Part shown: one piece after another, positions 1-64,000 of the stretch
Position numbering within the stretch: the stretch's first letter is position 1
How the letters are laid out: each line of letters starts with the position of its first letter
NCBI GenBank assembly: GCA_008632985.1
Contig: QPGO01000059.1
Coordinates: 124,001 to 188,000, forward strand
Reading direction: 5' to 3'
DNA length: 64,000 bases
DNA from: Psammoneis japonica
Taxonomy: Eukaryota
Program-made: the position numbers and the translations under genes
Notes under the pieces: model-generated
Told to the model about the DNA's origin: nothing
Seen by the model: only the letters and a program-made list of their open reading frames with translations
Databases searched by the model: none

Positions 1-997
1 CATCACACACTTCCTTGCAGGAATTGTGTGATGACTTTGATGTCTCTGCAAACAGCAGGGGTTCTTTTGACATGTTGGGGCAATGAAAGCAGTTTTTCTT
101 TCCTTTCTTTGCAATGCCGAACCATGTCAAAGGTGTCAGCAAGTGTCTTCATTTCTGTTGCAGGGAGAGGGGCATGAATGTTTTCTTGCCCTTGTCAAAA
201 AACTCTCCAACTGTCCAGCCATCCAATGGCATCTCATGACTGGCACCGATTCAATGCTGGCAACCAAATCTCCAGATGTGCCAAGGTTCAACAGTGCAGC
301 ACCTCTCCATTTTGACTGCTTCGCTGAGTCACCTGAAAGCTGTTGTCACTTGCACCTGCCAGCATGAGTTTGCACTGTCAGGCAATGGCACCAAGAGCAC
401 AAAGGTGTTTCTGAACCTCACGGCATGCATCACCCCAGCTGCAAATGCTGGTGTCATTTTCACCCCACCTCCTTGGATCATCTTTCAATGAAGACAGTGG
501 CACCAGCTCCATGCTGTGAGAGGCACAATCAGGTTGACACGTGTTTTGCATGTGGTGTTGTGTTTCATCATGACTGTGAGTTGATTGTTGTGCAAAGTGA
601 AAGCAAAAATCAGTGTCTCTTCCAAGCTCCACCATCAAATTTTTTGGAGTGTGATGCATGTCTGGTGCACCATGAGGCTGCTCCTTGTGGGAAGACCTCT
701 TGTGCATCAAAGCAAGAACCAACCATCTTTTGTGCTGAGAAATGTGCAGTGGATGACGCGCGGCACACATGTGGCTGCTCCACTGTTTGAAACTGTTGAA
801 GTGGTTCTTGTTTTGCCAGCCACATTTGCTCCCTTTGTCCATCAGAGCCAATGCCAAGACACCCTCCAACCATGTGTGAGAAGTGGAGCATGTGCACAAA
901 AATGATGCTGGCACAATTTTTTGCACACCCCGCCAGCAAAACATGGCATTGTTTTCACCCCATCATCTCAAAAACGCATGTTGAAAGTTCAACTTCA

Positions 998-1863
998 ACA
1001 AGCAGTGATCTCACCTCCATCATTTTGTGAAAAAAACGTCAAACAATTTGATGGATGGACATGTTTCAATGACCACATCTCCATCACAAACCCCATCATT
1101 CAAACAAACCCTCAGTGCCTTGCCCCCTTTTCATTTGCACTTTCTGTTTTGCAGCAGCTTCCAACTCTTTTTGCTGTTCATGAAAAAAGTTCTCACAAGA
1201 TTGTTCCCAGGAAAAAAAATTGCTGAGTCGAACGGGCCAACTCTCACCTTCTGAGAATTGAGTCTTGAGTCTCTTTTGAGCAGATTAATTTTTGGTGGGT
1301 GCCCCAAGCAACATTTTTCCCACCAAGGTTGCTCAGAGAATTGTTTGATGATCATGGTTAAAATGATGGTCTTCACAAAATTTCAGTTGGAGATTTTCCC
1401 ATCTGATGATGACAATGGATGGTGACACCATCTCCTCATGAAAGCTGTTGGCCATTGAGTCTTGTGACTTTGTCAGTCCATGATGCAGGACACTTGGATG
1501 TGTGGACCAACGAAGCTTCAATTTCCAACTGCAGACAGCCACAAAGCAGACAGCATTGCCATTTTTAGCTTGGAAGCTGTCACAAAATGGGCAGCAAGAT
1601 GAATTTGTTTTGCTCATTGTCCTTGTGGGAAAATGCAATCTGAGCAGAATGACCAACTCTGCGCTGAAGGACTGAGCACAAATTTCTGGAGAAAACAAAA
1701 AGGCAGAGCCAAATTCCTTGCACATGAAAAGGGGGTGAGGTGCTGAGAGGGTTTGTTCAGATGATGACAGGTTTTGCAGTGGAGACACAATCATTGAAAC
1801 ATGTCCATCTGCCAAATCATTGGACAGTTTTTTCCCACAAAATGGAGGTGATCACTGCTTGTG
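998..1863. repeat. Degenerate fold-back element with ~140-bp inverted arms (~998-1140 / ~1720-1863)
   Basis: aagcagtgatc…ggacatgtttcaatga…aacaaaccctc…ccccttttcat is matched in reverse complement at 1720-1863; many mismatches are CA/TG swaps. Confidence 0.75.
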
Positions 1864-2500
1864 TCAAATGGCCTTCATGTTGACAAAAGATGACATCTCA
1901 CAATGTCATGAGACAACATTTTGGGGGGCACCCCCACCACTTTTTTGTTTGCAGCTCCTGCAAAGGTGCAGGAATGGCCCCACAATGTCCCAGCCTTTTC
2001 CCACCTGCAAAAAAGGTTCCTTGAAACCAGCCAATCCACCATGAACGACACTTCAAAGTCCAGTTTTCAGAAATTCGATGAACACTTCATCACAGACACG
2101 CTGCAGCGAACATTTTCCGACAATGGAATTTTGCTGAGTGGTGGACATTGTCATGTTTGTCGTCAAAAAGTGAGCACACAAAGCGCCAATCATCATGACT
2201 GAAATCAATTCCTTGAGGTCGTGGCCTGTTTTTTTGCAAAGCACGATGGGAAAAGCACGAGGACAAAACATTCTACGTGAATTTTACACGTGATTTTTGC
2301 ACCAGAAATTGGCACCCACACCCTGATTTTCAGACTCATGACCCCTGCACATGGCATCGGCAGTTCTTCCGATGAAAGCCCCCTGCTGATGGAAGATTGG
2401 ACCAATCAGAATGCTTCATTTCAAGAGTGCACGTTGCAATGCTCAAGGCTTTCTGAAAGAATGCACATCATCATTGTTTGACGATTTCAGTGACACAGAC

Positions 2501-5500
2501 ATGGCCACCTCAATTGACCCATCTCAGATGGACGTGCCGCAATCTGAGCGGCAGTGCTCGGACAATGACACCTCACAAAAATTTCAAACTCCTCTGGTCT
2601 TTTTTCATCTCACTCATCATCAGTGCTGACGTGCACAAGAGAGTTCTGAGAGAAGGAATTGCAGCAGAATGGAGAAGCACTTTGCCCCCAAGCTTCCTGG
2701 CACCATGGGTGTTCAGTCTCAGGCTCGAAAGCCAGCCACAAAAAAAGCAAAGGAGCAAGCTTTTTCTGGAGTCACCAAGTTGATGAGCAAAAACATGCCT
2801 CGGTTTACAACGTCGCCAGCGGCGATGGCAGAATCGCAAATTCTGACTCTGCCAAACAGAAGCACCACTCAAGAAAAGGTTGTTGAGTGCAAAAGGTGCA
2901 AACAAGGACCCTCCTGCAAAAAGGGTCATGATGCGAGTTGCCCAAAACCCACCCACTGTGGAAAAAACATGAGCACCAAGCAAAGTGCAGCTGTCCACCG
3001 CTTCATCACTGGTGACACAAGAAAGAATGCCAAAAAAATGCAGGGTCATCAGCGTCCAACTGAGGAAGGCATGGAGGATCTTTTTCACTCTCACACCAGG
3101 GCTTCAAAAAACAACAAACCATTGGCAACAGCCGTCTTGTCAAATGCCACCACTGCCAGCACCGTCATGTTGAATGCGAGTGCTGTGGCTGCCACTGCCA
3201 TCAGCACTGTCACGTTGAACAGCACAGAGCGTTCTGCTGATGCATTGAAGAAGATCTTCTTTGTCCATCGGTGCCAAAGAGAGAGATTCGGAAACGAATT
3301 GAGACGTGTGAAAAAAAGAAGATTCCTTGTCCCGCGCCCATTCAGGCTTTGATTTTGCATCTTCTGAACTTGTGTCCATCTCAGTTTCATGCCAACTCAA
3401 ATGAGATCATGGGCGGAGAGGTGAATGCAAAGAAACTCAAGTGGTTTCAGAAGAACTTTCCTTCAAGCACCATGTCATTCACCATGCCTCGGGATGATGT
3501 GTCCATGGCTCCTGATGACCTGTGCGCCGAGATTGAGGGAGTGACCATTCACATCCTCCAACGGGAATTGATTGGCCTTGGCATCTGCTTGCTGTGCATT
3601 GAGGGGTGTGCAGATGGTGAGATGATTCATCAGCAGTTCGACATCAAGAGGGAGCACTCGCCAACTGCAATCTTTGATGCAAGTGGCGCCACTGATTGGG
3701 GAACATCTGTGTGCTGCAGGTGCAACAAATGTGGTTGTAAATGCAGAGGCAACAATGCCAAGCTGCTCAAAAAGCTCCCAAGGCATCCACAACTTTGCCA
3801 TCCTGTGGATCTACGCTGTGCCGATGTCAATCCATCTTTTTGTTTGACGTCACCAATGACCCGATGCATCGACCACTCCACGCAGAAGTGCAGCAACGGT
3901 GATGACATGGCCGCCTTCTTGCATCAACAACGAGGTTGCAAGTTTCTTGATGGAGAAGAGTGGCATTTTTTGCAGTCAATCAACGCTGCTGGTGGGAACT
4001 CAACAACTCCATTGTCAGCACATGAGGACTGGATGGGTCGACATGGACCAACAGGACAAAACATGCGAGACATGTGTGATGCTGCACAAGAGTCAGATCT
4101 CACTGAGACTGGCATCAGCAACAACATTTGGCACACGAGGGAAATTCAATCAGGCGGTTGTCACATCAGTGTTGCGTCTGACCACACTTTTGACCAATTG
4201 AAGAATTGCAAAGACGACAACGGCAAGGGACTCTTCACCATGGCCACAGAGACTGGAGAGATTGGCACAGCTGTAGCAGTGCCGACGTTGGAAACCAAAG
4301 ACTGTGCGCATGCAGCCGAACAGTTTGCGAGGCATCCAAACGCAAAACCTCAAGCCCATTGCTCTGACACTTGGCCAAACAAAGAAGAGTTTTGGAAGCA
4401 AATTTTTGGTCAGGATGTTGTGTGCAGGCTTGGTCTTTGGCACTGGACAAACCGCATCATTCGGACTTTACGAGGTGCTCACATTGATTGTTGTCATGCG
4501 GTTTGTGAATTAAGGATGGATCTACGTGCTGCGGTCTAATTTAAAACAGCTCGCATTTCCCGCACTTCACCGTGTTATTTTGACCTGCCTCGGTACACCC
4601 CCGAACACTTATGCGTTCGTCAAACCCTCATAGGGGCTGTTAGACGGCTATAAGAGCTGCACATTTAGCGCTTCAAATGCCACTTATCGACCTATGCCCT
4701 GTTGTCAGGTCGAAAAAACCGCTAATTTTCGCTAAAATCGGGCTTCTTATGGGAGATTAGCGGTAACTTTCTGGGAAATGGCGATAAGTGACATTTGACT
4801 GGCTATAGACATATCTGCAGTCGTTAAGGTAAAAGTCGCGCATGGTCATACCACCTGTCGTTTAGGCATTCTAGGGTGTCTGGCGAACGGACAAAGTTCG
4901 ACCGATCGCTGAAATTTTTTTTTGCGAACGCGCGCGCATTTACTACGATGCATCCGGGTTATTTTATAAAAATTACGAGCTCCCAAAAAACAGACCGCAG
5001 CACGTAGATCCATCCTTAAAGGATTGCGTGCGGTACAACGATGAATCCGACGAGGCGAAGGTAGTTGATGCTCTTGTCTTTGGGAAGCTTGGTGGGAAGA
5101 AGAACACGAGGGAAGAAATTGAGGATGTCAAGAACAGCAAGAAGTGGAACAACTGCAAGAAGTGCATTCAAAGGTGGGCTTGCCCACTTGAAACAAGGAA
5201 CAAGCATCTGGAATCCTGGTTCGATTGACACAAGTGCTCTGCGTCTCCCGGCGTGGCAGAGGCTGGTGGACAGCATGACCCAGACTCTGGGAAACCGCTT
5301 TTTACGGAAGACACAAAGAAGCCAGTGGCTGAAAACACGCAAAATTGTCGGCTCGTGGACTTGATGAGCCGCTGCCACGTGAAGACTCACACAGAGTTGT
5401 CAAGCCTTCAAAATGGTCCAAGTGCAAGCTCGACATGTTTGTGACAACTGCTGGCATGGAATCAAAGCTTGAAAAGCATCACCATGTCGTCAAGCATTTT

Positions 5501-6339
5501 GGAAACACTGGTTCAAGATCCTCTCTGATGGATGCATTGTGCCTTGCAGGAACGTGTGAGTGCAACTTGTCAATGCGAGAGCATGTCAGAATGGACGAAC
5601 TGATGGCTGACGAGCGCGCCATGATTCCGCATGCCTTTTGAGGCGCACCCACTTTTCTCAACCACAGCAGGCTTGACGTGTCAACAAGCTGGCAGAGAAA
5701 GCAGGAGCCCCCCATCCTGTGCATGGGAACGTCAAAGAACTAAAAGAAGATGATGGTGAGAGGCATTTTTCAGCACACCTGGAGCAATTGGAGCATGTGA
5801 GAGAGCAGCTCAAAATGAGAAGAGCTGCAACCGGCACAGCAGCAGCATCCAAAAAAGATTCTGACAGATGCATGTGCAGCAAGTGTGGCACAAGAAACCT
5901 GCATTCAACCCGTTCTAACCCAACACCAAGTGTGGAGAATCCGTGCAAAAGAAAATCCAAGTCACAGCAACCACCGCCGTCTGAGGAGCCGCATGTGAAA
6001 AAAGTCAAACCTTCCAATTTGCAAGAGCAGGAGGTCGTTCCGACAAGACAGCTGCCGCCAGCGCCAATTGCACCACACCCCGCTCCACACTCCATTCCAT
6101 GTTGCACTCTGATTCAAGTTAATCCCTTTTGGAACAGTGCACCAACAGTTTTGCCGCTGCTGCAGATGCCGCCAAATCTGCAGTCAGATCTGAACCAAAA
6201 ACACTGCTGTTTCCGAGTGAGGGAATTTCATCTTTCAAAAACAAACTTGTTGGGGGCGGCTGCTCAAGGAAGAGTGCCACATGATGAACAGTGTTCATCA
6301 AAGCAGTCTCTGAATGTAGATTTGTCACTTGCCTTGTGA
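2501..6339 (+). pseudogene. Decayed DDE transposase of the CxxH-type group (Mutator/hAT/P/Kolobok-like; superfamily unresolved), interrupted by a MITE
   Basis: ORFs 2669-3352, 3271-4539, 5028-5228, 5345-5641 and 5719-6339 carry motifs SDHTF, ETGEI, SDTWP, RLGLWH…RI and ESKLEKHH…HFGNTG plus Cys/His fingers; almost no Tyr; frameshifts and TGA stops. Confidence 0.7.
4514..5015. mobile_element. 502-bp MITE with perfect 24-bp TIRs and TTAA target-site duplication (Kolobok-like GG…CC termini)
   Basis: TTAA(4510-13)|ggatggatctacgtgctgcggtct … agaccgcagcacgtagatccatcc|TTAA(5016-19); removing it rejoins the transposase in frame (VCEL-KDCVRYND). Confidence 0.93.
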
Positions 6340-6842
6340 TTCTGGCCCACGGCGCACCTCGATTGTGGCGCCAAGATGGAACATGGGAAAAGGGGGGCGA
6401 TGCCGCCTAAATGAAATCAACCTTTTGGCTGATGTCCTCTGTCTTCAATGCCGCGAAGCAAGACGCTGCAACGCATCGCATCTGTCTTGCCCTCACTGAT
6501 GCCATTGCTGCGTTCTTCTCCTCGCTTCCTTCCTTCTCTCTTGTCACAGCAGCAACGGGGTTGCTTCGCTCCCCCTCTCCCCCCCTTTTCTTCTGTCGGC
6601 ACCCCCCCATTTTTGCAGTCAGTCGGCGGCAGGCAGGCAACGCAACGCGGAGTCTTCTGAGCACTGTGCCGTTTCTCACACAGGCACATCGACTGCTGCA
6701 AGCATCTGCAAAGCATGGTGGAACAAACATCTTACAGAGGGACTGGAGATTTTAGGAAGAGAGGGTAAAAAAATCAAGACAGAGTGACAAAAATGTGGAG
6801 GCCAGAGAAGCTAGAAAACAAAGTGCCGCTCGCGAGTGCGTC

Positions 6843-8370
6843 ATGCCTTCCGAGAGCAACAACGAAGAAGGGCAGAGTCTGGCAGCTGTGACGATCCCTC
6901 AGCAGTTTGCATGGACTGGTCTAGCTTGTGATGCAGATGAAGAGAAAATGTCACTTGCTGATGCAGGGTTGAAAACAAGTGATGAGAGCGACATTGTTTG
7001 GTTTGATGACCTCACGCTGTGGAACATTCTCGGCTGTGCTGTTGACGTTGGCCCTGACCATCTCAAGTTACAGTGTGTCTGCAAGCCATGGAAGAGTGTC
7101 GCAGACATTCTCGTTCCCTCTGTCATTCTCAAAATGGCACACCGACTTGAAGACCTGTCTGCCCGTGTTGTTGTTCCTCTGGATCAGAGAGCGTTGCCAT
7201 GGGACGAAGCACTCGCGCTTTGCAAGACTCGCGACAGTGCTCTCTACCGCAGAGTTGGAGAACAAACGAATGCGAAACTTTCACACTGGCCAAAGCTTCA
7301 ACCCCAGTTCAGTGTTGCAATTGTTCGATTCGCGTGCGACACTGCAACTCAGCATCATGGATCTCGAACTCTGCATGCATCGATCCAATCCTTCTTTGCT
7401 GCCCTTGCCGATGAATCGGTGGACAAATTTTGGAAGACAATGGAGAAAACAAAATCAGCAAGAGCTGGGTCCTTTGCAGTGCATTGAGGAGCTCGTCACT
7501 CTTTGGCGAGAATGGACTGGCTTGGCAGAAACCGTAGATGGCTTGGCCGACTGCATCAACTGCTGTTTCTTGAAACAGCAAAGTCTTCCTTCGATCTCTC
7601 AGACAGCTGAACGCGCCCTGGTGCGGTCTTGGCGAGCGTCGCTTAGCAGAATTGGCAGCAAGGACTGCGTTGTTGTGCAAGCTTTCATTACGAGTTGCGG
7701 TAGCAAAAATGTCACTAAAGGATTGGAGGCATTCGAACGTGACATTTTTTTGGAAGCATTGAGTGCTTGTGACAGTCTGCAGAGTTTTGCGCAATCCAGA
7801 GAACTGGACGCTCAGCAGATCCCGGGGGAGTGGTGGGCGTCGGCAGACGAGACTTACTCTTCGATTCAGTCTACATTGTCCCCTCTGTTGAAGGCTTCTC
7901 CTGGAGAGGAGCATTTTAAGGCTGATGACGATGCAAAAGCAGTTCCTGCAAAGCCCATCACCACCCAGTGCCCTGGAGGCCACGGGTATACCATGAATAT
8001 GGACAGCCACTTTTTCAAATCCAGCGGATTTTTGAAACGTCTCAAGCTGCAACCTGGTTATGTGATGAGCCTCCCGATTCAACCTGAAAGGATGGAAATG
8101 GTGCTTCAATTTCACACAATCGATGACATAAGCCCCTTACCGAATATTGAGCCACCATTGGTTGACGAATTAGAAGACACTGTTGGCGAGAGCTACTCGA
8201 GGTTCACATTGGACCTGTCAGAATCTACGATTATGGACCTCATAACAGTTGCAAACTTTTTGGATTGCACGAAGCTTTTTAATCTTTCCTGTGCCGCACT
8301 TGCCCAGGTGGTGTGCAGGAAAACGCCTGAAGAAGTTTACCAAATGTTTTCTCAAGAAGAAGAGGCTTAG
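6843..8370 (+). CDS. F-box-like + cullin N-terminal-repeat-like + Skp1 domain fusion protein (one frameshift near 7435-7450; may be a pseudogene)
   Basis: C-term IMDLITVANFLDCTKLFNLSCAALAQVVCRKTPEEV is Skp1-like; N-term FDDLTLWNILG…LQCVCKPW is F-box-like; middle ELVTLWREW…DCINCCFLKQQSLPSI resembles cullin ELVKRW…YLDRYFI…SLP. Confidence 0.7.
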
Positions 8371-8701
8371 TGGACAAGGATACGCCGGAATTAAAAAAGC
8401 AGGAGTAGGCCGAACTGTTATTTGCAGATCGCTCGTGCACGCTTTGTGTGCACCTGTAATGAATTCAAATCAAGAGGCACAGTTTGAACAGAGGGATGTT
8501 ATTTCTTCTTAGGCAATGATTTTTCTATGAGGCTTTGTCGTCGCATCTACTTCCAAAGTTGAGGACATATCAAACGAAATTTGAAGTTCCTTGTCGCCGG
8601 ATATCGAATCACCCCCATGATCGTTTCGTTTTTAGAGGTCTGCGCCAAAATCTTGAATTGTAGGAGTCACATCCCTCCCCACAGCCAGCCTCATTTCCCA
8701 C

Positions 8702-10018
8702 CTACTCGTTCGATCTTTCCTCGTCGTCTTGGTCTTCCTCTTCCATATCATCCTCATCGATATCTTCATCACTAAAATCGATATCTTCATCACTAAAATC
8801 GATATCTTCATCAACAAAATCGATCCAGTCGCTGATCGATAGTGGCACTCGGGGTATCCGCGAAACGTGGACGTCTCAGTTACCTCCACGTATTGACGGA
8901 GTTTCTTGACAATCTTGGTCCCAAAGGTTGTGGGGCAGGGGCGTAGCTTTTGAGCTTGGAAGCAGTGTTATGCTGGAGGGCCTTGAGGAACAAACCACCC
9001 GATAGGTCTGCGTTCTTGGAGTACGTTTCGCAACACGCCTCCCCTTCACCCCAGTCCTCATACATGAAGAACTTTTCCACGGACGTATTCATGGAAAATG
9101 CCAAAGCCAGTGCCTTGATGCCGAGTTCTTCATAGTGCTTACTGCCAGCACCAGCGCAGTTGGAAAGATCCAACGTCTTGTACTTGGTGCACTTTTCGTG
9201 TGCAAGGCCGTACGCAAGGACGACGAGAAAGTCATCCAAGGCGATTTCTTGACCCGGATAGTCATCGAACTTGGCTTCTTGGCCGTTATCCTCAAGTTTC
9301 TTGCTCCAAAGGTAGCGGTCGTTGATGTAGAGAGATCTGAGAAAGGTCTCATCCGCGGCTCCACTCTGGAGTAAACGTCCTTCACCGGACCAAAGATGTT
9401 CCATGAGAAGATCCTTGAGCATACAAGGAGCTACCTGTTTGTACTCTTCTTGATTGACATATCCTTTTTGTAAGTATTGTTCAAAGCACGATTGGCAATA
9501 ATTATTTGCACGTCCTGCTTCAAACGCCTCGAACCATTCGAGCTTTTCGATACGTTCGTATCGGAATTCCGTGTGAATCGGGATTCCACCACAATCGCCG
9601 TCTTGACAATTACAGCCGCAACGACCACATTCCATAACGCCGCATTGATTCATATGGCGGAGCGTTTGCCATTCCTCCTTGGCAATCACACGCTGCACTT
9701 CGAGCGTTAACCAGTTTCGTGGAAAGTTGTTACCAAACAATCCACGAAAGTAGGCGAGAGGCACTTTTCGCCGTCACCGACAAAGTCGACAATGTTGGTT
9801 TCAGGCCACGTACGACGAGCCACCAACGCCCATGATTCTTCCATCACCCACTCACGGGATGACGAGAGCTGGTTCAGTATACCCAATTCTGAGACACCAA
9901 GCCACTCGTTTGCCACCAAAAGCGGGAGAATTTTGTTTGCCAACAGGTCTTGGTGCTCTTGAGCGTTCAGCGTGGTAGACATGCGGCGACGTTTGTTGGT
10001 GTGAACGGTGTAAGACAT
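8702..10018 (-). CDS. Hypothetical protein with F-box-like N-terminus, Cys cluster, LRR-like segment and acidic tail
   Basis: ORFs 9707-10384 (ATG 10018) and 8880-9764 joined by a frameshift; acidic DEDIDFS tail (21-bp tandem repeat ~8756-8813) is in frame after a possible 52-nt GT-AG intron; stop at 8702. Confidence 0.55.
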
Positions 10019-10411
10019 GATGACGAGATGGGAGGAGGGTCGTTCACGTAGCGGATTTGCTGTTGTCGCTGTTGTGATGGCTTTGCGCTGTCGACTGATG
10101 AAGATCTTGTCATTGCCGCTTTTTTGCTCGCGTGCAGTCATTCCGTGAGACGCGCGGTACATTCGCGCATGGAGTCCCGGATCCTCACACATTCGGGACT
10201 CATTGTTCTTTACATTTTGGGCGCTTGTACTACTAACCGTCTGATTTTCGAGTAAGTACTGCTTTCGCGTGGGATGTCCGTGGCCCACCGTTTTGGTCCA
10301 CGTCATTCTCAAAAGAAAAAAATGAGCAAGAACAATGGGCATGTTCACCGCTCCGTCCCCGCCCACTGTTGTAGCACAATTCAAGTCAACAGCCCTTAAA
10401 ACCGACTAAAC

Positions 10412-11518
10412 ATGAGCTCTTTGCCGACTGATGACGACGAGATCTCCGACAAGCATCCGCAATGGAATCGCAAAGAGAATACGGATGGTCCCATGCATGC
10501 GCATTGGGACTGCTTCTCTGGAGCCGCGGGCGACATGATGTTGGCGGCTTGTTTGGATTCGGTATCGTGTGCACAGACACGCCAAGAATTGTTGCAGCAT
10601 GTGCAATTCTGCATTGAAGAAGGTTTGCCAGAATTGAAGGGCGACTTTTCGATTGAAACGAAGCAAGTGTGGAGAGGAAGCGGGTTGATTGCGGCAACGC
10701 ACGTGGTGGTCCAAAGTCGATACAATCATGCGCCAGCTCCAGTACCAACAGCTGAAGACAAACTTGACAAGGAAGAGCCGGAATCGACAAATGATCATTC
10801 CCACTCTCATGACCACGGTCACTCCCACTCTCACGGGCATTCACATGGCCATTCACATGCGCATTCGCACAATTGTAGTTCAACTCGAGAAGAAGAAGGC
10901 GCTGATACCGGTCACGTGCATTCTCACGAACACTCCAGTAACACTAGTGGCCCACTCCGTAACTTACCACAAATCAAAGAAATGCTACTGAAGGCACCAC
11001 CTCGGCATATTTCAGCATGGGTTCGAGACCACGCCATTGCTGCCTTTTCCGCCTTGGCACAAGCGGAAGCAGAAACACACGGTTCGTCCATGGATCGGGT
11101 TCACTTTCATGAAGTCGGTGCGATTGATTCCATTGTTGATACAGTAGGAACTCTTGTCGCCTTGGATGCCTTGGGTATCGAAACGGTATCGTGCAGTCGA
11201 TTGCCTCTGGGCGAGGGAACCGTGTGGACCGATCATGGACTATTACCCGTACCTGCGCCAGCCACGTTGCGATTGATGAGAGGCATGCCGGTTTGTCCGG
11301 GTCCAAAGGGGGTCACTGGGGAACTAGTGACTCCGACAGCGGCAGCCTTGCTCAAGGTCTTGACGAGTTCTACTGCTACGAGCGACAGTACGCAAAGCCA
11401 TAGACCGCCGTGCTTTACGCTACGTCAAGTTGGAGTGGGCGCGGGAACCAAGGATTTCCACAACCATCCCAATATTATGCGATTACTGATTGGAGACAAC
11501 GTACAGTCATCTCCTTAG
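10412..11518 (+). CDS. larC: LarC-family nickel-insertion protein (DUF111), N-terminal domain with His-rich insert
   Basis: Motifs DCFSGAAGDMMLAA, VHFHEVGAIDSIVD, PVPAPAT, GELVTPTAAALL, GVGAGTKDF…PNIMRL; (HSHG)n tract. Confidence 0.92.
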   Translation: MSSLPTDDDEISDKHPQWNRKENTDGPMHAHWDCFSGAAGDMMLAACLDSVSCAQTRQELLQHVQFCIEEGLPELKGDFSIETKQVWRGSGLIAATHVVVQSRYNHAPAPVPTAEDKLDKEEPESTNDHSHSHDHGHSHSHGHSHGHSHAHSHNCSSTREEEGADTGHVHSHEHSSNTSGPLRNLPQIKEMLLKAPPRHISAWVRDHAIAAFSALAQAEAETHGSSMDRVHFHEVGAIDSIVDTVGTLVALDALGIETVSCSRLPLGEGTVWTDHGLLPVPAPATLRLMRGMPVCPGPKGVTGELVTPTAAALLKVLTSSTATSDSTQSHRPPCFTLRQVGVGAGTKDFHNHPNIMRLLIGDNVQSSP

Positions 11519-11571
11519 CAAGTGAAAGGATACATACCAGTAAGGAGCAAAGAATATAGAATCGTTTTAAA

Positions 11572-12687
11572 TTAACGTCCTCTGAGATCATGCTCAAGTT
11601 CTGCTCTGTTTCGGTCCACAATGATTTCATTGCTCCGATCCACATCGGTCTTTTCTTCTTTTTCCAGCTGCGGTCGATGATCCTCACTACTATCATCGTC
11701 GTTGGGAACTGGATCGTCCTCTTTCTCGATTTCTGGGGACTCTTGCGTCGATATACCGTCGTCTGCCGCAACCTCTTGTGTAGTACCGGATTCATCCTCA
11801 TCAACCACCTGTTCTTCCGCCAGAGCCGATTCGTCACCGCCATTCTCGACAGGTTGCTCCTTGTCAACATTTTCACTCGACTGCGACGATCCTTCAGCCT
11901 CGGCTTTACGTTGTTCCAGAGCTTCAATCTGTTTCTTGAGTCGTTGAATGGTTTCCAACTGCCTCGCATTCTCAGCTTCCAGTCGCTTAATTTCTTCACG
12001 GCCCTCCTCAATCATTTCCTTTAGCTCCTCCTCCTCTTCATCCAATTCTTCTTCTTGCTGTTCATCGTCTGACGCTTCACTATCAATTCCAGCTTCCAAT
12101 TTAAATCGTTCCTTTACTCTAATGGCTTCCTCTGCTTGTTCCTTCAGTTTTTCTTCCAGAGATCGTTTCTCATCATCCAACACGACCAATTCATTCATGA
12201 CTTGCAATTCCACTTTCGTTTTCTCTTCCACAACTGCCGCCACTTGTTCCTTGAGAGCTTTCACGAGCTTGGAACACTTGTCTTCCACCAGCACGACTTG
12301 ATGCTCGAGCGCTCCCATGGTGTGCATGGCCCGACACAGCTGTGCCTGTGCTCTCGTCACGTACGAACTCGTCACTTGATCCTGATTCGCCACCTTCATG
12401 GTTTCGGCATATACATGCAAGGTCCCACCACCCTGTTGTAACTTTTTGAATTGATTCTCCATCTGTAGCATCTCGTGTCGACGAAAATCTCGGGTTTTTT
12501 GCAACTCAATCAACTCCTGCTTGTTTAATTGCGAGTCCTTGACGAGTGTCTGTTTGACGTCAATGACATCTTTTTGAACTTTATCAATGTGCTCATCGTG
12601 ACGTTCCACTTGACGCATGATTTTGGCAATTCGAGCGTCGCGTTCATGAATCATGTCTTGAAGCAACTTTTGCTCCATGGTAGACAT
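11572..12687 (-). CDS. Coiled-coil protein with acidic tail, tandem paralog 1
   Basis: 371-aa intact ORF; MEQKLLQDMIHERDARI and QAQLCRAMH are shared with 13426-14361. Confidence 0.8.
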   Translation of the reverse strand: MSTMEQKLLQDMIHERDARIAKIMRQVERHDEHIDKVQKDVIDVKQTLVKDSQLNKQELIELQKTRDFRRHEMLQMENQFKKLQQGGGTLHVYAETMKVANQDQVTSSYVTRAQAQLCRAMHTMGALEHQVVLVEDKCSKLVKALKEQVAAVVEEKTKVELQVMNELVVLDDEKRSLEEKLKEQAEEAIRVKERFKLEAGIDSEASDDEQQEEELDEEEEELKEMIEEGREEIKRLEAENARQLETIQRLKKQIEALEQRKAEAEGSSQSSENVDKEQPVENGGDESALAEEQVVDEDESGTTQEVAADDGISTQESPEIEKEDDPVPNDDDSSEDHRPQLEKEEKTDVDRSNEIIVDRNRAELEHDLRGR

Positions 12688-13425
12688 GATTATTGTGTGT
12701 GAATAATAATATGTTGTGTCGTATTGTTGCTGTAAGTACAGCGATTTTTGTTCTCAAACTTGTGCTATGAACTTGGAGTCGACTTTCGAGTATATTCTAA
12801 AGACTGATGTGGCTTTGTATTGCGTCGTAAGGATAGTAACAAGCAACAAAAAACTCCAACCACAACAACAAAAGAGAAACACCCCGCGGAGGCGAGAGGC
12901 GAGAGAGATGCGTTGAGATGCGCGTTTCTTGCATTGCACCTGTTTTCTACGTAGACGCCTGGTACTAAAATTTTGGGGTACTCACACCGAAATGACCCAT
13001 GACTATGGGTACGTTATCTGTTGATTGCGTCATTAGTATTCGCTTCTTAATTAGTGCTATGAATGGTAGTTCGCGGTATGCGAACCCTAGCCGAGCCACA
13101 AATTTTTGAAATTTTGGATTTGCTTCTGGTGTTTCCTTGTCAGATCCGTTCGAAATCATGGATCGTTTCTTTTCGACAATTGGATGCTCCAGGTTACATT
13201 TTAATTCACTGATGCTGTATGAACGAAAGCACGTCACCGATATCTGGAGCAGTCTCACCGTGGTGGCGAGGCAACAATGCGAAACGGAAGGATTTTGCCG
13301 AGCAGCCGCGATGGTTTCAGGAGGATTTACCGAGAAGAATCAAGATTTTAAAGTGTTCCTCTACTAAATAGCCACTGCACAATGACTGGGGGTTTCACAC
13401 AAGTCTCTTGGCTTGGTATAGGATT

Positions 13426-14361
13426 TCATTCCACTTGTATTTCTCTGGAAGATGCAGACGAAACACCCATGTGAGAGCCCAATAGTTCGTTCCTTCGTTT
13501 CTCGAAAATCTTTCGTCGTTCCTCGGCATTCAACGCATCATACTCATCGTCTCGTGTGTCGTCGTCGTCGTCGTCATCATCTTCGGATTCATCTACAGAG
13601 TCCGTATCCTCTTCGGCTTGTGAATCATCATCAGCTTCTTCCTCCTCTGATTCTGTCATAAGATCGGTGGACGAGTCTTGTGCCTTTTGAACCGTCTCGA
13701 CGTGATCCTCTTCGTCCACAGATGACGACGACGACGACGACGACTCTTCGTCATCGGGTAATTCTTCTTTCCATTTTGCTACAGTTCTTATCGTTTGATT
13801 CATCAACTCACTATAGTCATCCATCATTTTTTTCTTTTCAGTGTCTCGTGCAAAAATCAAATTCATGAGTTTCATTTCCACGTTGCTTTTCGATTCCAAT
13901 GTATTGGCAATGACTTTTTTCAATACCGCAATTTGTGCTTCTCTCGTTTTCTTGTACAGAACCGCTTCGTTGTGCATAATGTGAATGTAATGCAGAGCCT
14001 TGCACAATTGACACTGCAATCTCAACACATTCAAATCGCGAGACGACGGGTCCTCCTTCTCGGAAGATGATGATTCGTCTTTACCAGCCGTCAAGGCTTG
14101 TCTGTAAATACGCAACGACCCGACATGTTTTAATTCACGTTGCAGTCGAAAGTATTCTCGCTGAAGCTCTTGCTGTTTCTTCAAAACAGCTTCCAGTTCG
14201 TCATGAAACACCTGCTCTTTTGCGTCGGAATCATATTTGACTCGATTGAGTTGCAGTTTTGACTTGGATATACGAAGTACCGTGTCGTCAATGCCCGATG
14301 CCAGCTTAAGAATTTGCGCATCGCGGTCCTTGACCATATCGTTGAGCAATTGTTGTTCCAT
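13426..14361 (-). CDS. Coiled-coil protein with acidic tail, tandem paralog 2
   Basis: 311-aa intact ORF; MEQQLLNDMVKDRDAQI, QCQLCKALH and VEMKLMN match paralog 1. Confidence 0.8.
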   Translation of the reverse strand: MEQQLLNDMVKDRDAQILKLASGIDDTVLRISKSKLQLNRVKYDSDAKEQVFHDELEAVLKKQQELQREYFRLQRELKHVGSLRIYRQALTAGKDESSSSEKEDPSSRDLNVLRLQCQLCKALHYIHIMHNEAVLYKKTREAQIAVLKKVIANTLESKSNVEMKLMNLIFARDTEKKKMMDDYSELMNQTIRTVAKWKEELPDDEESSSSSSSSVDEEDHVETVQKAQDSSTDLMTESEEEEADDDSQAEEDTDSVDESEDDDDDDDDTRDDEYDALNAEERRKIFEKRRNELLGSHMGVSSASSREIQVE

Positions 14362-15246
14362 GTTGGCGAGTTAGTTGTGGAGGGAGTATGTAGCAAAATT
14401 CTCGTTTTGTTCCCAGCGGTTTCAGCAGGAAAAAAGGCAGGTATCGTGTTGTGCGCTTGTACTTTCAACAAAAAGTCAATCAATCACGCAAATAAAACAA
14501 AGCAATAAAATTTAGTAGAGATGCTGAGAGGAAACGCAGCTGTTGCAGGTTGCAAAAAGAACGCAACAAATGCGACGTCAATCAACGCTGATGATAAAAA
14601 GGTCTTCGACAGAAATAATGACTTATCGAAATTTTCCCCGCGAGACAGACGGGACCAACGGAGTTCGCACGAAATTTTTTGTGTTCATCGGGTGCGAATA
14701 GTTGAAATAAACACCGCCTCGCCGCCGCCACTGACTGCGACTCCGTTCAGCGTTTAGCTCTAGGGCCTACTACCGCCCGACTCCTTTTAGTCTACGGTGT
14801 AGTTCTAGGGTAGAGCGTCCTCTATCATAGTCTAGCTGCAGCATAGGCCTAAGGATGTAGGGTGCGGGGCGTGACTTTTAGGATGTACACTCACGACCCA
14901 TAGCTAAACCTTCGAGCTGCTTTGAAGACTCTCCTACTAGCTAGTAGAGAGGGCCACAGTAGTTAGTCCTGCGGTCCAGCGTTGTTGAAAGTGCTGGTTC
15001 GTTAACTGTTTCTCCATCAATGTTGCAAAATGGCCCGAATGTCCATCTATACGAGTACATATCTAAGAGTTTAGGTAAAACGACTTGGACGATTCTCATA
15101 GCAGGGGGGAAACTGAGTGTCGATTGCGCCGCAACGCCTGTTTGAATACTCTGAACTCATAGCTTGTGTTCATAGAGTTAACACATTTACAATTATATTA
15201 AAAAGTCACTATATACCAATTTCCACAGTTTACGCACCAGAAGAGT

Positions 15247-15897
15247 CTAAGGTTCAGCACCTTTTCCGTCCTCACCAGCGTCGTCATAACCTTTGGCATC
15301 CACAGGGGCGTCGTCGTCGTCGTGTCCGCCATCATTATCCTTTTTCCTGTTGCACAAGAGACCAGGAGATTTGGGCAAGCAACAGACGATACAACTCGAG
15401 ACAAAATAGAGACAAACCGCCGCGATATTGTAAATGGCGCCGCTGCCCAATTCACATGATGCAAACGCACCGTTGGTACAAAAGTCACTTCCAAACATGG
15501 TAAATGCGGTTGCACCAAGGACGTAGGCAAGCATGTAAAGACATCCTTCGAGACCGCCGGCACAGGGAATACGGCAGCACGTGAACTCGATAAGCACAAC
15601 CAAAAACGCGGCCGCAGCAAAACACATGGACAGAATCAGCGTAACGCGTGTCGTCTTGACATAGTTGTCGGGGTCGTCGATACCCACTTCATCATACTTG
15701 ACACAGCTGCCACCGGTTCCAACGGACGACGACAATTCGAAGAGACCAATCGTGCCAGAACCCACAAGGAGGGCGTCTTTAAACTTGAGATACTCACACT
15801 CGAGTGCAGCAATGATCTGAAGAATGATTCCCGCAATTGTCATGCAAATGGCCGTCGTGCGGGCGCAATATCCGAAATCATCACAACACTTCGTCAT
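15247..15897 (-). CDS. Four-TM claudin/tetraspan-like membrane protein
   Basis: Four hydrophobic segments, GLF…C loop after TM1, Cys-rich, acidic tail. Confidence 0.75.
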   Translation of the reverse strand: MTKCCDDFGYCARTTAICMTIAGIILQIIAALECEYLKFKDALLVGSGTIGLFELSSSVGTGGSCVKYDEVGIDDPDNYVKTTRVTLILSMCFAAAAFLVVLIEFTCCRIPCAGGLEGCLYMLAYVLGATAFTMFGSDFCTNGAFASCELGSGAIYNIAAVCLYFVSSCIVCCLPKSPGLLCNRKKDNDGGHDDDDAPVDAKGYDDAGEDGKGAEP

Positions 15898-16575
15898 CTT
15901 CTCTTTTTTTTCTTCCTCTGCTTGTTCTTTCTCTGTCTCCTTTTCGCTACTGCGGTTGACGAAACTCTCTTTGAGAAATGCTAGAGTAGGTTACGGGTGG
16001 ATTCCAACAAGGCGAGGAAAGTGTACAACAGCACAAACAGCTGGACGCTTCTTCTTGTGACGACATCCTCTATCATCCAAAATAAAAAAAAATGAAGGGT
16101 GCAAATCGTGTCGGACATTTTCAGAATTTGGGTGCGTTATTCAAACATTGTGATCTGAAATTATTCCATACGCCTAGGCTTACCACCACAGAATCTTTTA
16201 TTTATTGAATCATGTCACCTTTCGTTAAATAGAAAGAGGACCTACTTAACACCGTAATAAGTGCAATTGCTCATTTTACCTTTTGCGGTTCATCAGTTCT
16301 GTAGTTGTCTTGAGGACTTACTTAGAGTGAAAATAACATTTTATACAACTTCGATTATCTATGATGTACTCTTTTGCATAGGCTCAAGCAATTTTCTATG
16401 AATCGGACAGCGGACAGGCAGTCGAAAACACTTGCAACTTGCAATTCAAAATAGAAAATGATGAATCAGACATCACACCAAGCAGAATGAGAAATGAGAT
16501 CCCATAGAGCGACGTTTTGCATTGCTTCTTTTACTGTGTTTCTATTGACATTTGTAGAATCTCGTCCTCGAAATC

Positions 16576-17160
16576 ATGGTGGAAAACGCTGAAGGCTTGG
16601 AGAATGGGGCTGTAGTGCCCGTTTTGAAGTGCGAAAGCAAAGATCTATCGCAAGAGCAGAGGAGGAGGAGGAGTGCATCGATGAGGTTACAAAACGAGAC
16701 GTTTGGAGAACGAGACGCAAGAAAATGACGATGGTTTCAATGGCGTGTTTGAAGGGCTGGGCGAGTTTGATGAGGAAACCGATCATGTCGCCACAATTTC
16801 ACCTCCAGAAAAAGAACAAGCCGACTTTGACGCTTTGGCGTGTACCTTGCAGCACGGATTGTGACGTTCTTTATCCACGCAGGTCCTTCAACCTATCTAT
16901 TGGAGGACAGGGCGGAATACAGAGCCTTGAACGTAATGGAAGAAAAGGACAAGGCCTTCAAGTTGTTGTGTAATGACGAGACCCTCCAGAAGTTGTTTAT
17001 AGACCTTTCGAAAGGCAAACGCTCCGTCGAGTTGTACCTACAGGACGGATCAACTGCTGAACAAGTGTTTGAGATTGAGGCCGGAATTGTTCATAGAGTC
17101 ATGTTTGCGGTACGCCAACTAAGACTCATCTCCAAACTTTATAGCAAGGGAGCTCTATAA
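16576..17160 (+). CDS. Hypothetical protein (fragmented; structure uncertain)
   Basis: ATG at 16576, acidic coding-like stretch, ORF 16840-17160 with protein-like composition. Confidence 0.3.
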
Positions 17161-17542
17161 GCCTCTCTTGGAAGGAGGCTGAAGACGAGGTGGATGTAGC
17201 TACGGAAATTGCATCCATGTTTTCTACGGAGCTACTCTTTGGCCCTGGTCGAGGAGAAGGATTGTGGAATCGATAATCTCGATTGTGACAAGGACTTGAG
17301 GCGTCATCGTACAGAGGGGATTTACAAGGAGGTTTCTGAATAATTTGTGTCGCAGAGTTGGGGCTGTAACATTGTGATTCGTTGGGATCACAAGTCTGAT
17401 GCAAATCAGCACATGAAGCTGAAATGGGCGAACGGTTCGTATGGAAGAAGGTGTAGCCATACAGCAAAAACCGTTATGCGATGGGCCTACAACTATGATG
17501 TCTCGTCCTACAATTGCTTTACAGGGATCAAGATTTGTTTTC

Positions 17543-20500
17543 TCAACAAAGGTTACAAGCCTTTAGACAAGCCTTCCCAGCAATTCGACCGTCCACACCG
17601 ATTCGATTGCACCGTCGGGTGGCCTTGGCGATCCATTTGCACCGTTTCTCTAGGCCCTTCATGTTGATGAAAATCCAGTCCGGGTCGTCTTGGCAAGGGG
17701 CTGCTTTCGGAATTGGCGTTATTGGAACAGAAAGTCGGTTGTAGTTGATGATTCCGTTCCAGATGCGAGGAGCAAAAGATCTTTTGAATGGATAGACGAC
17801 ACCCCTGCCACGATACACATTAATCACGCCGTCCGAGACAAAGAGCTGTCCCTCGGTACCTTCGTCCGCATCGGTGTATCTCATTTCAGCGGTTCTTACC
17901 GGAAGAGTAATGTAAAAGGCCTGTCGAGCATCTTTCCAAACCTTGATTGGTTCAGACAGAGCCGGAAGGGCAGTCAGATTGCCTTCGCCATTTCCCACTA
18001 CCGTAACTTTCTCCACCAATGACCAGAGGCCATCGTTGTTGTTCAGCTGATACGGTCCCCGCCTCGTCCAGATTTCAACGTCGACAGCGGTTGTCAAACG
18101 AGTATGAATGGAAAAGCTGGTAATTTCTACATCTTCTGTCACATCGATGTCAAAATAGTTCCCTAGAGGCAAAGAAAGAACACGTCTTGTGAGACAACGC
18201 AAATACACAGTCCATGACGCCAATCGCGAACACGACGTACCTCCTTGCCCATTATCTGCGATATCAGTTGTAAAGAGACTGTCAGTAAAAGCTGTGGGAG
18301 TTAACGGGCCCGAGTTTCGTGTTGGAGACTGAGTTGACACCTTGGCGGGCCCACCGGTTGGTGGGTTGGTCTTTGGAGCTGCTGTTGGTTCGTTTGATGG
18401 AGGCATCGTCAACTTGGTAGGGCTTGCGGTTGGCTTCTCGCTTGTCGATGCCGTTGGTTCAGGACCAGAAACCGTTCTGTACTTGATATTTCCATTGAAG
18501 ATACGTGGAGCAAAAGAATCCTTGAATGGATAAACAACCCCTCGCCCTTGGTAGAGACTTACCACTCCATCCGATACATACAAGTCGCCCTCGTTACCGT
18601 CACCATCGGTGTATCGCAGTTCTGCGGTCTTTGTGGGTAGCGTGATGTAGAATGCCCGCCGCTCGCCCTTTCTCACCTTTATCGGAGCTGAAAGAGGCGG
18701 AAGCTCCGTTAAGGTGCCTTCGCCTTTTCCGGTTATCATTACCTTGTCCACCAACTTCCACCGACCATCGGAGTTGCCGAGTGTGTACTTGCCGGGCCTG
18801 GTCCATATTTCGACTTCGGTGTTTGACTTGAGACGCGTGTGAATGTCAAAGCCAACAATTTCTACATCCCTTGAAACATCAATGTCGAAGTAGTTCCCTT
18901 GAAGTTTAACAAACATGGAGTGAGAGTGTATGAAAATCAATTGAGGAGTACCGAATTGTTTGCACGCATACCTGCTTGCCCATTGCCACCAGCATCCGTC
19001 GAAAAGAGGGTATCGTGGTTGCTCGGTGTGGTGGTTCAATGCTTCCCGGTGTAGGCGCGTTCGTGCTACATGTGTCTGTATGCACGCATTCACCTTGACT
19101 GCATGTGTCTCTTGTACACAAATCGTTATCGCTGCAGTCTGAATTATCCTCGCACTCAACAACTTTTCTGAAACTGGCGATTTTAGCTCTCACGTCGTTG
19201 ATGCGTCGGGCGCAGTCGCTCTGTTGGTCTCCCAATGGAGCCCACTTGTTCCCTTTGTAGTTGAACTGAAATCAAGGAGTGGCGAGGCAGACGAGAAAAT
19301 GAGCGTGTTTTTTTTTTTTTTTGCAGAAGAAGGACGACAACACTTTCTCCGCCATTTGCTTACCCGTTTTGTTGAAGACGAAAAGCGTTGGATGCGTGGA
19401 CATCCTCCACCTATGTTGTTGTCACATTGGCCACTCTGACATGAATAACCAAGGATAGTTCGAAAGTTCGCGTTCGGGTCTCTCCACCCAAATCGGTACT
19501 CATCCAATTTTGTGTCGCAAGAATTGCTTCGTCCTCGATCGTGGTAGCACCCCTGAGAAAGCATAGAAAGAAGATCATTAATCCATGGTGAGCACACAGA
19601 CTCAAAGACGATTTCTATTGTTGAGTGTTTCTACCTTACCATGTTGTGTCCTGAATAGTCAAAGCACAGCAAAAAGGACCAAGTTAGTTTCAGAGCATTT
19701 TGGTGGAGGGGACATGAACCGAACGTCGCGAAATAAGACGGATTCACTCACCTATCTCGTGTCCAAAGCTGAAGTACCCCGTCGCGCAACTGTATTTCGT
19801 GGATGAAAATGCAAATTCGTCATTCGTGGATGACCATGCAGTTCCGCATATTCCGCCGTCTAGTCGGCCAGCAACCATGATTGCCACCATGTCAGCTCCA
19901 TATTGATCGCGTTTTCGATGAACATCATCCATCTTGCCATCGTCATCGTACGTAATATCTGCAAGGGCGGTGGTTGTTTGCCTACCTTTCACGTTGACCT
20001 CGACGTACGAGCCATGTCTGTACGCATGGACTAGCCTGAGCTGGGTGTTGACTCCACTCTCGGTGTATGCAACATTTGTCTCTTCGATTGCGAGCTCAAT
20101 CAGCCCGATCATTCCGGCCCTTGTAGTTGAAGTGACTTTACAGTTTGCTGGCTTTCCAACTCGGTCGCACTCTGTATCGCGGGGTCTAGCGTGAGCCATG
20201 GACATGGGGACAACACATGATTCTCACAACGTTAAGAGGCGACATGGCTTACCTGCATCCCGAGTCCAAACGACCATAACATCAATGTTTCCGCCTTTAT
20301 CATCGTAAAGCTTTCGACGACGGCCATTTGCATCGACATCGAATCTTGGCCTTGATTTCACAAGCGGAGATAGCTTGCGCGTTACGTCTACCGACGCGTT
20401 TGCCAATCTCCTATTTTCAGTTTCAGTTTCGACGGGAGGTTCCATTGGATCGATTTCATCTCCAAAATCTTTCCAGAACTTTACTGTCACCTGGATATCG

Positions 20501-20891
20501 CCAAACTCATCCGGCGCGATTTGGTATACTCTCTCTTCGTCTGACATTGAACCAAAAACTAGCGTGGCGTTGGCACCCGGCCCTCTGTTTCAAGTTCTCG
20601 AATCACCAAATCCATGGCAGCAAGACCATCTTCGCCATGGAATGCATCCCTTCTACTGTCAGACCGTAATGTTTTGAATGTCCTAGTGACACCCTCCGTA
20701 AGCTCCAATTCAATGTCGTCTAGATACGTGAGATCACCCTTGAGTTCCGACACGTCAAAACGGCACCGTGTACTCGTGCATTCCCGGTCGCGCTTGAGCT
20801 TCATCCTCGTCCTTCTTCTCCCATATAGCTTCGATTGAACAGAAATTACAATCGCCAGAAGGACTAGAGCGACTTCGATACGCATCATCAT
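17543..20891 (-). CDS. Secreted M12/reprolysin-like zinc metalloprotease with duplicated C-terminal beta domains, PT linker and Cys module; multi-exon
   Basis: Signal peptide, IDVMVVWT, YGADMV; spliced HEIGHNMGCYHD zinc motif; FRTILGY turn; two GNYFDIDV…FAPRI repeats. Confidence 0.85.
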
Positions 20892-23300
20892 GTGGTGGCC
20901 TGTTGGCAATCGACTCGTCGAGAGAATGGGAAAACAATTTGCATGAGACGGAAATTGTGGTCATTGAACTAATGCCTTTTTGAGAATGCCACAAAAACAA
21001 GTTGGGCCTGTAGAGTTGTATGAAAATGGCCGTGGAAATATGTGTTTTCGTTGAGGTATGTATCATAATGGTCAATTGCAATGTCTCCGATAAAATGACT
21101 TTGCGGGTTTCTCTTCAAGTTTCATAGTAAAATGTGAAATGACTCTTGGTGGACATTCTTATGACCGAAGTGGTGATCTCGGGATGATCTCACCAGTTTG
21201 CTTCTACGCTCCCCGCCCGACACATGGTGAGAGGTGATGGAGATCAGATAGATGCTGCCAGCCATTAGTCAAATGCTGTTGCTTAAAGTCTGGGGCTCAG
21301 GCCATACATAGCGATTCCGAGTCGCAAATTACAATCGCGAGTGTTGATGCGAGGTCTAGGGGGAGTGAACATTCGATTTTACAAGTTGATGTTGTATGCT
21401 TTCTTATGCGTGGTAAATATCTCAAAGATTCAGAAAAGCTCCAGAAAAACTGCCGAACTCGTACTGTACACAGAAACAACAACTGTTCTCAGGCACAAGA
21501 GTAGCAAATTGATGCTACTATCATGTCGAAGGAAGCAGCGAGCTGTTGCGTGGCGGCTCATTTACTCTTGTTGCAGTCGCGGCCACTACTGACCATGCAT
21601 CATACAACAAGGCGAAATACACGACTGACAGAAAGGCAAAGTCTCTAAAAAGTCCGCTGAAGAAACATGGGGATCTCACGTTCCACAAGAGCACGGTCCC
21701 CTCAAGGAAATACCGCCCGACATTCTCTTGTACGTGATGGAGGCATCGGGCACATCGAGTGGTCCTCCGGCATGCAACGCGGCCATTTATCGCGCCAATA
21801 ATAATTTGTTGATGACAATGCAGTCGCAGTCAAGGACGAGACTCTTAAAGAAATCGAAGCACTTGGCACTCCGTCCGCATCGCTGCTGTGCGGCCGTTTG
21901 GAAGAAACGATGTCCCAAAATCTAGCTTTATGATCGCGGAGGAGGAGAGCAAGTGGTGCAGGTGGACCTCGCAACGAGCGAGTGGGCCACGACAGACGAG
22001 CAGTGGTCGAAAGTTGGCACCACGAAACGCATTGATAGATGTAATGTCTACAAGGACATGGTTGAAGCGCAACTTGACGACGAGGGCAAAAAAGCGGTGA
22101 TGGTTTCTTGTGATTTGCTCTTTGCCGTTCCCAATCCTGAAAATCCAGGCTTGATGGAACGCTTGTGTTTTGGGTGTTTGATAGCAGTATTGAGCTGCCA
22201 AAGGCCAACTCGAACAGTGGTGTAGTGGGAGCTGTGCAAAAGCGCATGGAGCAAGTGTTTCATCAATCGTGGTGGCGCATAGTCGTCCTGTGGTGGAGGT
22301 TGACGAACAACCGGTTGCACTGAGGTACTTGTGGTTGTGGCAGATCAAGTCGCGAAACCTCGATGGTGAACGTACCCAGCGCGTGAGAGTGTCCTTCAAA
22401 TGCTCGTTCGCCCAAGAGTGTCGTCCTTCCCGTTTCCATAACGCAGAAGAACTGCACACCTAGCAATTTCATTCGTGTAATAGGTTTTCGTAACTCAGGT
22501 ATCTCTAGCCTTTGTAAAGAGGTTCTCCAGAGTTGCAACGTGGGCACTTAGTCATCTATCTAGCCGTTGCAAGGCTCCTGTTTTGTACTTCTCGCTTATG
22601 TTGCTGTGTTTTGTGCAAAACATTATGCATTGTTTGCGATAGCCCTTGTCTGAAGTCGCGGAAGATTGTAGTCCGAGAAATAGGGACGCGAGAGCGATCG
22701 ACCCCTGGTTGCGCTCTTTCGAAATGTCCAGCAGTCTAGGCTCGTACCGGCACGCATTACTGCACTAGCTAGCATATCAATCCCAACTTTTTAAAATCAG
22801 TAGCTGTGTATGAGGGATCAAGAGAATCACTGTATCTTGAGTGTAGCCGTGCTCTACTCTAGCTACCTAATAATTGGTGGCTAGAGGGCCCTCTAGAGCT
22901 AGTAGGGCCCTGCCGGCGTAAAAGTAGGTCCCAGCTCCCTGCCTCCCGCACAGTTGCTCTGTTTGGCCGTTCGGGAGGTGTGCGTGCGTGGCTGCGCCAC
23001 AGCCAGAATCAATGCCGCAGATGAGGCATCTGCAGCCATCACCATGAGATGAGCTTCAGGCTCTTACCAGCTGCGAGTATTCTGCACCATGAATATCTAT
23101 GGAGAGCTATACCAAGGCAATGTCGTGGTAAGTATAAGATAGGAAGCTAATTCTGCACACAAGGAAGAGCGCGACCGCTAATCATCGTACGTGCTGACGC
23201 AACCACAAACTCCACCGCTTCGTCGTCTGAGTGCGATACGGCTTGCGCAAACGATGTAGACGGGGGCATACATGCGTCACGATGAAGCCTGTGGTTGAGG

Positions 23301-24943
23301 TCAGCCGTTGGGTTTCTTCATTCGGAGCCCTTCATCAGTTTCGTAAACACCCACAAACCTTGCAGCCTCTGCCCAGTAAATCTTTCCCGATGCTCCCGGC
23401 TTCTTGATTGGTCGGAGGCTCCGAAGCTCGGACTTAATAGACTCCGGTATGCATGGGCAGACATCCATCAAATGCGTTGCTGCAATATTCTGTGCTGACT
23501 GGTAGATTCCTTTCAGTTGCGTCGGATAGTATATGTTGCATTTTGTTTGCTGGTAGTAAGGCAACTTCGTAGCGCAATGCATGCACCTTATCCCAACTTG
23601 GCCGACATGAACCTGTTTCTTTCTGCCTTGGATGTTGCAAGTGGAGTCATCTGTGGATGCCTCGAAATATTCTAACTGTTTCCGAGCAAGGATCTGATAA
23701 TCCGACAGATTATCATCATCAGACGACATGTACATGCAAATGCCGCCGGATTCTGTTCTGGGAAACAGGTCATGACGAGTAGGGCTACTTTGCCTACTCG
23801 TACTTTGAGGTGCAGCAGCTCGAACACAAAACTGTTCAGGGGCTCAGATGGAGGATGGTTAACCGGGCCTAAACGAGCTGCTGGCTGACCAGTCATTACG
23901 TAAGGATGGACAGCAGGCTGCTGCTGGATCGCCGGTAATACTATCGGAATGACCGCAGTGGGAGGCTGCAGTGACAGTATTGGACTAAGCGCCGGTGCAG
24001 CCTGCGCCGCTAGTATACTCGGGTAGGGCCCGATTTGCTGTGTCGTTACTGAAGGTAACAGAATGCTTGCTTGTTGAGTTGCTGTTATTGCAGCATAGTA
24101 CTGACCTTGCAAGCCGAGCATACCATGATGAGGAAGACTAGCCATAGTCCTTGGTAGCACAACGACATTTCTTGGATTTTGATTCATTGTTGAGTCGAAT
24201 ATTGGTCTTGTCGCAAACCCTGCTCTCAGTGATGATGATGATGATGGTGCCAACGTTGAGTTATTGCCGGTCGTGGCGGCGATCATGCCCGACGGTCCCC
24301 CGATTTCTGTTGTTCTCCCTCTCCCATCACTGCTACCGCGTGTAGTATCGCCAGAGATACTATTTCCACTAACTGAGTACGCGACATTTGATGCCACGAC
24401 ATTACCCTCGCCAGCCTCTTGGCGTCCTAGTCGCATATGGTCGATGGGATTCGCATACGTACGACGACCACTTCTGTTTGAGGAGGAGAATAAGGACGAG
24501 GCGCCCGTCTTGGGAATGGCAGTAGCACGCTGACGAGTAGAGGGAGTACTGGATGCTGCTGCTACTCCTGTTGGTTGATGTTCTAACATAGTACGTGTCG
24601 TGGAAACCACTGCCTCTCCTCCATCAGAATCGCCTTCAGCGGCTTTAAAGCGAGAGGAAGGTCTTGCAAGAGTGGGAACTACCTCATCATCGGCAGGCAT
24701 TGGTCGTTTGCTCCTATTGGAATTCGAACCGGTACCTTGTTGTTCTATTTCGTTTGATGCATCTCCATATGCGAGTCGCTTCGCATCTTGAACTGCAACC
24801 GTGTCTGCACGCGAAGGGGTGCTGGAGCCATCAGCAAGCTCTTGCTCAGCCTCGACTGTTCTTGTTGTTGGCGGAACAGTTTCTCGACTAAGCGTGCCAT
24901 CGCTTTTTGTCGCTTTGCCACCAGTGTTGATTGTTTTCTCCAT
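23301..24943 (-). CDS. Low-complexity protein with a diatom-type C-terminal Cys/His domain (putative DNA-binding); frame change near 23700-23800
   Basis: RKQLEYFEA…GRKKQV..GQVGIRCMHC…YYP..L.GIYQSAQN…HL..CP.IP motif. Confidence 0.7.
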
Positions 24944-25185
24944 ATTACTGTTTAACGCAACGTTGATTCACTCACGAAACTCTCAGTTTGTTTTCCCATA
25001 CAATGGCTCCTTACATCTTATCGCTACATAGTTTGGCGACCCTGAAAAGACGGATTCTACAGTATCATAGTTAGACTACGCTCTCTATTTTTCGAGAACA
25101 CGCCGTGACATCGTATCTATTCGAATAAACGCTCGCAGAACAATTCTATTTAAGGGGTGCTGTGCATCCTCGTAATGTGGATCTT

Positions 25186-25621
25186 CATCCACGTATTCAC
25201 CAGGCAAAATTGGCAAAAGTCGGGTATGGCAAAAAGTGTGCATTTGGTCAAAATTGATCATTGAGTGCAAATGGTGGTGTCTTTAGGGTCCCTTTAGTGA
25301 GCCGAACACGCACATTTCTCATTTGACCATCATGGGTCCGTCTTATGGGGGGTGTCAAAACGTCGTGCTGTGACGCGTCTTGAAAATTAATTGTTAAATA
25401 ACGTATCCAGCCACCAAGGTTATATAAAATTGAAAATTCACACATTGAAGCACGACATTTTACACCCCCTGTAAGACGACCTGTGATGGTCAGATGAGAA
25501 ATGTGCGTGTTCGGCTCACTAAAGGGACCCTAAAGATGCCACCATTTGCACTCAATAATCGATTTTGACCAAATGCACACTTTTTGCCATGCCCGAGTGT
25601 TGCCTGGTGAATCCGTGGATG
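25186..25621. mobile_element. Hairpin/MITE-like element: ~180-bp inverted arms around an ~80-bp AT-rich spacer
   Basis: 25186-25369 is the reverse complement of 25449-25621 with few mismatches. Confidence 0.9.
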
Positions 25622-28600
25622 CGGTGTTAATCAACTCTTGACAATGAGGAACAACAAACAACCAGTCCAATGACCCACTGATGTGGTCCGTGATTGAGGA
25701 CGCAATGATCAGAGACATGACGACACGACCACAAACTTGGAGGTGAGGGCTCTTTAAGATGACCGCCTCTGGCAACGTTGCAAACGCAGTGGTCCAGCCC
25801 AGCCTCCCATCATCGCATTGCACACACAGCACTTGTGATGCAATTCAAACTGGAGTGGAGGGTTTCCCAAGCAGAAATGAAAGAATGGAGGATCGATCGA
25901 CAATGGATGGTTTTCGATCGTGGAAACTCAGCACGGATCTCCCCATGGATTCTGCGCAAACACGATTGGCTCAGCTTTTGCTCTCGATTCTCCCAACACC
26001 CATCGTTTTTGGCCCAACATTGAGTGGTGTGTTGGTGCACAGCAGATGTGTTTTCATCCTGGGTTAGAAACTTTTGGACACATCACGAGGCTTTCCACGT
26101 GTTTCTACATGAGACGTGCATTTGGCACCAAAAACATCAGTGAAAAATGAGCTCCATGACAGCAAAAATGTGTTTTTCCATGTCTCGAACCACAAACCAC
26201 AATTCGCGCAAACCGAAAATGGCACCATGCCGTCGCCATGAACTCGTCCATTCTTGCACCAACGGATGTTGTGACTGAGAAGGCAAGAATGCCGAGACAG
26301 GTCAACAAGACAACGCTCAGTGCGATGATGTGGTTGAAAATTTGATCTTTGTTTTTTGTTGTGCCTTGTGGACAGCCTTTTGACTCATGACATTTTTGAT
26401 GCCTCTTTCTCTCTTCCTCAGCTTGCGAAGCAGGATTCTCATCAACGTGCTGCTCCATCTGCTTGACACCGGATGCTGACAACGAAGAATGTTTCTGTGA
26501 CACGTTGCTGTGATTCTCACAATGTATCGTCCGCACTTTGAGTCGTTGTGGATGACGCTTTTGGGTCACGCGACAACATCAGATTTCTCTGCCGACAAGA
26601 GAATCGTTGTGTGTTCAGTTTTGAGGGTGTGTGGGGACAAAGAATCTCAGATGCAAGTGTGACAGTTTCATTGTTGTAAAGTGGAACAACACCATTGGCG
26701 ACATCTCAGTGTCGCAGCCATTTTATTTTATTCTAAGATAGAACCAGTCATTTTGAGTGGTGAAATTTTGTCAACATTTCATCTTTAACTCCACCCAGGC
26801 ATGTCAAATCACACAACAACTGGGCACACATTGAACTTTGACGCCACTGTTTCAATCCCATTGTTTTATTCACTCAAGTGTCCCACACAGGTCGACAAAT
26901 CAGTCGATTTTTGAAATGGCCGATCGCGCAAAAAAATCACGTGCGAAGTCAGTTCCCCCGATTTTTCTCATGCAAATGACAGAGTTGGAACGCCGTTCTT
27001 TTTTGGTGTGAGCTCTTCACACAATGAACAATGCGTGCATTCTTTCAAAGCAGTCAGATTCGGTGAAAGAAACAGCAGAAAAGTCTCTCAAATGCACCAG
27101 AACAACAACAACGAGCAGATGGCTGTCAGTTTCACTCCAAAAAATGCCGCTTTCGAGACAGCGCTTTTCTTGTGCGCACCCTTCAACCAATGAGAACAAC
27201 GGCTGGCTTTTCAAAACAAACATGTCTGTGGAAAGAAGAAATGAAAAATTGGGGGAAAGTCCAGTCAGATTTGCTCACACAAAAAGCACGGCGACGGAAA
27301 AGGGACAGACGAAACGTCTCACCTCTGCATGCGCGTTTCTCACCTGGGATGAAAACACATCGGCAAAGAAGCACGCTGCCCTTCATTTTGGGAATGCACC
27401 TCAGCCTCTCAATCATTGTGGGAGTCAGCAAAAAGTGCAACGAAAAGGTCGCAGCGTGTTCCACCGTCGGTTTGTGACAGCACTGTGCTGTGATCGTCAC
27501 GAGTCGCAAGTCAGACACTTTCCACACACAAGCGAAACAGAAGACTGGCCATGCACCACATCTGTTGTGGCAATCACAACTCTGAGCGCGCGAGGCAGCA
27601 CTGTGAGGGCATGACCGTGGCTCTTCTTGAACACAAGCACATGAAGAATTAAATTCTGCAGGCTTGAGAGATGCTGCTGGAGGCTGCTCTTTGCGCACGA
27701 GCTCTGCCCACCCCTGAGCAGGGGCATCTGCACAAACATTTGGCCGTGTGAATTGCGCCGAGGGGTGAATCTGAAAAAGGTGTTGGGCGTGCTCGCATCT
27801 TGTCTTCGTCACATTGGACACATTTGCGAAGACAAATTGTCAACATGATCACATGTGAAATGCCCTGGAACTGAATTTGCACAGAGGCCCCTGCACCGCG
27901 ACAACTCTGCACACTGTCAAACCATTTCGCCACTCAGAACCCAAATCGCACCACACAAACACCGCAGTTCATTGATGCTGTTCACCTGATGGGCCACTCT
28001 GACTGTGCTCTCCCTCTTCCTCAGAAAGCAGGGGCACACACCTTTGCCACAAGTCACGCATGAGAACACTGTGCCGCTGGTTTGAGGGGAATTCATCGGT
28101 TGTTGCAAAATGTTGAGTTGGTGAGATTCGGCGAGTCTGGTGATGACAACGGTTCTTGCGACAGCGTTTGTGCCAAATTTCTCATTCATTGTTTGTTTCC
28201 CCCCAAAGGCAACACGTGGCTCACTCAACATCATGCAAGAAAATGCTGTGGATGCATCCACTTCATGAAGTGTGAGGACTTCATTGTGGACAATTGTCTT
28301 GTCTCACGGAGCAAGCAGATTTGCCACCGGTGCACTGCGTGGTGAAACTTTGGGTCAGCGGTTGATCTCTCAGAGGGTTTCTGTGGCTGCATCAACCAGA
28401 GCTGACAATGTTCTGCTCCCTTGACTGTCGAGACAGGGTTGGGGGGCAGCTGATGAGCTCCACAAATGATGTGCCGATGCGATCCTTCAAAGCCATCCAG
28501 ATTGTGTGCAGAAGCACTTCGAGGTTTGGTGCATCGACCGCTGGACAGCAGCACAGACTCTCAATGATTGCCTGTCACAAAGTGTGTTGTGGGAACAATG

Positions 28601-28701
28601 GGACTTGCCATGGTGTCATTGGTGTGGGTGGATCTGGATGACAATGCCATGGTTGGTGGCATTGACGACAAGCTCTGTGGATTGACCATGCTGGTTGCAT
28701 T

Positions 28702-30560
28702 TCATTTGACCTGGAATTGGTTCAACGCGGGACATTGTGCCGTTGTGATTCTGCTCCAATGTGAGTCATCATTGAAGTGAAATTGTGCATTGTCATCACA
28801 TCCTGCTCTCACGAACACTTCGCATCTGCCGTCCACCCCCTTCTTCATGCACGCGTCCAAGATGCCGGATGCTGTCCATTGAAGGACGGTGAGTCCCGCC
28901 GTTGTAGAGTCAGGGCTCTCATTGCTTCGTGGTCTGGAGTGCACTGTTTGTCCAACATCCTTGCATTGTGACAACAGGGTGACAAGTTCAGTTGTGGTGT
29001 GATCCCCTTGAGTGTTCTGAACCACATTTTGGACAAGGAATTTGACGACTCCATCTTGTTTCACTGGTGGAAACATGCTCCCAAAATCGTTTGTACAGTG
29101 AGGACATGCGTTCCCACATGGCTCGATTTTCTCATTGATGTTGTTGTCAAAAGGGTTGCTGCTGCACCTTTCGAGCTCTGCGTTGAGACAATCGCAGCGG
29201 AGACAAAGACATGAGGTGAGTTCATTGAGTTGTCTGACTTCCACATTGACAACTTCTTTCCTCGGAAGAATGTCCTCATTGCCGTCTCTTGATCCCTCTT
29301 TGCCGCAATCATTCTCGTGGATTCGTTGCAACAGATGCAGGCAGTCATGCAACGAGAACACAATCACAAACTCGTCTGCATCTGGGGTTGCATTCTTTCT
29401 GTGTCCTGCTCGTCCGAGCTCCTGCATGAAATCAAGAATTGACGTCGGGATGCCATCGCGAAGCACCAAGTGAACATCTGAAGAATCGAGGCCAGCCCCT
29501 GCTGAGCCAGCGGTTGCAATCAAAATCCGAGGATTGCAATCCTCTTCATCTGTGTCTCCTGCGTTGGCATGAGATTCTGTAAAGAGACGGGCACAGAAGA
29601 ATTTCTGTTCCGCAAACAGCTCCCCATTGATTTCGACCACATCCCCTGGTGTGTTCTCGTGATCTAGAAAATCGTTGAGGCCATTGGTGATCGTTGCAAC
29701 AGCTTTGCGAGAGTTGCCACATGTGATTGCCTTTTCGTTCGTGTTTTTCTCAAGAAGATTTCGGCACCGATCCTTCAACTTGTTTCCCTTCTTCTGTGCT
29801 GCAACCATTCTCATTCTCAGCTGGCGTCTTTGCATGTCTCTTGTGTCAGCCCAAACGCACAGGCTCTCATCAAGGGAAACTGATGTCATTGACTGAAACA
29901 TTTTTGCCAGATCGAGATCCCACATGGCCGTCATGATCAGCATGGGTGCTCGCAGCTCCCTGCTTCCGTTCGGCTGCGTCCTGTCGCATGTCCATTGGAA
30001 CAATGTGTTTTTCAACTTGGCAAAATCACGACAAAAGGCAAGTCCAAAGTTTGCGTGCAGATGCACCTCATCAAAGGCAACCAATCTCAGCTGTTTTCGT
30101 TTTACAATCTCTTTCAGTGCAGATTGCCATTCTTCTTTCAGTGTTGCCTGCGGCGACGCAAAAACGAATGCGGTTGTTGCGCGGGACAGTCCCAGGAGGG
30201 CCGAAGTGATTGACGACTTTGTGGAAGGCTGCTTCACTTTGTCAAGATGAGCCGCAATGACTGATCCTGTCCGTCTTCCAATCTGATTGATTTCCTCCAC
30301 TTGATTGGTTGTCTTTGCCTCTTGATCAGCACCGACAGAAAGAAGTGGCACGACTGTCAGCACCACACCCCTGAGAATGCTTCCAGCGCATTGAACAACT
30401 GCCGATTTTCCACCAGACGTTGGCTGGACAACTGTGGCAGCGCCAACTGTGAGGCGTTGGCCGTGGTTGGACGGCAGATGCATTCACACGATTTTTCCAA
30501 CAGCATCACGCTGGAACGCATGCGGCTCATGCCCCCATGCCGACATCATCTCTTGATCAA
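28702..30560 (-). pseudogene. RecQ-like helicase domain of the AcademH-like element
   Basis: SF2 motifs I-VI present; 593-aa ORF with zero Tyr; premature TGA at 30484-86. Confidence 0.88.
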
Positions 30561-31545
30561 CAGATGAGTCCAAATGTGTCCAACCCATCCTTTCAAAAGG
30601 CAGTTGTTGAGACAGGTGATGATTGGGTGACAATGCAGCCGATGCATCCTTGCGGATCAGAGCAATCTCTGTCGATGGCAACGACGACGTTCCCTTGATG
30701 TGATGGCAGAGCTTCTTTTTGACTTGACGCTGTCGCCTTCCTCTGCGATCAGCACTCTTCCGAACAGCCGACAGGTCCACTCGCCTCATGTTTTCAATGC
30801 CATTGCTGCGGACGTCTGCCAAGGCCTTCTTGTGCAAGGGATGCAGCTTCTTCGGAAGCCGGATCTTTCCACCGCTTTTTGCAGTGATTGTTGATCCTGG
30901 CTTCAAGCTCAACGGTGAGTTTGAAGATTTCATGGTTGTCTTGTTGCATGGAACTGTTGCTGATGATTCGCTTGCCAGCAGCTCCGATTCAATGTCCCCT
31001 TCTGTCTCTTCCATGGTCTCGGTGGCTCCGCTCTCTGCAATGTCCTTTGTCGTTTCCTCCGTTGTTTCCAGAGGTCCGTCTGCTTTAATTTCTTCTGCGG
31101 CTTCATTGGATGCACCATCAGCATCTGGCTCCTCTACAGTGTCAGATCCTGCACTTGATTGACACCCTGAAACAAGAACTTCCATTTCACAATCAGACGG
31201 CTCGATGTCTCCGTCACTCTTCTCAAACTCATCAGCAAGGTTTTCTCCATCATCTGGATTGCCTTTCCCGTCATGGTCAATGACGACACATGCATCACCA
31301 ATGCCACCATCGCTCGTGCCGTTTTCTTTGCTGCCATCCAAGCAAGCCTCGTCGTCCTTGATGCAGTTGGTTTCATCAACAGGTTTCTCACTCTCTTTCT
31401 GCTCCTCTGGCGAAAGCGCTTCAGTTACGGCAGCACCAATGAGATCCGGTTTCGGATCACTGCACTCGTTTTGCTGCTTCTTTGGGTTCTTCAAGTCGGT
31501 GGCAGTTTGTGCGAGAGTGTTCCAGACGGTGCGATCTGTCATCTT

Positions 31546-34500
31546 TCACCCTTCGCTCACTTTACCAGCACCAAGGAGCACTGGCATTTCACAGACAAGA
31601 GATTGCTCTCGCTTTGCACTTGGATGCTTGGTCTTTGCTTTCTTGTTCCCTGCGTCTTTGTTCCATTCTGGAGAGCTTGTTTGACGAAAGACCATGTCAA
31701 CGCATTGAAGAGCTCGCCTCGATGCTGCAAGATGACAAGAGCTACGCTGGTGAGCCTTTGCGGTCTTTCCTGCTGGAGCAGACGTTTCTTGCCACCCATT
31801 GACCGTTTCTACAACATCATCCAGTTCACGTCGGTGAGTGGGCTGACCGTCTCCATCACATCCTGCACAAAACCTGGCCGCTCGGTTGACACACACTTCT
31901 TGCAGGAGGGCGAGTGGCAGGTCTCGGCGCAGTGTCTTGGCTTGTGACAGACTCAGCTTGAAGTGCCGATGCTTGCCAAGATCAAGCCACACTGGTGCCC
32001 ACCACTGAATCTGGTGTTCTGTCGTGCAGCTGTTGCCACAACGAACTGCTGATGAAAGCATTTTGTGCTGCCATCCAAGGTGAGCAAAGTTAATCAGCAA
32101 TTTCCAAATCTCATCATCCGACGTTTCCCACACATGTTTCAACCATGCATCAAATTGATGAGTGCAGCACATGGCAAATCTCTCCGTCCCAAGACATGAC
32201 AGCACTGACACCAGCGTGGCCCCCCTTTCTGCCTCGAAGGTGTCTAGCATCAAACACTCTACTTCGCCCATGATGAGCATGAAAAGCTCATCCGCAAGCT
32301 GGAAACACTCAGCCACTTTGAGTTTCATTCGCTTCCACCCAAGAGCGGTCTGCATCGGTTGCAAGAATCCTCCATGGAACAATCGGAATGTTGGACCAAG
32401 CGTGTGAAACTTGACATGCAAATCCCCAGGTGCGGGAACAATCCTTGCCAGGGCTTGCTCAAATTCAAGGATCTGGCAGCAGCACTCATCAAACGTCACT
32501 TTCGACTTGTGCAGCATTTTAATGAAGGCCGTCAGATTGTCCAAACTCAATAAATCGCCAACAACATAGACCCACTTTTCTTCCATGTTTGGTGCCGCCT
32601 TCCATGAGACACGCCCTGTTGTGGTGTCCTTTTCCTCGACAAGCAGACCTGCAAGAACAAGAAAGTCAAGCAAAACAGTGCCGGCCCCAAATGTTGTTCC
32701 CTTGATTCATGACGAGAGCGGCAGAATGGCAAACGCATCGGCCAGTTCTTCGAACTCATTCCACGAAGAGACCATCCTTTGCTGAAACTTCCCTGCTGCG
32801 CGAAGCAACCCCACTCGCATCTGATGGAATGACTTCACGATTGCTCGGCGCTCTTTACTTTCGAGATGCTCCTTTGGCATGTGAGCCCATTCTTTGTCTT
32901 CAAGTGAGCCCTTTTGATGGATCAAGTTCAGAATCTGGGCAGTTCACAGCAATCGAATGTGGGCTTCCATCCGATTCCCCGAGCTGTCGACAGTGCTCAT
33001 TCATTCTTCGCATCCCCCCCACTTTGCTGGATCCATTAGAACCACAATGATCTCGTCCCTTCCATTGACTTTCTCATGTGGAGGCATGCCCAGTGGTGAC
33101 GGAACACTTTGATCGACACACGCAAGCTCCGGTCTGGCATGCATCTGATCTGGGCACTCGGGTCCCACGTGTGCATGGATTTTCTTCAGAACTTCTGTCG
33201 TTGCCTCCCAGAACGAGCTTGAGCTGCCGATGGGTTCCAGTCCTGGGTGGGACTCCGTGTGACATTGGGCCTGTAGAATTCTACGTGCGAGCTCCGCAGC
33301 ACAAGAATTCAATCAATGGACATGTTTGTCTTCAACATCAAACAAGCTGCCAAGTTTGTGGTGCAATTGTGCCTCTTGCCACTCGACGTTTTTGCAAATG
33401 CGCCTGCCCTGCGCAATTCTTAAGACATTGTAGAATCGCGCTGTAACAAAAAATGTCAAAAGTTGTTGGACGGATCTCTCAATGAGTGTGCCGTAAAATG
33501 ACACAAAATGTCGAAAAAATCACGTAGAAATCTACGTGCGCGACATGCGACGTGATTCAAAAAACTGTCGATGTCACAGTTCAGCAGTGCGAGGTCCCAC
33601 CTAGACCTGGAACGCGTCTGCCTTCACGTTGATCCTTCTTCTTCTCTCCCACCTGGGAGTTGTCGAGCGCAAACATGCAACAATTCCCGGAGCAGCACGG
33701 ACAATCTTGAGGCATGCGAGTCTGCAAACTCCTTTGTTTGCCACTCCCAAGTGGTCTTTGTGATTGATGTTCCAAAGAATGATTCACATCGATTGACGGC
33801 ATCACTTTCTGATCTAGCAAGTCCAGCGGCATGACAGATTGCTGCCCAGAACACTGCACTTGAATTGTTGCGGACACGGCACATTGCAAGGAAGCAACAA
33901 AGAACAGTTCTTTGCTCCACTCCGCATCGCAGCTGCTTGCGAGCATTGTTCTTCCGGATGTCAAACCCAAGAAGCCGTGGTGAGATTGTGGCGTGAGCAG
34001 CATCAGCTGTTGTCCGAAAGCATGATGCCAGATCATCCACTTGAGAGAGTGACAAGATCGGTTCCAACAGCACAACACAGTTTCCACAGCTTTGCTCCAA
34101 AGCAGACCTGCACGTTTCGTTCACCTTGTCCAGCACTTTCATCACATCGGGACCTGCCAGTGATGCTCAAAGAAATTCTTCTTTTGCTCGCAGCTTTCTA
34201 AGGTCACTTTCTGCAGCATGATGGTCGGCTCCAACTTTGTCAAGAGACAACAGTGACAGCAACAGTCGGTCGCCGTCTAGTTCCTCAGCGAGTGCACCAT
34301 TGCGTCTGTTGGCATTCTTGTTTTTGAAGCTTTCAAAAAAGCTCATTGGGGTGGGATTGTTGGCATCACACCACAGCTCCAGTCTGACAATGGGGTCATC
34401 ACCAAATGCACGAAAGTCCATCCATTTGAATTGGATGTCATGTGGAATCCCCGGAAAGGAAAGCATCAGTCCTTCTCCTTTTGCAACACATTCATTCATC

Positions 34501-35147
34501 TGCTGCAGTGGCATTTGCCGCTTGACTGCTGAATCTCGTTGAGGATTTGTTCACACAACTCCAGACAGCTCGTGGTGCGAGCTTCCACGACCACGAAATG
34601 CAACTTTGGCACTGTCATGATCTGCAATCGACCTGATGGATGAATTCGCAACCTCTAAAGATGGGTGGTCATTTGGAACCTTGATGAGGACGGGTGTTTT
34701 GACCGGCAGCATCATGATCTCTTCCGCGACCATTCTTCACCATGAAGTGGGGGCTGCTGGGTTGCCACTCCTGTCTTGAGACTCTTGCGTGTCCTTGGTT
34801 TCATTCAACAGATGAGAAGATCTCCTCGGCTTGGTTCTTCCATCTTGCCGTTGCTGTTGATTCCAACGCACGTCAAAATTGTGACGAATCTTTCTCATCA
34901 CAGACGACAGGTTGCTTTTCCCATTGTCTCTCATTTTGCAAAAGGTGTTTGTGAGGGATGTGGCAACAAGAGACACTCCAGTGGCACGAGAAGTCCTGCT
35001 TGACCGCCTTTTCGAGTTCTTCCTTTCCTTCTCACGCTCAGCTGCAGTTGATTCTCTCTTTCGCTTCTGGCGAGCGACTTGCCTTTTGATTTGCTCTTTT
35101 TTAGGCTGGCACTGCTTCTTGTGGCTGCTCTTCTTTGGAGGCATGGT
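31546..35147 (-). pseudogene. Academ-type transposase, fragmented
   Basis: ORFs 34737-35150, 33624-34145, 33581-34087, 33001-33312, 32707-32925 and 31546-32673 with DN / GDLLS / GDLH motifs. Confidence 0.72.
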
Positions 35148-36037
35148 CATCTTGTCAAAGATGAGGGAAAAGTGACTTCAAATAGTGCTTCTCTGTTATT
35201 GGCCGCATTGGCGGCAGCTTGCGAAAAGTTGAAATGGTTTGACGGTGCGTAGAGTTGTCGCGGTGTAGCGGGGTTCTCGGAAATCCCAAAGAGACTGAAA
35301 TATACCTCGAAAATCCGGATATCTATATTACGAGCGTGCAAGCGCCACACAGACAATTCGAACCATTGCATGCAATCAACCAAGCACTACACACCCAACC
35401 AACTGACACGAGAACCCTCCTGCTCAGGGGTGAGCTCTGCCTCTGCTGTAGCCAGCGGATTTGGAGATTTGTCTGAGTGTCTTTGGCGTTTTGACTGATG
35501 CATGGCATACCGGTACATCGGTGTTGAATGTCTGAGCCTGTGTGTTCAATCTGGTCATTTTGGACACGCGAAGAAAAAACAAATGTGGCTGATCCAGAAT
35601 TTCTATGGCATGCTTCAGGTCAAAGCATTGGAGACACAATCATCATCACGTGTGCAGCAAATATCTTCGTTGCTTCCGGCACGCGATTCACAATGTCAGT
35701 TGGCCCGGCCCGAGCAACGGAGCATGTAGACACACTGCCGTGACGATAAATGCAACGAGTCTATATTCCGCATTCATCACACTCTTGGTGCCACATTCTA
35801 TGATTGCCCAATTGCACCAGCGATGCCTGCACAGAGAACTGCGAGTGGACTCGTGAACTGGTGAACGCAAGGTTGCGGTTACAACCCGAGCATTGTTCCT
35901 GCGCTGTTGTGCGGTGGAAGTGATGCCACAACTTGTCTCCTCTGTTATGATGACGCGACTCTAGCACACTCTATAGAGAGATCGGAGAAAACGACAGGGT
36001 GACAAGCAACAGTTCGGGGACTGCATAATGCAGGAAT

Positions 36038-38360
36038 CAACGTCCAGACAGAAGAGACACAGTGTACCCTGATGCGCAACGTCCAGACAGAAGAGACACA
36101 GTGCACCCTGATGCGCATCGCGAGTCCAAACAAAAAGACACAACCCTTTCAACATGCCAGTTTTTTAACAGCTTCCGCTCTATCGTCAATGTCAAATGTG
36201 GCCTTTGGATAGTTTCCTACTCAAAGGCGCCGTTTCGTTTTGTACGGCCGCCGCGCTGCGTTGGGGAGCTCGCGTCGAGCTAGGAGGTGCTTCAAGAAGT
36301 ACAGGACACTATCTCATCGCCACGCAGTCTGCCCCAAAAGTTCAACAGTACCTCGATCGAGTCACTTCATTTTCGTCTAATTCAATGTGCTACCGGTATA
36401 TCTTCTCTTAAAGGGAAACTGAGGCGCAACCAATACGTTGGCAGGCGCATGCGTCTCCGTGTCTCATAGCTGATATGTGCTTGAATCTCTTCTCTGTTCC
36501 AGGCTCTTTGTGACAACCACGATGCCGGCATAGTTCAAACCAGACACAAGAGATAGCTTACCCTGCGCATCATCGCGAGTCCAAATAACAATACATAACG
36601 GTTTCAACAGATAGAACTTCCAACAGTTTCCGCTCTCGTCCACATCGAATTGTGTCCTTCGTTTGTCAACAGGGAGGGAGTTTCCTAAGCAAAGTAGCCG
36701 TTTCGTTATGGACAGCCGCCTGCATTGTCAGGCTCGTCGAGCTGAGAGACGGTTCAAGTACGGGATGCGTTATCTCATCGCCGCACGCGCAGTCTGCCCG
36801 CAGAAAGTTGCGGTCCCACGATTGAGTCTGCAATGTGCTAAATCTTCTCTTCAAGGGAAACTGATGAGCCCCAAGCAATACGTTGGAAGGCGCACATTAT
36901 TTGTGTCTCCGTTTCTCATAGCTTATATGCTTGAATCTCTTCTCTGTTTCAGGCGCTCTTTGTGACAATGCTGCATTGCCGTGTAGTTCCAACTAGACAC
37001 CAGAGATACAGCTTACCGTGCGCACTGCGAGTCCAAACATAAATACGTAGCGGATTCAACATGTAGGGCTTCCAACAGTTTCAGCTCTCGTCCATAATAA
37101 ATTCGTTTGTCAACCGGGGAGAGTTTCCTACTCAAAGGCGACCTTTCGCTATTATGGACAACCGCATGCATTGCAGCAGGCTCGTCGAGTTCAAATGTGG
37201 GTCAAGCACGGGACGCTATCTCATCGCCACGCGCAGTCTGCGCCCAGAAAGTTGCAGTCCCTCGATCGAGTAACTTCATTTTCGTCTGGTGCAATGTGCG
37301 CTAAATCTTCTCTTCAAAAGGAAACTGAGACACAAGCAACACGCGTTGGCAGGCGCATGTTTGTCGCCGTTTCTTCTCATAAAGTTTATGCTTGAATCTC
37401 GTCTCTGTTCCAAGCTCTTTTTGACGACCGCATTGCCACGTACGGAGTAGTTCAAACCAGACACAAGAGATAGCTTACCCTGCGCATCGCCAGCCCAAGC
37501 AATACATAACGGTTTCAACGTATCGAGCTTCCAACAGTTTCCGCTCTCATCAATATCAACTTTGTCCTTCGTTTTTCAACCGCGGAGAGTATCCCAATCA
37601 AAGCGGTGCCGCATTTCGTTATGTACGGCCGCCTGCGTTGGGAGGCTCGTCGAGCTGAGAGGTGCTCCAAGTACGGGACAATATCTCATCGTCACGCGGT
37701 CTGCCCAGAAAGTTGCAGTCCCTCGATCGAGTGGCTTCATTTTAATCTGGTGCAATGTACTTGATCTTCTCTTCAAGGGAAACTGAGCCGCAACCAACAC
37801 GTTGGCAGATAACGTTTGTCTCCATTTCTCGTTGCTAGTGCTCTTTTCTATTTCAAGCTCTTTGTGACAACCACATTCTTGCCGTGTATAGTTCAAACCA
37901 GACACAAGAGGTAGGTTACCCTGCGCATCGCGAGTCCAAACAATAATACATAACGGTTTCAACAAAGAGTTTCCGCAACAGTTTCCGCTCTCGTCCGTAT
38001 TAAATTCGTTTGTCAACGGGGGAGAGTTTTCTACACAAAGGCGCCGTTTCGTTATGATGGACACCATCAGCCGCCTGCATTGGGAGGCTCGTCGAGCTGA
38101 GAGGCGGTTCAAGTATGCGGGACGCTATCTGATCGCCGCACGCGCAGCAGTCTGCCCTCAGAAAGTTGCTGTCCCACGATAGAGTTACTTCATTATTGTC
38201 CGGTTTGCAATGTGCTAAATCTTCTCTTCAAGAGAAACTGATGAGCCGCAAGCAATACGTTGGAACGCGCACGGTATGGTCGCTGTTTCTCATAGCTTCT
38301 GCTTGAATCTCTTCTCTATTCTAGGCTCTTTGTGACGACCACACATTGTCGCGTGCAGTT
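36038..38360. repeat. Tandem array of ~5 diverged units of ~440-470 bp, preceded by a 39-bp duplication
   Basis: Anchor tagttcaaaccagacacaagag at ~36531, 36984, 37448 and 37889; aaagttgcagtccctcgatcgag-like segment recurs in each unit. Confidence 0.9.
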
Positions 38361-38446
38361 CCCACCCTTCAATCGCAAGCTCAACAGCTATAGATACAGG
38401 GTGCTTTGATCACCTTTTGTGAAATGATGACTCCTCTCCTACGTGT

Positions 38447-39273
38447 TTATTCTTCTTCGTTCCATACCTTTCCACAATCTTGACATTGATATTTCATCAT
38501 GACGGTATCTGCTCGATCCTTGTTCCCCCACGTTTCTCCCTTGGTCAACGCCGTGTCTTGTCTTATACCGGAGTTCCCTGCATTGACGACCTTGGTGCTG
38601 TTGCAAGACGAACACGTGACGCCAGCAGCTGTATCGTTTTCGACGGGAGGATACGTCTTGAGCGTTGCGCTTGGGGGTGTGCGTCTAGTGCTAAATTCCA
38701 AATCGACTTGCGAGATGCCTTGCGGCGTTTGTATGGATTGACCTCGTTGCTGTTGGTACTTGCAGCAATTACGGATGCATCCTGCTTTTGTCGTTCCTGC
38801 TGCTCTTGTTGTCGGCGCATTCGTTCGGGGATCGGAACCGTTCTCAAGAATCCTCCACCGGCATCACCCGGTGATTGTTTCTTTTTCGGCAATCCAGCAG
38901 CTCGTTTCGGTTTGCCTCGCAAATCATGTAGAACCGCAAGAGGATCTTTACTCTGCTTTTTATTGGTAAAGGACCGCGCTGCCGTTTCGGATAATTCTTG
39001 CTGCAACTCGATAAATGCCTGTGCAAACAGCGGCTGCACCTCTTCCAGTTGTTCCTGTTGCGTATCATCCATCACTTGCACCTTATCGGGATCCACACGA
39101 ACCGCACGTGTTGTATAATAGTGCAGCCAACAATATGGTTTCTGACTGCTGCTTCGTTTACGATCAATCAAGCTTGATTTCTTTCGAGTCGAAAAGTCGA
39201 CCAGCACCGCTGCCGCTTTCTCTCCACAGAAACTGCAAAGTTCTTGTTGCTTGCGTGAATCGGAACTTTGCAT
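38447..39273 (-). CDS. Protein with N-terminal CxxC…CxxH finger and C-terminal TFIIS-like zinc ribbon (frameshift near 38690)
   Basis: CSFC…CWLH; CSSCNS…KGETWGNKD…YQCQDCGKVWNE. Confidence 0.7.
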
Positions 39274-39463
39274 ATTCTCAATCTACAGTATATAATCCGT
39301 CACCTCGAGCTTCTGATTGCGCTTATTATATTGGAACTGTTACAACAGCGTCACAGAAACGCAGACACCGACGACATGAACGGTTGTGTTGTTGCTGCGC
39401 AGTGGGTCGTCGGGGGGGCTTGGGGAGTCAATCAGTCTCAGTTGTTGTCGCCGTCGCTGCAGA

Positions 39464-40434
39464 GAGAATTACTAATTTCAAATTCCTCACCACGGAGATG
39501 CTCACCAAATGCTCACCACGACTTTTTCGTTAAATATATTACGTCAGTCTCTCCGTCATATGCGAACTGCCACATCACTCTTTCAAACCAAACATAATCC
39601 CCCCCCCATCAAAACCGACCAAAACTGACGGCAACGCCCAGAAAACAGAAAACAACACGCATCGACAACATGGTGGCACACAGAGCATGAAAATGATGGC
39701 CCGTAACGGCGTCAAATTTCAACCGTATGACAATAAAAAGAAGAGCAATCGAACCGTCGTATATTAATTAGTCTGTGAAGTTCATTTCTCTTTTGTCCAG
39801 TGCTGTAATCGTAGACTTATGGAGTTTTTTCAGAAGCTGTCAATTGTCAAGTTTTAGATCCTTTTCTCGGGCCATTTCGACCCCTCAGTCTAAGATCAAA
39901 CTACATAATAATAAGCCGATTAAATCCTCCAGATTTAAGTTAGTCTTTAAGCTTATTGGTGTATCGTGTGGATCTAGTTTAGCTGCCTTATGCATTGAGT
40001 TTGTATGGTGCACGAACAATCCTGTGAATACAACAAGTCTATTTTAGCCATAAGTCCACACCATTTTGCCATTTTCTTCACCTGACATGATCATATGGAC
40101 TTAATATTATCGTATGGTGCTACTTCTATTGTTTTAAATGTGGAAGAAGTTGTGAGAAACGGCCGCAGACGCCATGGCGACTTACACGAAAAACACATCT
40201 CAAGTCATCTCAGTAGATTTCTACATGCGGCTCAGTACGTGACGTCTCAAATCGATCGCCGTTGCTCTACAGTACGCTACAGCGCAGTGGAATTTTCGAC
40301 TTAGCGAAATTTGGGCGTCGATGAGGAAGGGTGTGAAGGGGGTCGGGTGGGGCGGGAAGCATTCGCGCGACTGACGCAAACAGACGTGGTGAGCATTTGG
40401 TGAGCATCTCCGTGGTGAGGAATTAGTAATTCTC
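39464..40434. mobile_element. 971-bp non-autonomous DNA transposon with ~50-bp TIRs and 8-bp TSD GCTGCAGA (Mutator/hAT-like)
   Basis: gctgcaga|gagaattactaat(ttcaaat)tcctcaccacggagatgctcaccaaatgctcaccacg … cgtggtgagcatttggtgagcatctccgtggtgaggaattagtaattctc|gctgcaga. Confidence 0.9.
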
Positions 40435-43400
40435 GCTGCAGAAGCGTGGAAAGCACGTAGAGTGTCGTATTGAGCGAGCGCTTACAGTACACGCTTTCAA
40501 CCGAAGGTTCGACTGATTCCACGAATCGCAAATGAATATCTGAATATCCGTTGGAAATTTTCGTATTGCCCCATGAAATATGTAAAGCCTCATGTCTTAA
40601 TATAATCATAAAATGACCTCAGTCATAATCCAACGCACGTCCGGACGGCGTGTTCTCCCTGCTGAAGCGAGCAAACAAAACCGTTCTGTCGAAGTTGATG
40701 TTGTGCCCCCCAGGAGCAGTGACCTTGACACAACTGACCATTGACCATGAAATGGATCTCTAGACGTCCCAGCACTGGGAATGCATCGTTGCCAAACATG
40801 ACGGACGAAGCAAAAGTCAAATGGAAATGGGATCGATGAAGGAGAAGAGCACGCGGGACACGTTGATTGTTTCTTTGTTGAGCGACTTGATGATGACAAG
40901 TTTTGTGAACTTCCACAGTTGATTGCCAACAAGACTTGGGAGCTTGCAAGGATCTTGAGCAATCCAGATGGTCATGAGATGAAGCACCTGGGACTCTGAT
41001 CATGATTTGTGCATGATGCAATGTCGCACCTCAAGGGAAACTGGATCTCCAGATGTGGTGGCGACGGCCATGTTCTCAGCGAAGATCACCACATGTGGAA
41101 AGAAAACATCATTCTCAGGATGGGCACAAGTGGCACGCAACTGGAGTGGGAGCCCGAGCCTCCCCCGCTTGCGCTGGAGCAGGAGGCGGCCTTCACGAGG
41201 AAGCCATCATCAAGACGGCCTGGAATTTCGGTGGGGTGGGATTTGTTCAGGCTGGGAGGTGACCCATTTGATTTCTTGCTGATGAACCACACTTTGGCAA
41301 TGATTGGTGTTCACCATTGCATGTTCAAATCGAAAACACCATGAGGCTTGATGGATTCCAAAGGCTGAAACACGCATGTGCTGAAGATTCGCGCCAATCC
41401 TGCGCAGCACAGTCGGAACACAAGTGCAAGGATGAAGACAGCAAGCTTCAGGACATTGTGTTTGCCATGGCTGACAAGGGATGCAAGGACCAGTCTGGTG
41501 TTTCTGCCATCACAAAGAGTCTTGTCAATTGGGGTGGGAGTGTTGTTGAAGCCTGCGCATGCCACAAGCGGCAGCTGTGATGGCGCTTCGTGCAGTGGCA
41601 TGTGCTGCAGCTTTCAGACATTCTCATTGGCTTGGGAGGCACTGCGGCAACTCACCAGATGCTTGTGGTCATCACCCTTTGCACGCCAGTGCAGCAACAT
41701 GTGACGCATTGGCAATCAAGCACCAGCTCTCGAAAGGAGTGGACAGTTTGGTCAGGAACAACGCCAGTGAGCGAGACGCCCCTTGATTTGCAAAAATCTG
41801 CAGGCAGACGGCAAAAAGATGAAGACGAAATGCGCCAGTGTTGCTTTTTGCAAACTGACGTGGCAGTGTAAAGAGAAAGTGGGACAGAACTGCAGCTGCA
41901 CAATGCCTGGGGGAAGCCTGGTGGGACAGCTCATGTCCACAGGTGTCTCGTCATGATTCTGCTGGCAACAACCCACACATTTCTTGCACCGGTGGTGATG
42001 CAACATTCAGCAGTTGGATTCATTTTTTTGCCATTGTCAACCCTTGATGAAACTGACACTGTTTGCTGCCCTGGTTGTGTCCCTTCGCTGGAGCTGCCAT
42101 GTTTGATGGAGAGTTGCCAAGGTGCAACAGCTCAACTCTCTCTGATCAACTGCGTTCAGTGCAGAATTTGAGGTTGGCAGCTCAGACATGTGGCCGTCAA
42201 GTGACAACAATTCCTTCTCCACATTGACAGTCTACAAAAACTCACAATCTCCACTTGCTCCACTTGCTTGCACAAACCCTCTCCACTGGTCGGGAACATT
42301 TCAATGCTGTCAATTTTTCTTGGTCCACGTGTGGCCATGCATGTGCATGTCAAAGGAGTGTGTTGATTCTTTGGAGTTCTGCAGGTTCCATTGAAATGAT
42401 GGAGCCAGAGCTTCATTGGGTGCCAACTCCAGGCCTGTGATTCGGTCCACCACCACCGTCAAGAGGACAGACTTGATCACATTTGGACATTCCGCGTGGG
42501 GGTGTGCGCAGTCTTCTTCGTCATCGTTGTCCACCTCAATGTCATCGACCACCACAAAGCCATTGAGCGGATGGTGCTGAACACAGTCTGTCCACTGCTG
42601 ACTGGAAATTGATGGCGCAGCCTTTTGCGTGGCTTCCCAAAAGAAATTGTCACCCACGTGAGTCCGGTCTGTGTCGGCACCACCAAAAAAGTCCCACGTC
42701 AGGGCAGCAACATCGGGGACAACCTCTTTGGCAGAGCACTTGAAATGAACCCCAATCTTCAAATTTCTGCAAGCACACTTGATCCATTCTGTGTCCACCA
42801 TGATTGTGACCTTGTCGCATTTTTCTTTTTGATCAAGAATTTGTTTGACTCGCTCCCCTCCAGCACTTGATCCAGAAGTTCTCCTGGTGTGGGCTGTTCT
42901 TGAGATTGCATGTCTTCCCCCAAAGGCATTTCAATGACATTCTCTGCTTCTAAAGATCCTTTGATTTGCTTGTTTTCTCCTCCAAAGCACAGTCCTTTGA
43001 ATTCTGCTAAAAATTCGCAGGCATCCTCATCCTCACCAGTGTCCTCATTGCCTGCTCCTTCTTGCTTCTTCCTCTTCACCGTTCTTGTCCACTGCAGATT
43101 TGTCGCCATTGCCAGTGTCTTCTTCCTCTGGCCTGCCAATTTGCTTCTCCACGTCTCCCATCAATTCCATGTTTTGAATGGATTGAATCACCTCCAAAAG
43201 GACGCTCAGTCGAGGTGATGAGGATGCCATTTTGACATGCAAAGAGCCTTGACAAGCAACGACCACTGATCTCTCTCTTTGTCTCTGTGAACACCCCATG
43301 AAGTCATGGCTTGTTGTCAGCAGCTGAATCTGGACGATCCATGCAAACGAAGTTAGTGTTCTGGAAGGTTGAAAGAAGCTGGAACAACCATCGCAAAAAA

Positions 43401-44154
43401 CAGATGGAGGACAACAAAAACAAAAATGAAAAAATGAGAAAGAGGAAATCGAGGATCTCCTGATGGGGTGACAGACGCACAGTTCAACTTTTGAGTGCAG
43501 CAAGCGGGCGGTCAGATTGCAGCCAAAGCACTGTGAAGATCGCTGAGGCAAGATCGCAAGCTTCCTGTCGATCGATCACCTCACTTCTCTTCATTCTCTC
43601 ATTCACTTTAACTTCACTCTGCAGACTGCAGGCAGTGCACTTTATTTCACTGTTCTTTTTAACTAAAAAAGATGGCAACTTCCAAAAATCAAAACAACAA
43701 GCATCAAGAAGAGAGATCAAGATGAAGCATGTGTCAAGATGGGAGCCTGGGCAGAAGAGGTGACGGTGGGGTCAGGTTGTTCCAACCAAGTGCAATGCAA
43801 TGAATGTTGTTGTAGAGTGTGAATGTCACAACAAACAAGAGTGCAGCTGACACTTTCAGAGCTTTCTTGCTGTTGGAGGAGAGGATCGGCTGGTGCAGAT
43901 TTTGAGCTGTGGTTGATTGGAGACTTGCAAGAGCTGGGCATCTTGCAGACAGTTGAGTTGCAATGTCAGGGCACTGAAACTGCAACATCACAAAGAAGAG
44001 AGCTGATGATGTTTCTCAGCAGCTGCCATTGGGTCGTTGCAGCTCTGCATCAGTGCCTGTGCAGCTGCCCCTTTTGTGAGCGGGGTTGCCACACAAAGCT
44101 CACCTTGGGTGTGTGCCAGCATGAGGCAGTTGCACCACAATGACAAAGACACTG

Positions 44155-44517
44155 AGGGTTGAAGGGGGATGCTTTGTCATGCCTGTGTTTGGAAGGTTTG
44201 TGCCACCATGGTTTTGAATCTCTTTGCACTTTTGTCCCAGATTGCAGCACACTCTCTGTGCAAAATTCCAAATGATTTTTGGCTCCTTTTGTGCCAGCCT
44301 TTCAGCACAAATTTCAAGTGCAACTTCACACAGGGTTGAAGGGGAATGTTTTGTCATGCCTGCATTCAGAGGGTTTGCGCCACATCATGGTTTTGGATCT
44401 CTTCACACTTTTGTCCCAGATTGCAGTGCACACTCTCTCTGTGCAAAATTCCAAATGGATGTTTGGCTCCTTTTGCGCCAGCCTTTCAGCACAAATTTCA
44501 AGTGCAACTCCACACAT
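44155..44517. repeat. Direct tandem duplication, ~177-bp unit x2
   Basis: agggttgaagggg…ttttgtcccagattgcag…cagcacaaatttcaagtgcaact at 44155 and 44332. Confidence 0.9.
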
Positions 44518-47379
44518 TTGGACAGATTTTCAAGATTTTGATGATCAGATTTTATGGTCCTGCCCTTCTTGCCAACTTTTTCATTCTGCCTGAGTTTTCT
44601 CGAAGCTGGCCTTCAACTCTCGAAGGACATCACCTGGCCCCAAAGTGGGGCCTGGGGCAATGGGATTCCTGCACACAGTGGCATTTTCTCCCAACCACAG
44701 TCTTCCCCCATGTTGGACTTTCTTGGATCTTTTGCCCCTTGACTCTTTCATCCTTTCAAGCACTTTGATTTTCTTGGAGACAGCCACATGATGTTTGGTT
44801 TTCTCCCTGCAGTGTTTGTTTTTGTGGCTTCCACATGGTGTGTGTGGCTGGGCTTGTCTGCTCTTTGAAGCACAGCAACCGCGTTTGCCGTGCATCAAGT
44901 GCCTGTTTTGGTGTCATCACAACTTCCCGTTGAAACTGTGGCATGTGACATGCGCTCTTGTTTCATGACAGGCAGTGTGTCAATGCTTGAATTGTCCCTG
45001 TCGTCCCCTTCTTTTGGGTGCTGGGGAACATGGGTCTGCTGTGGTCAGTGTTGGCATGGGTGGCAGCAAGACAGCAGCACATGCAGCTGAACTCCAATTT
45101 TGTTGTTGGGCTGCTGTGGATGATGTCCACAAACAATTGATGTCATGCCATCATCATTTGTGCTGCAGCACTCTGCCAATGAAGTCTGTCATGTCTTCAT
45201 TGGTGCTGTGTGTCCACTCAAAGGTGAGAGCCAATTTTGATCCAAACTTTTGCCTCTCTCACATGGATGGGGTGATGGGGGGGGGGGGGGGCAGGTTTGT
45301 TCAACCAGCACCTGCAACAAATCATTTTGCTGCCAAAAGGTCATTTTAATGCACACTTGGACAAGGGCAGCTGTTTTGTCTCATTGAGCAACAGCCATTT
45401 GAAAACCATGTTGAAGGCTCCCAAGCTGTTCGTGATGACAACAACTTGGATCTCCTCCCCCACTCACAACATCCTCTCATGTGTGCCTGCATCTGACAAT
45501 GTGGGGCTTTCTTGGTTTGATCCAGCACAATTCAAAATCACTGCAGCAGCAGCCTGGGTCATCAAGGCCTCTTCCAGCTCCAGGTGTCCCACACAGGTGC
45601 GTTTTTGCATTTGACCCAATGAATTTTTCTTCAGCTTCAATTGTTTCCCAAATCAAAGGGTGGGTGCACATGAAACTTTTGTTTGTTTGTGTGCACTCAC
45701 CTCTCCATTTTCAAAACAATCAAAACTGAAAAGTTCATTGTGCCAAACGCAATTTTCATCTGGCATCTTCTTGCGTGATGGATCATGGATCACCTGGAGC
45801 TGGAACAGGCCCCAAGGGCTTGAGTGACACAAATCATCAAGAAGTTTTGCTTGCTGCAAGAACTCCCAGCTTTTGGGTTTTGTTTCACCGGAAGGTTGGT
45901 GGCAGACAGAGTGGATGAACAGAGAGTGCTGTGCATGCTTTTGCAACCAGCAGAGTGCATTTTTCATGATCCTCAACACCCTGGCACTTTCCAGATCTGC
46001 AGCTGTTGTCAATGGCAAATGCAGCCAAAGGAGAGAAATGACAGAAATGATGAGCATGGCATGAAAGCTGCACGCGGTGCAGAATGTTTGGGGTCCCACA
46101 CAACAAACGCTGGTTGTGAGCATGTGACTCAATTTGTTCTGTTGCAAACACTTGTCCATTGCAGCACATTTCTTGACATTGGGGCCAAAAAACATTTTGT
46201 GCTTCAAGTGCAAACTGAGTGCAAAACACAGGCAAGTGCCTCCAGAGGCTGTGGGAATGGGCCGGCTCAACAGAAGATTCTTTCCTTCACCTTGCTTGGC
46301 CATTGTTTGGGAGGGACAAATTGTGGCATGGTGAGTGTCCCCAACACCTGCTGGACATCTGGAAAATGCAGCTGCTCTTGTTTCGAGCTGAAAATTGTTT
46401 GATGAGAAGCCTGTGTTCTTGTCAAGTGCTCCTTCATTGCAAACAAATGGCTTTTTGTGACAAACTGAGTTTGGGAGAAGTGGGGAACCAGACTCAAGGA
46501 AATTTGGTCTCACAGCACATGCACTCTTGACAAGATGATTTTTGTGCATGCTCACAATGCATCATTGCAAATTTCTGTGTGTTCACAGTCAACTGAGTTG
46601 GCTGAGCAGGAAACAACAATGAACGAAACATGGTTCATTTTTGTGCACACACATGCACACTCAAGTCACTCTTGTCAATTGTTGTTGATCATTGGCTGGA
46701 GAGCATGGTGCTGACAGTTTGATTTGTTCATTTGTCAGCTGGCGTGCACTTTGCAACTCTGGACTCTGATGATGTTTGCTTTCTGCCATGGCAATGTTTG
46801 ACATTTGACACGTGCTCTTGTCCCATGCTGTCACTCTGTTGCCTTTGCTCTCTCTGTTCTTTTGGCCACTGTTCCGCTGTCTTTCACAGTCTGTCTCATG
46901 CCTTGGTGTTCTTGACAGTGCTTTCATTTTGCCATGTTCGAATCTTTTGCATGTTTCAAAGAGGGTCAATTTTTGTGGCAGCTTTTCATTGTGACACATG
47001 ATGGCAGAAGACAGCAGAGAAGTTGTCAGTGTTTGGCATGTTTTGTTCAGCAAGCGTGGCAAAATGCTGCTGTTTCTGCTTGCCTGTGTGCAACACTGCA
47101 GCACTTTGTTTCTCATCCTTGGCTGTTTTGCTTTCTTGTCAAATTGTCTGAGTTTCAAGAAATGAAGAAACAGCAAAAGCATCAGCTTGCATCTGACCTT
47201 TTGCCTTTCCTGTGGCTTTTCTTTGTTTGTGTGCAAAGTTTCCTGAGTCTTGTTGGTGCCTTTCTGCAATGCCATCATTGCTTGTGTGTGGCTTGGATGC
47301 ATCCTGTGTTTTTGCATTGTTTTGTGTGACAGCTGCGTGCCCTTCTTGCCACAAAGCCAAGCCAGTCATCAGCCTGGTG

Positions 47380-49590
47380 ACACCATTGCTTTTGTCATTT
47401 TGCAAGTGGCAGCAACCTGATGGGCACCAGTGGTCTTTGATGAACCCCAGGGGACACTTTGCAAGGTTGATCTTGCAGTGTTGTGGCCCCATGTCACATT
47501 GTCCCTGACAGGAGCAGACTTGAATTTCCAAGCTCCTCCTCTGCCAGAGTGAAATGACCCCACAACAGTGCCAGACCCCATGTGAGACTTGCTTTGCAAA
47601 CTTTGGTTGAGCATTGCAAGGTTGATCTTGTGGCATTGTGGCCCCATCATGTCACCTTGTCCCCAACAGCCACAGAGCAAAATTTCCCAACTCCAGAATG
47701 CAAGTGCCCCATGATGGCAACAAGAACCAACCTGACAGCTGCAAGCTGAGGGCACTGACAGTGTCTGGTGGGCTCCAGGTGAGATGTCAAGAACTTTGGC
47801 TTGGAATTGCAAGCTTGATCTTGTGGTGTTGTCACCCCATGTTGCCTTGTCCCTGGCTGGAGCACACTTGAGTTTCCAAACTCCAGAGTGAGAAGATCCC
47901 ATGACAGCACCAACCAACTTGACAACAAAAGCTGATGGCATTGATGGCTTCCAACAGCCCAAGTGATGCAGTTCTCAGAGCATCACCCCTGGGGTCCACC
48001 AAATGCTGCCAGTGTTCTTGGCTTGCTGTTGTCAGGTCAGCTGGCAGAGGAGGAGCTTGGAAACTCTCAAGTCTGTCTCCTGGGACAAGAAAGTGACATG
48101 GGCCAGCACAAGACCACAAGACCAACCTTGCAACAATCAACCACAGCTCTTGAAGTGTTGCCTGAGGTCCCCCAGACACCACCAGTGTCCTCAGCATGCT
48201 GTTGTCAGGTTGGTTGTCACTGTCATGGGTTTTCTTTCACTCTGGAGTTTGGAAATTCAAGTTTGCACCAATCAAAGGCAAGATGACATGGGGCCACAAC
48301 ACCACAAGATCAACCTTGCAATGCTCAACCACAATTCTCAATGTGTTCCCTGGGGTTCATCAGAAACCACCTTTGCCATCAACTGGCTGTTGCCAGGTTG
48401 GTTGGCACCATCATGGGATCCTTTGACTCTGGAGTTGGGAGCTGCAAGAAGTCTGCTGCTCTTGGGGAGTGACAAGATGAGGATGCATGGTGCCACAACA
48501 CCACAACATCTGCCTTTCAATGCCCAGCCACAGCTCTCAAAGTGTTGCCTGGAGAGACCACCAATGCCGCTGGCTTCCTGTTGTTAAGTTGATTGGGTGC
48601 TGTCATGGGGTCCTTTCACTCTGGAATTTGGAAATTCATGTCTGCTCTCCTTGTCAGGGACAAGGCAACATGGGGCCACAATGCTCAAGATCAAGCTTGC
48701 AATGCTCAGTTGCACCTCTCAAAGTCTCACCTGAGGTCCAACAGATGCCGCCAGTGTCCTCAGTTTGCTGTTGATAGATTGGCTGACAATGTCATGGGGT
48801 CATTTCACTCTGGAGATTCGAAACTCAAGTTTGCTCCCATCAGGGGCAAGATGACATGGTGCCACAACAACACAAGATCTGCCTCACAATGCTCAGTGGC
48901 TGTGCAGTTCTCAAAGTGTCCCCAGGGGTTCATCAGAGAACAACATCCTCAGCTCGCTTTTGTCAGGTTGGTTGGCACCATCATGGAGACCTCTGGCTCT
49001 GGAGTCAGGAGTTTCAAGTCTGCTGCTGTTGGGGACAAGACAACATGGGGCCACAATGCCACAAAATCAACCTTGAAATGCTCATCTTGTGGCATTGTGA
49101 CCCCATCATGCCACATTGTCCCCAACAGCTGCAGACTGAAATTTGCCAACTCCTGACTCCACATGATGGCACCAACCAAGAACCTGACAAGAGTGCAAGA
49201 ATCCCACACATGATGGCACCAACCAACCTGACAACTGCAAACTGAGGGCACTGGCAATGTCTGGCAGACCCCAGGTGAGATTTCAAGAACTGTGGCTGAG
49301 TGTTGCAAGGTTGATCTTTTGGCATTGTGATCAAATGGTGTCAACTTGTGCCCAACAGCAGCCAGACTTGAGTTGCCAATCCCAGATTGAAAGGATCCTG
49401 TGATCTGTGATGACACACCAACCAACCTGACAGCAGCAAGCCAAGGGTGTTGGCAGTCTCCAGTGGTCCCTGGGCAACACTCTTCAGAAATTGTGGCTTG
49501 ATGCTGTGGCATTGTGGCTCCATGGACTTGATTTCCCCATTCCAACAAAGCACAAGGACCCCATGATGGCACCAACCAACCCAACATCAC
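47380..49590. repeat. Diverged ~190-bp satellite, ~12 units in three blocks of alternating orientation
   Basis: gggccacaa…ccacaagatcaaccttgcaatgc forward at ~48100, 48290, 48490, 48672, 48860, 49047; reverse at ~47460, 47615, 47810, 49085, 49305, 49500. Confidence 0.85.
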
Positions 49591-50339
49591 AGTTGTTGCA
49601 TGATTGGAACGTGTGCTTCTTGTTGGCCTGGAGAATTAAAGATTTTTTGGCAGCTTGCTTGTGTGGCACAGCAGAATGACAAGACACCAGACACCACACA
49701 GCAGGATGCAATGATGTTGTGCTGGCACAAACAAGGCATGGTGCATGTGCAATGGGACAAGGTGGTGGCTTGTTCAAAGGTTTGATTGCTGGGTGGCAGC
49801 AAGCAAGCAAAACTTCAAAAAGCAACTCATTGGGAATGCCAGAGATGTGGAGTTGTTTTGCAGTGCAAAATGGCTTGAGGAGAATGGAAAATTGCTGGCA
49901 GCACTTTTGAAACAGGTTTCTCTTTGTTGAATGTGCAGGCCACCCTCCATTTTCCCCAATCTAAATTCCAAGCAAGAGCAGATCCATTGTGAGGGCTGGC
50001 CAGGGCCCAAGTCAGAAACATGAAATGTGCTTCATCGGTTGCATGCCGCACCATTTTGGAGGCTTGGCACATCGTCAAGCTTTCTTGCCTTGAGTTTCTG
50101 AGTGAGTCTTCATGGCCAATCTTGCCAACAGTGAAAGCCTCAACATCAAATGAGTTTTCCATTGCCAAAACCTTGGCCGCAGCTGCTGCTCACACAGTCT
50201 CTGGATCCTGGAGCTGGGTGCACAGAGAGAACACTCATGTTTCTCTCTGACGAGCAAATGCTGGGGGCTGGCACTTTGACCAGTGTGTCATCTGAGTGAC
50301 CCTCTGAAATTTTCTGCAAGAGACAAAACCAGTGCATTT

Positions 50340-50896
50340 GACGTGTTCCAGCCGCACGTGAACCAAATCGTGCACATAAACGACATTTGCGCGATTTTTG
50401 CGCGGTCCCTAACTTACGATCGAACTTTCACCACCAAAAGTATAGATTTATACAAATATAAATGTTTTGCAACACTAACAAGACTCGTGTGAGTGTTGCA
50501 ATATCATTGTTATTGTGATATCTATGTTTTTCATTGCGTTAAAAGATTCGTAACACAACGGATGATTTTCGGCGAAAATATTGCCGTTATTTGGATGTTA
50601 CCTAAATATATCTTTCTACGATGCTACATGGTAGGTTTTCTACCTACAAAGAAATCTCAGTATAAATCTACTGACGTACAATCAGTATTGAGACTACTGA
50701 GGAAGTTTATGATACATATCCCATGAGGACTTGAATACCCCACAAAAAACTATTTAAATGTCCATACTCTCAATGCCTATAAAAGCCAATCCGCTTAAGT
50801 ATTTTTTATATGAAAATGCTACATACACTAAAAGATACATAATTTATATTCAAAATCGATTGTCGTTTTGTGCGTCACCTGGGACTGGAACACGTC
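50340..50896. mobile_element. 557-bp AT-rich MITE-like insertion with short TIRs and probable 4-bp TSD ATTT
   Basis: attt|gacgtgttccag…gcacataaacgaca … tgtcgttttgtgc…ctggaacacgtc|attt; abrupt change to TpA-rich composition inside. Confidence 0.75.
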
Positions 50897-52465
50897 ATTT
50901 GTAGAGCAACAAGGAAGAGCCACACAGACACAGTGGGGGCACAACTTTGCATCCACCAGCAGCAATCTGCTGCCACAGCAAAACTGGAGCACAGTGTGCA
51001 AGCACTGTCCAAAACAAAAACAAAAACAAATCACAACCATGTTGGCCCCAATGTCCTGGCACCCCAAAAAGCATCCTTGGCACACTTGCTGTTTCATGAA
51101 AATGACATTGGCTGAATGAAGCAAAGATTGACCCGCACACTGCAGCCTGGGTTGATGTCAGAATTTTTTTGTCAATTTGTGCTGTGATGCAAAGCTGAGT
51201 CAGTTGATGAGCATCTGTGGCAACAGAAAGCATGAATGATGACAGGGATTGAATGACAATGTGGCAGTTGCTGGGGCTGCTTGACATTGTGAGTTGGGGT
51301 CTGGAACATGAGCTCTTGACATTGGGCTGAAAGAAAGGAATCAGGTTTGTGGTTGCATCATTTGTAAAAAGGGGGTTGACTTGATGAGGAGTTCATTTTG
51401 AAAAGAGAGTCTTTTTGTTGTTGTCAGACATGTGATGACAACACAGTGGCTTGTGACAGGGGTGCACCGTTGTTGCGCAAAAACAACAGATGATGGGCGG
51501 CTGAGCTGTGTGGTGCCTGAGATGCAACAAAGAGACAAAAAAAGCAGCAGAAACAAACAAAAAACATGCAATGGTCAATCAAACTAAAGCTCTTCCAAAC
51601 AAACAGACCAACTCTGAACAAGATGCTGTGCCACAAAACAAAACATTGCAAGTTTGTGACTGCTGGAAAAATTGGGTTTCAACCTGAATGACAGTCATGT
51701 TGACAATGCCAGATTTGTGGCTGAAAATGAGCCAGTGTCAAAACATCATTTAGAATCTAAATGACATCAACTGCCTTGGTTGATTTTTGAGAAAATGTCG
51801 CACCTCTGTGGAGAGTGCAGCCACACACACAAAACACTTGTTTTTTTGCTCGTTGACCTTTTTTTAGCACAAAAACACATTGCAGCAGACGGACTGCTCA
51901 TTGCCTCCCATGTCTCTTTTTATGTTGTTCAAAGTTGCAGGTGAGTTGAAAACCAAGCCATTTGCATGCAAACCATGAGAACTCCACCATGGATCAGGAA
52001 AACACCACACTTTTTCGAGTCAATTTGAAAAAGGTCAGAGAGAAGGTGCAGGGCACACTTTTTGGCAATGCCACTGCCGCAAAAAACAGCTGTGTCAACA
52101 TGAGTGCTCTCAATGTTGCTTCACACAGTCCCAGTAAAACAGAACATGGTGCAGTGAACAATGTGTGCGGCAGTTTGAGACGACGCGGAAGACGTCAGGG
52201 CGGGTCAAGGCGAAACAACGCTGTTTTGGGTGGCGCCTGCACTTTAGTTGGCACGACTGCGTAGTGCTCCACGATTCCTCCACCCCAGGAGCGCGCGCCT
52301 CCGTCCACGTGGAGATGATGATGAGACAGCTCACAAAATTCCAAAAATGCGTGGCCTTGGCTCGCGGCCATCTCATTTTTCATCAAACCGCCATTCGATC
52401 GCCTCTCTAGAAGCCTCTTTTTTCCCATTGACGCTTGCCACATCAGCTTCTTATCATATTTCACC

Positions 52466-53245
52466 ATGTATCGGTACTGCTCTCTTGCGATTGTTGTTGC
52501 GTTAGCCTCCATGGCACAGGCATGGGTTGCTCCATCGGTGGGCAGGAGAGTAGCTTATTCATCGAGTTCTTCTCCTGTTGCGTTGAACATGGCCCTAGAC
52601 TACAATGATCCGGTTGTTGCCGAAGAGTTTGCTGAAGTCCAGCCCATGTCGTATGAAGATGTCGAAGAAGAATTGTTGGAGAGTGGCATTCGCGCACCCG
52701 CATCCATGAACGAAATGGAAGTCAAGCTCATGCTTGTGGAAGTTCGTATGCGCAAGTCTGGCAAAATGCCCAATTCGGAAAAGAAGGAAAAGCCCACTTC
52801 GTTTTCGTCCAAATTCGAAGAAGCTCTATGGACGAAACCGGTATTCAAGGAGTTGTTTGACGACCTCAAAGCCAAGGGTGATCACAATGCCCAGAATGTT
52901 GCTTCCGAATATGTGAATGATCCGGATCTCGCTGAAACCCGGTATGGGAAGGATTACAAAGGGCTCATTAGAAAAGTACAGGCTGCTCTCACGGCACCAC
53001 CACCCGTCAAGACACCCACTCTCACATTTTCTGGTTTTCCGGCAAACATGGGAGAAGACGCCTGCCGAATGACACTGGAAGCGGTGGGAACAATTGTTGA
53101 GTTTGAATGCCGAGAGAGTGATGACTTTCCCATTTTGACTGGTAAAGTGACTTTTGAAGACCTGGATGCTGCCAAGAAAGCTGTTGAACAGTACGATGGA
53201 ATGGATATGGGAATGGGAACGGCTTTGGAGTTGGCGTCTGTGTGA
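52466..53245 (+). CDS. Plastid-targeted protein with C-terminal RRM
   Basis: Signal peptide + AQAWVAP (ASAFAP-type) transit motif; LTFSGFP…GKVTFEDLDAAKKAVEQYDG RRM pattern. Confidence 0.88.
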   Translation: MYRYCSLAIVVALASMAQAWVAPSVGRRVAYSSSSSPVALNMALDYNDPVVAEEFAEVQPMSYEDVEEELLESGIRAPASMNEMEVKLMLVEVRMRKSGKMPNSEKKEKPTSFSSKFEEALWTKPVFKELFDDLKAKGDHNAQNVASEYVNDPDLAETRYGKDYKGLIRKVQAALTAPPPVKTPTLTFSGFPANMGEDACRMTLEAVGTIVEFECRESDDFPILTGKVTFEDLDAAKKAVEQYDGMDMGMGTALELASV

Positions 53246-53622
53246 TCGTACTATAAAGAGAAACATTGGAAAAGAGCAAAGTTAGGACAAAAGAAGGAAC
53301 TCGAACGAAAAGGAGAGCTGAGGTACTTGTAGAAATTTCTGAAGTGTAGTAGTAGTAGTGCACTTTAGCAAGCCATTATGTGTCTGCTGTTATACTCGAG
53401 CTTTGTACGAATCGGTCTTCCATCTAGTATGCTGAGTATTGCTCACAATCACAATTGGCAACAACTAACCCCGCTCTCGCGATTTCACCACCAATCTCAA
53501 GTGAAACTTCTACTGAATTCGGGACTCGATTACCTTTATAGGGCATAGGAGTCCTATACTATTTGAAAAGCACGGATTCAATGACCGATTCAAGTTCGCG
53601 TGGTGCACTATGTAGTTTGTAG

Positions 53623-54606
53623 TTACATTGTCTTTTGTATCTTGCGCATGTGATACCCCGATGTATGATGTTCATTGGGCTGCGATGGACCACGCTTCTC
53701 CCACTTTGGCTTTCTACGGTTGGCTCGTCTACGTTCCGAGTTGAGAGGATGCTTGTGCTTGGAATCAATACCTTTGGAACGTCGTTCAGCAGCTTCCTGT
53801 TGTAGTCGTCGCTGCTCTTCTCGTCTCATGCGTTCCTCGGGTGGCAACAAACTCCAATCCTGCGCTTTTCGTTTCTTGGACTTTTTCTTTGAATCCTGCT
53901 TTTCAGAAGGTGCACTGCTATCGTTGCCTTGAGCAGAGTCGTCCTTCTTCTTCTGCTCTTCCTCTTTTTTCTGCCTTGTAAGCGCCAAGGCTTCCTGATG
54001 AACTTGTTCCAATACCTCATCTCCACCTCGCTCCAACAATCTCATGAGTTTACGTCTTTGCTTCGAATTAAGCGTCTCCAAAAGAGCCACGACAGACTCC
54101 TTATTTACTGTGTCTTTGTCATTCGCTGTCCGTTCAGGCTGCTTTGTCGGTTCAGCGGCTTGCTCGTCAACTTGAACACTACCCATACTTTCTGTTGTAT
54201 CATCGTTTTGTCTGATTTCTTCTGGGTCCCTATTATCAACTTTATCATCACTAGCTTCTTCGTCAGCTGCGGTATCGTCCTCTTCCGGAGTTTCGGTCTG
54301 CTCTTGCTGCTCGGCTTCGTCTTTTTCCTCTTCGTTCTCTTCGCTCTTGCCTGAATTTTCTTCTTCTTCTTCTTCGTCGGGTTCTTTCTGTTCAGTTGCA
54401 TTGTCTTCCTTTGCTTTTCTCTCATGATACCGTTTCAGCATACGACGATGCTTGGCATTCAATTTTGATTCGTCAAGCAAAAGCAGTTCTTCCACCGCCT
54501 TGTCACCATCTCGCTTATCGGGTGGCGCTTTCTTTAGAATTTGCCGACTTCTTTTTGCCGTTTTCCAAAAATTTTCATGCTTACTGAGAACTTCAATCAC
54601 ACACAC
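53623..54606 (-). CDS. Highly charged nuclear/nucleolar-type protein (5' exon uncertain)
   Basis: 327-aa ORF with repeated LN(A/S)K.RR motif, acidic centre, basic C-terminus. Confidence 0.7.
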   Translation of the reverse strand: MCVIEVLSKHENFWKTAKRSRQILKKAPPDKRDGDKAVEELLLLDESKLNAKHRRMLKRYHERKAKEDNATEQKEPDEEEEEENSGKSEENEEEKDEAEQQEQTETPEEDDTAADEEASDDKVDNRDPEEIRQNDDTTESMGSVQVDEQAAEPTKQPERTANDKDTVNKESVVALLETLNSKQRRKLMRLLERGGDEVLEQVHQEALALTRQKKEEEQKKKDDSAQGNDSSAPSEKQDSKKKSKKRKAQDWSLLPPEERMRREEQRRLQQEAAERRSKGIDSKHKHPLNSERRRANRRKPKWEKRGPSQPNEHHTSGYHMRKIQKTM

Positions 54607-55257
54607 ACAAGTTCAGTGTCAAATGGAGATTCAAGATAATACGATTGTCTTTCTTATCCTGCCAACCCGAAACAGCACATCGACGACATAACACACCACA
54701 GCAGAAAAAGAGAAAAGTGAGACGTGATCACGGATTTTTTGAGTGGTCGAAAGTTGGAAGTTCGAAGGACAGACTGTTCTCTGCGAACAAGCGCGCGGCA
54801 AATCATCCGGGAATCAGTCCAACGGATGCGTAGAATTTGTACCATACATCTAACGTAGCTTTATCGGCATCCGGGACTTGCAGACGATTTGATCACCCGA
54901 AAAAGCACCCAGCGAAAAAAATGCCAATCCCGCCCCTTCACACATGCTCTTGTGTACAACTCCAATTTGCACTTTTACAATCAAGTATATACAGTCCTCA
55001 ACACAAGAGAGAGGAAAAAGAATACTTCGCAAGACCTGATTCACACCAATCCGGCTTCATCCATCTCGCTCATTCGTCGGACTCAAGCACGTCGTTTCAG
55101 TCGAGTCCCTGGTCGTTCATTCCCGTCCCACCACGTGCCAATCCAGGGAAGGTAGAGCTTTCCGCGACCACAAAGAACTGCATTCTGTTCCTACAATCAC
55201 ATTGAAACCCGAAACAATAAAATGGTATCGAACCAAAAACGAAAAAGGCCAACGGCC

Positions 55258-58003
55258 ATGACAAATAGATCTTTGTTTTCCGTGGCACTAACAATGCTGG
55301 CGTTCATATTCCCAACAGTCTCTGGTCTCTTTTGTGAGCCGCTGTATGACGATACATGGGACGGACTACTGGAAGCCATTGAGTTGTCTTTTGATTTTGC
55401 CATTTTGTGTCCCTTTACGATATCCGGTGATGGTTGTCCGCAAGACAGCGACGGGCTCACTGTCACATCCTCTGATTTGTATATAATGTGTGAATCCTTT
55501 CTAGGATCCGGTTGTGTCATTGATTGTCCAGGAACCCATTTTACGTGGCACCCAATGGAAAACTCACATTGGATGGAATCAAGTTGAGAGGATCTTCCAA
55601 GTCGGCTGTTCGTGTCAAGTCCAACGCCAAATTCATTGGTTACAGTGTGACGTTTGAAGAGTAAGTATTACATCTGGTGTTTCTAACACTTACAAAAGTA
55701 TCGCTCACGAAATTGAATTCTTGCTTCTAATACAGCAACTCGAACGATTCCGAAACGGAGGAGGCATTGACGCCGAAGCTGAGTCAGAAGTTACGCTCTC
55801 GATTCGTCCTTTACAAACAATCGTGCACTCAACGGAGGCGCCTTGTATCATCGAGGAAGAGCAATTGTGAATGCAACCTCGTTTGTTGACAACGAAGCCA
55901 CTGTAAGAATACTTACATTGAACTGTGTTTTGTGGGTGATTGTCGTTTTAAATGTACCGTCACTTACCGTGACGTTTCGCTTTGCTTTCCTTTACCGCTA
56001 TTTATGAAGAATGGTGGTGTAAGTCATAAATCCCATGAACACGCTTCGACGTTCCAGATGAAGCTCGTACACTAACTCATTTCTCTCTCTCTACAACCAA
56101 GGGTGGAGCAATATTTTCAGGTTCGCATCAGAGGCGGGTTTGTTTCAAGATTTCTTTCAGGGAAACACGGCGTCGTTCTTTGGACCAGCGGTGTTTGACG
56201 GTTCTGGTGCCACCACAACTAGAGAGGGAAACACTGGGTGTAGAAACTTTCTTCTTGGTCCAACCCTGGGTGATAGTGCGCCGGTTCTGTGTAATGGAGT
56301 GTATGTTGCATTGGGTGGCAGCGGCCAGTGCAATCCATTTGAGTCTGAGTGCGAAGCCTCAACCGTTCACCCACTCTTTCACCTACATCACCAATGGCGC
56401 CACCCACAGCGAGTGTCAAGGCAAGCCAAGCACCTACTCGTACTCCGACACTTCGTCCGACAAGAGCACCAACCGTGTCACCAACAGTAGCGCCAACATC
56501 ACGCCATCGACCTTAAATCCCACACTGACGCCAACAACGCCTCCAACGAAATTGAGGCTTACAGCGAATCCCACAGCGAGTAAGTATCAGTTCCCACCAT
56601 TCCGTAAGTGTGTGCGTTATTCAGATTTCTAACATTGTTTGTAGGTCCAACAGCGTCGCCAAGCCAGTCGCCAACAAGTCAGTAGCCTTCCGCATTTCCC
56701 ACTGCAGCACCGTCACTTTCTCAACTGGTGCTCCAACGAAAGCTGCTTCTGATTCTCCTAGCAACGTGCCTACCTTCCACCCAACAGTTTCGCCTACCGA
56801 CGTGCTGTCCTCTTCGCCTTCCCTGCGAGCATCGGCAAACCCTACGATTGTACAGACCGACTCACCAACACTAAGCTCTTCCTCCAACCCAACCACGACG
56901 CCGACTCTGCAACCTAGCACACAGCCATCACAATCACCAACGTTAACAATTCCTCTTCGCCATCAACGCTTCCTACAATTTCTCCTTCGGTATATCCGTC
57001 AGAAACGCCGAGCTTTAAACCGTCAATTCGATCCCGCATTCTTCCACCGCCGTCACCATCACCGTCTCATACTCCCACGGTGAATCCAACAGAAGCTCCG
57101 ACACGAGCACCGACCGACGGCCAACAAGTCTCCGACGCTTACTCCATCCTTGTATCCGACGGCAACGCCGACGATGCCCAACACTAGCGCCGTCCAACGG
57201 ACCGACGTTTTCACCATCTTGTATCCGACAGCTGGACCGACTAGTATTCCCACTCTAGCACCGTCCAACGGACCAACGACATCTCCTTCCTTGATTCCCA
57301 TTTCTTTCCATCCATTGCACCAACTTTTTCCCCGACAAACACTCCTTCTGCAAGACCCACGTCATTCCCAACCACCGCCCCGAGCACAATACCCACAAGC
57401 CAGCCAAGCACACCCTATCCGTCAAAATCACCAACATTGATGCCATCAGGTATTCCATCGGCGCAACCATCGCCACTTCCAGCTCTTAACTATGTCGGAA
57501 ACAATGGACGTCCGTCTTCCAGATTTCCGCTTGGACTCTGTGAGGGAGATGTACGTTGTCCGAGTGTTTTGCAATAATTTGTTGAATTATCTGGTCGTAT
57601 AAGCTAACCTCTGCGTCTTTTGTTCTTAACAAAAGTGTGACTCGGACGACGAGTGTCGAGGTGACCTCAAGTGCTTTCAACGAAGTTCCTCGTCCGTCCA
57701 CATCCCTGGATGCAGTGAAACCGATCAACATGAGGGCAATGATTTCGTAAGTCTCCTTGATCTCACTTGACTATTGAAAAGATGATTTTCGAGCCTGTAT
57801 TGACGATTCTTTTGTGTCTCTTTATTCTTTCGACAGTGTTACAATGCGGTACCCTTCGACAAAGCCCCAGTGTTTTAATCGCTAGCTTCTTTTGTCTTCG
57901 ACGCTTTTGCTGTCTCTTTATTTTTTTTTTTCGACAGTGTTACAATGCCGGTACACCCGCTCCTCAGGACAAGAGCGACCCACAGTGGTTCCTTAATCGC
58001 TAG
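55258..58003 (+). CDS. Secreted multi-exon protein: GGAI-type beta repeats, long PT/PS-rich mucin-like stalk, C-terminal CEGDCD…C..DLKCFQR module (several frameshifts)
   Basis: Signal peptide at 55258; GT-AG introns; SPT/APT repeats 56370-57480. Confidence 0.7.
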
Positions 58004-58599
58004 CTTCATGATTCATGATGCATTCACAGAACGACCAGCAGTGGTGTCTGACTCGATAGACTCCTCCCTCCTCATAGTCTCTGTAGGTCAATGGAACTTA
58101 GAGAACACTCAATTGGAAGCTACGAGACTCCTGTAGCTTGTGCCATTGTTCTCAACGCCACCAGTCGTCGCCATTGTCGAGAAAACACCAATGCTTGCAG
58201 AACCGCCACCAACAGCAAGACTTACCGATGACGACAAGCCACCAACACCAGGCGGTCATCGTGTTTCCCGCGCATTTCTGTGCCACCACGTCGGATTAGT
58301 ACGTAGGAACATACTAATGTCTACGTAGGGTTGTCTGTCGGTCGTGGATGACATCACCGTTCACGCGCTTACGCACGCTTTGGATACACTTTCAACTCAC
58401 CGTAGATTTCTACAAGGAACATACTACGTGGCATGAATCAGAACCACCACCAAAAAAGCCGACCACCTAACTCATCCGTCAAGAATATCCACGTTGCTTA
58501 TTGCTGACCCCACACGCACAAGCTGCTGTCTACCAAAAAGAGCAGATTGGGGTCACCATATCTTTTTTCACTCCTCACATCATCAGCACCAAAAACACC

Positions 58600-59884
58600 A
58601 TGTGCCGTACCCTCATCACAAGCAAGGTGGGATCCGACCTCAAGGAGGACGAAGAATGGCTCAAGACTTTTGACATCAATGCGTTTGCCGCGGACATTAA
58701 AGCGCTCGGCGACAAGCTCGAAAAGCAACAGGGCGAAGCAGATGTTCGCCATTTGAACAAGATGGTCATGTGGAGCAACATGTGTGCTGCCGTTGGTCTG
58801 CTTTCCATGGGATGGGGAGTCAATCCCATTACTATTATTGCCCTCTCCACATGGACCTTTACACGATGGACGATGATTGCGCACCACACTTGTCACGGGG
58901 GTTATGACAAATGCCATCCCGAAAAGGGCCGTTGGAACCGATTCAAGTTTGCACTGGGATCGTTGTGGAGGCGAATGTGTGATTGGTTCGACTGGATGAT
59001 GCCAGAGGCATGGAATGTCGAGCACAACAACCGCCATCACTATAATCTCAGTGAGCTGGACGACCCCGATTTGGTCGAGGCCAACCTGAGCACCTTGCGT
59101 GAGGCAAATGTTCCGCTTGCCTTTAAATACATGGCGGTTGCCTTTTTCATGTTGACTTGGAAGTGGTTCTACTACGCTCCCAACACTTACAAGGAACTCA
59201 AGCTTGCCAAGCTCCGAAGAGAGGGCAAGTCACTACCCAAGGGCGTCAATCCCGAATACGCTGTTACCATCAAGTCGCTCGTATGTGGAGAGAACCCCTT
59301 TTACTCACTCTGGGAATTCCTCAGCATTGTGATTGGTCCTTACTTTCTGATCCACTTTCTCCTCATGCCTCTTCCGCTCTTGTTTGTGGGAGGCTACATG
59401 GGCCTCGACGGAGAGCTCATGTACTCCAACGCAGTCAAGAATCTCTTCTTGGCGGAGCTCTTGACGAATGCTCATGGATTCCTCGCCGTGGTACCAACCA
59501 CGCCGGCGATGACATGTACCGCTTCCGTGATGGATGCCGTCCCTTTTCGGGATCCTTTTACCTCCGACAAGTCTTGGCCAGTGTGACTTTGCCATGGGCA
59601 CGGACGCGGTGGACTTTTTCCACGGATGGCTCAACTACCAGATTGAACACCACATGTGGCCCAATCTCAGCATGTTGAGCTATCAAAAGTCGGCTCCGCT
59701 CGTCAAGGCCATTTGTGCCAAGCACGGAGTTCCATATGTTCAAGAAAGCGTGTTTATTCGACTGAAAAAGACGATTGATATCATGTGCGGCACGTCAAGC
59801 ATGAAGTGGTTTCCTGAAAAGTATGAACGCAGGTTTTTGGAAATAGACGCGGCAGCAGAAGCCAAGAAGCTCGCCAAGGAATAA
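58600..59884 (+). CDS. Membrane fatty-acid desaturase without N-terminal cytochrome b5 (frameshifts ~59490 and ~59580)
   Basis: His boxes HHTCHGGY, HNNRHH and QIEHH; TM segments. Confidence 0.88.
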
Positions 59885-60002
59885 ATAATAAACGATATAG
59901 ATGTATTACGTATTGCACTACCACTATCTTTTGTACGACTTTGCTGCATAATGTGCAGGTTACATCGATTCAGACTCCCCGTACAAGACACCAATCTTCT
60001 TA

Positions 60003-61716
60003 CTAAACCGCAGCAAACGACTCGGTGCCTCCGTATTCTCCATGATCCACCGTAATGGTCGACGACCCCAGCATTGGCGCATCCCTGACATAGTCCGGCA
60101 GCGTCTCCTTAGTCAGCCCCGCCTTCATCAAATCCCCCAATCCCTCAAACACGTTTGGTCCCTCCATGACGACTCCACACTTAAATTTGACGTCTTCGAA
60201 ATCGCCCGTCCACTTCCAAGCGACACGCTGCATCTTGGGACAATCCCTTGCCCCCCAATTCATCTTGACGAGCGCGTTTTCTAGATGCAGTCTGAGCGGC
60301 AGAGCCATCCACCAAAACACCATTGGCGTTACGCGCCACGGCATCGTGTTGGGCCAGTCGCGCCGCTTGCCGTCCATGCTTGCGTCCCACGTTTAACCGC
60401 TCTTGTTCTGCTTGACGAGACACCATACACTCGGTGGAAACGGTGTGAAACTCGGTCAAGGGATCGGGTCCCAAGGGACGAGCCAGCTGGGCAAAGCGAC
60501 CCACGGCACGGCCATCCTTGGAAGCAAGAGCCTCGTCCAGCAATTCGTGAGGTTCGGTACCCGTCCAATCTCCAAAACGAGTAGGGACCATCGAGTCTGA
60601 AAGAAAGAACAGAGAGAGATGATGATTAGAGCTGGTGAACGTGTGCATATGGACAATTGCAGCAATCAATAGACAGTTCAAACTCACCACGAATACTGCT
60701 CTTGTCCTTCTGTTGTGTCCTTGCCGCAGTCGCCAGAGCGGCTTCCAGAGCACAAAGGACAAACTTTGTAAACCGGCAAGTGTTTGACGACGCTTTGCGT
60801 CCCGCCGTGAGCGCCAACAAACACGAGCCTTCCTCCACGAGCGCCACGTACTCGTTGGGCCTTGGCTTCTTCTTGAATCCCGACCTTGACAGGTTTGATT
60901 CATCCTGCAAATCCAAAGCTTTTCCGATATTCAATTGAATGTACATTTGGGAAGCAGAGCTACGGTGCGCGTAGACCCGGCATTCTGTTTGGTAAATGGA
61001 ACGGAATTCTGCCGAAACAGTCTCGCAGATTCGTGGTAGTTCTTGAACAAGAGATGCGGGAGAACAGAGTTGATAAATCTCATAATTTTTCTTCTTTCCC
61101 CATGTGACCGTGGTACGAGCAGAAATCTGCAAGTGAAGTGATTCTAAAAGAATGCTCCAAATGTGACGGACTTGTTGAGAACGACTCGTGGCAAGAGCCG
61201 AAGACCGTGTGACTTCTTCCTCCTCGTCACTCGCTGCAGTGCTGTAATCAGAAACGAGCGCAGCCGAGTCTCGAGTAGCAATCGTCGTTGTTTGAGGGCC
61301 CACGTTCTTGTCTTGAGCCGATATGGGTGGATCCTTTCTCCGAGTATCCTTGGATGAGACTGCTTTCACGTATTGATCTTGTTAGTACCGCCGCCACGCT
61401 GCTTCTTCATATTCTTCTTTTCGTTTTGAATGTGAGCTTGAATTGCATACATTACCGCCATACTCATGCGACTCTCGGCTTGTCCCTTATAGAATCGCTT
61501 CCATCCATAGCGTCCAATCTCATCAATTGTCTGCTTTACAACGGCCTTGAAGGCATATTCGTCCGGGATGCTATCCAGCAAAACACGAGACGCATATTCT
61601 GGATTGTTTCCCAGATAACGAAGCATACGCGTAGCACTTCTTGCTTCGGCTGGTAAAGACGTGACGCGATACCGATCCACATTGCGGCGGTTGCCAATCA
61701 TGGACGTACCTACCAT
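60003..61716 (-). CDS. CENPN: Probable kinetochore protein CENP-N/Chl4 homolog (one intron ~60596-60685, frameshifts)
   Basis: C-term WGARDCPKMQRVAWK…CGVVMEGPNVFEGLGDLMKAGL…LP resembles the CENP-N/Chl4 C-terminus; YIQLNI and FVLCALEAAL resemble the central domain (from memory of the family). Confidence 0.55.
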
Positions 61717-62072
61717 GGCTGAACTAATTTATTGTAGTAAAGTAAGGAGAAAGCGGCGCCGCTGCAATGTTGCTGTCATGGGCAACGTGCGCTATCACGG
61801 GTTTTGAATGTCGCCGTTATTTTCCACGGAGCGGTATGTTTTTAACGGTAGATAACGTTTTAGCATAAAAGTTATTCAACTTTTAATATAGTTTGTATCG
61901 CTTAAACGCCTTAATAGGAGGGTGAAGGACAGACACCAGTGAAACCACCGCGCGAAACCACGCGACAACGCATGACACTTGTCACTTTTCTGCCCGACCT
62001 CGAGTCTCGAGTAAGGTACCGGTACTGTAGCTTCTTTCTAGTTAGTCTAGAGCAACTGATTTGCCCATATTA

Positions 62073-63071
62073 TTACTCTTGCAACTGAAACATGTACAGT
62101 CTCCAGTCTCCCAAACATGTCCATACAAACTCATGTTTGTCTCGTTCCGAATACGGATCGCATCGTATCAAAATCGATAGCAAACTCTGGTCGTGTCGCG
62201 CAAACATGAACCCGGCTTGATTCGGGACGTTGCTGCGTTCATCAGAAATCAAGTGATAATCTTTGGACGCCTCCATAAAGTCCATAATGAATTGAAGCGT
62301 TCTTCTATTCTTCCGGACTAGCAAGAAATTGCCAGTATACTGGAGACCGTCATCGGGTAAGAGTTGTGGACACAATTTCGCGTAAATGTCACCCTTGGTC
62401 CACTCGCGTTCCAAAAACTGCATTTCTTCCAAGGCCAAATCGGCGTTTCGATCCAACATGGTTTCAATCAAGAGAGGTGTCCACGAAACAAAGTCCTCAC
62501 GATCGGCATCGGTAAACACTACAAAGTCCCCGTCTGCCAGCTTTTGCAACTCGTGGTATATGATTGTTGGTTTCCAAAACCAATAGCCACCGCCCCGGCG
62601 AGAGGCGTGTCGAGTGTTGTTTAAAAATCGCAAATGATCCTTCCAAGAAGGATCTTGTAAAATATAAGATGGAAAGGATGTATATGCAATAATTTCATTT
62701 CTGGTGAAGACTCCGCTCTTGATAACCTTGTCAACATGCTCATCAACTTCCTGCTTGTATTCGTCGTTTTGGGAACCAAACTTGGCAGTCAAGTGAAGGA
62801 CTCTGTGCTGTTTTTGACCATGCGGTCGTAACCATAAACTGTATTCCGGACAACCAACGTAAAGATAGCGATTCTTCCACGTCCACAGCATCTTTTTGTG
62901 AAACAACACGAGAATGGACAATTGAAAAAAGAACAACACTTTTCGTCGACTCCTCAACAGCACAAAAAGTCGCCTTGCATGTTTGCTGCGGCTTTCAACT
63001 TCAGTCTCACTTGACACCGCGACAGTCGGAGGAGTAGAGATTCGTTGTCGTACTTTGCTGGCATCGTTCAT
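62073..63071 (-). CDS. Type II membrane glycosyltransferase-like protein
   Basis: N-terminal TM; GGYWFWKP, DxD (FTDAD), RHDQSLLS motifs. Confidence 0.75.
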   Translation of the reverse strand: MNDASKVRQRISTPPTVAVSSETEVESRSKHARRLFVLLRSRRKVLFFFQLSILVLFHKKMLWTWKNRYLYVGCPEYSLWLRPHGQKQHRVLHLTAKFGSQNDEYKQEVDEHVDKVIKSGVFTRNEIIAYTSFPSYILQDPSWKDHLRFLNNTRHASRRGGGYWFWKPTIIYHELQKLADGDFVVFTDADREDFVSWTPLLIETMLDRNADLALEEMQFLEREWTKGDIYAKLCPQLLPDDGLQYTGNFLLVRKNRRTLQFIMDFMEASKDYHLISDERSNVPNQAGFMFARHDQSLLSILIRCDPYSERDKHEFVWTCLGDWRLYMFQLQE

Positions 63072-63491
63072 TGTTTGCTAGAATGGCAATTACGGACATG
63101 GGCAGCGATGATGCTGATGCGGTTTCAGTTTCTCGCCTTGCTCATGGTGTTCGTGCGTGACGTGCCCAACCGCGCGCTTTTTGATCTGTGTCGGAAGCAG
63201 ACAACCCGGAATCGGTTCGGATTGATGACGAACCTTGCAGTCCTCGTCTTTTTTGTTGCTCGCTGGTGATAGTGCTCTTATGATAGAGAGATGTTATTAC
63301 GCTTGTAGCTCGAGCTCACAATCAAAAACTAATGTCACCATGTCACCCACATTATGCACGGGTACAAAGAACAATGATGTGGCTTCTGGCAAGGGCAAGG
63401 AGGACCAGCACCACGAGACAGAGCACGCTTGACATGCATTCGAAAAAAATACCTGGTGGCTATATATTACCTACTCTAGAACATGCGCTAT

Positions 63492-63986
63492 CTAAACCTT
63501 ATACCCAAACTCCTTCAACAAGTCTCTGCGATTCTGAATGTCTTGTTCCGTCTCAACACCCAAAGGAGTTTGTCCGTCAATAACTCCCATTATTCCTCTC
63601 CCAGATGGTGTCTCTGCTACCACAACCTCAAGCTTGTTAGCTGTTGCACAGAAAATGCGACACACCTCGGGTACCATCTTGAGCGTATTCAGGACATGAA
63701 TAGGAAACGTTGGCTCGCCCAAAAAGAGAATGAAAGAATGGCCGCAAGCAATGTTTTGAGCATTCTTCTTGGCAAGTTCAATCAGCGCATCATCCGTTCC
63801 GGTCCACCTGACCAATCGATCGCCTGACGCTTCGCAAAATCCCAGCCCAAACTTGATTCCAGGAACGGCGCCTACCAAAGCCTCGTGGATGTCGTCGACG
63901 GTTTTGATAAAGTGTGTCATTCCGAGAATGAGATTGACGTCGTCAGGTTTGTCAATCTCGACAACGGAGTTGGTGAATGACGTCAT
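63492..63986 (-). CDS. Adenosine-specific kinase family protein (DUF355)
   Basis: NLILGMTHFIKTVDD…KFGLGFCEASG.RLVR…GHSFILFL…VPEVCRIFCATAN…GRGIMGVIDG..PLGVE; 5' end may extend beyond the window. Confidence 0.9.
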   Translation of the reverse strand: MTSFTNSVVEIDKPDDVNLILGMTHFIKTVDDIHEALVGAVPGIKFGLGFCEASGDRLVRWTGTDDALIELAKKNAQNIACGHSFILFLGEPTFPIHVLNTLKMVPEVCRIFCATANKLEVVVAETPSGRGIMGVIDGQTPLGVETEQDIQNRRDLLKEFGYKV

Positions 63987-64000
63987 GGACAAACCTACAA

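Follow-up and report, generated by a model that had tools for sequence, protein, structure and literature searches.

Four blocks of DNA in a window of 64,000 nucleotides (the whole stretch that was analysed) from the diatom Psammoneis japonica have lost nearly all of their TpA dinucleotides and are enriched in TpG and CpA. Judged by its host genes, the organism belongs to the pennate diatoms. The best explanation as a whole, with a probability of roughly 0.55, is in-place hypermutation of inserted DNA that is specific to TpA. The reality of the mutation and its direction, TA to TG or CA, are held with high confidence, and it is likely that the process is directed by the host and is of the same kind as that of Bigelowiella natans; given such a process, the chance that the step is a deamination is about even. 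The blocks would be mobile or foreign DNA inserted into the genome of a pennate diatom and hypermutated afterwards at the DNA level, at the TpA dinucleotide only. At each TA, the A of the top or of the bottom strand would have become G, yielding TG or CA, until about 7% of the TA steps were left, and ordinary decay of CpG to TpG and CpA would have run in parallel as a second, slower process. Because a change of TA to TG or CA never makes a stop codon, the genes would stay open and would be inactivated by missense, through the loss of every Tyr and of ATA-Ile, GTA-Val, and similar codons. The most likely chemistry would be the deamination of adenine to hypoxanthine in 5'-TA-3', with a TadA/ADAT2-like enzyme acting on DNA as the candidate. 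Such a process would attack TAY more readily than TAR, and would be episodic and targeted to particular elements without spreading along the chromosome.

Table 1. Coordinates of the TpA-erased blocks and of the genes, repeats, and inserts within or between them (dinucleotide values are observed/expected ratios).
Feature	Positions	Strand	Observations
Block A left part, TpA-erased	1..4468		TA 0.03, CpG 0.36, TG 1.76, CA 1.71
Block A 432-aa ORF	3241..4536	+	0 Tyr; cut by the MITE
Nested MITE-like insert, 510 bp	4510..5019		Terminal inverted repeats of 28 bp, perfect; flanked by TTAA at both ends
Block A right part, TpA-erased	5063..7535		TA 0.09, CpG 0.61
Block B, TpA-erased element	25755..35102		TA 0.04-0.07; CpG largely left, 0.65-0.69
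SF2 (RecQ-like) helicase part, 593 aa	28705..30483	-	0 Tyr
Helicase protein, N-terminal part	30487..31545	-	Matches P0001 residues 94-440, E 4e-50
DUF6589-family ORF	31549..32706	-	287 relatives; Pfam DUF6589 in 9 of 12 relatives scanned
High-copy nested element in block B	33226..33621		Imperfect 28-bp terminal repeats; partly mutated
Block C, most extreme	40761..50376		17 TpA in 9,616 bases; CpG 0.23
Array of ~189-bp units, direct and inverted, in block C	47459..49466		CA/TG in 104/277 adjacent double differences between units
Unmutated high-copy insert separating blocks C and D	50377..50902		TA-rich, 0.93; GC 34%
Block D, TpA-erased	50903..52135		TA 0.06, CpG 0.15

The blocks total 26,809 bases and retain 78 TpA, compared with about 1,046 expected at host density. 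In 1-kb bins, the observed/expected ratio of TpA was 0.00-0.14 in the blocks and 0.38-0.78 in most other DNA, with 0.58 for TA in host DNA. The longest run without TA covers 3,238 bases (45347-48585). TG and CA were raised to 1.4-2.0 in the blocks, compared with 1.15-1.21 in host DNA. The near-absence of TpA with an excess of TG and CA, as claimed in the original prediction, is thus borne out, and its count of about 17 TpA in block C was reproduced. The TG/CA counts of six block parts were 454/512, 233/233, 730/738, 136/147, 1103/1036, and 142/145; TG approximates CA in all six, so both strands were affected alike, as had been proposed. Missing TA plus missing CG compare with excess TG plus CA as 172 + 164 vs. 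308 and 242 + 156 vs. 365 in two blocks, and as 348 + 455 vs. 725 and 49 + 53 vs. 109 in the remaining two; TpA loss and a superimposed decay of CpG to TG/CA jointly explain the excess. Non-CpG dinucleotides other than TA, TG, and CA were near host values, and TC (0.76-1.19 in the blocks, 1.13 in host DNA) showed no wholesale loss as at TA. CpG ranged from 0.15 to 0.69 and was lost to a varying degree, while the loss of TpA was saturated in every block. Block B, depleted of TpA with its CpG largely left, agrees with the earlier view that the process is distinct from CpG decay.

The edges of the blocks are sharp, to within about 130 bases. The right edge of block A lies between 7535 and 7644, and block B is bounded at 25628/25755 and 35102/35183. 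The four regions had been predicted; block A, however, ends near 7535 instead of 6800, and TA-bearing inserts lie inside the blocks. Sharp edges and spared host DNA support the proposed limit to inserted, repeat-like DNA, but blocks A, C, and D are of unclassified origin. An untargeted regional bias is an unlikely source of this pattern. It supposes that error-prone replication or repair in methylated, heterochromatic repeats favours TA to TG/CA changes with no dedicated defence; error-prone repair had been suggested earlier, and the CpG decay in the blocks is expected for methylated DNA. The pattern is nevertheless all-or-none (TA 0.03-0.09 in the blocks, 0.45 or more outside), with sharp edges and TA-normal inserts within blocks, and mild CpG loss, as in block B, goes together with a saturated loss of TpA. 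In addition, Mettrop et al. have reported a rate raised 1000-fold in B. natans and on in some lines only.

The direction of mutation is given by the Tyr residues of relatives: in three genes, spread over two blocks, Cys or His stands in their place, in line with the predicted TA to TG/CA change; the type of mutation is read in this way from end states, without observed mutation events. Where P0001 and P0002 both have Tyr, at nine columns, the helicase has Cys at five, His at three, and Phe at one (8/9 Cys or His). The 432-aa ORF of block A has Cys at five, His at three, and Phe at four of the 12 columns at which its two closest relatives share Tyr (8/12); its relatives P0275, P0276, and P0277 contain 2.5-5.3% Tyr, and its family, conserved and unclassified, had no Pfam match. 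The DUF6589-family ORF has one Tyr in 386 aa, compared with 3.1-4.2% Tyr in relatives; five of the 12 Tyr of P0125 are Cys or His, and one Tyr is kept. Changes of V to A, I to T or M, K to E, and S to G relative to the relatives are those expected from GTA, ATA, and TA across codon boundaries. Changes of R to C, H, or Q and of Arg to TGA carry the signature of 5mC-type CpG decay. Each stop-to-stop ORF of at least 150 aa wholly within the blocks contains 0 or 1 Tyr, and the Tyr-free 593-aa helicase of the original prediction was confirmed by count.

In block B, the N-terminal helicase part and both of its neighbours lie in one frame, interrupted by TGA codons at 31546-31548 and 30484-30486; each of these codons aligns to Arg in P0001. 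The SF2 helicase with a DUF6589-family ORF upstream belongs to the element that had been labelled AcademH, and block B is the sole block with a recognisable transposon gene set. No convincing terminal inverted repeats or target-site duplication were found between its edges (at best an inverted match of 19 bases, with gaps), and such repeats may be hidden by heavy mutation. The ORFs scanned in blocks A, C, and D yielded no TE or viral protein that could be recognised, and viral contigs searched with the helicase family and one block C ORF gave no relatives. Of the four blocks predicted to be TE-derived, block B is therefore supported by its genes, and A, C, and D only in part. The composition might instead be native, the elements having been selected against TA, for instance under pressure from transposons or nucleases that target TA or TTAA. 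Long open frames do remain in the blocks; they are expected regardless, because DNA free of TA can hold only TGA stops. The Tyr to Cys/His changes in three genes and the two in-frame TGA at Arg positions indicate that the genes are broken. Tyr is at normal levels in relatives elsewhere, and TpA is normal in four distant helicase relatives (0.51-0.71). This explanation is very improbable.

The survival of TA depends on context. Taking host TA contexts to stand in for ancestral composition, ATAT survived at 0/74.5, ATAC at 1/168.5, GTAC at 1/83.1, CTAG at 6/47, and TTAA at 13/50.2. The fitted exposure by 3' neighbour was 2.7 for T, 1.8 for C, 0.9 for G, and 0.6 for A (chi-square 76.7, 9 df, p 7e-13), and TAY was erased 2-5 times more fully than TAR. 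The natural target of TadA/ADAT enzymes is a U-A-C anticodon-loop setting, with which the TAY bias would be compatible. Thymine chemistry is rather unlikely as an alternative to adenine deamination. In this route, a TET/JBP-type dioxygenase would oxidise the T of 5'-TA-3' to 5hmU or 5fU; mispairing of the product with G, or its poor repair, would turn T into C, a change that mirrors A to G at a self-complementary site. All of the sequence results suit it equally, because the products are identical at palindromic TA. To our knowledge, 5hmU is not known in diatoms, and TC is not depleted in the blocks, contrary to a preference of the TA/TC type. Such a preference has been reported for dinoflagellate 5hmU, which lies on transposable elements and replaces T preferentially in TA and TC (PMC11572971). 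A later base-resolution map in Breviolum found 5hmU without sequence preference (PMC11071213).

Nested elements bear on the time and place of the mutation. The MITE region of block A (4469-5062) has normal TpA (0.9) and is unmutated; the MITE therefore either inserted after the erasure or was spared by it. The element at 33226-33621 in block B has intermediate values (TA 0.32, TG 1.73); at position 33310, about 95% of the depth of its family has T, giving TA, and the window has CA. This element is partly mutated relative to the majority of its own family, which argues for action in place. Editing before integration, of dsRNA that is reverse-transcribed back or of extrachromosomal DNA, followed by insertion of TA-free copies, is quite unlikely. 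It would be consistent with the sharp, element-wide edges, and no intact TA-bearing copy of the block families occurs among the differences listed (40 of 971). Against it stand the partly mutated element, the DNA-element genes of block B, and the RT/integrase search, in which none of 128 block ORFs of at least 90 aa matched these Pfam families at E ≤ 0.1. ADAR prefers G as the 3' neighbour, and the neighbour preferred here is a pyrimidine. Mettrop et al. have described mutation in place of integrated DNA in B. natans. Differences between the blocks and other genomic copies went in both directions and comprised 200 A>G, 194 T>C, 163 C>T, and 152 G>A. CA to TG or the reverse made up 104/277 of the adjacent double differences between units of the block C array and 3/3 and 3/4 in other block repeats, compared with 6/86 and 0/18 in host repeats, a test that is confounded, most strongly in CpG-poor block C, because ancestral CpG deaminated on either strand also yields such pairs. 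Block D may continue block C. The summed contig depth is raised over the right half of block C and part of block D.

The TA-free sequence is not an assembly quirk. Contigs from a sequencing run (974, 1,417, 492, and 779 bases) had no differences to the blocks at a depth of 30-39 in 31-letter words; two block edges were bridged, including the left edge of block C by an exact contig covering 40490-41463. The runs that contain block sequence represent one sample and possibly the same data as the assembly. A base-calling or sequencing artefact from a modified base in silenced repeats is highly improbable. The platform of these runs is unrecorded, and the reads could be those of the assembly itself, but exact matches of up to 1,417 bases are rare with error-prone long reads (the platform being deduced from this). 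Every site reads as a clean TG or CA, CG does not rise, and the blocks also bear ordinary CpG decay and Arg to stop changes. The same signature has been seen by Illumina in B. natans (Mettrop et al.).

The saturated scar on transposon-like diatom DNA suggests that the process is more than the peculiarity of a single species. Tentatively, and at slightly less than even odds, diatoms and chlorarachniophytes have in common a DNA hypermutation defence that reads TpA, probably by a TAY-preferring adenine deaminase; a defence common to both would date far back and be spread widely across the SAR supergroup. It would disable DNA transposons as well as integrated viruses through saturation with missense changes without stops, acting in bursts that spare later insertions. 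The process may be a general route of genome defence in a major group of marine primary producers. TpA near zero with high CpA + TpG would then serve as a genome-wide marker of past invasions. Open reading frames free of Tyr, which would mislead gene callers, would be explained, and the bias for TAY over TAR would provide a biochemical fingerprint by which candidate enzymes can be judged. A natural TpA-specific DNA adenine editor, if present, would be relevant to base-editing work.

Several known systems can be compared with the scar. Fungal RIP also makes dinucleotide-specific transitions on both strands, in repeated or mobile DNA only, and leaves a compositional scar. However, RIP changes C to T at CpA, raises TpA, and creates stops, whereas here A:T becomes G:C, TpA is removed, and a stop is never made; RIP was rejected on this opposite direction, with TpA erased and CpA/TpG enriched. 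Decay of CpG driven by 5mC is a second signature here and is incapable of removing TpA. APOBEC3/AID and ADAR resemble the process as deaminase-type makers of context-dependent, clustered transitions in selfish nucleic acids, but APOBEC gives C to U, and the changes that ADAR makes in dsRNA reach DNA only through reverse transcription. ADAR hyperediting fixed via retrotransposition was rejected, as none of the 128 block ORFs matched an RT or integrase family. Dinoflagellate 5hmU is likewise a modified base directed to TEs, for which a TA/TC preference was reported in older work (PMC11572971), but the mark described in the sources consulted is epigenetic, with no demonstrated mutagenic effect.

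The closest system is that of Mettrop et al. (bioRxiv 10.64898/2026.01.13.699255), who in 2026 were the first to report TpA-only A to G and T to C hypermutation of integrated foreign DNA in mutation-accumulation lines of B. natans. In two viral inserts read by Illumina, 230 of 231 new mutations were A to G or T to C, all of them at TpA; the authors liken the process to RIP and ascribe it to an ADAT2-like deaminase. In both systems, only TpA is affected, the products are TpG or CpA by strand, foreign or mobile inserts alone form clusters depleted of TpA and enriched in CpA + TpG, and the pattern of activity suggests that it is non-constitutive. A term search in the text of the preprint gave no TAY over TAR bias, and diatoms had 0 mentions in the text available. 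B. natans is a chlorarachniophyte (Rhizaria), whereas the host here is a stramenopile. Its live targets are viral (NCLDV/virophage), whereas those here are of DNA-transposon type or unclassified repeats, with no viral relatives found; viral origin may not define the B. natans type, given that its TpA-poor CDS are enriched in DDE and RT domains. Erasure is saturated here (TA 0.03-0.09), compared with a Rho of 0.45 in a B. natans NCLDV insert, and the B. natans process was watched as new mutations, whereas that of the diatom is known from its end state alone. The novelty implied earlier does not hold, since this 2026 report describes such a process; that it is not a described diatom pathway agrees with the literature searched, in which no diatom report of TpA-directed hypermutation was found. 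Overall, the scar is that of a B. natans-type process in a new host and not a categorically new 'reverse RIP'.

Per-kilobase dinucleotide counts gave TpA observed/expected ratios of 0.00–0.14 at ~1–7000, 26001–35000, 41001–50000, and 51001–52000 versus 0.38–0.78 in most of the remaining window DNA, and the TpA-poor bins had TG+CA ratios of 1.4–1.95. The limits of the four TpA-erased stretches, blocks A to D, were set from the positions of TA. Very few of the window's 1,557 TpA fall inside the blocks, which together hold 78 in 26,809 bases versus ~1,046 expected from the density of 34,203 host bases; the longest stretch without TA (45347–48585) extends over 3,238 bases. The data are from one sample, and ancestral composition is taken as host-like. 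The deficit is real and far past chance, which bears out the original observation of near-absence of TpA, including its figure for block C, where 17 were counted. Block edges are sharp (7535/7644, 25628/25755, 35102/35183, 40626/40761, and 52135/52245).

Features of the window and their coordinates
Feature	Position (strand)	Description
Block A	1–4468 (left piece, A1); 5063–7535	
Block B	25755–33273 (larger left piece, B1); 33603–35102	
Block C	40761–50376	
Block D	50903–52135	
MITE-like insert	4510–5019	510 bp; perfect 28-bp terminal inverted repeats; TTAA both sides; TpA 0.9 (normal)
Nested element	33226–33621	396 bp; imperfect 28-bp terminal repeats; TA 0.32, TG 1.73
AT-rich insert	50377–50902	34% GC; TpA 0.93; unmutated; summed word depth ~16,000 in sequencing run X1
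Block A ORF	3241–4536 (+)	Conserved; family without assigned identity
Block B DUF6589-like ORF	31549–32706 (-)	386 residues
Block B helicase ORF	28705–30483 (-)	
Putative open frame	6973–8367	465 aa; spans right edge of block A (~7535); start TA-poor, remainder TA-normal
LarC-like gene	10412–11515	Pfam Ni_insertion, E 2.6e-64
Tandem array	36083–38343	~457-bp units, 72–75% identical; TA-normal host DNA; overlaps ORFs; possibly a repetitive protein-coding gene
184-bp tandem	44155–44516	
~189-bp family	47400–49500	

The direction of the change can be read from three element genes and their protein relatives. The block B helicase has no Tyr, compared with 16 in P0001 (59% identical), 13 in P0002 (55%), and 22 in P0003 (32%), and at the nine columns with Tyr in both close relatives the window has Cys (five), His (three), or Phe (one). 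The other common replacements, V→A (six), K→E (four), I→T (three), I→M (two), and S→G (two), are those expected from GTA→GCA, T/AAR→T/GAR, ATA→ACA or ATG, and T/AGY→T/GGY (the slash marking a codon boundary). The DUF6589-like ORF has a single Tyr versus 3.1–4.2% Tyr in four relatives, and the 12 Tyr of one relative (P0125) align with His (four), Phe (two), Leu (two), Cys, Ser, Arg, and Tyr (one each). Similarly, the block A ORF has no Tyr in 432 residues versus 2.5–5.3% in its relatives, with Cys (five), His (three), and Phe (four) at the 12 columns where both closest relatives have Tyr. These replacements indicate that TG or CA in the window stands in place of ancestral TA, as originally proposed. 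Native avoidance of TA by the elements, a rival explanation of the low TpA, has to be weighed against these ancestral sites and against a metagenome scan for helicase relatives, in which only four distant loci (26–37% identity) were found, all with normal TpA.

R→H, R→C, and R→Q changes, also present in the helicase, are of the kind left by CpG decay. Taking host observed/expected values as the baseline, missing TA plus missing CG is near the TG+CA surplus in each block (172 + 164 versus 308 in A1; 242 + 156 versus 365 in B1; 348 + 455 versus 725 in C; 49 + 53 versus 109 in D), and the remaining dinucleotides are close to host values. The CpG ratio varies widely (0.69 in B1, 0.23 in C, and 0.15 in D), but every block is saturated for TpA loss (0.03–0.09), so that two separate processes are indicated and the earlier argument that 5mC decay fails to explain the pattern holds. 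TG and CA counts are about equal in the six block pieces (454/512, 233/233, 730/738, 136/147, 1103/1036, and 142/145), in agreement with the predicted action on both strands, and Y→C and Y→H are both present; either strand of the self-complementary TA is acted on. Among adjacent double differences between repeat copies, CA↔TG accounted for 104 of 277 in the ~189-bp family (from overlapping HSPs), three of three in the 184-bp tandem, and three of four in block A repeats, versus 6/86 and 0/18 in host repeats. The excess is compatible with ancestral TA resolving independently to TG or CA, but the test is confounded, since ancestral CpG deaminated on either strand yields the same pattern.

The TA sites that survive are a non-random sample (chi-square 76.7, 9 df, p 7e-13, with host contexts as the stand-in baseline). 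A two-strand model gave exposures by 3' neighbour of 2.7 for T, 1.8 for C, 0.9 for G, and 0.6 for A, so that on this baseline TA followed by a pyrimidine (TAY) is more readily hit than TA followed by a purine (TAR). This context bias is newly described here. An analysis of the fate (TG or CA) of each tetranucleotide class fitted the TAY>TAR rule in four of six asymmetric classes; it leans heavily on the assumed baseline and was set aside as support.

Surviving TA in the blocks by tetranucleotide, with the number expected at host density (host contexts standing in for ancestral ones)
Context	Observed	Expected
ATAT	0	74.5
ATAC	1	168.5
GTAC	1	83.1
ATAG	3	120.7
ATAA	7	138
CTAC	13	151.3
GTAA	15	141.1
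CTAG	6	47
CTAA	19	72.1
TTAA	13	50.2

An artefact of base calling was considered using the three sequencing runs that match the window (X1, X2, and X3), which share a sample and a study; their platform is not recorded, and none of those listed is an RNA run. Contigs of X1 were compared over 32000–51999. Those at 40490–41463 (974 bases), spanning the left edge of block C, and at 50868–51646 (779 bases), spanning the block D edge, showed no differences, and a contig at 41465–42881 (1,417 bases) and another of 492 bases matched TA-free sequence exactly. Word depth was 30–39 in block contigs versus 45–53 in host contigs. Such exact, deep 31-mer contigs suggest accurate reads and make the artefact unlikely; X1 is possibly the assembly's own source and hence not independent confirmation. 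X2 covers 9 of 30 bins, all in the host stretch separating block B from block C, and X3 covers two; their missing cover on the blocks carries no evidential weight. Of 5,336 contigs placed, 809 were at least 99% identical, 1,266 were 95–99%, 2,133 were 90–95%, and 1,128 were below 90%, indicating that the run is rich in diverged sequence resembling portions of this stretch. Transitions predominated among contig differences and ran both ways (A>G 200, T>C 194, C>T 163, G>A 152), with 25–38 of each transversion type. The 40 of 971 differences listed included at least four TG↔CA doubles, at least 12 sites with window TG/CA versus copy CG, at least four with window CA/TG versus copy TA, and at least one with window TA versus copy CA, and none pointed to a block-family copy that was intact and still had its TA.

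The block B ORFs form a single frame, 32706→28705(-), broken by TGA at 31546–31548 and 30484–30486; both codons lie opposite Arg of P0001, the outcome expected from CGA→TGA. The frame joins a DUF6589-matching domain (9 of 12 relatives scanned match Pfam) to an SF2/RecQ-like helicase, and its coding content fits a helicase-bearing DNA transposon. Comparison of the two edges of block B, of block C, and of C+D taken together gave no convincing terminal repeats, and the original AcademH label of block B is tentative. Pfam scans of block ORFs, first 21 and later 128, yielded nothing beyond weak helicase matches in block B, and blocks C and D had no recognisable protein. Exact look-up of 10 ORFs gave no match, viral-contig scans found no relatives, and Rfam had no match in the window. 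The block A family has a poorly folded predicted structure (mean pLDDT 37.8); profile comparison did not link it to the DUF6589-like family (probability 0.1%) or to PDB chains (best E 0.3). Summed depth is 5–40 times single-copy over the right half of block C and single-copy over the leftmost 2.6 kb of the block. In the nuclear DNA of the host, the LarC-family nickel-insertion protein has named relatives in pennate diatoms only (Cylindrotheca, Fistulifera, Epithemia, Nitzschia, and Pseudo-nitzschia; 45–66% identity), and the assignment to a diatom host stands.

Further evidence comes from elements nested within the blocks. The MITE-like insert interrupts the block A ORF, and its flanking TTAA is a piggyBac-type target; TTAA is also among the best-surviving TA contexts in the blocks. 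The AT-rich insert is a second very abundant repeat. The nested element of block B belongs to an extremely abundant family (summed X1 word depth 35,000–100,000 versus ~30–50 for single-copy DNA). At 33310 the window has CA where T, and hence TA, makes up ~95% of the family's depth; the corresponding figures at 33321 and 33324 are 45% and 37%. That a young insert is untouched and an older one partly hit, both inside saturated blocks, points to a process acting on integrated DNA, against which the rival of editing before integration has to be set. From these few sites we also infer that the process is episodic or family-specific and does not merely spread across a chromatin domain, and a regional repair bias has to be judged against this and the sharp edges.

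Overall, the blocks carry a TpA-specific A:T→G:C change that is symmetric between strands, confined to the elements, and biased towards TAY. The change would be made in place on DNA, aimed at particular elements, in episodes. The most likely chemistry may be deamination of adenine in 5'-TA by a TadA/ADAT-like enzyme; the natural TadA/ADAT target has the setting U-A-C. Thymine oxidation at TpA is the main rival; sequence alone is unable to separate it from adenine deamination, and TAY>TAR, seen from thymine, is equivalent to RTA>YTA. As no frame can gain a stop codon through TA→TG/CA, long ORFs remain in all six frames of the blocks, and it is by saturation with missense changes that genes are disabled. 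In the TA-free DNA of 40600–52200 and 1–7500 TGA is the sole possible stop, and many overlapping ORFs of 90 to at least 300 aa occur on both strands. Gene callers are likely to predict spurious Tyr-free proteins in such TpA-free blocks.

A process of this kind is already known from Bigelowiella natans. Mettrop et al. (bioRxiv 2026) sequenced mutation-accumulation lines by Illumina; of 302 nuclear point mutations, 231 fell in an integrated NCLDV and a virophage, and 230 of the 231 were A→G or T→C, all on TpA, in only 11 of 15 lines. The same text describes 324 TpA-poor CDS in the genome, among which DDE and RT domains are over-represented, together with 124 clusters that are TpA-poor and CpA+TpG-rich; the authors liken the process to fungal repeat-induced point mutation (RIP) and propose an ADAT2-like DNA deaminase. 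A term search of that text gave no mention of diatoms, stramenopiles, or trinucleotide context, and full-text literature searches found no diatom report of such a TpA process. The window carries the same TpA signature as that described for B. natans, in saturated form, and on these searches its occurrence in a diatom is new. In its outcome the process is the opposite of RIP, as TA→TG/CA leaves ORFs open and genes are lost by missense.

What the first reader, a model, noticed from the sequence alone, without database searches (positions are those of the whole stretch)
6843..8370. Single-chain F-box / cullin-N / Skp1 fusion gene
Seen: one gene (with a single frameshift) strings together an F-box-like motif, a segment resembling the cullin N-terminal repeats and a clear Skp1 C-terminus. 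The cullin match improves when the local mutation is reversed (ACDTATQHHGSRTLH -> AYD.ATQ..S..LY; DCINCCFLKQQSLPSI -> DYINRYFLKQQSLPSI). Known: these are three separate, mutually binding SCF ligase subunits. No cullin C-terminal Rbx1/neddylation region is visible. Inference: a decoy or self-assembling SCF regulator with an unusual architecture.
Basis: partly seen in the sequence, partly recalled or inferred. Interest (0 to 1): 0.75.

Follow-up and report, generated by a model that had tools for sequence, protein, structure and literature searches.

The report
Single-chain SCF ligase head in diatoms
A small, undescribed diatom protein family joins in one chain the three pieces that normally grip each other at the target-picking end of the cell's main protein-destruction machine (F-box, the tip of cullin 1, and Skp1) but lacks the catalytic end, so it probably acts as a decoy or regulator, although the copy in this window looks damaged by mutation.

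Summary
The fusion is real. 6843-8370 encodes an F-box-like motif, the whole first repeat of cullin 1, extra helices and a Skp1 domain, with no Rbx1-binding or neddylation part. The frameshift near 7467 is missing from a short-read contig that otherwise matches 328 of 328 letters, so it is probably an assembly error. Alone, the window's cullin segment is not significant. A profile search found 19 hits, 10 of them intact 472-563 aa proteins with the same order, one from Seminavis robusta. In the relatives the cullin match is clear: HHalign 97%, E 1e-11; a model of one relative (pTM 0.74) matches cullins and Skp1. The F-box stays below Pfam cut-offs. Both copies in this genome are eroded by TpA>TpG/CpA mutation at conserved tyrosines and have doubtful start codons. 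Best reading: a catalytically dead SCF head that closes on itself and acts as a decoy or regulator. Closure and function are inferred. I found no paper describing it.

The parts
6843..8370 (+). Intronless fusion gene, 508 codons: F-box-like, cullin-1 repeat 1, extra helices, Skp1
   Evidence: Frames; a family profile built without this genome's copies aligns residues 6-505 at 333 bits
6843..6845 (+). Putative start ATG; doubtful
   Evidence: ACG in the paralog and in both short-read contigs covering 6844; the position matches where relative P0132 starts
6894..6914 (+). Family-specific N-terminal motif (IPQQFAW)
   Evidence: Conserved in A4; predicted disordered in the model of P0130
6999..7124 (+). 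F-box-like motif without the LPxE proline and acidic residue
   Evidence: Pfam F-box E 0.038 here, 5e-4 in the paralog; best relative E 1.7e-5, below cut-off; most conserved block of the family; coordinates
7170..7653 (+). Cullin-1 repeat 1, from the Cul1 N-terminus to the helix after the YLDRYY motif, with a family-specific insert (WPKLQPQF, 7287-7310)
   Evidence: Family vs diatom Cul1 HHalign 97.4%, E 1.4e-11; joint alignment; family repeat-1 profile: window 115.7 bits, own Cul1 42.4, own Cul3 8.8; fold matches
7467..7469 (+). Surplus base in a G run that breaks the frame in the assembly; probably an assembly error
   Evidence: Contig over 7410-7738 has 0 other letters and 1 gap, listed at 7467; the paralog is in frame here
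7654..7893 (+). Three to four further helices; no sequence match to cullins, loose fold match to the following cullin helices
   Evidence: Domain profile gives no cullin score; VIA-align ranges extend to residue 375 of P0130 at rmsd 3.6-4.7
7894..7953 (+). Variable linker of about 20 residues
   Evidence: Least conserved block (0.28); pLDDT under 50 in the relative's model
7954..8370 (+). Skp1 domain (POZ core and following helices), lacking the last Skp1 helix
   Evidence: PDB Skp1 E 2.7e-6; Atlas top clusters Skp1 at 0.91; alignment with canonical Skp1
5900..6620 (.). End of a dispersed repeat (probable transposon) about 230 bases upstream; likely source of the TpA-erasing domain
   Evidence: 33 places in the genome, this one included, many ending at about 6613-6623; TpA observed/expected 0.07-0.18 over 5001-7500

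Best explanation
The gene belongs to a small family, so far tied by name only to a diatom, that fuses the three mutually binding parts of the SCF substrate-receptor end: F-box-like motif, repeat 1 of Cul1, and Skp1. It has no Rbx1-binding or neddylation domain, so it cannot itself ubiquitinate. Most likely it folds back on itself into a pre-assembled SCF head. The cullin repeat covers the Skp1 face that would bind real Cul1, and the weak internal F-box sits in the Skp1 groove but can be displaced. It would then act as a decoy that holds incoming F-box proteins, or other binders of the SCF head, away from the catalytic Cul1-Rbx1 core, much as engineered C-terminally truncated Cul1 does. Shown: architecture, Cul1 origin, absence of the catalytic end, conservation in 10 intact relatives. 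Inferred: closure in cis (about 0.6) and the decoy role (about 0.4). The window's copy and its paralog on C148 are a DNA-level duplicate pair being eroded by TpA>TpG/CpA mutation next to repeats; they are probably no longer functional (about 0.65).
For: 10 full-length relatives with collinear domains. A Cul1-only profile scores 10 of 17 relatives at 5-48 bits; 8 of these were tested against 300 shuffles each, whose maxima were 1.1-3.9. The AlphaFold2 model of P0130 has pLDDT 72.9 and pTM 0.74 although 116 of 563 residues are under 50, which suggests a fixed arrangement of domains. The top 10 fold matches are 7 cullins and 3 Skp1 chains. The family keeps the Cul1 motifs TQRxPxN...Y and YxxRYYxxHHxL, which from recalled SCF structures lie on or next to the Skp1-binding helices. 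The F-box proline that aids Cul1 binding (PMC3237615, passages) is present in 1 of 15 relatives, which argues against efficient loading on host Cul1. Truncated Cul1 titrates Skp1 and receptors (PMC3020946, passages). Damage: of 10 family tyrosine columns the window keeps 3 and has C or H at 6; the paralog has no tyrosine in 512 residues.
Against: No coordinates were available, so closure rests on pTM alone. The modelled relative P0130 is the only one of 10 with the last Skp1 helix; that tail is nearly canonical Skp1 and may be chimeric. No F-box hit reaches a Pfam cut-off, and the fold searches did not cover that part. Half of the second cullin helix has changed (EYVQIYTT to F..L[M/V]RF) and new motifs are the best conserved, which fits a new function unrelated to SCF. 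A fully closed chain would be a poor decoy. [quoted passage not shown] The two local copies show weak purifying selection (omega 0.51, 95% 0.38-0.69, neutral simulation median 0.72; 41 synonymous ordinary changes against a median of 32, p 0.04), so they may not be dead.
Confidence: 0.45

Rival explanations
1. Bait-bearing F-box receptor: the N-terminal F-box plugs into host Skp1-Cul1-Rbx1, and the fused Cul1-repeat/Skp1 unit is its substrate-binding domain, a mimic of an empty SCF that captures other F-box proteins (host or viral) and sends them for degradation.
For: The F-box is N-terminal as in ordinary F-box proteins (recalled) and is the best conserved block (0.62 against 0.43-0.50 for cullin and Skp1). 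9 of 10 full-length members lack the last Skp1 helix, which would weaken grip on the internal F-box. Giant viruses carry F-box-like proteins aimed at host ligases (PMC10583209, passages).
Against: The LPxE proline is present in 1 of 15 relatives and the acidic residue is mostly replaced by leucine (role). pTM 0.74 suggests a compact chain. A tethered internal F-box should outcompete host Skp1 (inference).
Confidence: 0.2
2. Repurposed scaffold: the fusion froze the SCF head into a self-satisfied fold that no longer exchanges with SCF subunits and works through new surfaces (IPQxFxW, SxLYR, WPxLQPQF, SSGLL..L.L..G) on an unknown partner.
For: Many of the columns identical in at least 8 of 10 members are family-specific motifs, not canonical SCF residues. 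Interface helices diverged from Cul1 and Skp1. Members are only 20-36% identical yet keep the order.
Against: The YxxRYYxxHHxL and TQRxP motifs and the Skp1 helical core are retained, though cis contacts alone could explain that.
Confidence: 0.25
3. For the window's copy itself: it is an intact, working gene; the frameshift is an assembly error and the substitutions are tolerated.
For: Open frame in short-read contigs for both copies. No internal stops. The two remaining length differences between the copies are 15 and 3 bases. Omega 0.51, and 0.21 in the F-box. ATG at the position where relative P0132 starts.
Against: Family-conserved Y, R and P residues of the cullin repeat are changed or deleted. 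ATG is ACG in short-read contigs and in the paralog. A repeat ends 230 bases upstream. Zero stops has probability 0.08 under neutrality once TpA erasure is modelled, so it is weak evidence. The paralog has lost its stop codon.
Confidence: 0.3
4. Two separate genes, or a chance or assembly chimera with a spurious cullin resemblance.
For: The window's cullin segment alone is not significant; the single-gene model was uninformative (pLDDT 34.6).
Against: 10 single-chain relatives from other sources; a family profile covers the read-through protein end to end at 333 bits; a contig bridges the break in frame; InterPro labels the S. robusta gene cullin repeat-like.
Confidence: 0.02

Closest known systems
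SCF (Skp1-Cul1-F-box) ubiquitin ligase, substrate-receptor end (e.g. PDB 1LDK)
   Same: Same three modules: Skp1 fold (1ldk_D Z 12.3, rmsd 2.4, 115 aligned), cullin repeat 1 (8or0_A Cul1 Z 10.0, rmsd 3.6, 181 aligned; Cul2 4wqo_D Z 13.5, rmsd 2.8, 140 aligned) in the relative's model; F-box-like sequence.
   Different: One chain instead of three; no cullin C-terminal, Rbx1-binding or neddylation part; no known substrate-binding domain; F-box lacks LPxE; last Skp1 helix usually missing.
Engineered dominant-negative Cul1 (C-terminally truncated; PMC3020946)
   Same: Cullin N-terminal part without the catalytic end; competes for Skp1 and receptors (passages).
   Different: Artificial, longer, and carries no Skp1 or F-box of its own.
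CACUL1/CAC1 (PMC4523873)
   Same: Natural protein with a presumptive cullin domain that associates with a cullin ligase and attenuates ubiquitination of its substrate (passages).
   Different: Acts on Cul3-Keap1; no fused Skp1 or F-box is mentioned in the passages read; sequence relationship not tested here.
BTB-BACK/3-box adaptors of Cul3 (KLHL, SPOP)
   Same: A Skp1-like BTB fold joined in one chain to an F-box-like helical unit (recalled); BTB domains follow Skp1 in the fold list at Z 7-9.
   Different: They contain no cullin repeat, carry a substrate-binding domain and bind a full cullin in trans; here the domain is Skp1 by sequence.
TpA>TpG/CpA hypermutation in Bigelowiella natans (bioRxiv 10.64898/2026.01.13.699255)
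   Same: Same signature in and around this gene: 10 of 32 TpA kept between the two copies, 16 of the 22 changed are TG or CA.
   Different: There it hits integrated viral DNA; here a host gene beside repeats. No viral relative of this gene was found.

Membership tests
Cullin scaffold (Cul1) | N-terminal cullin repeat 1 homologous to Cul1 | tested here: met
   Met for the family: HHalign 97.4%, E 1.4e-11; Pfam Cullin best E 5e-7, 29.2 bits, under the 33.2 cut-off; fold matches. The window copy is linked only through the family profile (115.7 bits).
Cullin scaffold (Cul1) | Three repeats plus C-terminal domain with Rbx1 site and neddylation lysine | tested here: not met
   Matches end near Cul1 residue 160-170; no Cullin_Nedd8 hit in 24 rows, while own Cul1 gives E 3e-26.
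Skp1 | POZ core plus F-box-binding helices | tested here: met
   PDB Skp1 E 2.7e-6 for the window, 3e-10 for the family profile; Pfam cut-off reached by 5 of 10 full-length relatives; fold Z 12.3.
Skp1 | Stand-alone protein of about 160 residues ending in the last helix | tested here: not met
   Fused behind about 370 residues; last helix present in 1 of 10 full-length relatives and absent in the window.
F-box protein (SCF substrate receptor) | F-box motif at or above the Pfam cut-off | tested here: inconclusive
   7 of 24 rows hit F-box and 7 of 24 F-box-like at E up to 0.1; best scores 20.2 against 20.5 and 24.7 against 25.5; fold searches did not cover this part.
F-box protein (SCF substrate receptor) | LPxE proline and acidic residue that contact Cul1 | tested here: not met
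   Proline at position 2 in 1 of 15 relatives, absent in both local copies; role from PMC3237615, which also shows it is dispensable in beta-TrCP.
F-box protein (SCF substrate receptor) | Binds host Skp1-Cul1 and recruits a substrate | not testable with these tools
   Needs pull-down and ubiquitination assays.
Single-chain closed SCF head (proposed) | The three domains touch in cis with SCF geometry | tested here: inconclusive
   pTM 0.74 for relative P0130; coordinates not available for superposition on 1LDK.
Virus-derived gene | Relatives with this architecture in viral genomes | tested here: inconclusive
   None in IMG/VR scans (the 40 pattern loci scored at most 12.7 bits); BFVD gave only stand-alone Skp1-like proteins at E under 0.001. 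These scans are of limited reach.

The most novel reading that the evidence does not exclude
Diatoms have evolved a single-chain mimic of the SCF head that polices F-box proteins: it either holds them away from the ligase or, plugged into real SCF by its own F-box, uses the fused Cul1-Skp1 unit as bait to destroy them, including viral ones. That would be a natural integrated decoy for the ubiquitin system.
Probability: 0.25. Interest if true: 0.9.

Novelty: new variant of a known kind. Interest (0 to 1): 0.74.

Why it matters
SCF ligases depend on exchanging separate F-box, Skp1 and cullin subunits. A conserved natural protein that hard-wires the three interface modules into one chain and drops the catalytic end is an arrangement I did not find described. 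If it binds F-box proteins it is a new type of SCF regulator, and it offers a ready-made single-chain template for the Cul1-Skp1-F-box interface. An intact copy exists in a cultured, sequenced diatom (S. robusta, listed as a core gene), so the question can be tested directly. The local copies also show TpA hypermutation erasing a homology that only relatives reveal.

Tried and rejected
Raw-sequence tests for cullin failed: Pfam, PDB phmmer, ESM Atlas (best 0.89, F-box cluster 0.88), tblastn against this genome's cullins, Cul1 profile with shuffles, HHalign of the two copies. Word-based homolog searches found one plain Skp1 and nothing for the N-terminal half. The model of the N-terminal half from 3 rows had pLDDT 34.6 and no meaningful fold match. 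Alignment A1 stacked the pieces wrongly and was not used. Pattern scans of metagenome contigs and viral contigs confirmed no relative. The three-chain complex prediction (cullin part, Skp1 part, F-box part of P0130) returned 'no answer' and is not used either way. Run search: no RNA holder listed. The family profile found Skp1 but no cullin in PDB by sequence. Foldseek's 50 listed ranks were Skp1 chains only. The Skp1-domain tree was unresolved, so the origin of that domain among the three other Skp1-like genes of the genome is open. A possible 69-base intron joining an upstream ATG in the paralog (L006 5933, 6050-6118) is speculative and not tested. P0138 (a repeat protein) and P0139 were left out of alignment A4. 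Earlier-findings look-ups for the fusion gave nothing.

Full report
Observation. The region holds two overlapping + strand frames, 6756-7487 and 6973-8370. Together they give 508 codons from ATG 6843 to TAG 8370, with one surplus base in the G run at 7467-7469. The window is contig C60 of a 91 Mb eukaryotic genome whose Cul1 is closest to diatom proteins. The C-terminal 138 residues are a Skp1 domain: PDB Skp1 at E 2.7e-6 over residues 167-289 of the query, ESM Atlas top clusters Skp1 at 0.91, Pfam Skp1 E 0.008 under cut-off. The motif at 6999-7124 hits Pfam F-box at E 0.038, and at 5e-4 in the paralog. The cullin claim failed every test on the raw sequence: no Pfam or PDB hit; 72 of 1000 shuffles matched the read-through protein's score on a diatom Cul1 profile, 21 of 1000 for the C-terminal frame and 259 of 1000 for the paralog's N-terminal frame; HHalign gave 0.4%.

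The frameshift. The genome has one paralog, C148:123039-124754, 85% identical in DNA. It is in frame at 7467 but broken at two other places. One DNA run, X1, holds 0.79 of the sampled words; it may be the assembly's own sample, so it checks the assembly but is not independent. A contig over 7410-7738 has no other letter and one gap, listed at 7467. Paralog-type contigs over 7410-7689 (31 other letters, 1 gap) and 8016-8380 (60 other letters, 0 gaps) lack the paralog's two breaks; the assembled paralog differs from the window at 33 and 62 places in those spans, with 3 and 1 gap columns. All three frameshifts are therefore probably assembly errors.

The family. A profile of the N-terminal 224 positions searched against 1.84 billion representatives gave 19 hits at E up to 0.001. 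Ten are full-length (472-563 aa) and align end to end in the same order. One lacks the F-box start, seven are partial, and one (P0138) is an unrelated repeat protein. Of the 18 related hits looked up, only one names an organism: Seminavis robusta Sro1487_g276770, 'expressed unknown protein'. The S. robusta genome paper's supplement lists it as a core gene with InterPro IPR016159, cullin repeat-like (PMC7335047, supplement search); its main text has no mention of Skp1, cullin or F-box. The range outside S. robusta is unknown. Pfam on the 24 rows of A4 (5 are pieces from this genome, 2 are near-copies of P0126) gives Cullin in 12, Skp1 in 8, F-box in 7 and F-box-like in 7 at E up to 0.1. No cullin or F-box hit reaches its cut-off; Skp1 does in 5 of the 10 full-length members. 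A profile built only from diatom-type Cul1 scores 10 of 17 relatives at 5-48 bits; 7 did not score, two of them fragments that end early. For 8 scoring members, 300 shuffles each reached at most 1.1-3.9 bits. HHalign of family against cullins gives 97.4%, E 1.4e-11, over Cul1 residues 44-157, and the joint alignment extends to the Cul1 N-terminus. The source is Cul1: the family's repeat profile scores own Cul1 42.4 bits, Cul3 8.8 and Cul4 1.6. A family profile built without the two local copies covers the window protein from residue 6 to 505 at 333 bits, so the cullin assignment carries over.

Structure. AlphaFold2 on A4 (P0130 as target) gave mean pLDDT 72.9 and pTM 0.74, with disorder at 1-70 and 379-401. 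VIA-align over 48,161 chains ranks 7 cullins and 3 Skp1 chains first: Cul3 4ap2_B Z 13.7 (rmsd 4.7, 193 aligned), Cul2 4wqo_D Z 13.5 (2.8, 140), Cul1 8or0_A Z 10.0 (3.6, 181), Skp1 1ldk_D Z 12.3 (2.4, 115). The first unrelated helical bundle comes at Z 7.6 (one search agrees). Three chain names are inferred from entry titles. The tool warns that Z under 13 can be generic for helical bundles, so the sequence evidence carries the claim. The F-box part was not covered by these rows. P0130 is the only full-length member with the last Skp1 helix, and rmsd rises to 7-8 when that tail is included. No coordinates were available, so contacts in cis were not inspected.

Interfaces. From recalled SCF structures, Cul1 binds Skp1 through the second and fifth helices of repeat 1, and the F-box sits on the C-terminal Skp1 helices. 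In 9 relatives the family keeps Cul1 Y72 (9 of 9), Q61, R62, P64, Y126, Y130 and H135 (8 of 9 each) and R129 (7 of 9), but has replaced Y48, Y52 (0 of 9 each) and T53. The F-box block is the best conserved region (0.62), yet the proline of LPxE is present in 1 of 15 relatives and the acidic residue is mostly leucine. Both residues contact Cul1, though the proline is not the sole determinant (PMC3237615, passages).

State of the local copies. TpA observed/expected is 0.10, 0.19 and 0.46 in the three thirds of the window gene, 0.13 in the paralog and 0.47 in own Cul1. A repeat found at 33 places ends about 230 bases upstream. Only 10 of 32 window TpA steps are kept in the paralog, against 68-86% for the other 15 dinucleotides, and 16 of the 22 changed are TG or CA. 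This is the signature reported for Bigelowiella natans (bioRxiv 10.64898/2026.01.13.699255; abstract, passages and Discussion read); that text does not mention diatoms. Earlier notes of this scan describe the same process elsewhere in this genome. At 10 family tyrosine columns the window has 3 Y, 6 C or H and 1 F; the paralog has no tyrosine at all, against 6-18 in the 10 relatives. The window has also lost R62, R129 and the P64 loop. ATG 6843 reads ACG in the paralog and in both contigs covering it, and the paralog's stop has become CAG. Against death: omega between the copies is 0.51 (0.38-0.69) where a neutral simulation gives 0.72 (0.53-0.96); ordinary changes are 41 synonymous against a neutral median of 32 (p 0.04); zero stops has probability 0.08. 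I put 0.65 on this copy being non-functional now. The duplicated stretch includes a piece of downstream DNA (8689-8771), so it arose at DNA level.

Mechanism. Shown: one chain with F-box-like, Cul1 repeat 1 and Skp1 modules and no catalytic end. Inferred: it closes on itself and serves as a decoy for F-box proteins or other binders of the SCF head (0.45), in the manner of truncated Cul1 (PMC3020946, passages) or CACUL1 (PMC4523873, passages). Rivals are a repurposed scaffold with new surfaces (0.25) and a bait-bearing F-box receptor that destroys other F-box proteins (0.2). Separate genes or chance are excluded (0.02).

Novelty. Five literature searches aimed at such a fusion listed nothing that describes it; I saw listings only, except passages of PMC10583209. 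The library lacks most subscription journals. It fails membership as a cullin scaffold and as a stand-alone Skp1, and is inconclusive as an F-box receptor. I score it a new variant: known parts in an undescribed, conserved arrangement, with function untested. Interest 0.74.

Noticed in passing
window 7309-8270 and 6944: Run X1 has one contig joining 7309 to 8270 (skip of 960, only 29 letters on the short side, depth 36) and one with an extra A behind 6944. This may be a second, broken haplotype or copy of the gene.
   Followed up: partly
window 4510-5019: A 510-base element with 49-base inverted ends beginning and ending in TTAA has normal TpA (0.97) inside flanks at 0.06-0.10: probably a young miniature transposon inserted after the surrounding block was mutated.
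   Followed up: partly
window 6655-6810 and G000:C60:116809-116948 (L028): The stretch just upstream of the start has a 71% identical copy 14 kb away in another TpA-erased block; direction of copying unknown.
   Followed up: partly
window 1-4500, 25500-35000, 41000-50000, 51000-52000: Large blocks with almost no TpA, some also without CpG; one carries a long helicase-like frame at 28702-30483 (Helicase_C E 5e-4).
   Followed up: no
L023 (C208:68440) and L024 (C69:76904): Two divergent stand-alone Skp1-like genes besides the canonical one on C151; they group together in a small tree.
   Followed up: partly
L006 5933-6118: The paralog has an in-frame ATG upstream and a GT...AG stretch of 69 bases that would remove the intervening stop; the window has GC in place of that GT, a TpA-type change. 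Speculative.
   Followed up: partly
window 10400-11518: Histidine-rich nickel insertion protein (LarC-like, Pfam Ni_insertion E 3e-64) in a diatom-like genome.
   Followed up: no

Follow-up and report, generated by a model that had tools for sequence, protein, structure and literature searches.

The few TpA dinucleotides that remain in five blocks of a diatom contig are probably remnants of a near-saturating, locus-confined hypermutation of silenced foreign or mobile DNA, which would turn TA into TG or CA on each strand separately and at a rate that depends on sequence context. The blocks lie in a 64,000 nt stretch of Psammoneis japonica (the window; contig QPGO01000059.1 of assembly GCA_008632985.1, positions 124,001 to 188,000 of the forward strand). 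They appear to be decayed DNA of foreign or mobile, perhaps viral, descent within the diatom nuclear genome, and contain two dead genes without host-like function, plus terminal inverted repeats. Of 120 relatives listed for a host desaturase, eight carry an organism name, and all eight are diatoms; Bigelowiella was rejected as the source of the sequence on this ground.

TpA survivors in five depleted blocks

The focal block and the four others are as follows (O/E, observed/expected ratio).
40740..50330: focal TpA-depleted block; 17 TA in 9.6 kb, survivors biased to YTAR
1..4511: TpA-depleted block that runs off the window start; 10 TA, TA O/E 0.03, CG O/E 0.37; YTAR 3, RTAR 2, YTAY 5, RTAY 0
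5041..7681: TpA-depleted block, the continuation of 1-4511 past a young insertion; 16 TA, O/E 0.10; YTAR 8, RTAR 4, YTAY 4, RTAY 0
25561..35191: TpA-depleted block with a former helicase gene; 47 TA, TA O/E 0.08, CG O/E 0.69; YTAR 19, RTAR 12, YTAY 14, RTAY 2
50851..52261: TpA-depleted block, the continuation of the focal block past a MITE-like insertion; 9 TA, O/E 0.09; YTAR 5, RTAR 3, YTAY 1, RTAY 0

Exhaustive listing of the TpA sites in 40740-50330 gave 17, comprising 11 YTAR (CTAG 1, CTAA 4, TTAA 5, TTAG 1), three RTAR (GTAA, GTAG and ATAG, one each), three YTAY (CTAC 1, TTAT 2) and no RTAY. This exact count (11/6/0) reproduces a by-eye tally in an earlier note on this sequence, which had given ~17 TpA, with ~11 YTAR, ~6 YTAY/RTAR and no RTAY. 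Nine kilobase windows across 41001-50000 hold 0-7 TpA per kb, compared with 33-54 in most host kilobases; TG/CA O/E reaches 1.5-1.96 in kilobase windows of the block, and the segment 40611-50411 has a TA O/E of 0.03 and a CG O/E of 0.25.

The absence of RTAY from the focal block is not due to chance (P 0.002-0.015 under three nulls). Given the contexts of 1337 host TA (YTAR 16%, RTAR 26%, YTAY 27%, RTAY 31%), the probability of zero RTAY among 17 is 0.002 and that of at least 11 YTAR is 1e-5. If contexts are taken instead from the window's repeat-like inserts of normal TA content (174 TA; RTAY 28%, YTAR 24%), the corresponding values are 0.004 and 4.5e-4, and with the NTGN+NCAN contexts of the depleted blocks themselves (RTAY 23%) the probability of zero RTAY is ~0.015. 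The pattern replicates in the four non-focal blocks, whose 82 pooled TA comprise 35 YTAR, 21 RTAR, 24 YTAY and 2 RTAY (P(RTAY<=2) = 7e-11); RTAY is zero in every block save 25561-35191 (2/47).

Overall, the depleted blocks have TA O/E of 0.03-0.10 and TG/CA O/E of ~1.67, and their edges are sharp, with depletion ending within about 100-150 bp. Block 50851-52261 stops ~60 bp short of a host ORF (52325-53245) with a weak, below-threshold match to RRM_1 (E 7.8e-4, 19.7 bits; cut-off 20.7). A Pfam scan of the 81 stop-to-stop ORFs of at least 105 aa in all five blocks yielded no family at the curated cut-off, and a 302-aa ORF of the focal block had 0 matches among 1.84 billion representative sequences; no gene is recognisable in the focal block. 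Relatives for codon-level comparison were sought in IMG/VR, where 0 of 197 pattern matches were confirmed, and in JGI metagenomes, where the four loci found (26-37% identity) were too distant for that purpose.

Direction, context and orientation of the TpA loss

Compared with host DNA, the only dinucleotides that fall in the blocks are TA (O/E 0.05 versus 0.58) and CG (0.46 versus 1.02), and the only ones that rise are TG and CA (1.66 and 1.68 versus 1.14 and 1.21); the remaining 12 are nearly constant, with AA, AT, TT, GA and CT within 0.1. TA is the target lost, CG loss being handled as a separate process. CpG loss is graded among blocks (O/E 0.25-0.69), next to a near-complete TA loss, and showed no TCG bias (p = 0.17) when examined for the by-product that a single deaminase might leave; it is a separate, context-blind process in the same blocks, probably 5mC deamination.

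The same profile bears on targeted error-prone repair synthesis, in which a Pol-eta-like WA mutator would insert G opposite T. Change of A to G at 5'-T-A is indeed part of the Pol-eta WA spectrum, but that spectrum covers ApA too, and AA/TT is not depleted (O/E 1.24 in blocks, 1.14 in host), which bears out an argument already made in the earlier note from the abundance of AA runs. Moreover, TA loss amounts to ~95% and is essentially transition-only to TG/CA, without a rise in other dinucleotides. We consider error-prone repair highly improbable.

Direction was read from two former genes.
28702..32706, minus strand: former RecQ-like SF2 helicase gene; 1335-codon frame with two in-frame TGA; Tyr replaced by Cys/His
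3241..4536, plus strand: former gene, no family assigned; 432 codons; Tyr 0%, Cys 6.9%, His 4.9%

Because both show Cys or His where intact homologs have Tyr, the change ran from TA to TG/CA. The helicase frame, which has a Helicase_C match beneath the cut-off (E 4.6e-4), aligns with homologs at 59% (P0001), 55% (P0002; RecQ in the source naming) and 32% identity (P0003). At 12 positions where close homologs have Tyr (strict set), it carries Cys at eight and His at four, so that both DNA strands were altered within a single frame; its commonest substitution relative to homologs is V to A (GTA to GCA). The homologs of gene 3241-4536 (P0005/P0006, 43/41% identity, 'hypothetical protein') contain 2.5-3.9% Tyr, and at strict Tyr positions the gene has Cys 5, His 3, Phe 4 and Arg 1. 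Further changes relative to intact homologs are Ile ATA to ACA or ATG (T/M) and Val GTA to GCA (V to A), and the changes judged in this way are almost exclusively A>G / T>C.

Tyr to Phe exceptions number four strict in gene 3241-4536 and one strict in the RecQ-like gene, which has one more outside the strict set. A LarC-like host ORF (0.3% Tyr, 8.6% His) was considered as a hypermutated gene and rejected; it is a natural His-rich repeat.

Uniform depletion across NTAN classes after composition correction, which the earlier note had set against its own reading, is absent within the window (five blocks): a uniform hazard was rejected (likelihood-ratio chi2 = 93, p = 4e-20), and survival relative to host TA density ranged from 0 (ATAT) up to 0.30 (TTAA). 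When residual TA (99-100 in 27.8 kb) were compared with the 1337 host TA, the +1 context differed strongly (chi2 = 72, p = 1.6e-15). The fitted hazard on A by its 3' (+1) base was 2.76 for T, 1.57 for C, 0.74 for G and 0.54 for A, a ranking T > C > G ≈ A with ratios of about 5 : 3 : 1.4 : 1. An additive two-strand model was compatible with all 16 NTAN classes (deviance 17.2, 12 df, p = 0.14), in agreement with the per-strand TAY target proposed earlier, as the rate is set by the base 3' of A and the strands behave independently. Host DNA, TG/CA contexts and TA-normal inserts served as alternative stand-ins for the ancestral TA contexts; the hazard values depend on which of them is chosen, the ranking does not.

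The earlier formula 'YTAR spared, RTAY eliminated' holds in its second half, RTAY being wiped out, and needs qualification in its first, the sparing of YTAR being only relative. Since YTAR survives at just 17-30% of host density, TAR is a slower substrate rather than a non-substrate. There is also a second context term, as strong as the +1 base and absent from the earlier note: A at +2 is protective. It occurs on 113/198 strands (57%) in blocks versus 732/2672 (27%) in host, exceeds the host level in five of five blocks (12/20, 14/32, 53/94, 21/34 and 13/18), and lowers the hazard about e-fold (likelihood-ratio chi2 = 55.6, p = 5e-12).

The process that we propose would convert A:T to G:C at 5'-TA-3' on either strand, each strand independently, at a rate that depends on what follows the target A (+1 T > C > G ≈ A) and is lowered by A at +2. 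RTAY would be eliminated because it offers a good target on both strands; YTAY and RTAR would present one good target each, and YTAR, above all T-A-R-A, would present two poor targets and linger. Runs of TG and CA along the blocks showed no clustering (runs z -0.56 to +1.18), which, together with the alteration of both strands in one gene copy, fits many small independent rounds.

Products in one-hit contexts provide evidence that is independent of the survivors. YTAY Tyr sites became TG in eight cases and CA in one, and RTAR Ile sites became CA in two and TG in one, while the two-hit class RTAY yielded TG 7 and CA 7. Paralogous contigs compared with a TA-normal copy showed GTAA to GCAA, GTAG to GCAG and, twice, TTAT to TTGT, 4/4 as expected. 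Pooled over one-hit contexts, 14/16 events were TAY to TGY or RTA to RCA (p = 0.004); this orientation rests on 16 informative events, and the Tyr-only contrast (8:1 versus 5:6) gave a Fisher p of 0.07. These comparisons support TAY to TGY as the favoured orientation, given that under the alternative, an R at -2 (RTA), identical TAs would survive and the products would be the opposite ones. The composition ratio (YTGY+RCAR)/(YCAY+RTGR) was 1.32 in blocks and 1.15 in host (0.84-1.59 in host chunks), +1 shifts of TG in blocks were small, and TG/CA dimorphism in ~15 copies of a 185-nt repeat gave no signal in 7 usable columns, which are confounded by ancestral CpG.

These products also weigh on the proposal that hypermutation was blind to flanking bases and that the residual TpAs were made later by C to T or G to A changes at CA/TG. 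Some residual TAs cannot be traced to the ancestor, since at T|ACA sites the T is a silent third-codon base, which leaves room for this proposal. However, CA/TG contexts in the blocks are near-uniform (RTAY-type 23%), so ~23 RTAY per 100 would be expected, and 2 were seen (P = 2e-9). Of roughly 15 residual TAs in aligned coding sequence, 11 lie in codons for the amino acid found in the homologs, and the 14/16 product orientation does not depend on the survivors. The surviving TAs look ancestral, and later creation is hardly credible.

Candidate agents and related systems

The sequence data show which way the change ran, its limitation to TpA, the ranking of contexts, additivity across the strands, the orientation of the products (TAY to TGY) and recurrence in five blocks. 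Beyond this, we infer that some enzyme acts on the DNA itself, in all likelihood a deaminase that turns adenine into inosine, which is then copied as G, and the earlier note's view that the motif ranking 'points to an enzyme' is a reasonable one. Its target would be silenced invaders, as a form of genome defence, by analogy with the proposal for Bigelowiella natans. Judged from sequence, deamination of A at TAY and a thymine-directed reaction at RTA of the opposite strand leave the same footprint. An enzyme could instead modify T in 5'-RTA-3' (for example, a TET/JBP-type dioxygenase producing 5-hydroxymethyl- or 5-formyl-uracil), with mispairing to G and T to C change. All of the sequence evidence for deamination applies equally to this chemistry, as the data are strand-symmetric and TAY to TGY on one strand reads as RTA to RCA on the other. 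Mispairing with G is a property of 5-formyluracil, and 5hmU in dinoflagellates is enriched at TpA; we know of no thymine-modifying system in diatoms. With adenine deamination as the sole published proposal for a like phenomenon (10.64898/2026.01.13.699255), thymine chemistry seems unlikely to us, and adenine deamination remains the preferred reading.

For TpA-specific hypermutation of foreign DNA there is so far a single report, a 2026 preprint on the chlorarachniophyte B. natans, a rhizarian alga in which integrated NCLDV and virophage DNA is affected (Mettrop et al., bioRxiv 10.64898/2026.01.13.699255). According to the preprint, all GC-biased mutations (230 of 231) in two integrated viral regions of mutation-accumulation lines were A>G/T>C at TpA, with none at ApA; cultured cells acquire them de novo at a rate of roughly 1e-7 to 1e-6 per site and generation, and the long-term footprint consists of TpA-depleted, CpA+TpG-enriched clusters rich in TE/viral domains and unannotated ORFs. 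The blocks described here share with that system A>G/T>C change only, at TpA only, yielding TpG/CpA, and a footprint poor in TpA and rich in CpA+TpG; they may also share its confinement to foreign DNA bordered by normal host DNA. They differ in that the host is a diatom (Stramenopiles) rather than a rhizarian, that depletion is near saturation (O/E 0.03-0.10, against Rho 0.45 reported for the B. natans NCLDV region), and that the process was seen as de novo mutations in B. natans, whereas it is known here from one assembly window and one sample's contigs. The preprint's main text names no enzyme and gives no flanking, +1/+2 preference (10.64898/2026.01.13.699255).

The likeness to fungal RIP is that invading or repeated DNA would be disabled for good by mutation, through dinucleotide-specific transitions with sharp block edges. 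As described, RIP mutates C to T, chiefly in CpA, and thereby generates TpA; the blocks bear the reverse signature, with TpA lost and CpA/TpG gained. With TadA/ADAT enzymes the blocks would share A-to-I chemistry and a 5' U/T before the target, TpA alone being lost here. The reported core of TadA mRNA sites is UACG, extended to YUACGAA (PMC11472039). The earlier note had invoked a TadA-like U/T-A-C context; the 5' T matches, but TAT outranks TAC (hazard 2.76 versus 1.57), and the UACG core receives no special support, as survival of TACG (0.079) is above that of TACC (0.027) and TACT (0.019) and G at +2 confers no advantage. A likeness to TadA in particular is not supported. DNA-active amphioxus ADAT2 is reported to prefer GAA for A and TCG for C (PMC10354150). 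Neither preference is seen in the blocks.

ADAR's preferred triplet is TAG, with a 3' G favoured. TAG is among the least affected contexts here, although A to G change at an A that is preferably preceded by U is a point of likeness (as cited in the Discussion of 10.64898/2026.01.13.699255). Editing of dsRNA by ADAR with copying back also differs from the alteration of both DNA strands in one gene frame seen here, and Pfam scans of 20 + 81 ORFs contained no reverse transcriptase.

In our literature search, which had most subscription journals outside its reach, no report of TpA hypermutation in diatoms was found. A near-saturated footprint in a diatom suggests that such a system occurs widely among diatoms, one of the main groups of primary producers in the sea, where it would shape the taming of transposons and integrated viruses. 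We tentatively raise the possibility that diatoms and chlorarachniophytes share a natural DNA editor against silenced invaders (an adenine deaminase or a thymine modifier), with a motif T-A-Y-B, poor at T-A-R-A, that is first read here; this may be a SAR-clade defence that mirrors fungal RIP while running the chemistry the other way. If it exists, a natural DNA enzyme that converts A:T to G:C would be of interest to base editing. The +1/+2 preference and product orientation form a quantitative fingerprint that can be compared with de novo Bigelowiella events, and that could serve to find similar blocks elsewhere, in further genomes, and to match candidate deaminases in vitro.

TA-normal insertions and repeats in and beside the blocks

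Three TA-normal elements interrupt or adjoin the blocks.
50340..50896: young MITE-like insertion that splits a depleted block; TA-normal, CpG-normal, about 50 TpA
4511..5040: TA-normal insertion that separates 1-4511 from 5041-7681; 36 TA in 529 bp
39457..40626: TA-normal repeated element that adjoins the focal block; 71-nt inverted repeat 39457-39527 / 40378-40441

The MITE-like insertion has a 12-nt terminal inverted repeat (50340-50351 / 50885-50896) with ATTT flanking both ends, and contigs of one sequencing run (X1) have loose ends at 50339/50340 and 50896, with a word depth of ~18,550 over the MITE versus ~60 in host flanks. Its presence, TA-normal inside a depleted block, argues against an artefact in which modified bases of heterochromatin were miscalled by the platform, TA and CG being read as TG/CA. 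The single run with the stretch has no library type on record and may be the assembly's own source, which would leave room for such an error. Nevertheless, that run's contigs match 40490-43345 with 0 differences at a word depth of 30-32, the contrast between graded CpG loss (0.25-0.69) and near-complete TA loss points to two real processes of different speed, and the de novo TpA mutations of B. natans were, according to the preprint, called from Illumina data. Of all the explanations weighed here, we hold miscalling to be the least probable.

The hypermutation seems not to be triggered by repetition: the MITE within the block has escaped it despite a depth of about 300-fold. The insertion at 4511-5040 has a 28-nt perfect inverted repeat (4510-4537 / 4992-5019). 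The element at 39457-40626 reaches an X1 depth of ~350, and variant contigs, from other copies in the same read set, differ by T>C or A>G at 8 TpA sites (39806-40113), with TA turned into CA/TG.

Two repeats lie within the focal block itself.
47407..49667: ~185-nt unit, about 15 whole or partial copies grouped in three arrays whose orientation alternates (nhmmer iteration and alignment)
44155..44516: 184-nt unit in two tandem copies (Tandem Repeats Finder, 88% matches)

Over the ~185-nt arrays (47407-49667), X1 word depth was 285-1689.

TpA loss and the contexts of the surviving TpA

Five stretches of the window, all probably degenerate foreign or mobile DNA, are depleted in TpA:
1-4511, TpA-depleted block
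5041-7681, TpA-depleted block
25561-35191, TpA-depleted block
40611-50411, TpA-depleted block (the focal block)
50851-52261, TpA-depleted block

Observed/expected ratios (O/E) in these blocks were 0.03-0.10 for TA and 0.25-0.69 for CG, compared with 0.58 and 1.02 in the window outside them (host). Four of the 16 dinucleotides differed between blocks and host: TA and CG were down, and TG (1.66 versus 1.14) and CA (1.68 versus 1.21) were up. AT (0.86 versus 0.92) and AA/TT (1.24 versus 1.14) were essentially flat; a WA-type polymerase is expected to deplete AA as well, and the retention of AA that the earlier note had held against Pol-eta-type errors was confirmed. G+C content (48.7% in blocks, 47.9% in host) stays near the host level because TpA decay and CpG decay cancel out. 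CpG loss per kb was very uneven (O/E 0.02-0.8), whereas TpA loss was near complete throughout, and CpG loss in the blocks showed no dependence on neighbouring bases (P = 0.17 for the 5' base). CpG loss is a process distinct from TpA loss, most simply explained if methylated CpG is deaminated where DNA is silenced.

An exact count in 40740-50330 gave 17 TpA (11 YTAR, 3 RTAR, 3 YTAY and no RTAY), identical to the earlier by-eye tally. Given host contexts (n = 1,337; YTAR 16%, RTAR 26%, YTAY 27%, RTAY 31%), the probability of no RTAY among 17 was 0.002 and that of at least 11 YTAR was 1e-5. Against a second null, the 174 TpAs in TA-normal, repeat-like inserts of the window (RTAY 28%, YTAR 24%), these values were 0.004 and 4.5e-4. 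The remaining four blocks, which had not entered the tally, held 35 YTAR, 21 RTAR, 24 YTAY and 2 RTAY (n = 82; P(RTAY ≤ 2) = 7e-11); RTAY was absent from four of the five blocks and made up 2 of 47 TpA in the fifth. Pooled counts were about 47/24/27/2 (n = 99-100; a one-base difference in interval handling gives 99 or 100 TpA, with YTAR 46 or 47). With TG+CA contexts within the blocks as a third null (RTAY-type 23%), P(RTAY ≤ 2 | 100) was 2e-9. The context bias of residual TpA is thus real, significant and replicated.

Depletion was not uniform across NTAN classes, survival running from 0 to 0.30. The ranking of classes in the claim that YTAR is spared and RTAY eliminated therefore held; the sparing did not, since YTAR survival was 0.17-0.30 and every class was depleted.

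Survival of TpA in the blocks by tetramer, relative to host density
TTAA, 0.30
CTAA/TTAG, 0.29
CTAG, 0.17
CTAC/GTAG, 0.13
GTAA/TTAC, 0.13
ATAA/TTAT, 0.05
ATAG/CTAT, 0.03
GTAC, 0.012
ATAC/GTAT, 0.006
ATAT, 0

Target motif and direction of change

We modelled survival as a Poisson process with one target A per strand in each TpA, survival = exp(-(h(+1 base, plus-strand A) + h(+1 base, minus-strand A))), where +1 and +2 are the bases 3' of the A and host TpA densities are taken as ancestral counts. Fitted +1 hazards were T 2.76, C 1.57, G 0.74 and A 0.54, so that TAT was hit harder than TAC. The model improved on a uniform hazard (chi2 = 93, P = 4e-20) and the 16 tetramer counts gave no grounds to reject it (deviance 17.2, 12 d.f., P = 0.14). 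The additive fit bears out the two-hit (RTAY), one-hit (YTAY, RTAR) and no-hit form of the proposed per-strand TAY target, except that TAR still serves as a substrate, though a slow one.

A position scan added a term absent from the earlier note: A stood at +2 on 57% of residual strands compared with 27% in host. It exceeded the host value (732/2,672) in every block (12/20, 14/32, 53/94, 21/34 and 13/18), and any other base at this position raised the hazard by about 1.0-1.2 (likelihood ratio test, chi2 = 55.6, P = 5e-12). Survival was highest at TAAA (0.31) and TAGA (0.29) and lowest at TATA (0), TATG, TATC and TACT (0.02) and TACC (0.03); positions past +2 had no clear effect in the scan (P ≥ 0.07). 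These data support a sharpened motif, with T-A-Y-B fast and T-A-R-A slow. ADAR favours UAG, which in the blocks is among the slowest contexts.

A 3' pyrimidine and a purine at -2 are mirror-image readings that survivors alone leave ambiguous; products discriminate. Two former genes supplied part of the products:
28702-32706, minus strand, former helicase gene in block 25561-35191 (1,335-codon frame interrupted by two TGA only)
3241-4536, second dead gene (432 codons; Tyr 0%, Cys 6.9%, His 4.9%)

Homologs of the last 593 codons of the helicase gene were 59%, 55% and 32% identical, one of them annotated at source as RecQ helicase; the gene carries Cys or His at their Tyr positions, and its commonest substitution is Val to Ala. 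Homologs of the second gene have 2.5-3.9% Tyr. Both genes are dead copies, because no protein works with every Tyr replaced, and this replacement excludes a foreign genome with native TA avoidance. Comparison with homologs fixes the direction of change: TAY to TGY or CAY, GTA to GCA, and ATA to ACA or ATG, opposite to the direction in which RIP works. For 11 of the roughly 15 residual TpAs in aligned coding sequence, the codon specifies the residue found in the homologs; they are most simply survivors.

Under the 3'-pyrimidine reading YTAY should become YTGY and RTAR should become RCAR; under the purine-at--2 reading the products should be the opposite. At positions of shared Tyr or Ile in the closest homologs, YTAY sites had turned into TG 8 times and CA once, RTAR sites into CA twice and TG once, and sites of the two-hit class RTAY into each product seven times. 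Contigs of one sequencing run (X1) include further copies of the TA-normal element 39457-40626, with eight TpA differences from the window copy, four of them in one-hit contexts (one each of GTAA to GCAA and GTAG to GCAG, two of TTAT to TTGT). Altogether 14 of 16 one-hit events, a small sample, matched the TAY reading (binomial P = 0.004); the Tyr-only contrast gave P = 0.07 (Fisher). Bulk composition and TG/CA dimorphism in the 185-nt repeats, one of two internal repeat families of the focal block, were uninformative on orientation. The data fit a T-to-C change in RTA of the opposite strand as well as they fit A to G at TAY.

A single gene copy had mutations of both strands, its one frame containing Cys as well as His. 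Along the blocks, TG and CA showed no clustering (z of the runs, -0.56 to +1.18), a pattern that fits many small rounds and not a few strand-coordinated sweeps.

Comparison with known systems

The phenomenon is of a kind known from one prior report, in another lineage. In mutation-accumulation lines of Bigelowiella natans, 231 of 302 new mutations fell in two integrated elements, an NCLDV and a virophage, every GC-biased one (230/231) was an A>G/T>C change at TpA, 124 clusters poor in TpA and rich in CpA+TpG occur in the genome, and an ADAT2-like protein was put forward as editor (10.64898/2026.01.13.699255). The footprint in the window is alike in kind, but its host is a diatom and its depletion is near saturation. 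The main text of that preprint gives no +1/+2 preference and lacks the words context, trinucleotide, tetranucleotide, flanking and logo (10.64898/2026.01.13.699255). Literature searches for TpA hypermutation in diatoms (TpA/TpG, transposable elements, deaminase, A-to-G, integrated viruses) found none; within their reach, neither the extended motif nor a diatom host had a precedent.

The TadA-type link suggested earlier was not supported: TadA mRNA sites have a UACG core (PMC11472039), whereas here T beats C at +1 and G at +2 brings no advantage. Amphioxus ADAT2 prefers GAA and TCG on DNA (PMC10354150), and the blocks show neither preference.

Insertions, other block contents and neighbouring host DNA

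Two insertions within the blocks are TA-normal:
50340-50896, MITE-like element (557 bp; 12-nt terminal inverted repeats, flanked by ATTT on both sides; TA- and CpG-normal)
4511-5040, TA-normal insertion (28-nt perfect inverted repeats)

X1 contigs end exactly at both termini of the MITE-like element, whose word depth was about 18,550 compared with about 60 in host flanks (about 300 times), and it is unmutated although it lies within a hypermutated block. High copy number alone is therefore no trigger for mutation; both insertions either came later than the mutation or were not targeted. In 4512-5040, RTAY made up 4 of 36 TpA (11%, versus 28-31% elsewhere), which may be due to chance or may mark the onset of the context-biased loss seen in the blocks.

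X1 contigs had zero differences from 40490-43345 of the window, which argues weakly against an artefact, as X1, of unrecorded library type, is possibly the assembly's own source. X1 word depth was about 31-43 at 40670-43339, in the left of the focal block, versus 53-66 in single-copy host flanks (38000-39000, 52400-54000). Other X1 contigs (depth about 38-42) had paired CA/TG swaps relative to the window at 45835/6, 45874/5 and 46216/7; these could be two haplotypes with independent mutation of the same TpA, or paralogs.

A Pfam scan of 81 ORFs of at least 105 aa from the blocks gave no match that reached a cut-off. The focal block has no recognisable gene, and its 302-aa ORF had no match among 1.84 billion representatives. 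A 41-nt inverted repeat (27888-27928 and 35231-35271; 88%), whose right arm falls at the right edge of block 25561-35191, may represent the two ends of an element 7.4 kb long in which the RecQ-like gene lies. Abutting the left edge of that block, 25212-25604 is a TA-normal 127-nt inverted repeat (92% complementary, 139 nt separating the arms).

In host DNA, ORF 10400-11518 (plus strand) matches the nickel-insertion family LarC (PF01969, E = 2.6e-64), unusual for a eukaryote, and has a His-Ser/His-Gly repeat; its low Tyr content was considered as hypermutation and rejected as natural composition. At 36083-38343 a ~455-bp unit is repeated in tandem five times (72-75% identical). This DNA is TA-normal, CpG-rich and host-like and has minus-strand ORFs; it may be a tandem duplication of a gene or an array of domains. 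For a host fatty-acid desaturase ORF, all eight organism-named entries among 120 listed relatives were diatom genera (66-74% identity).
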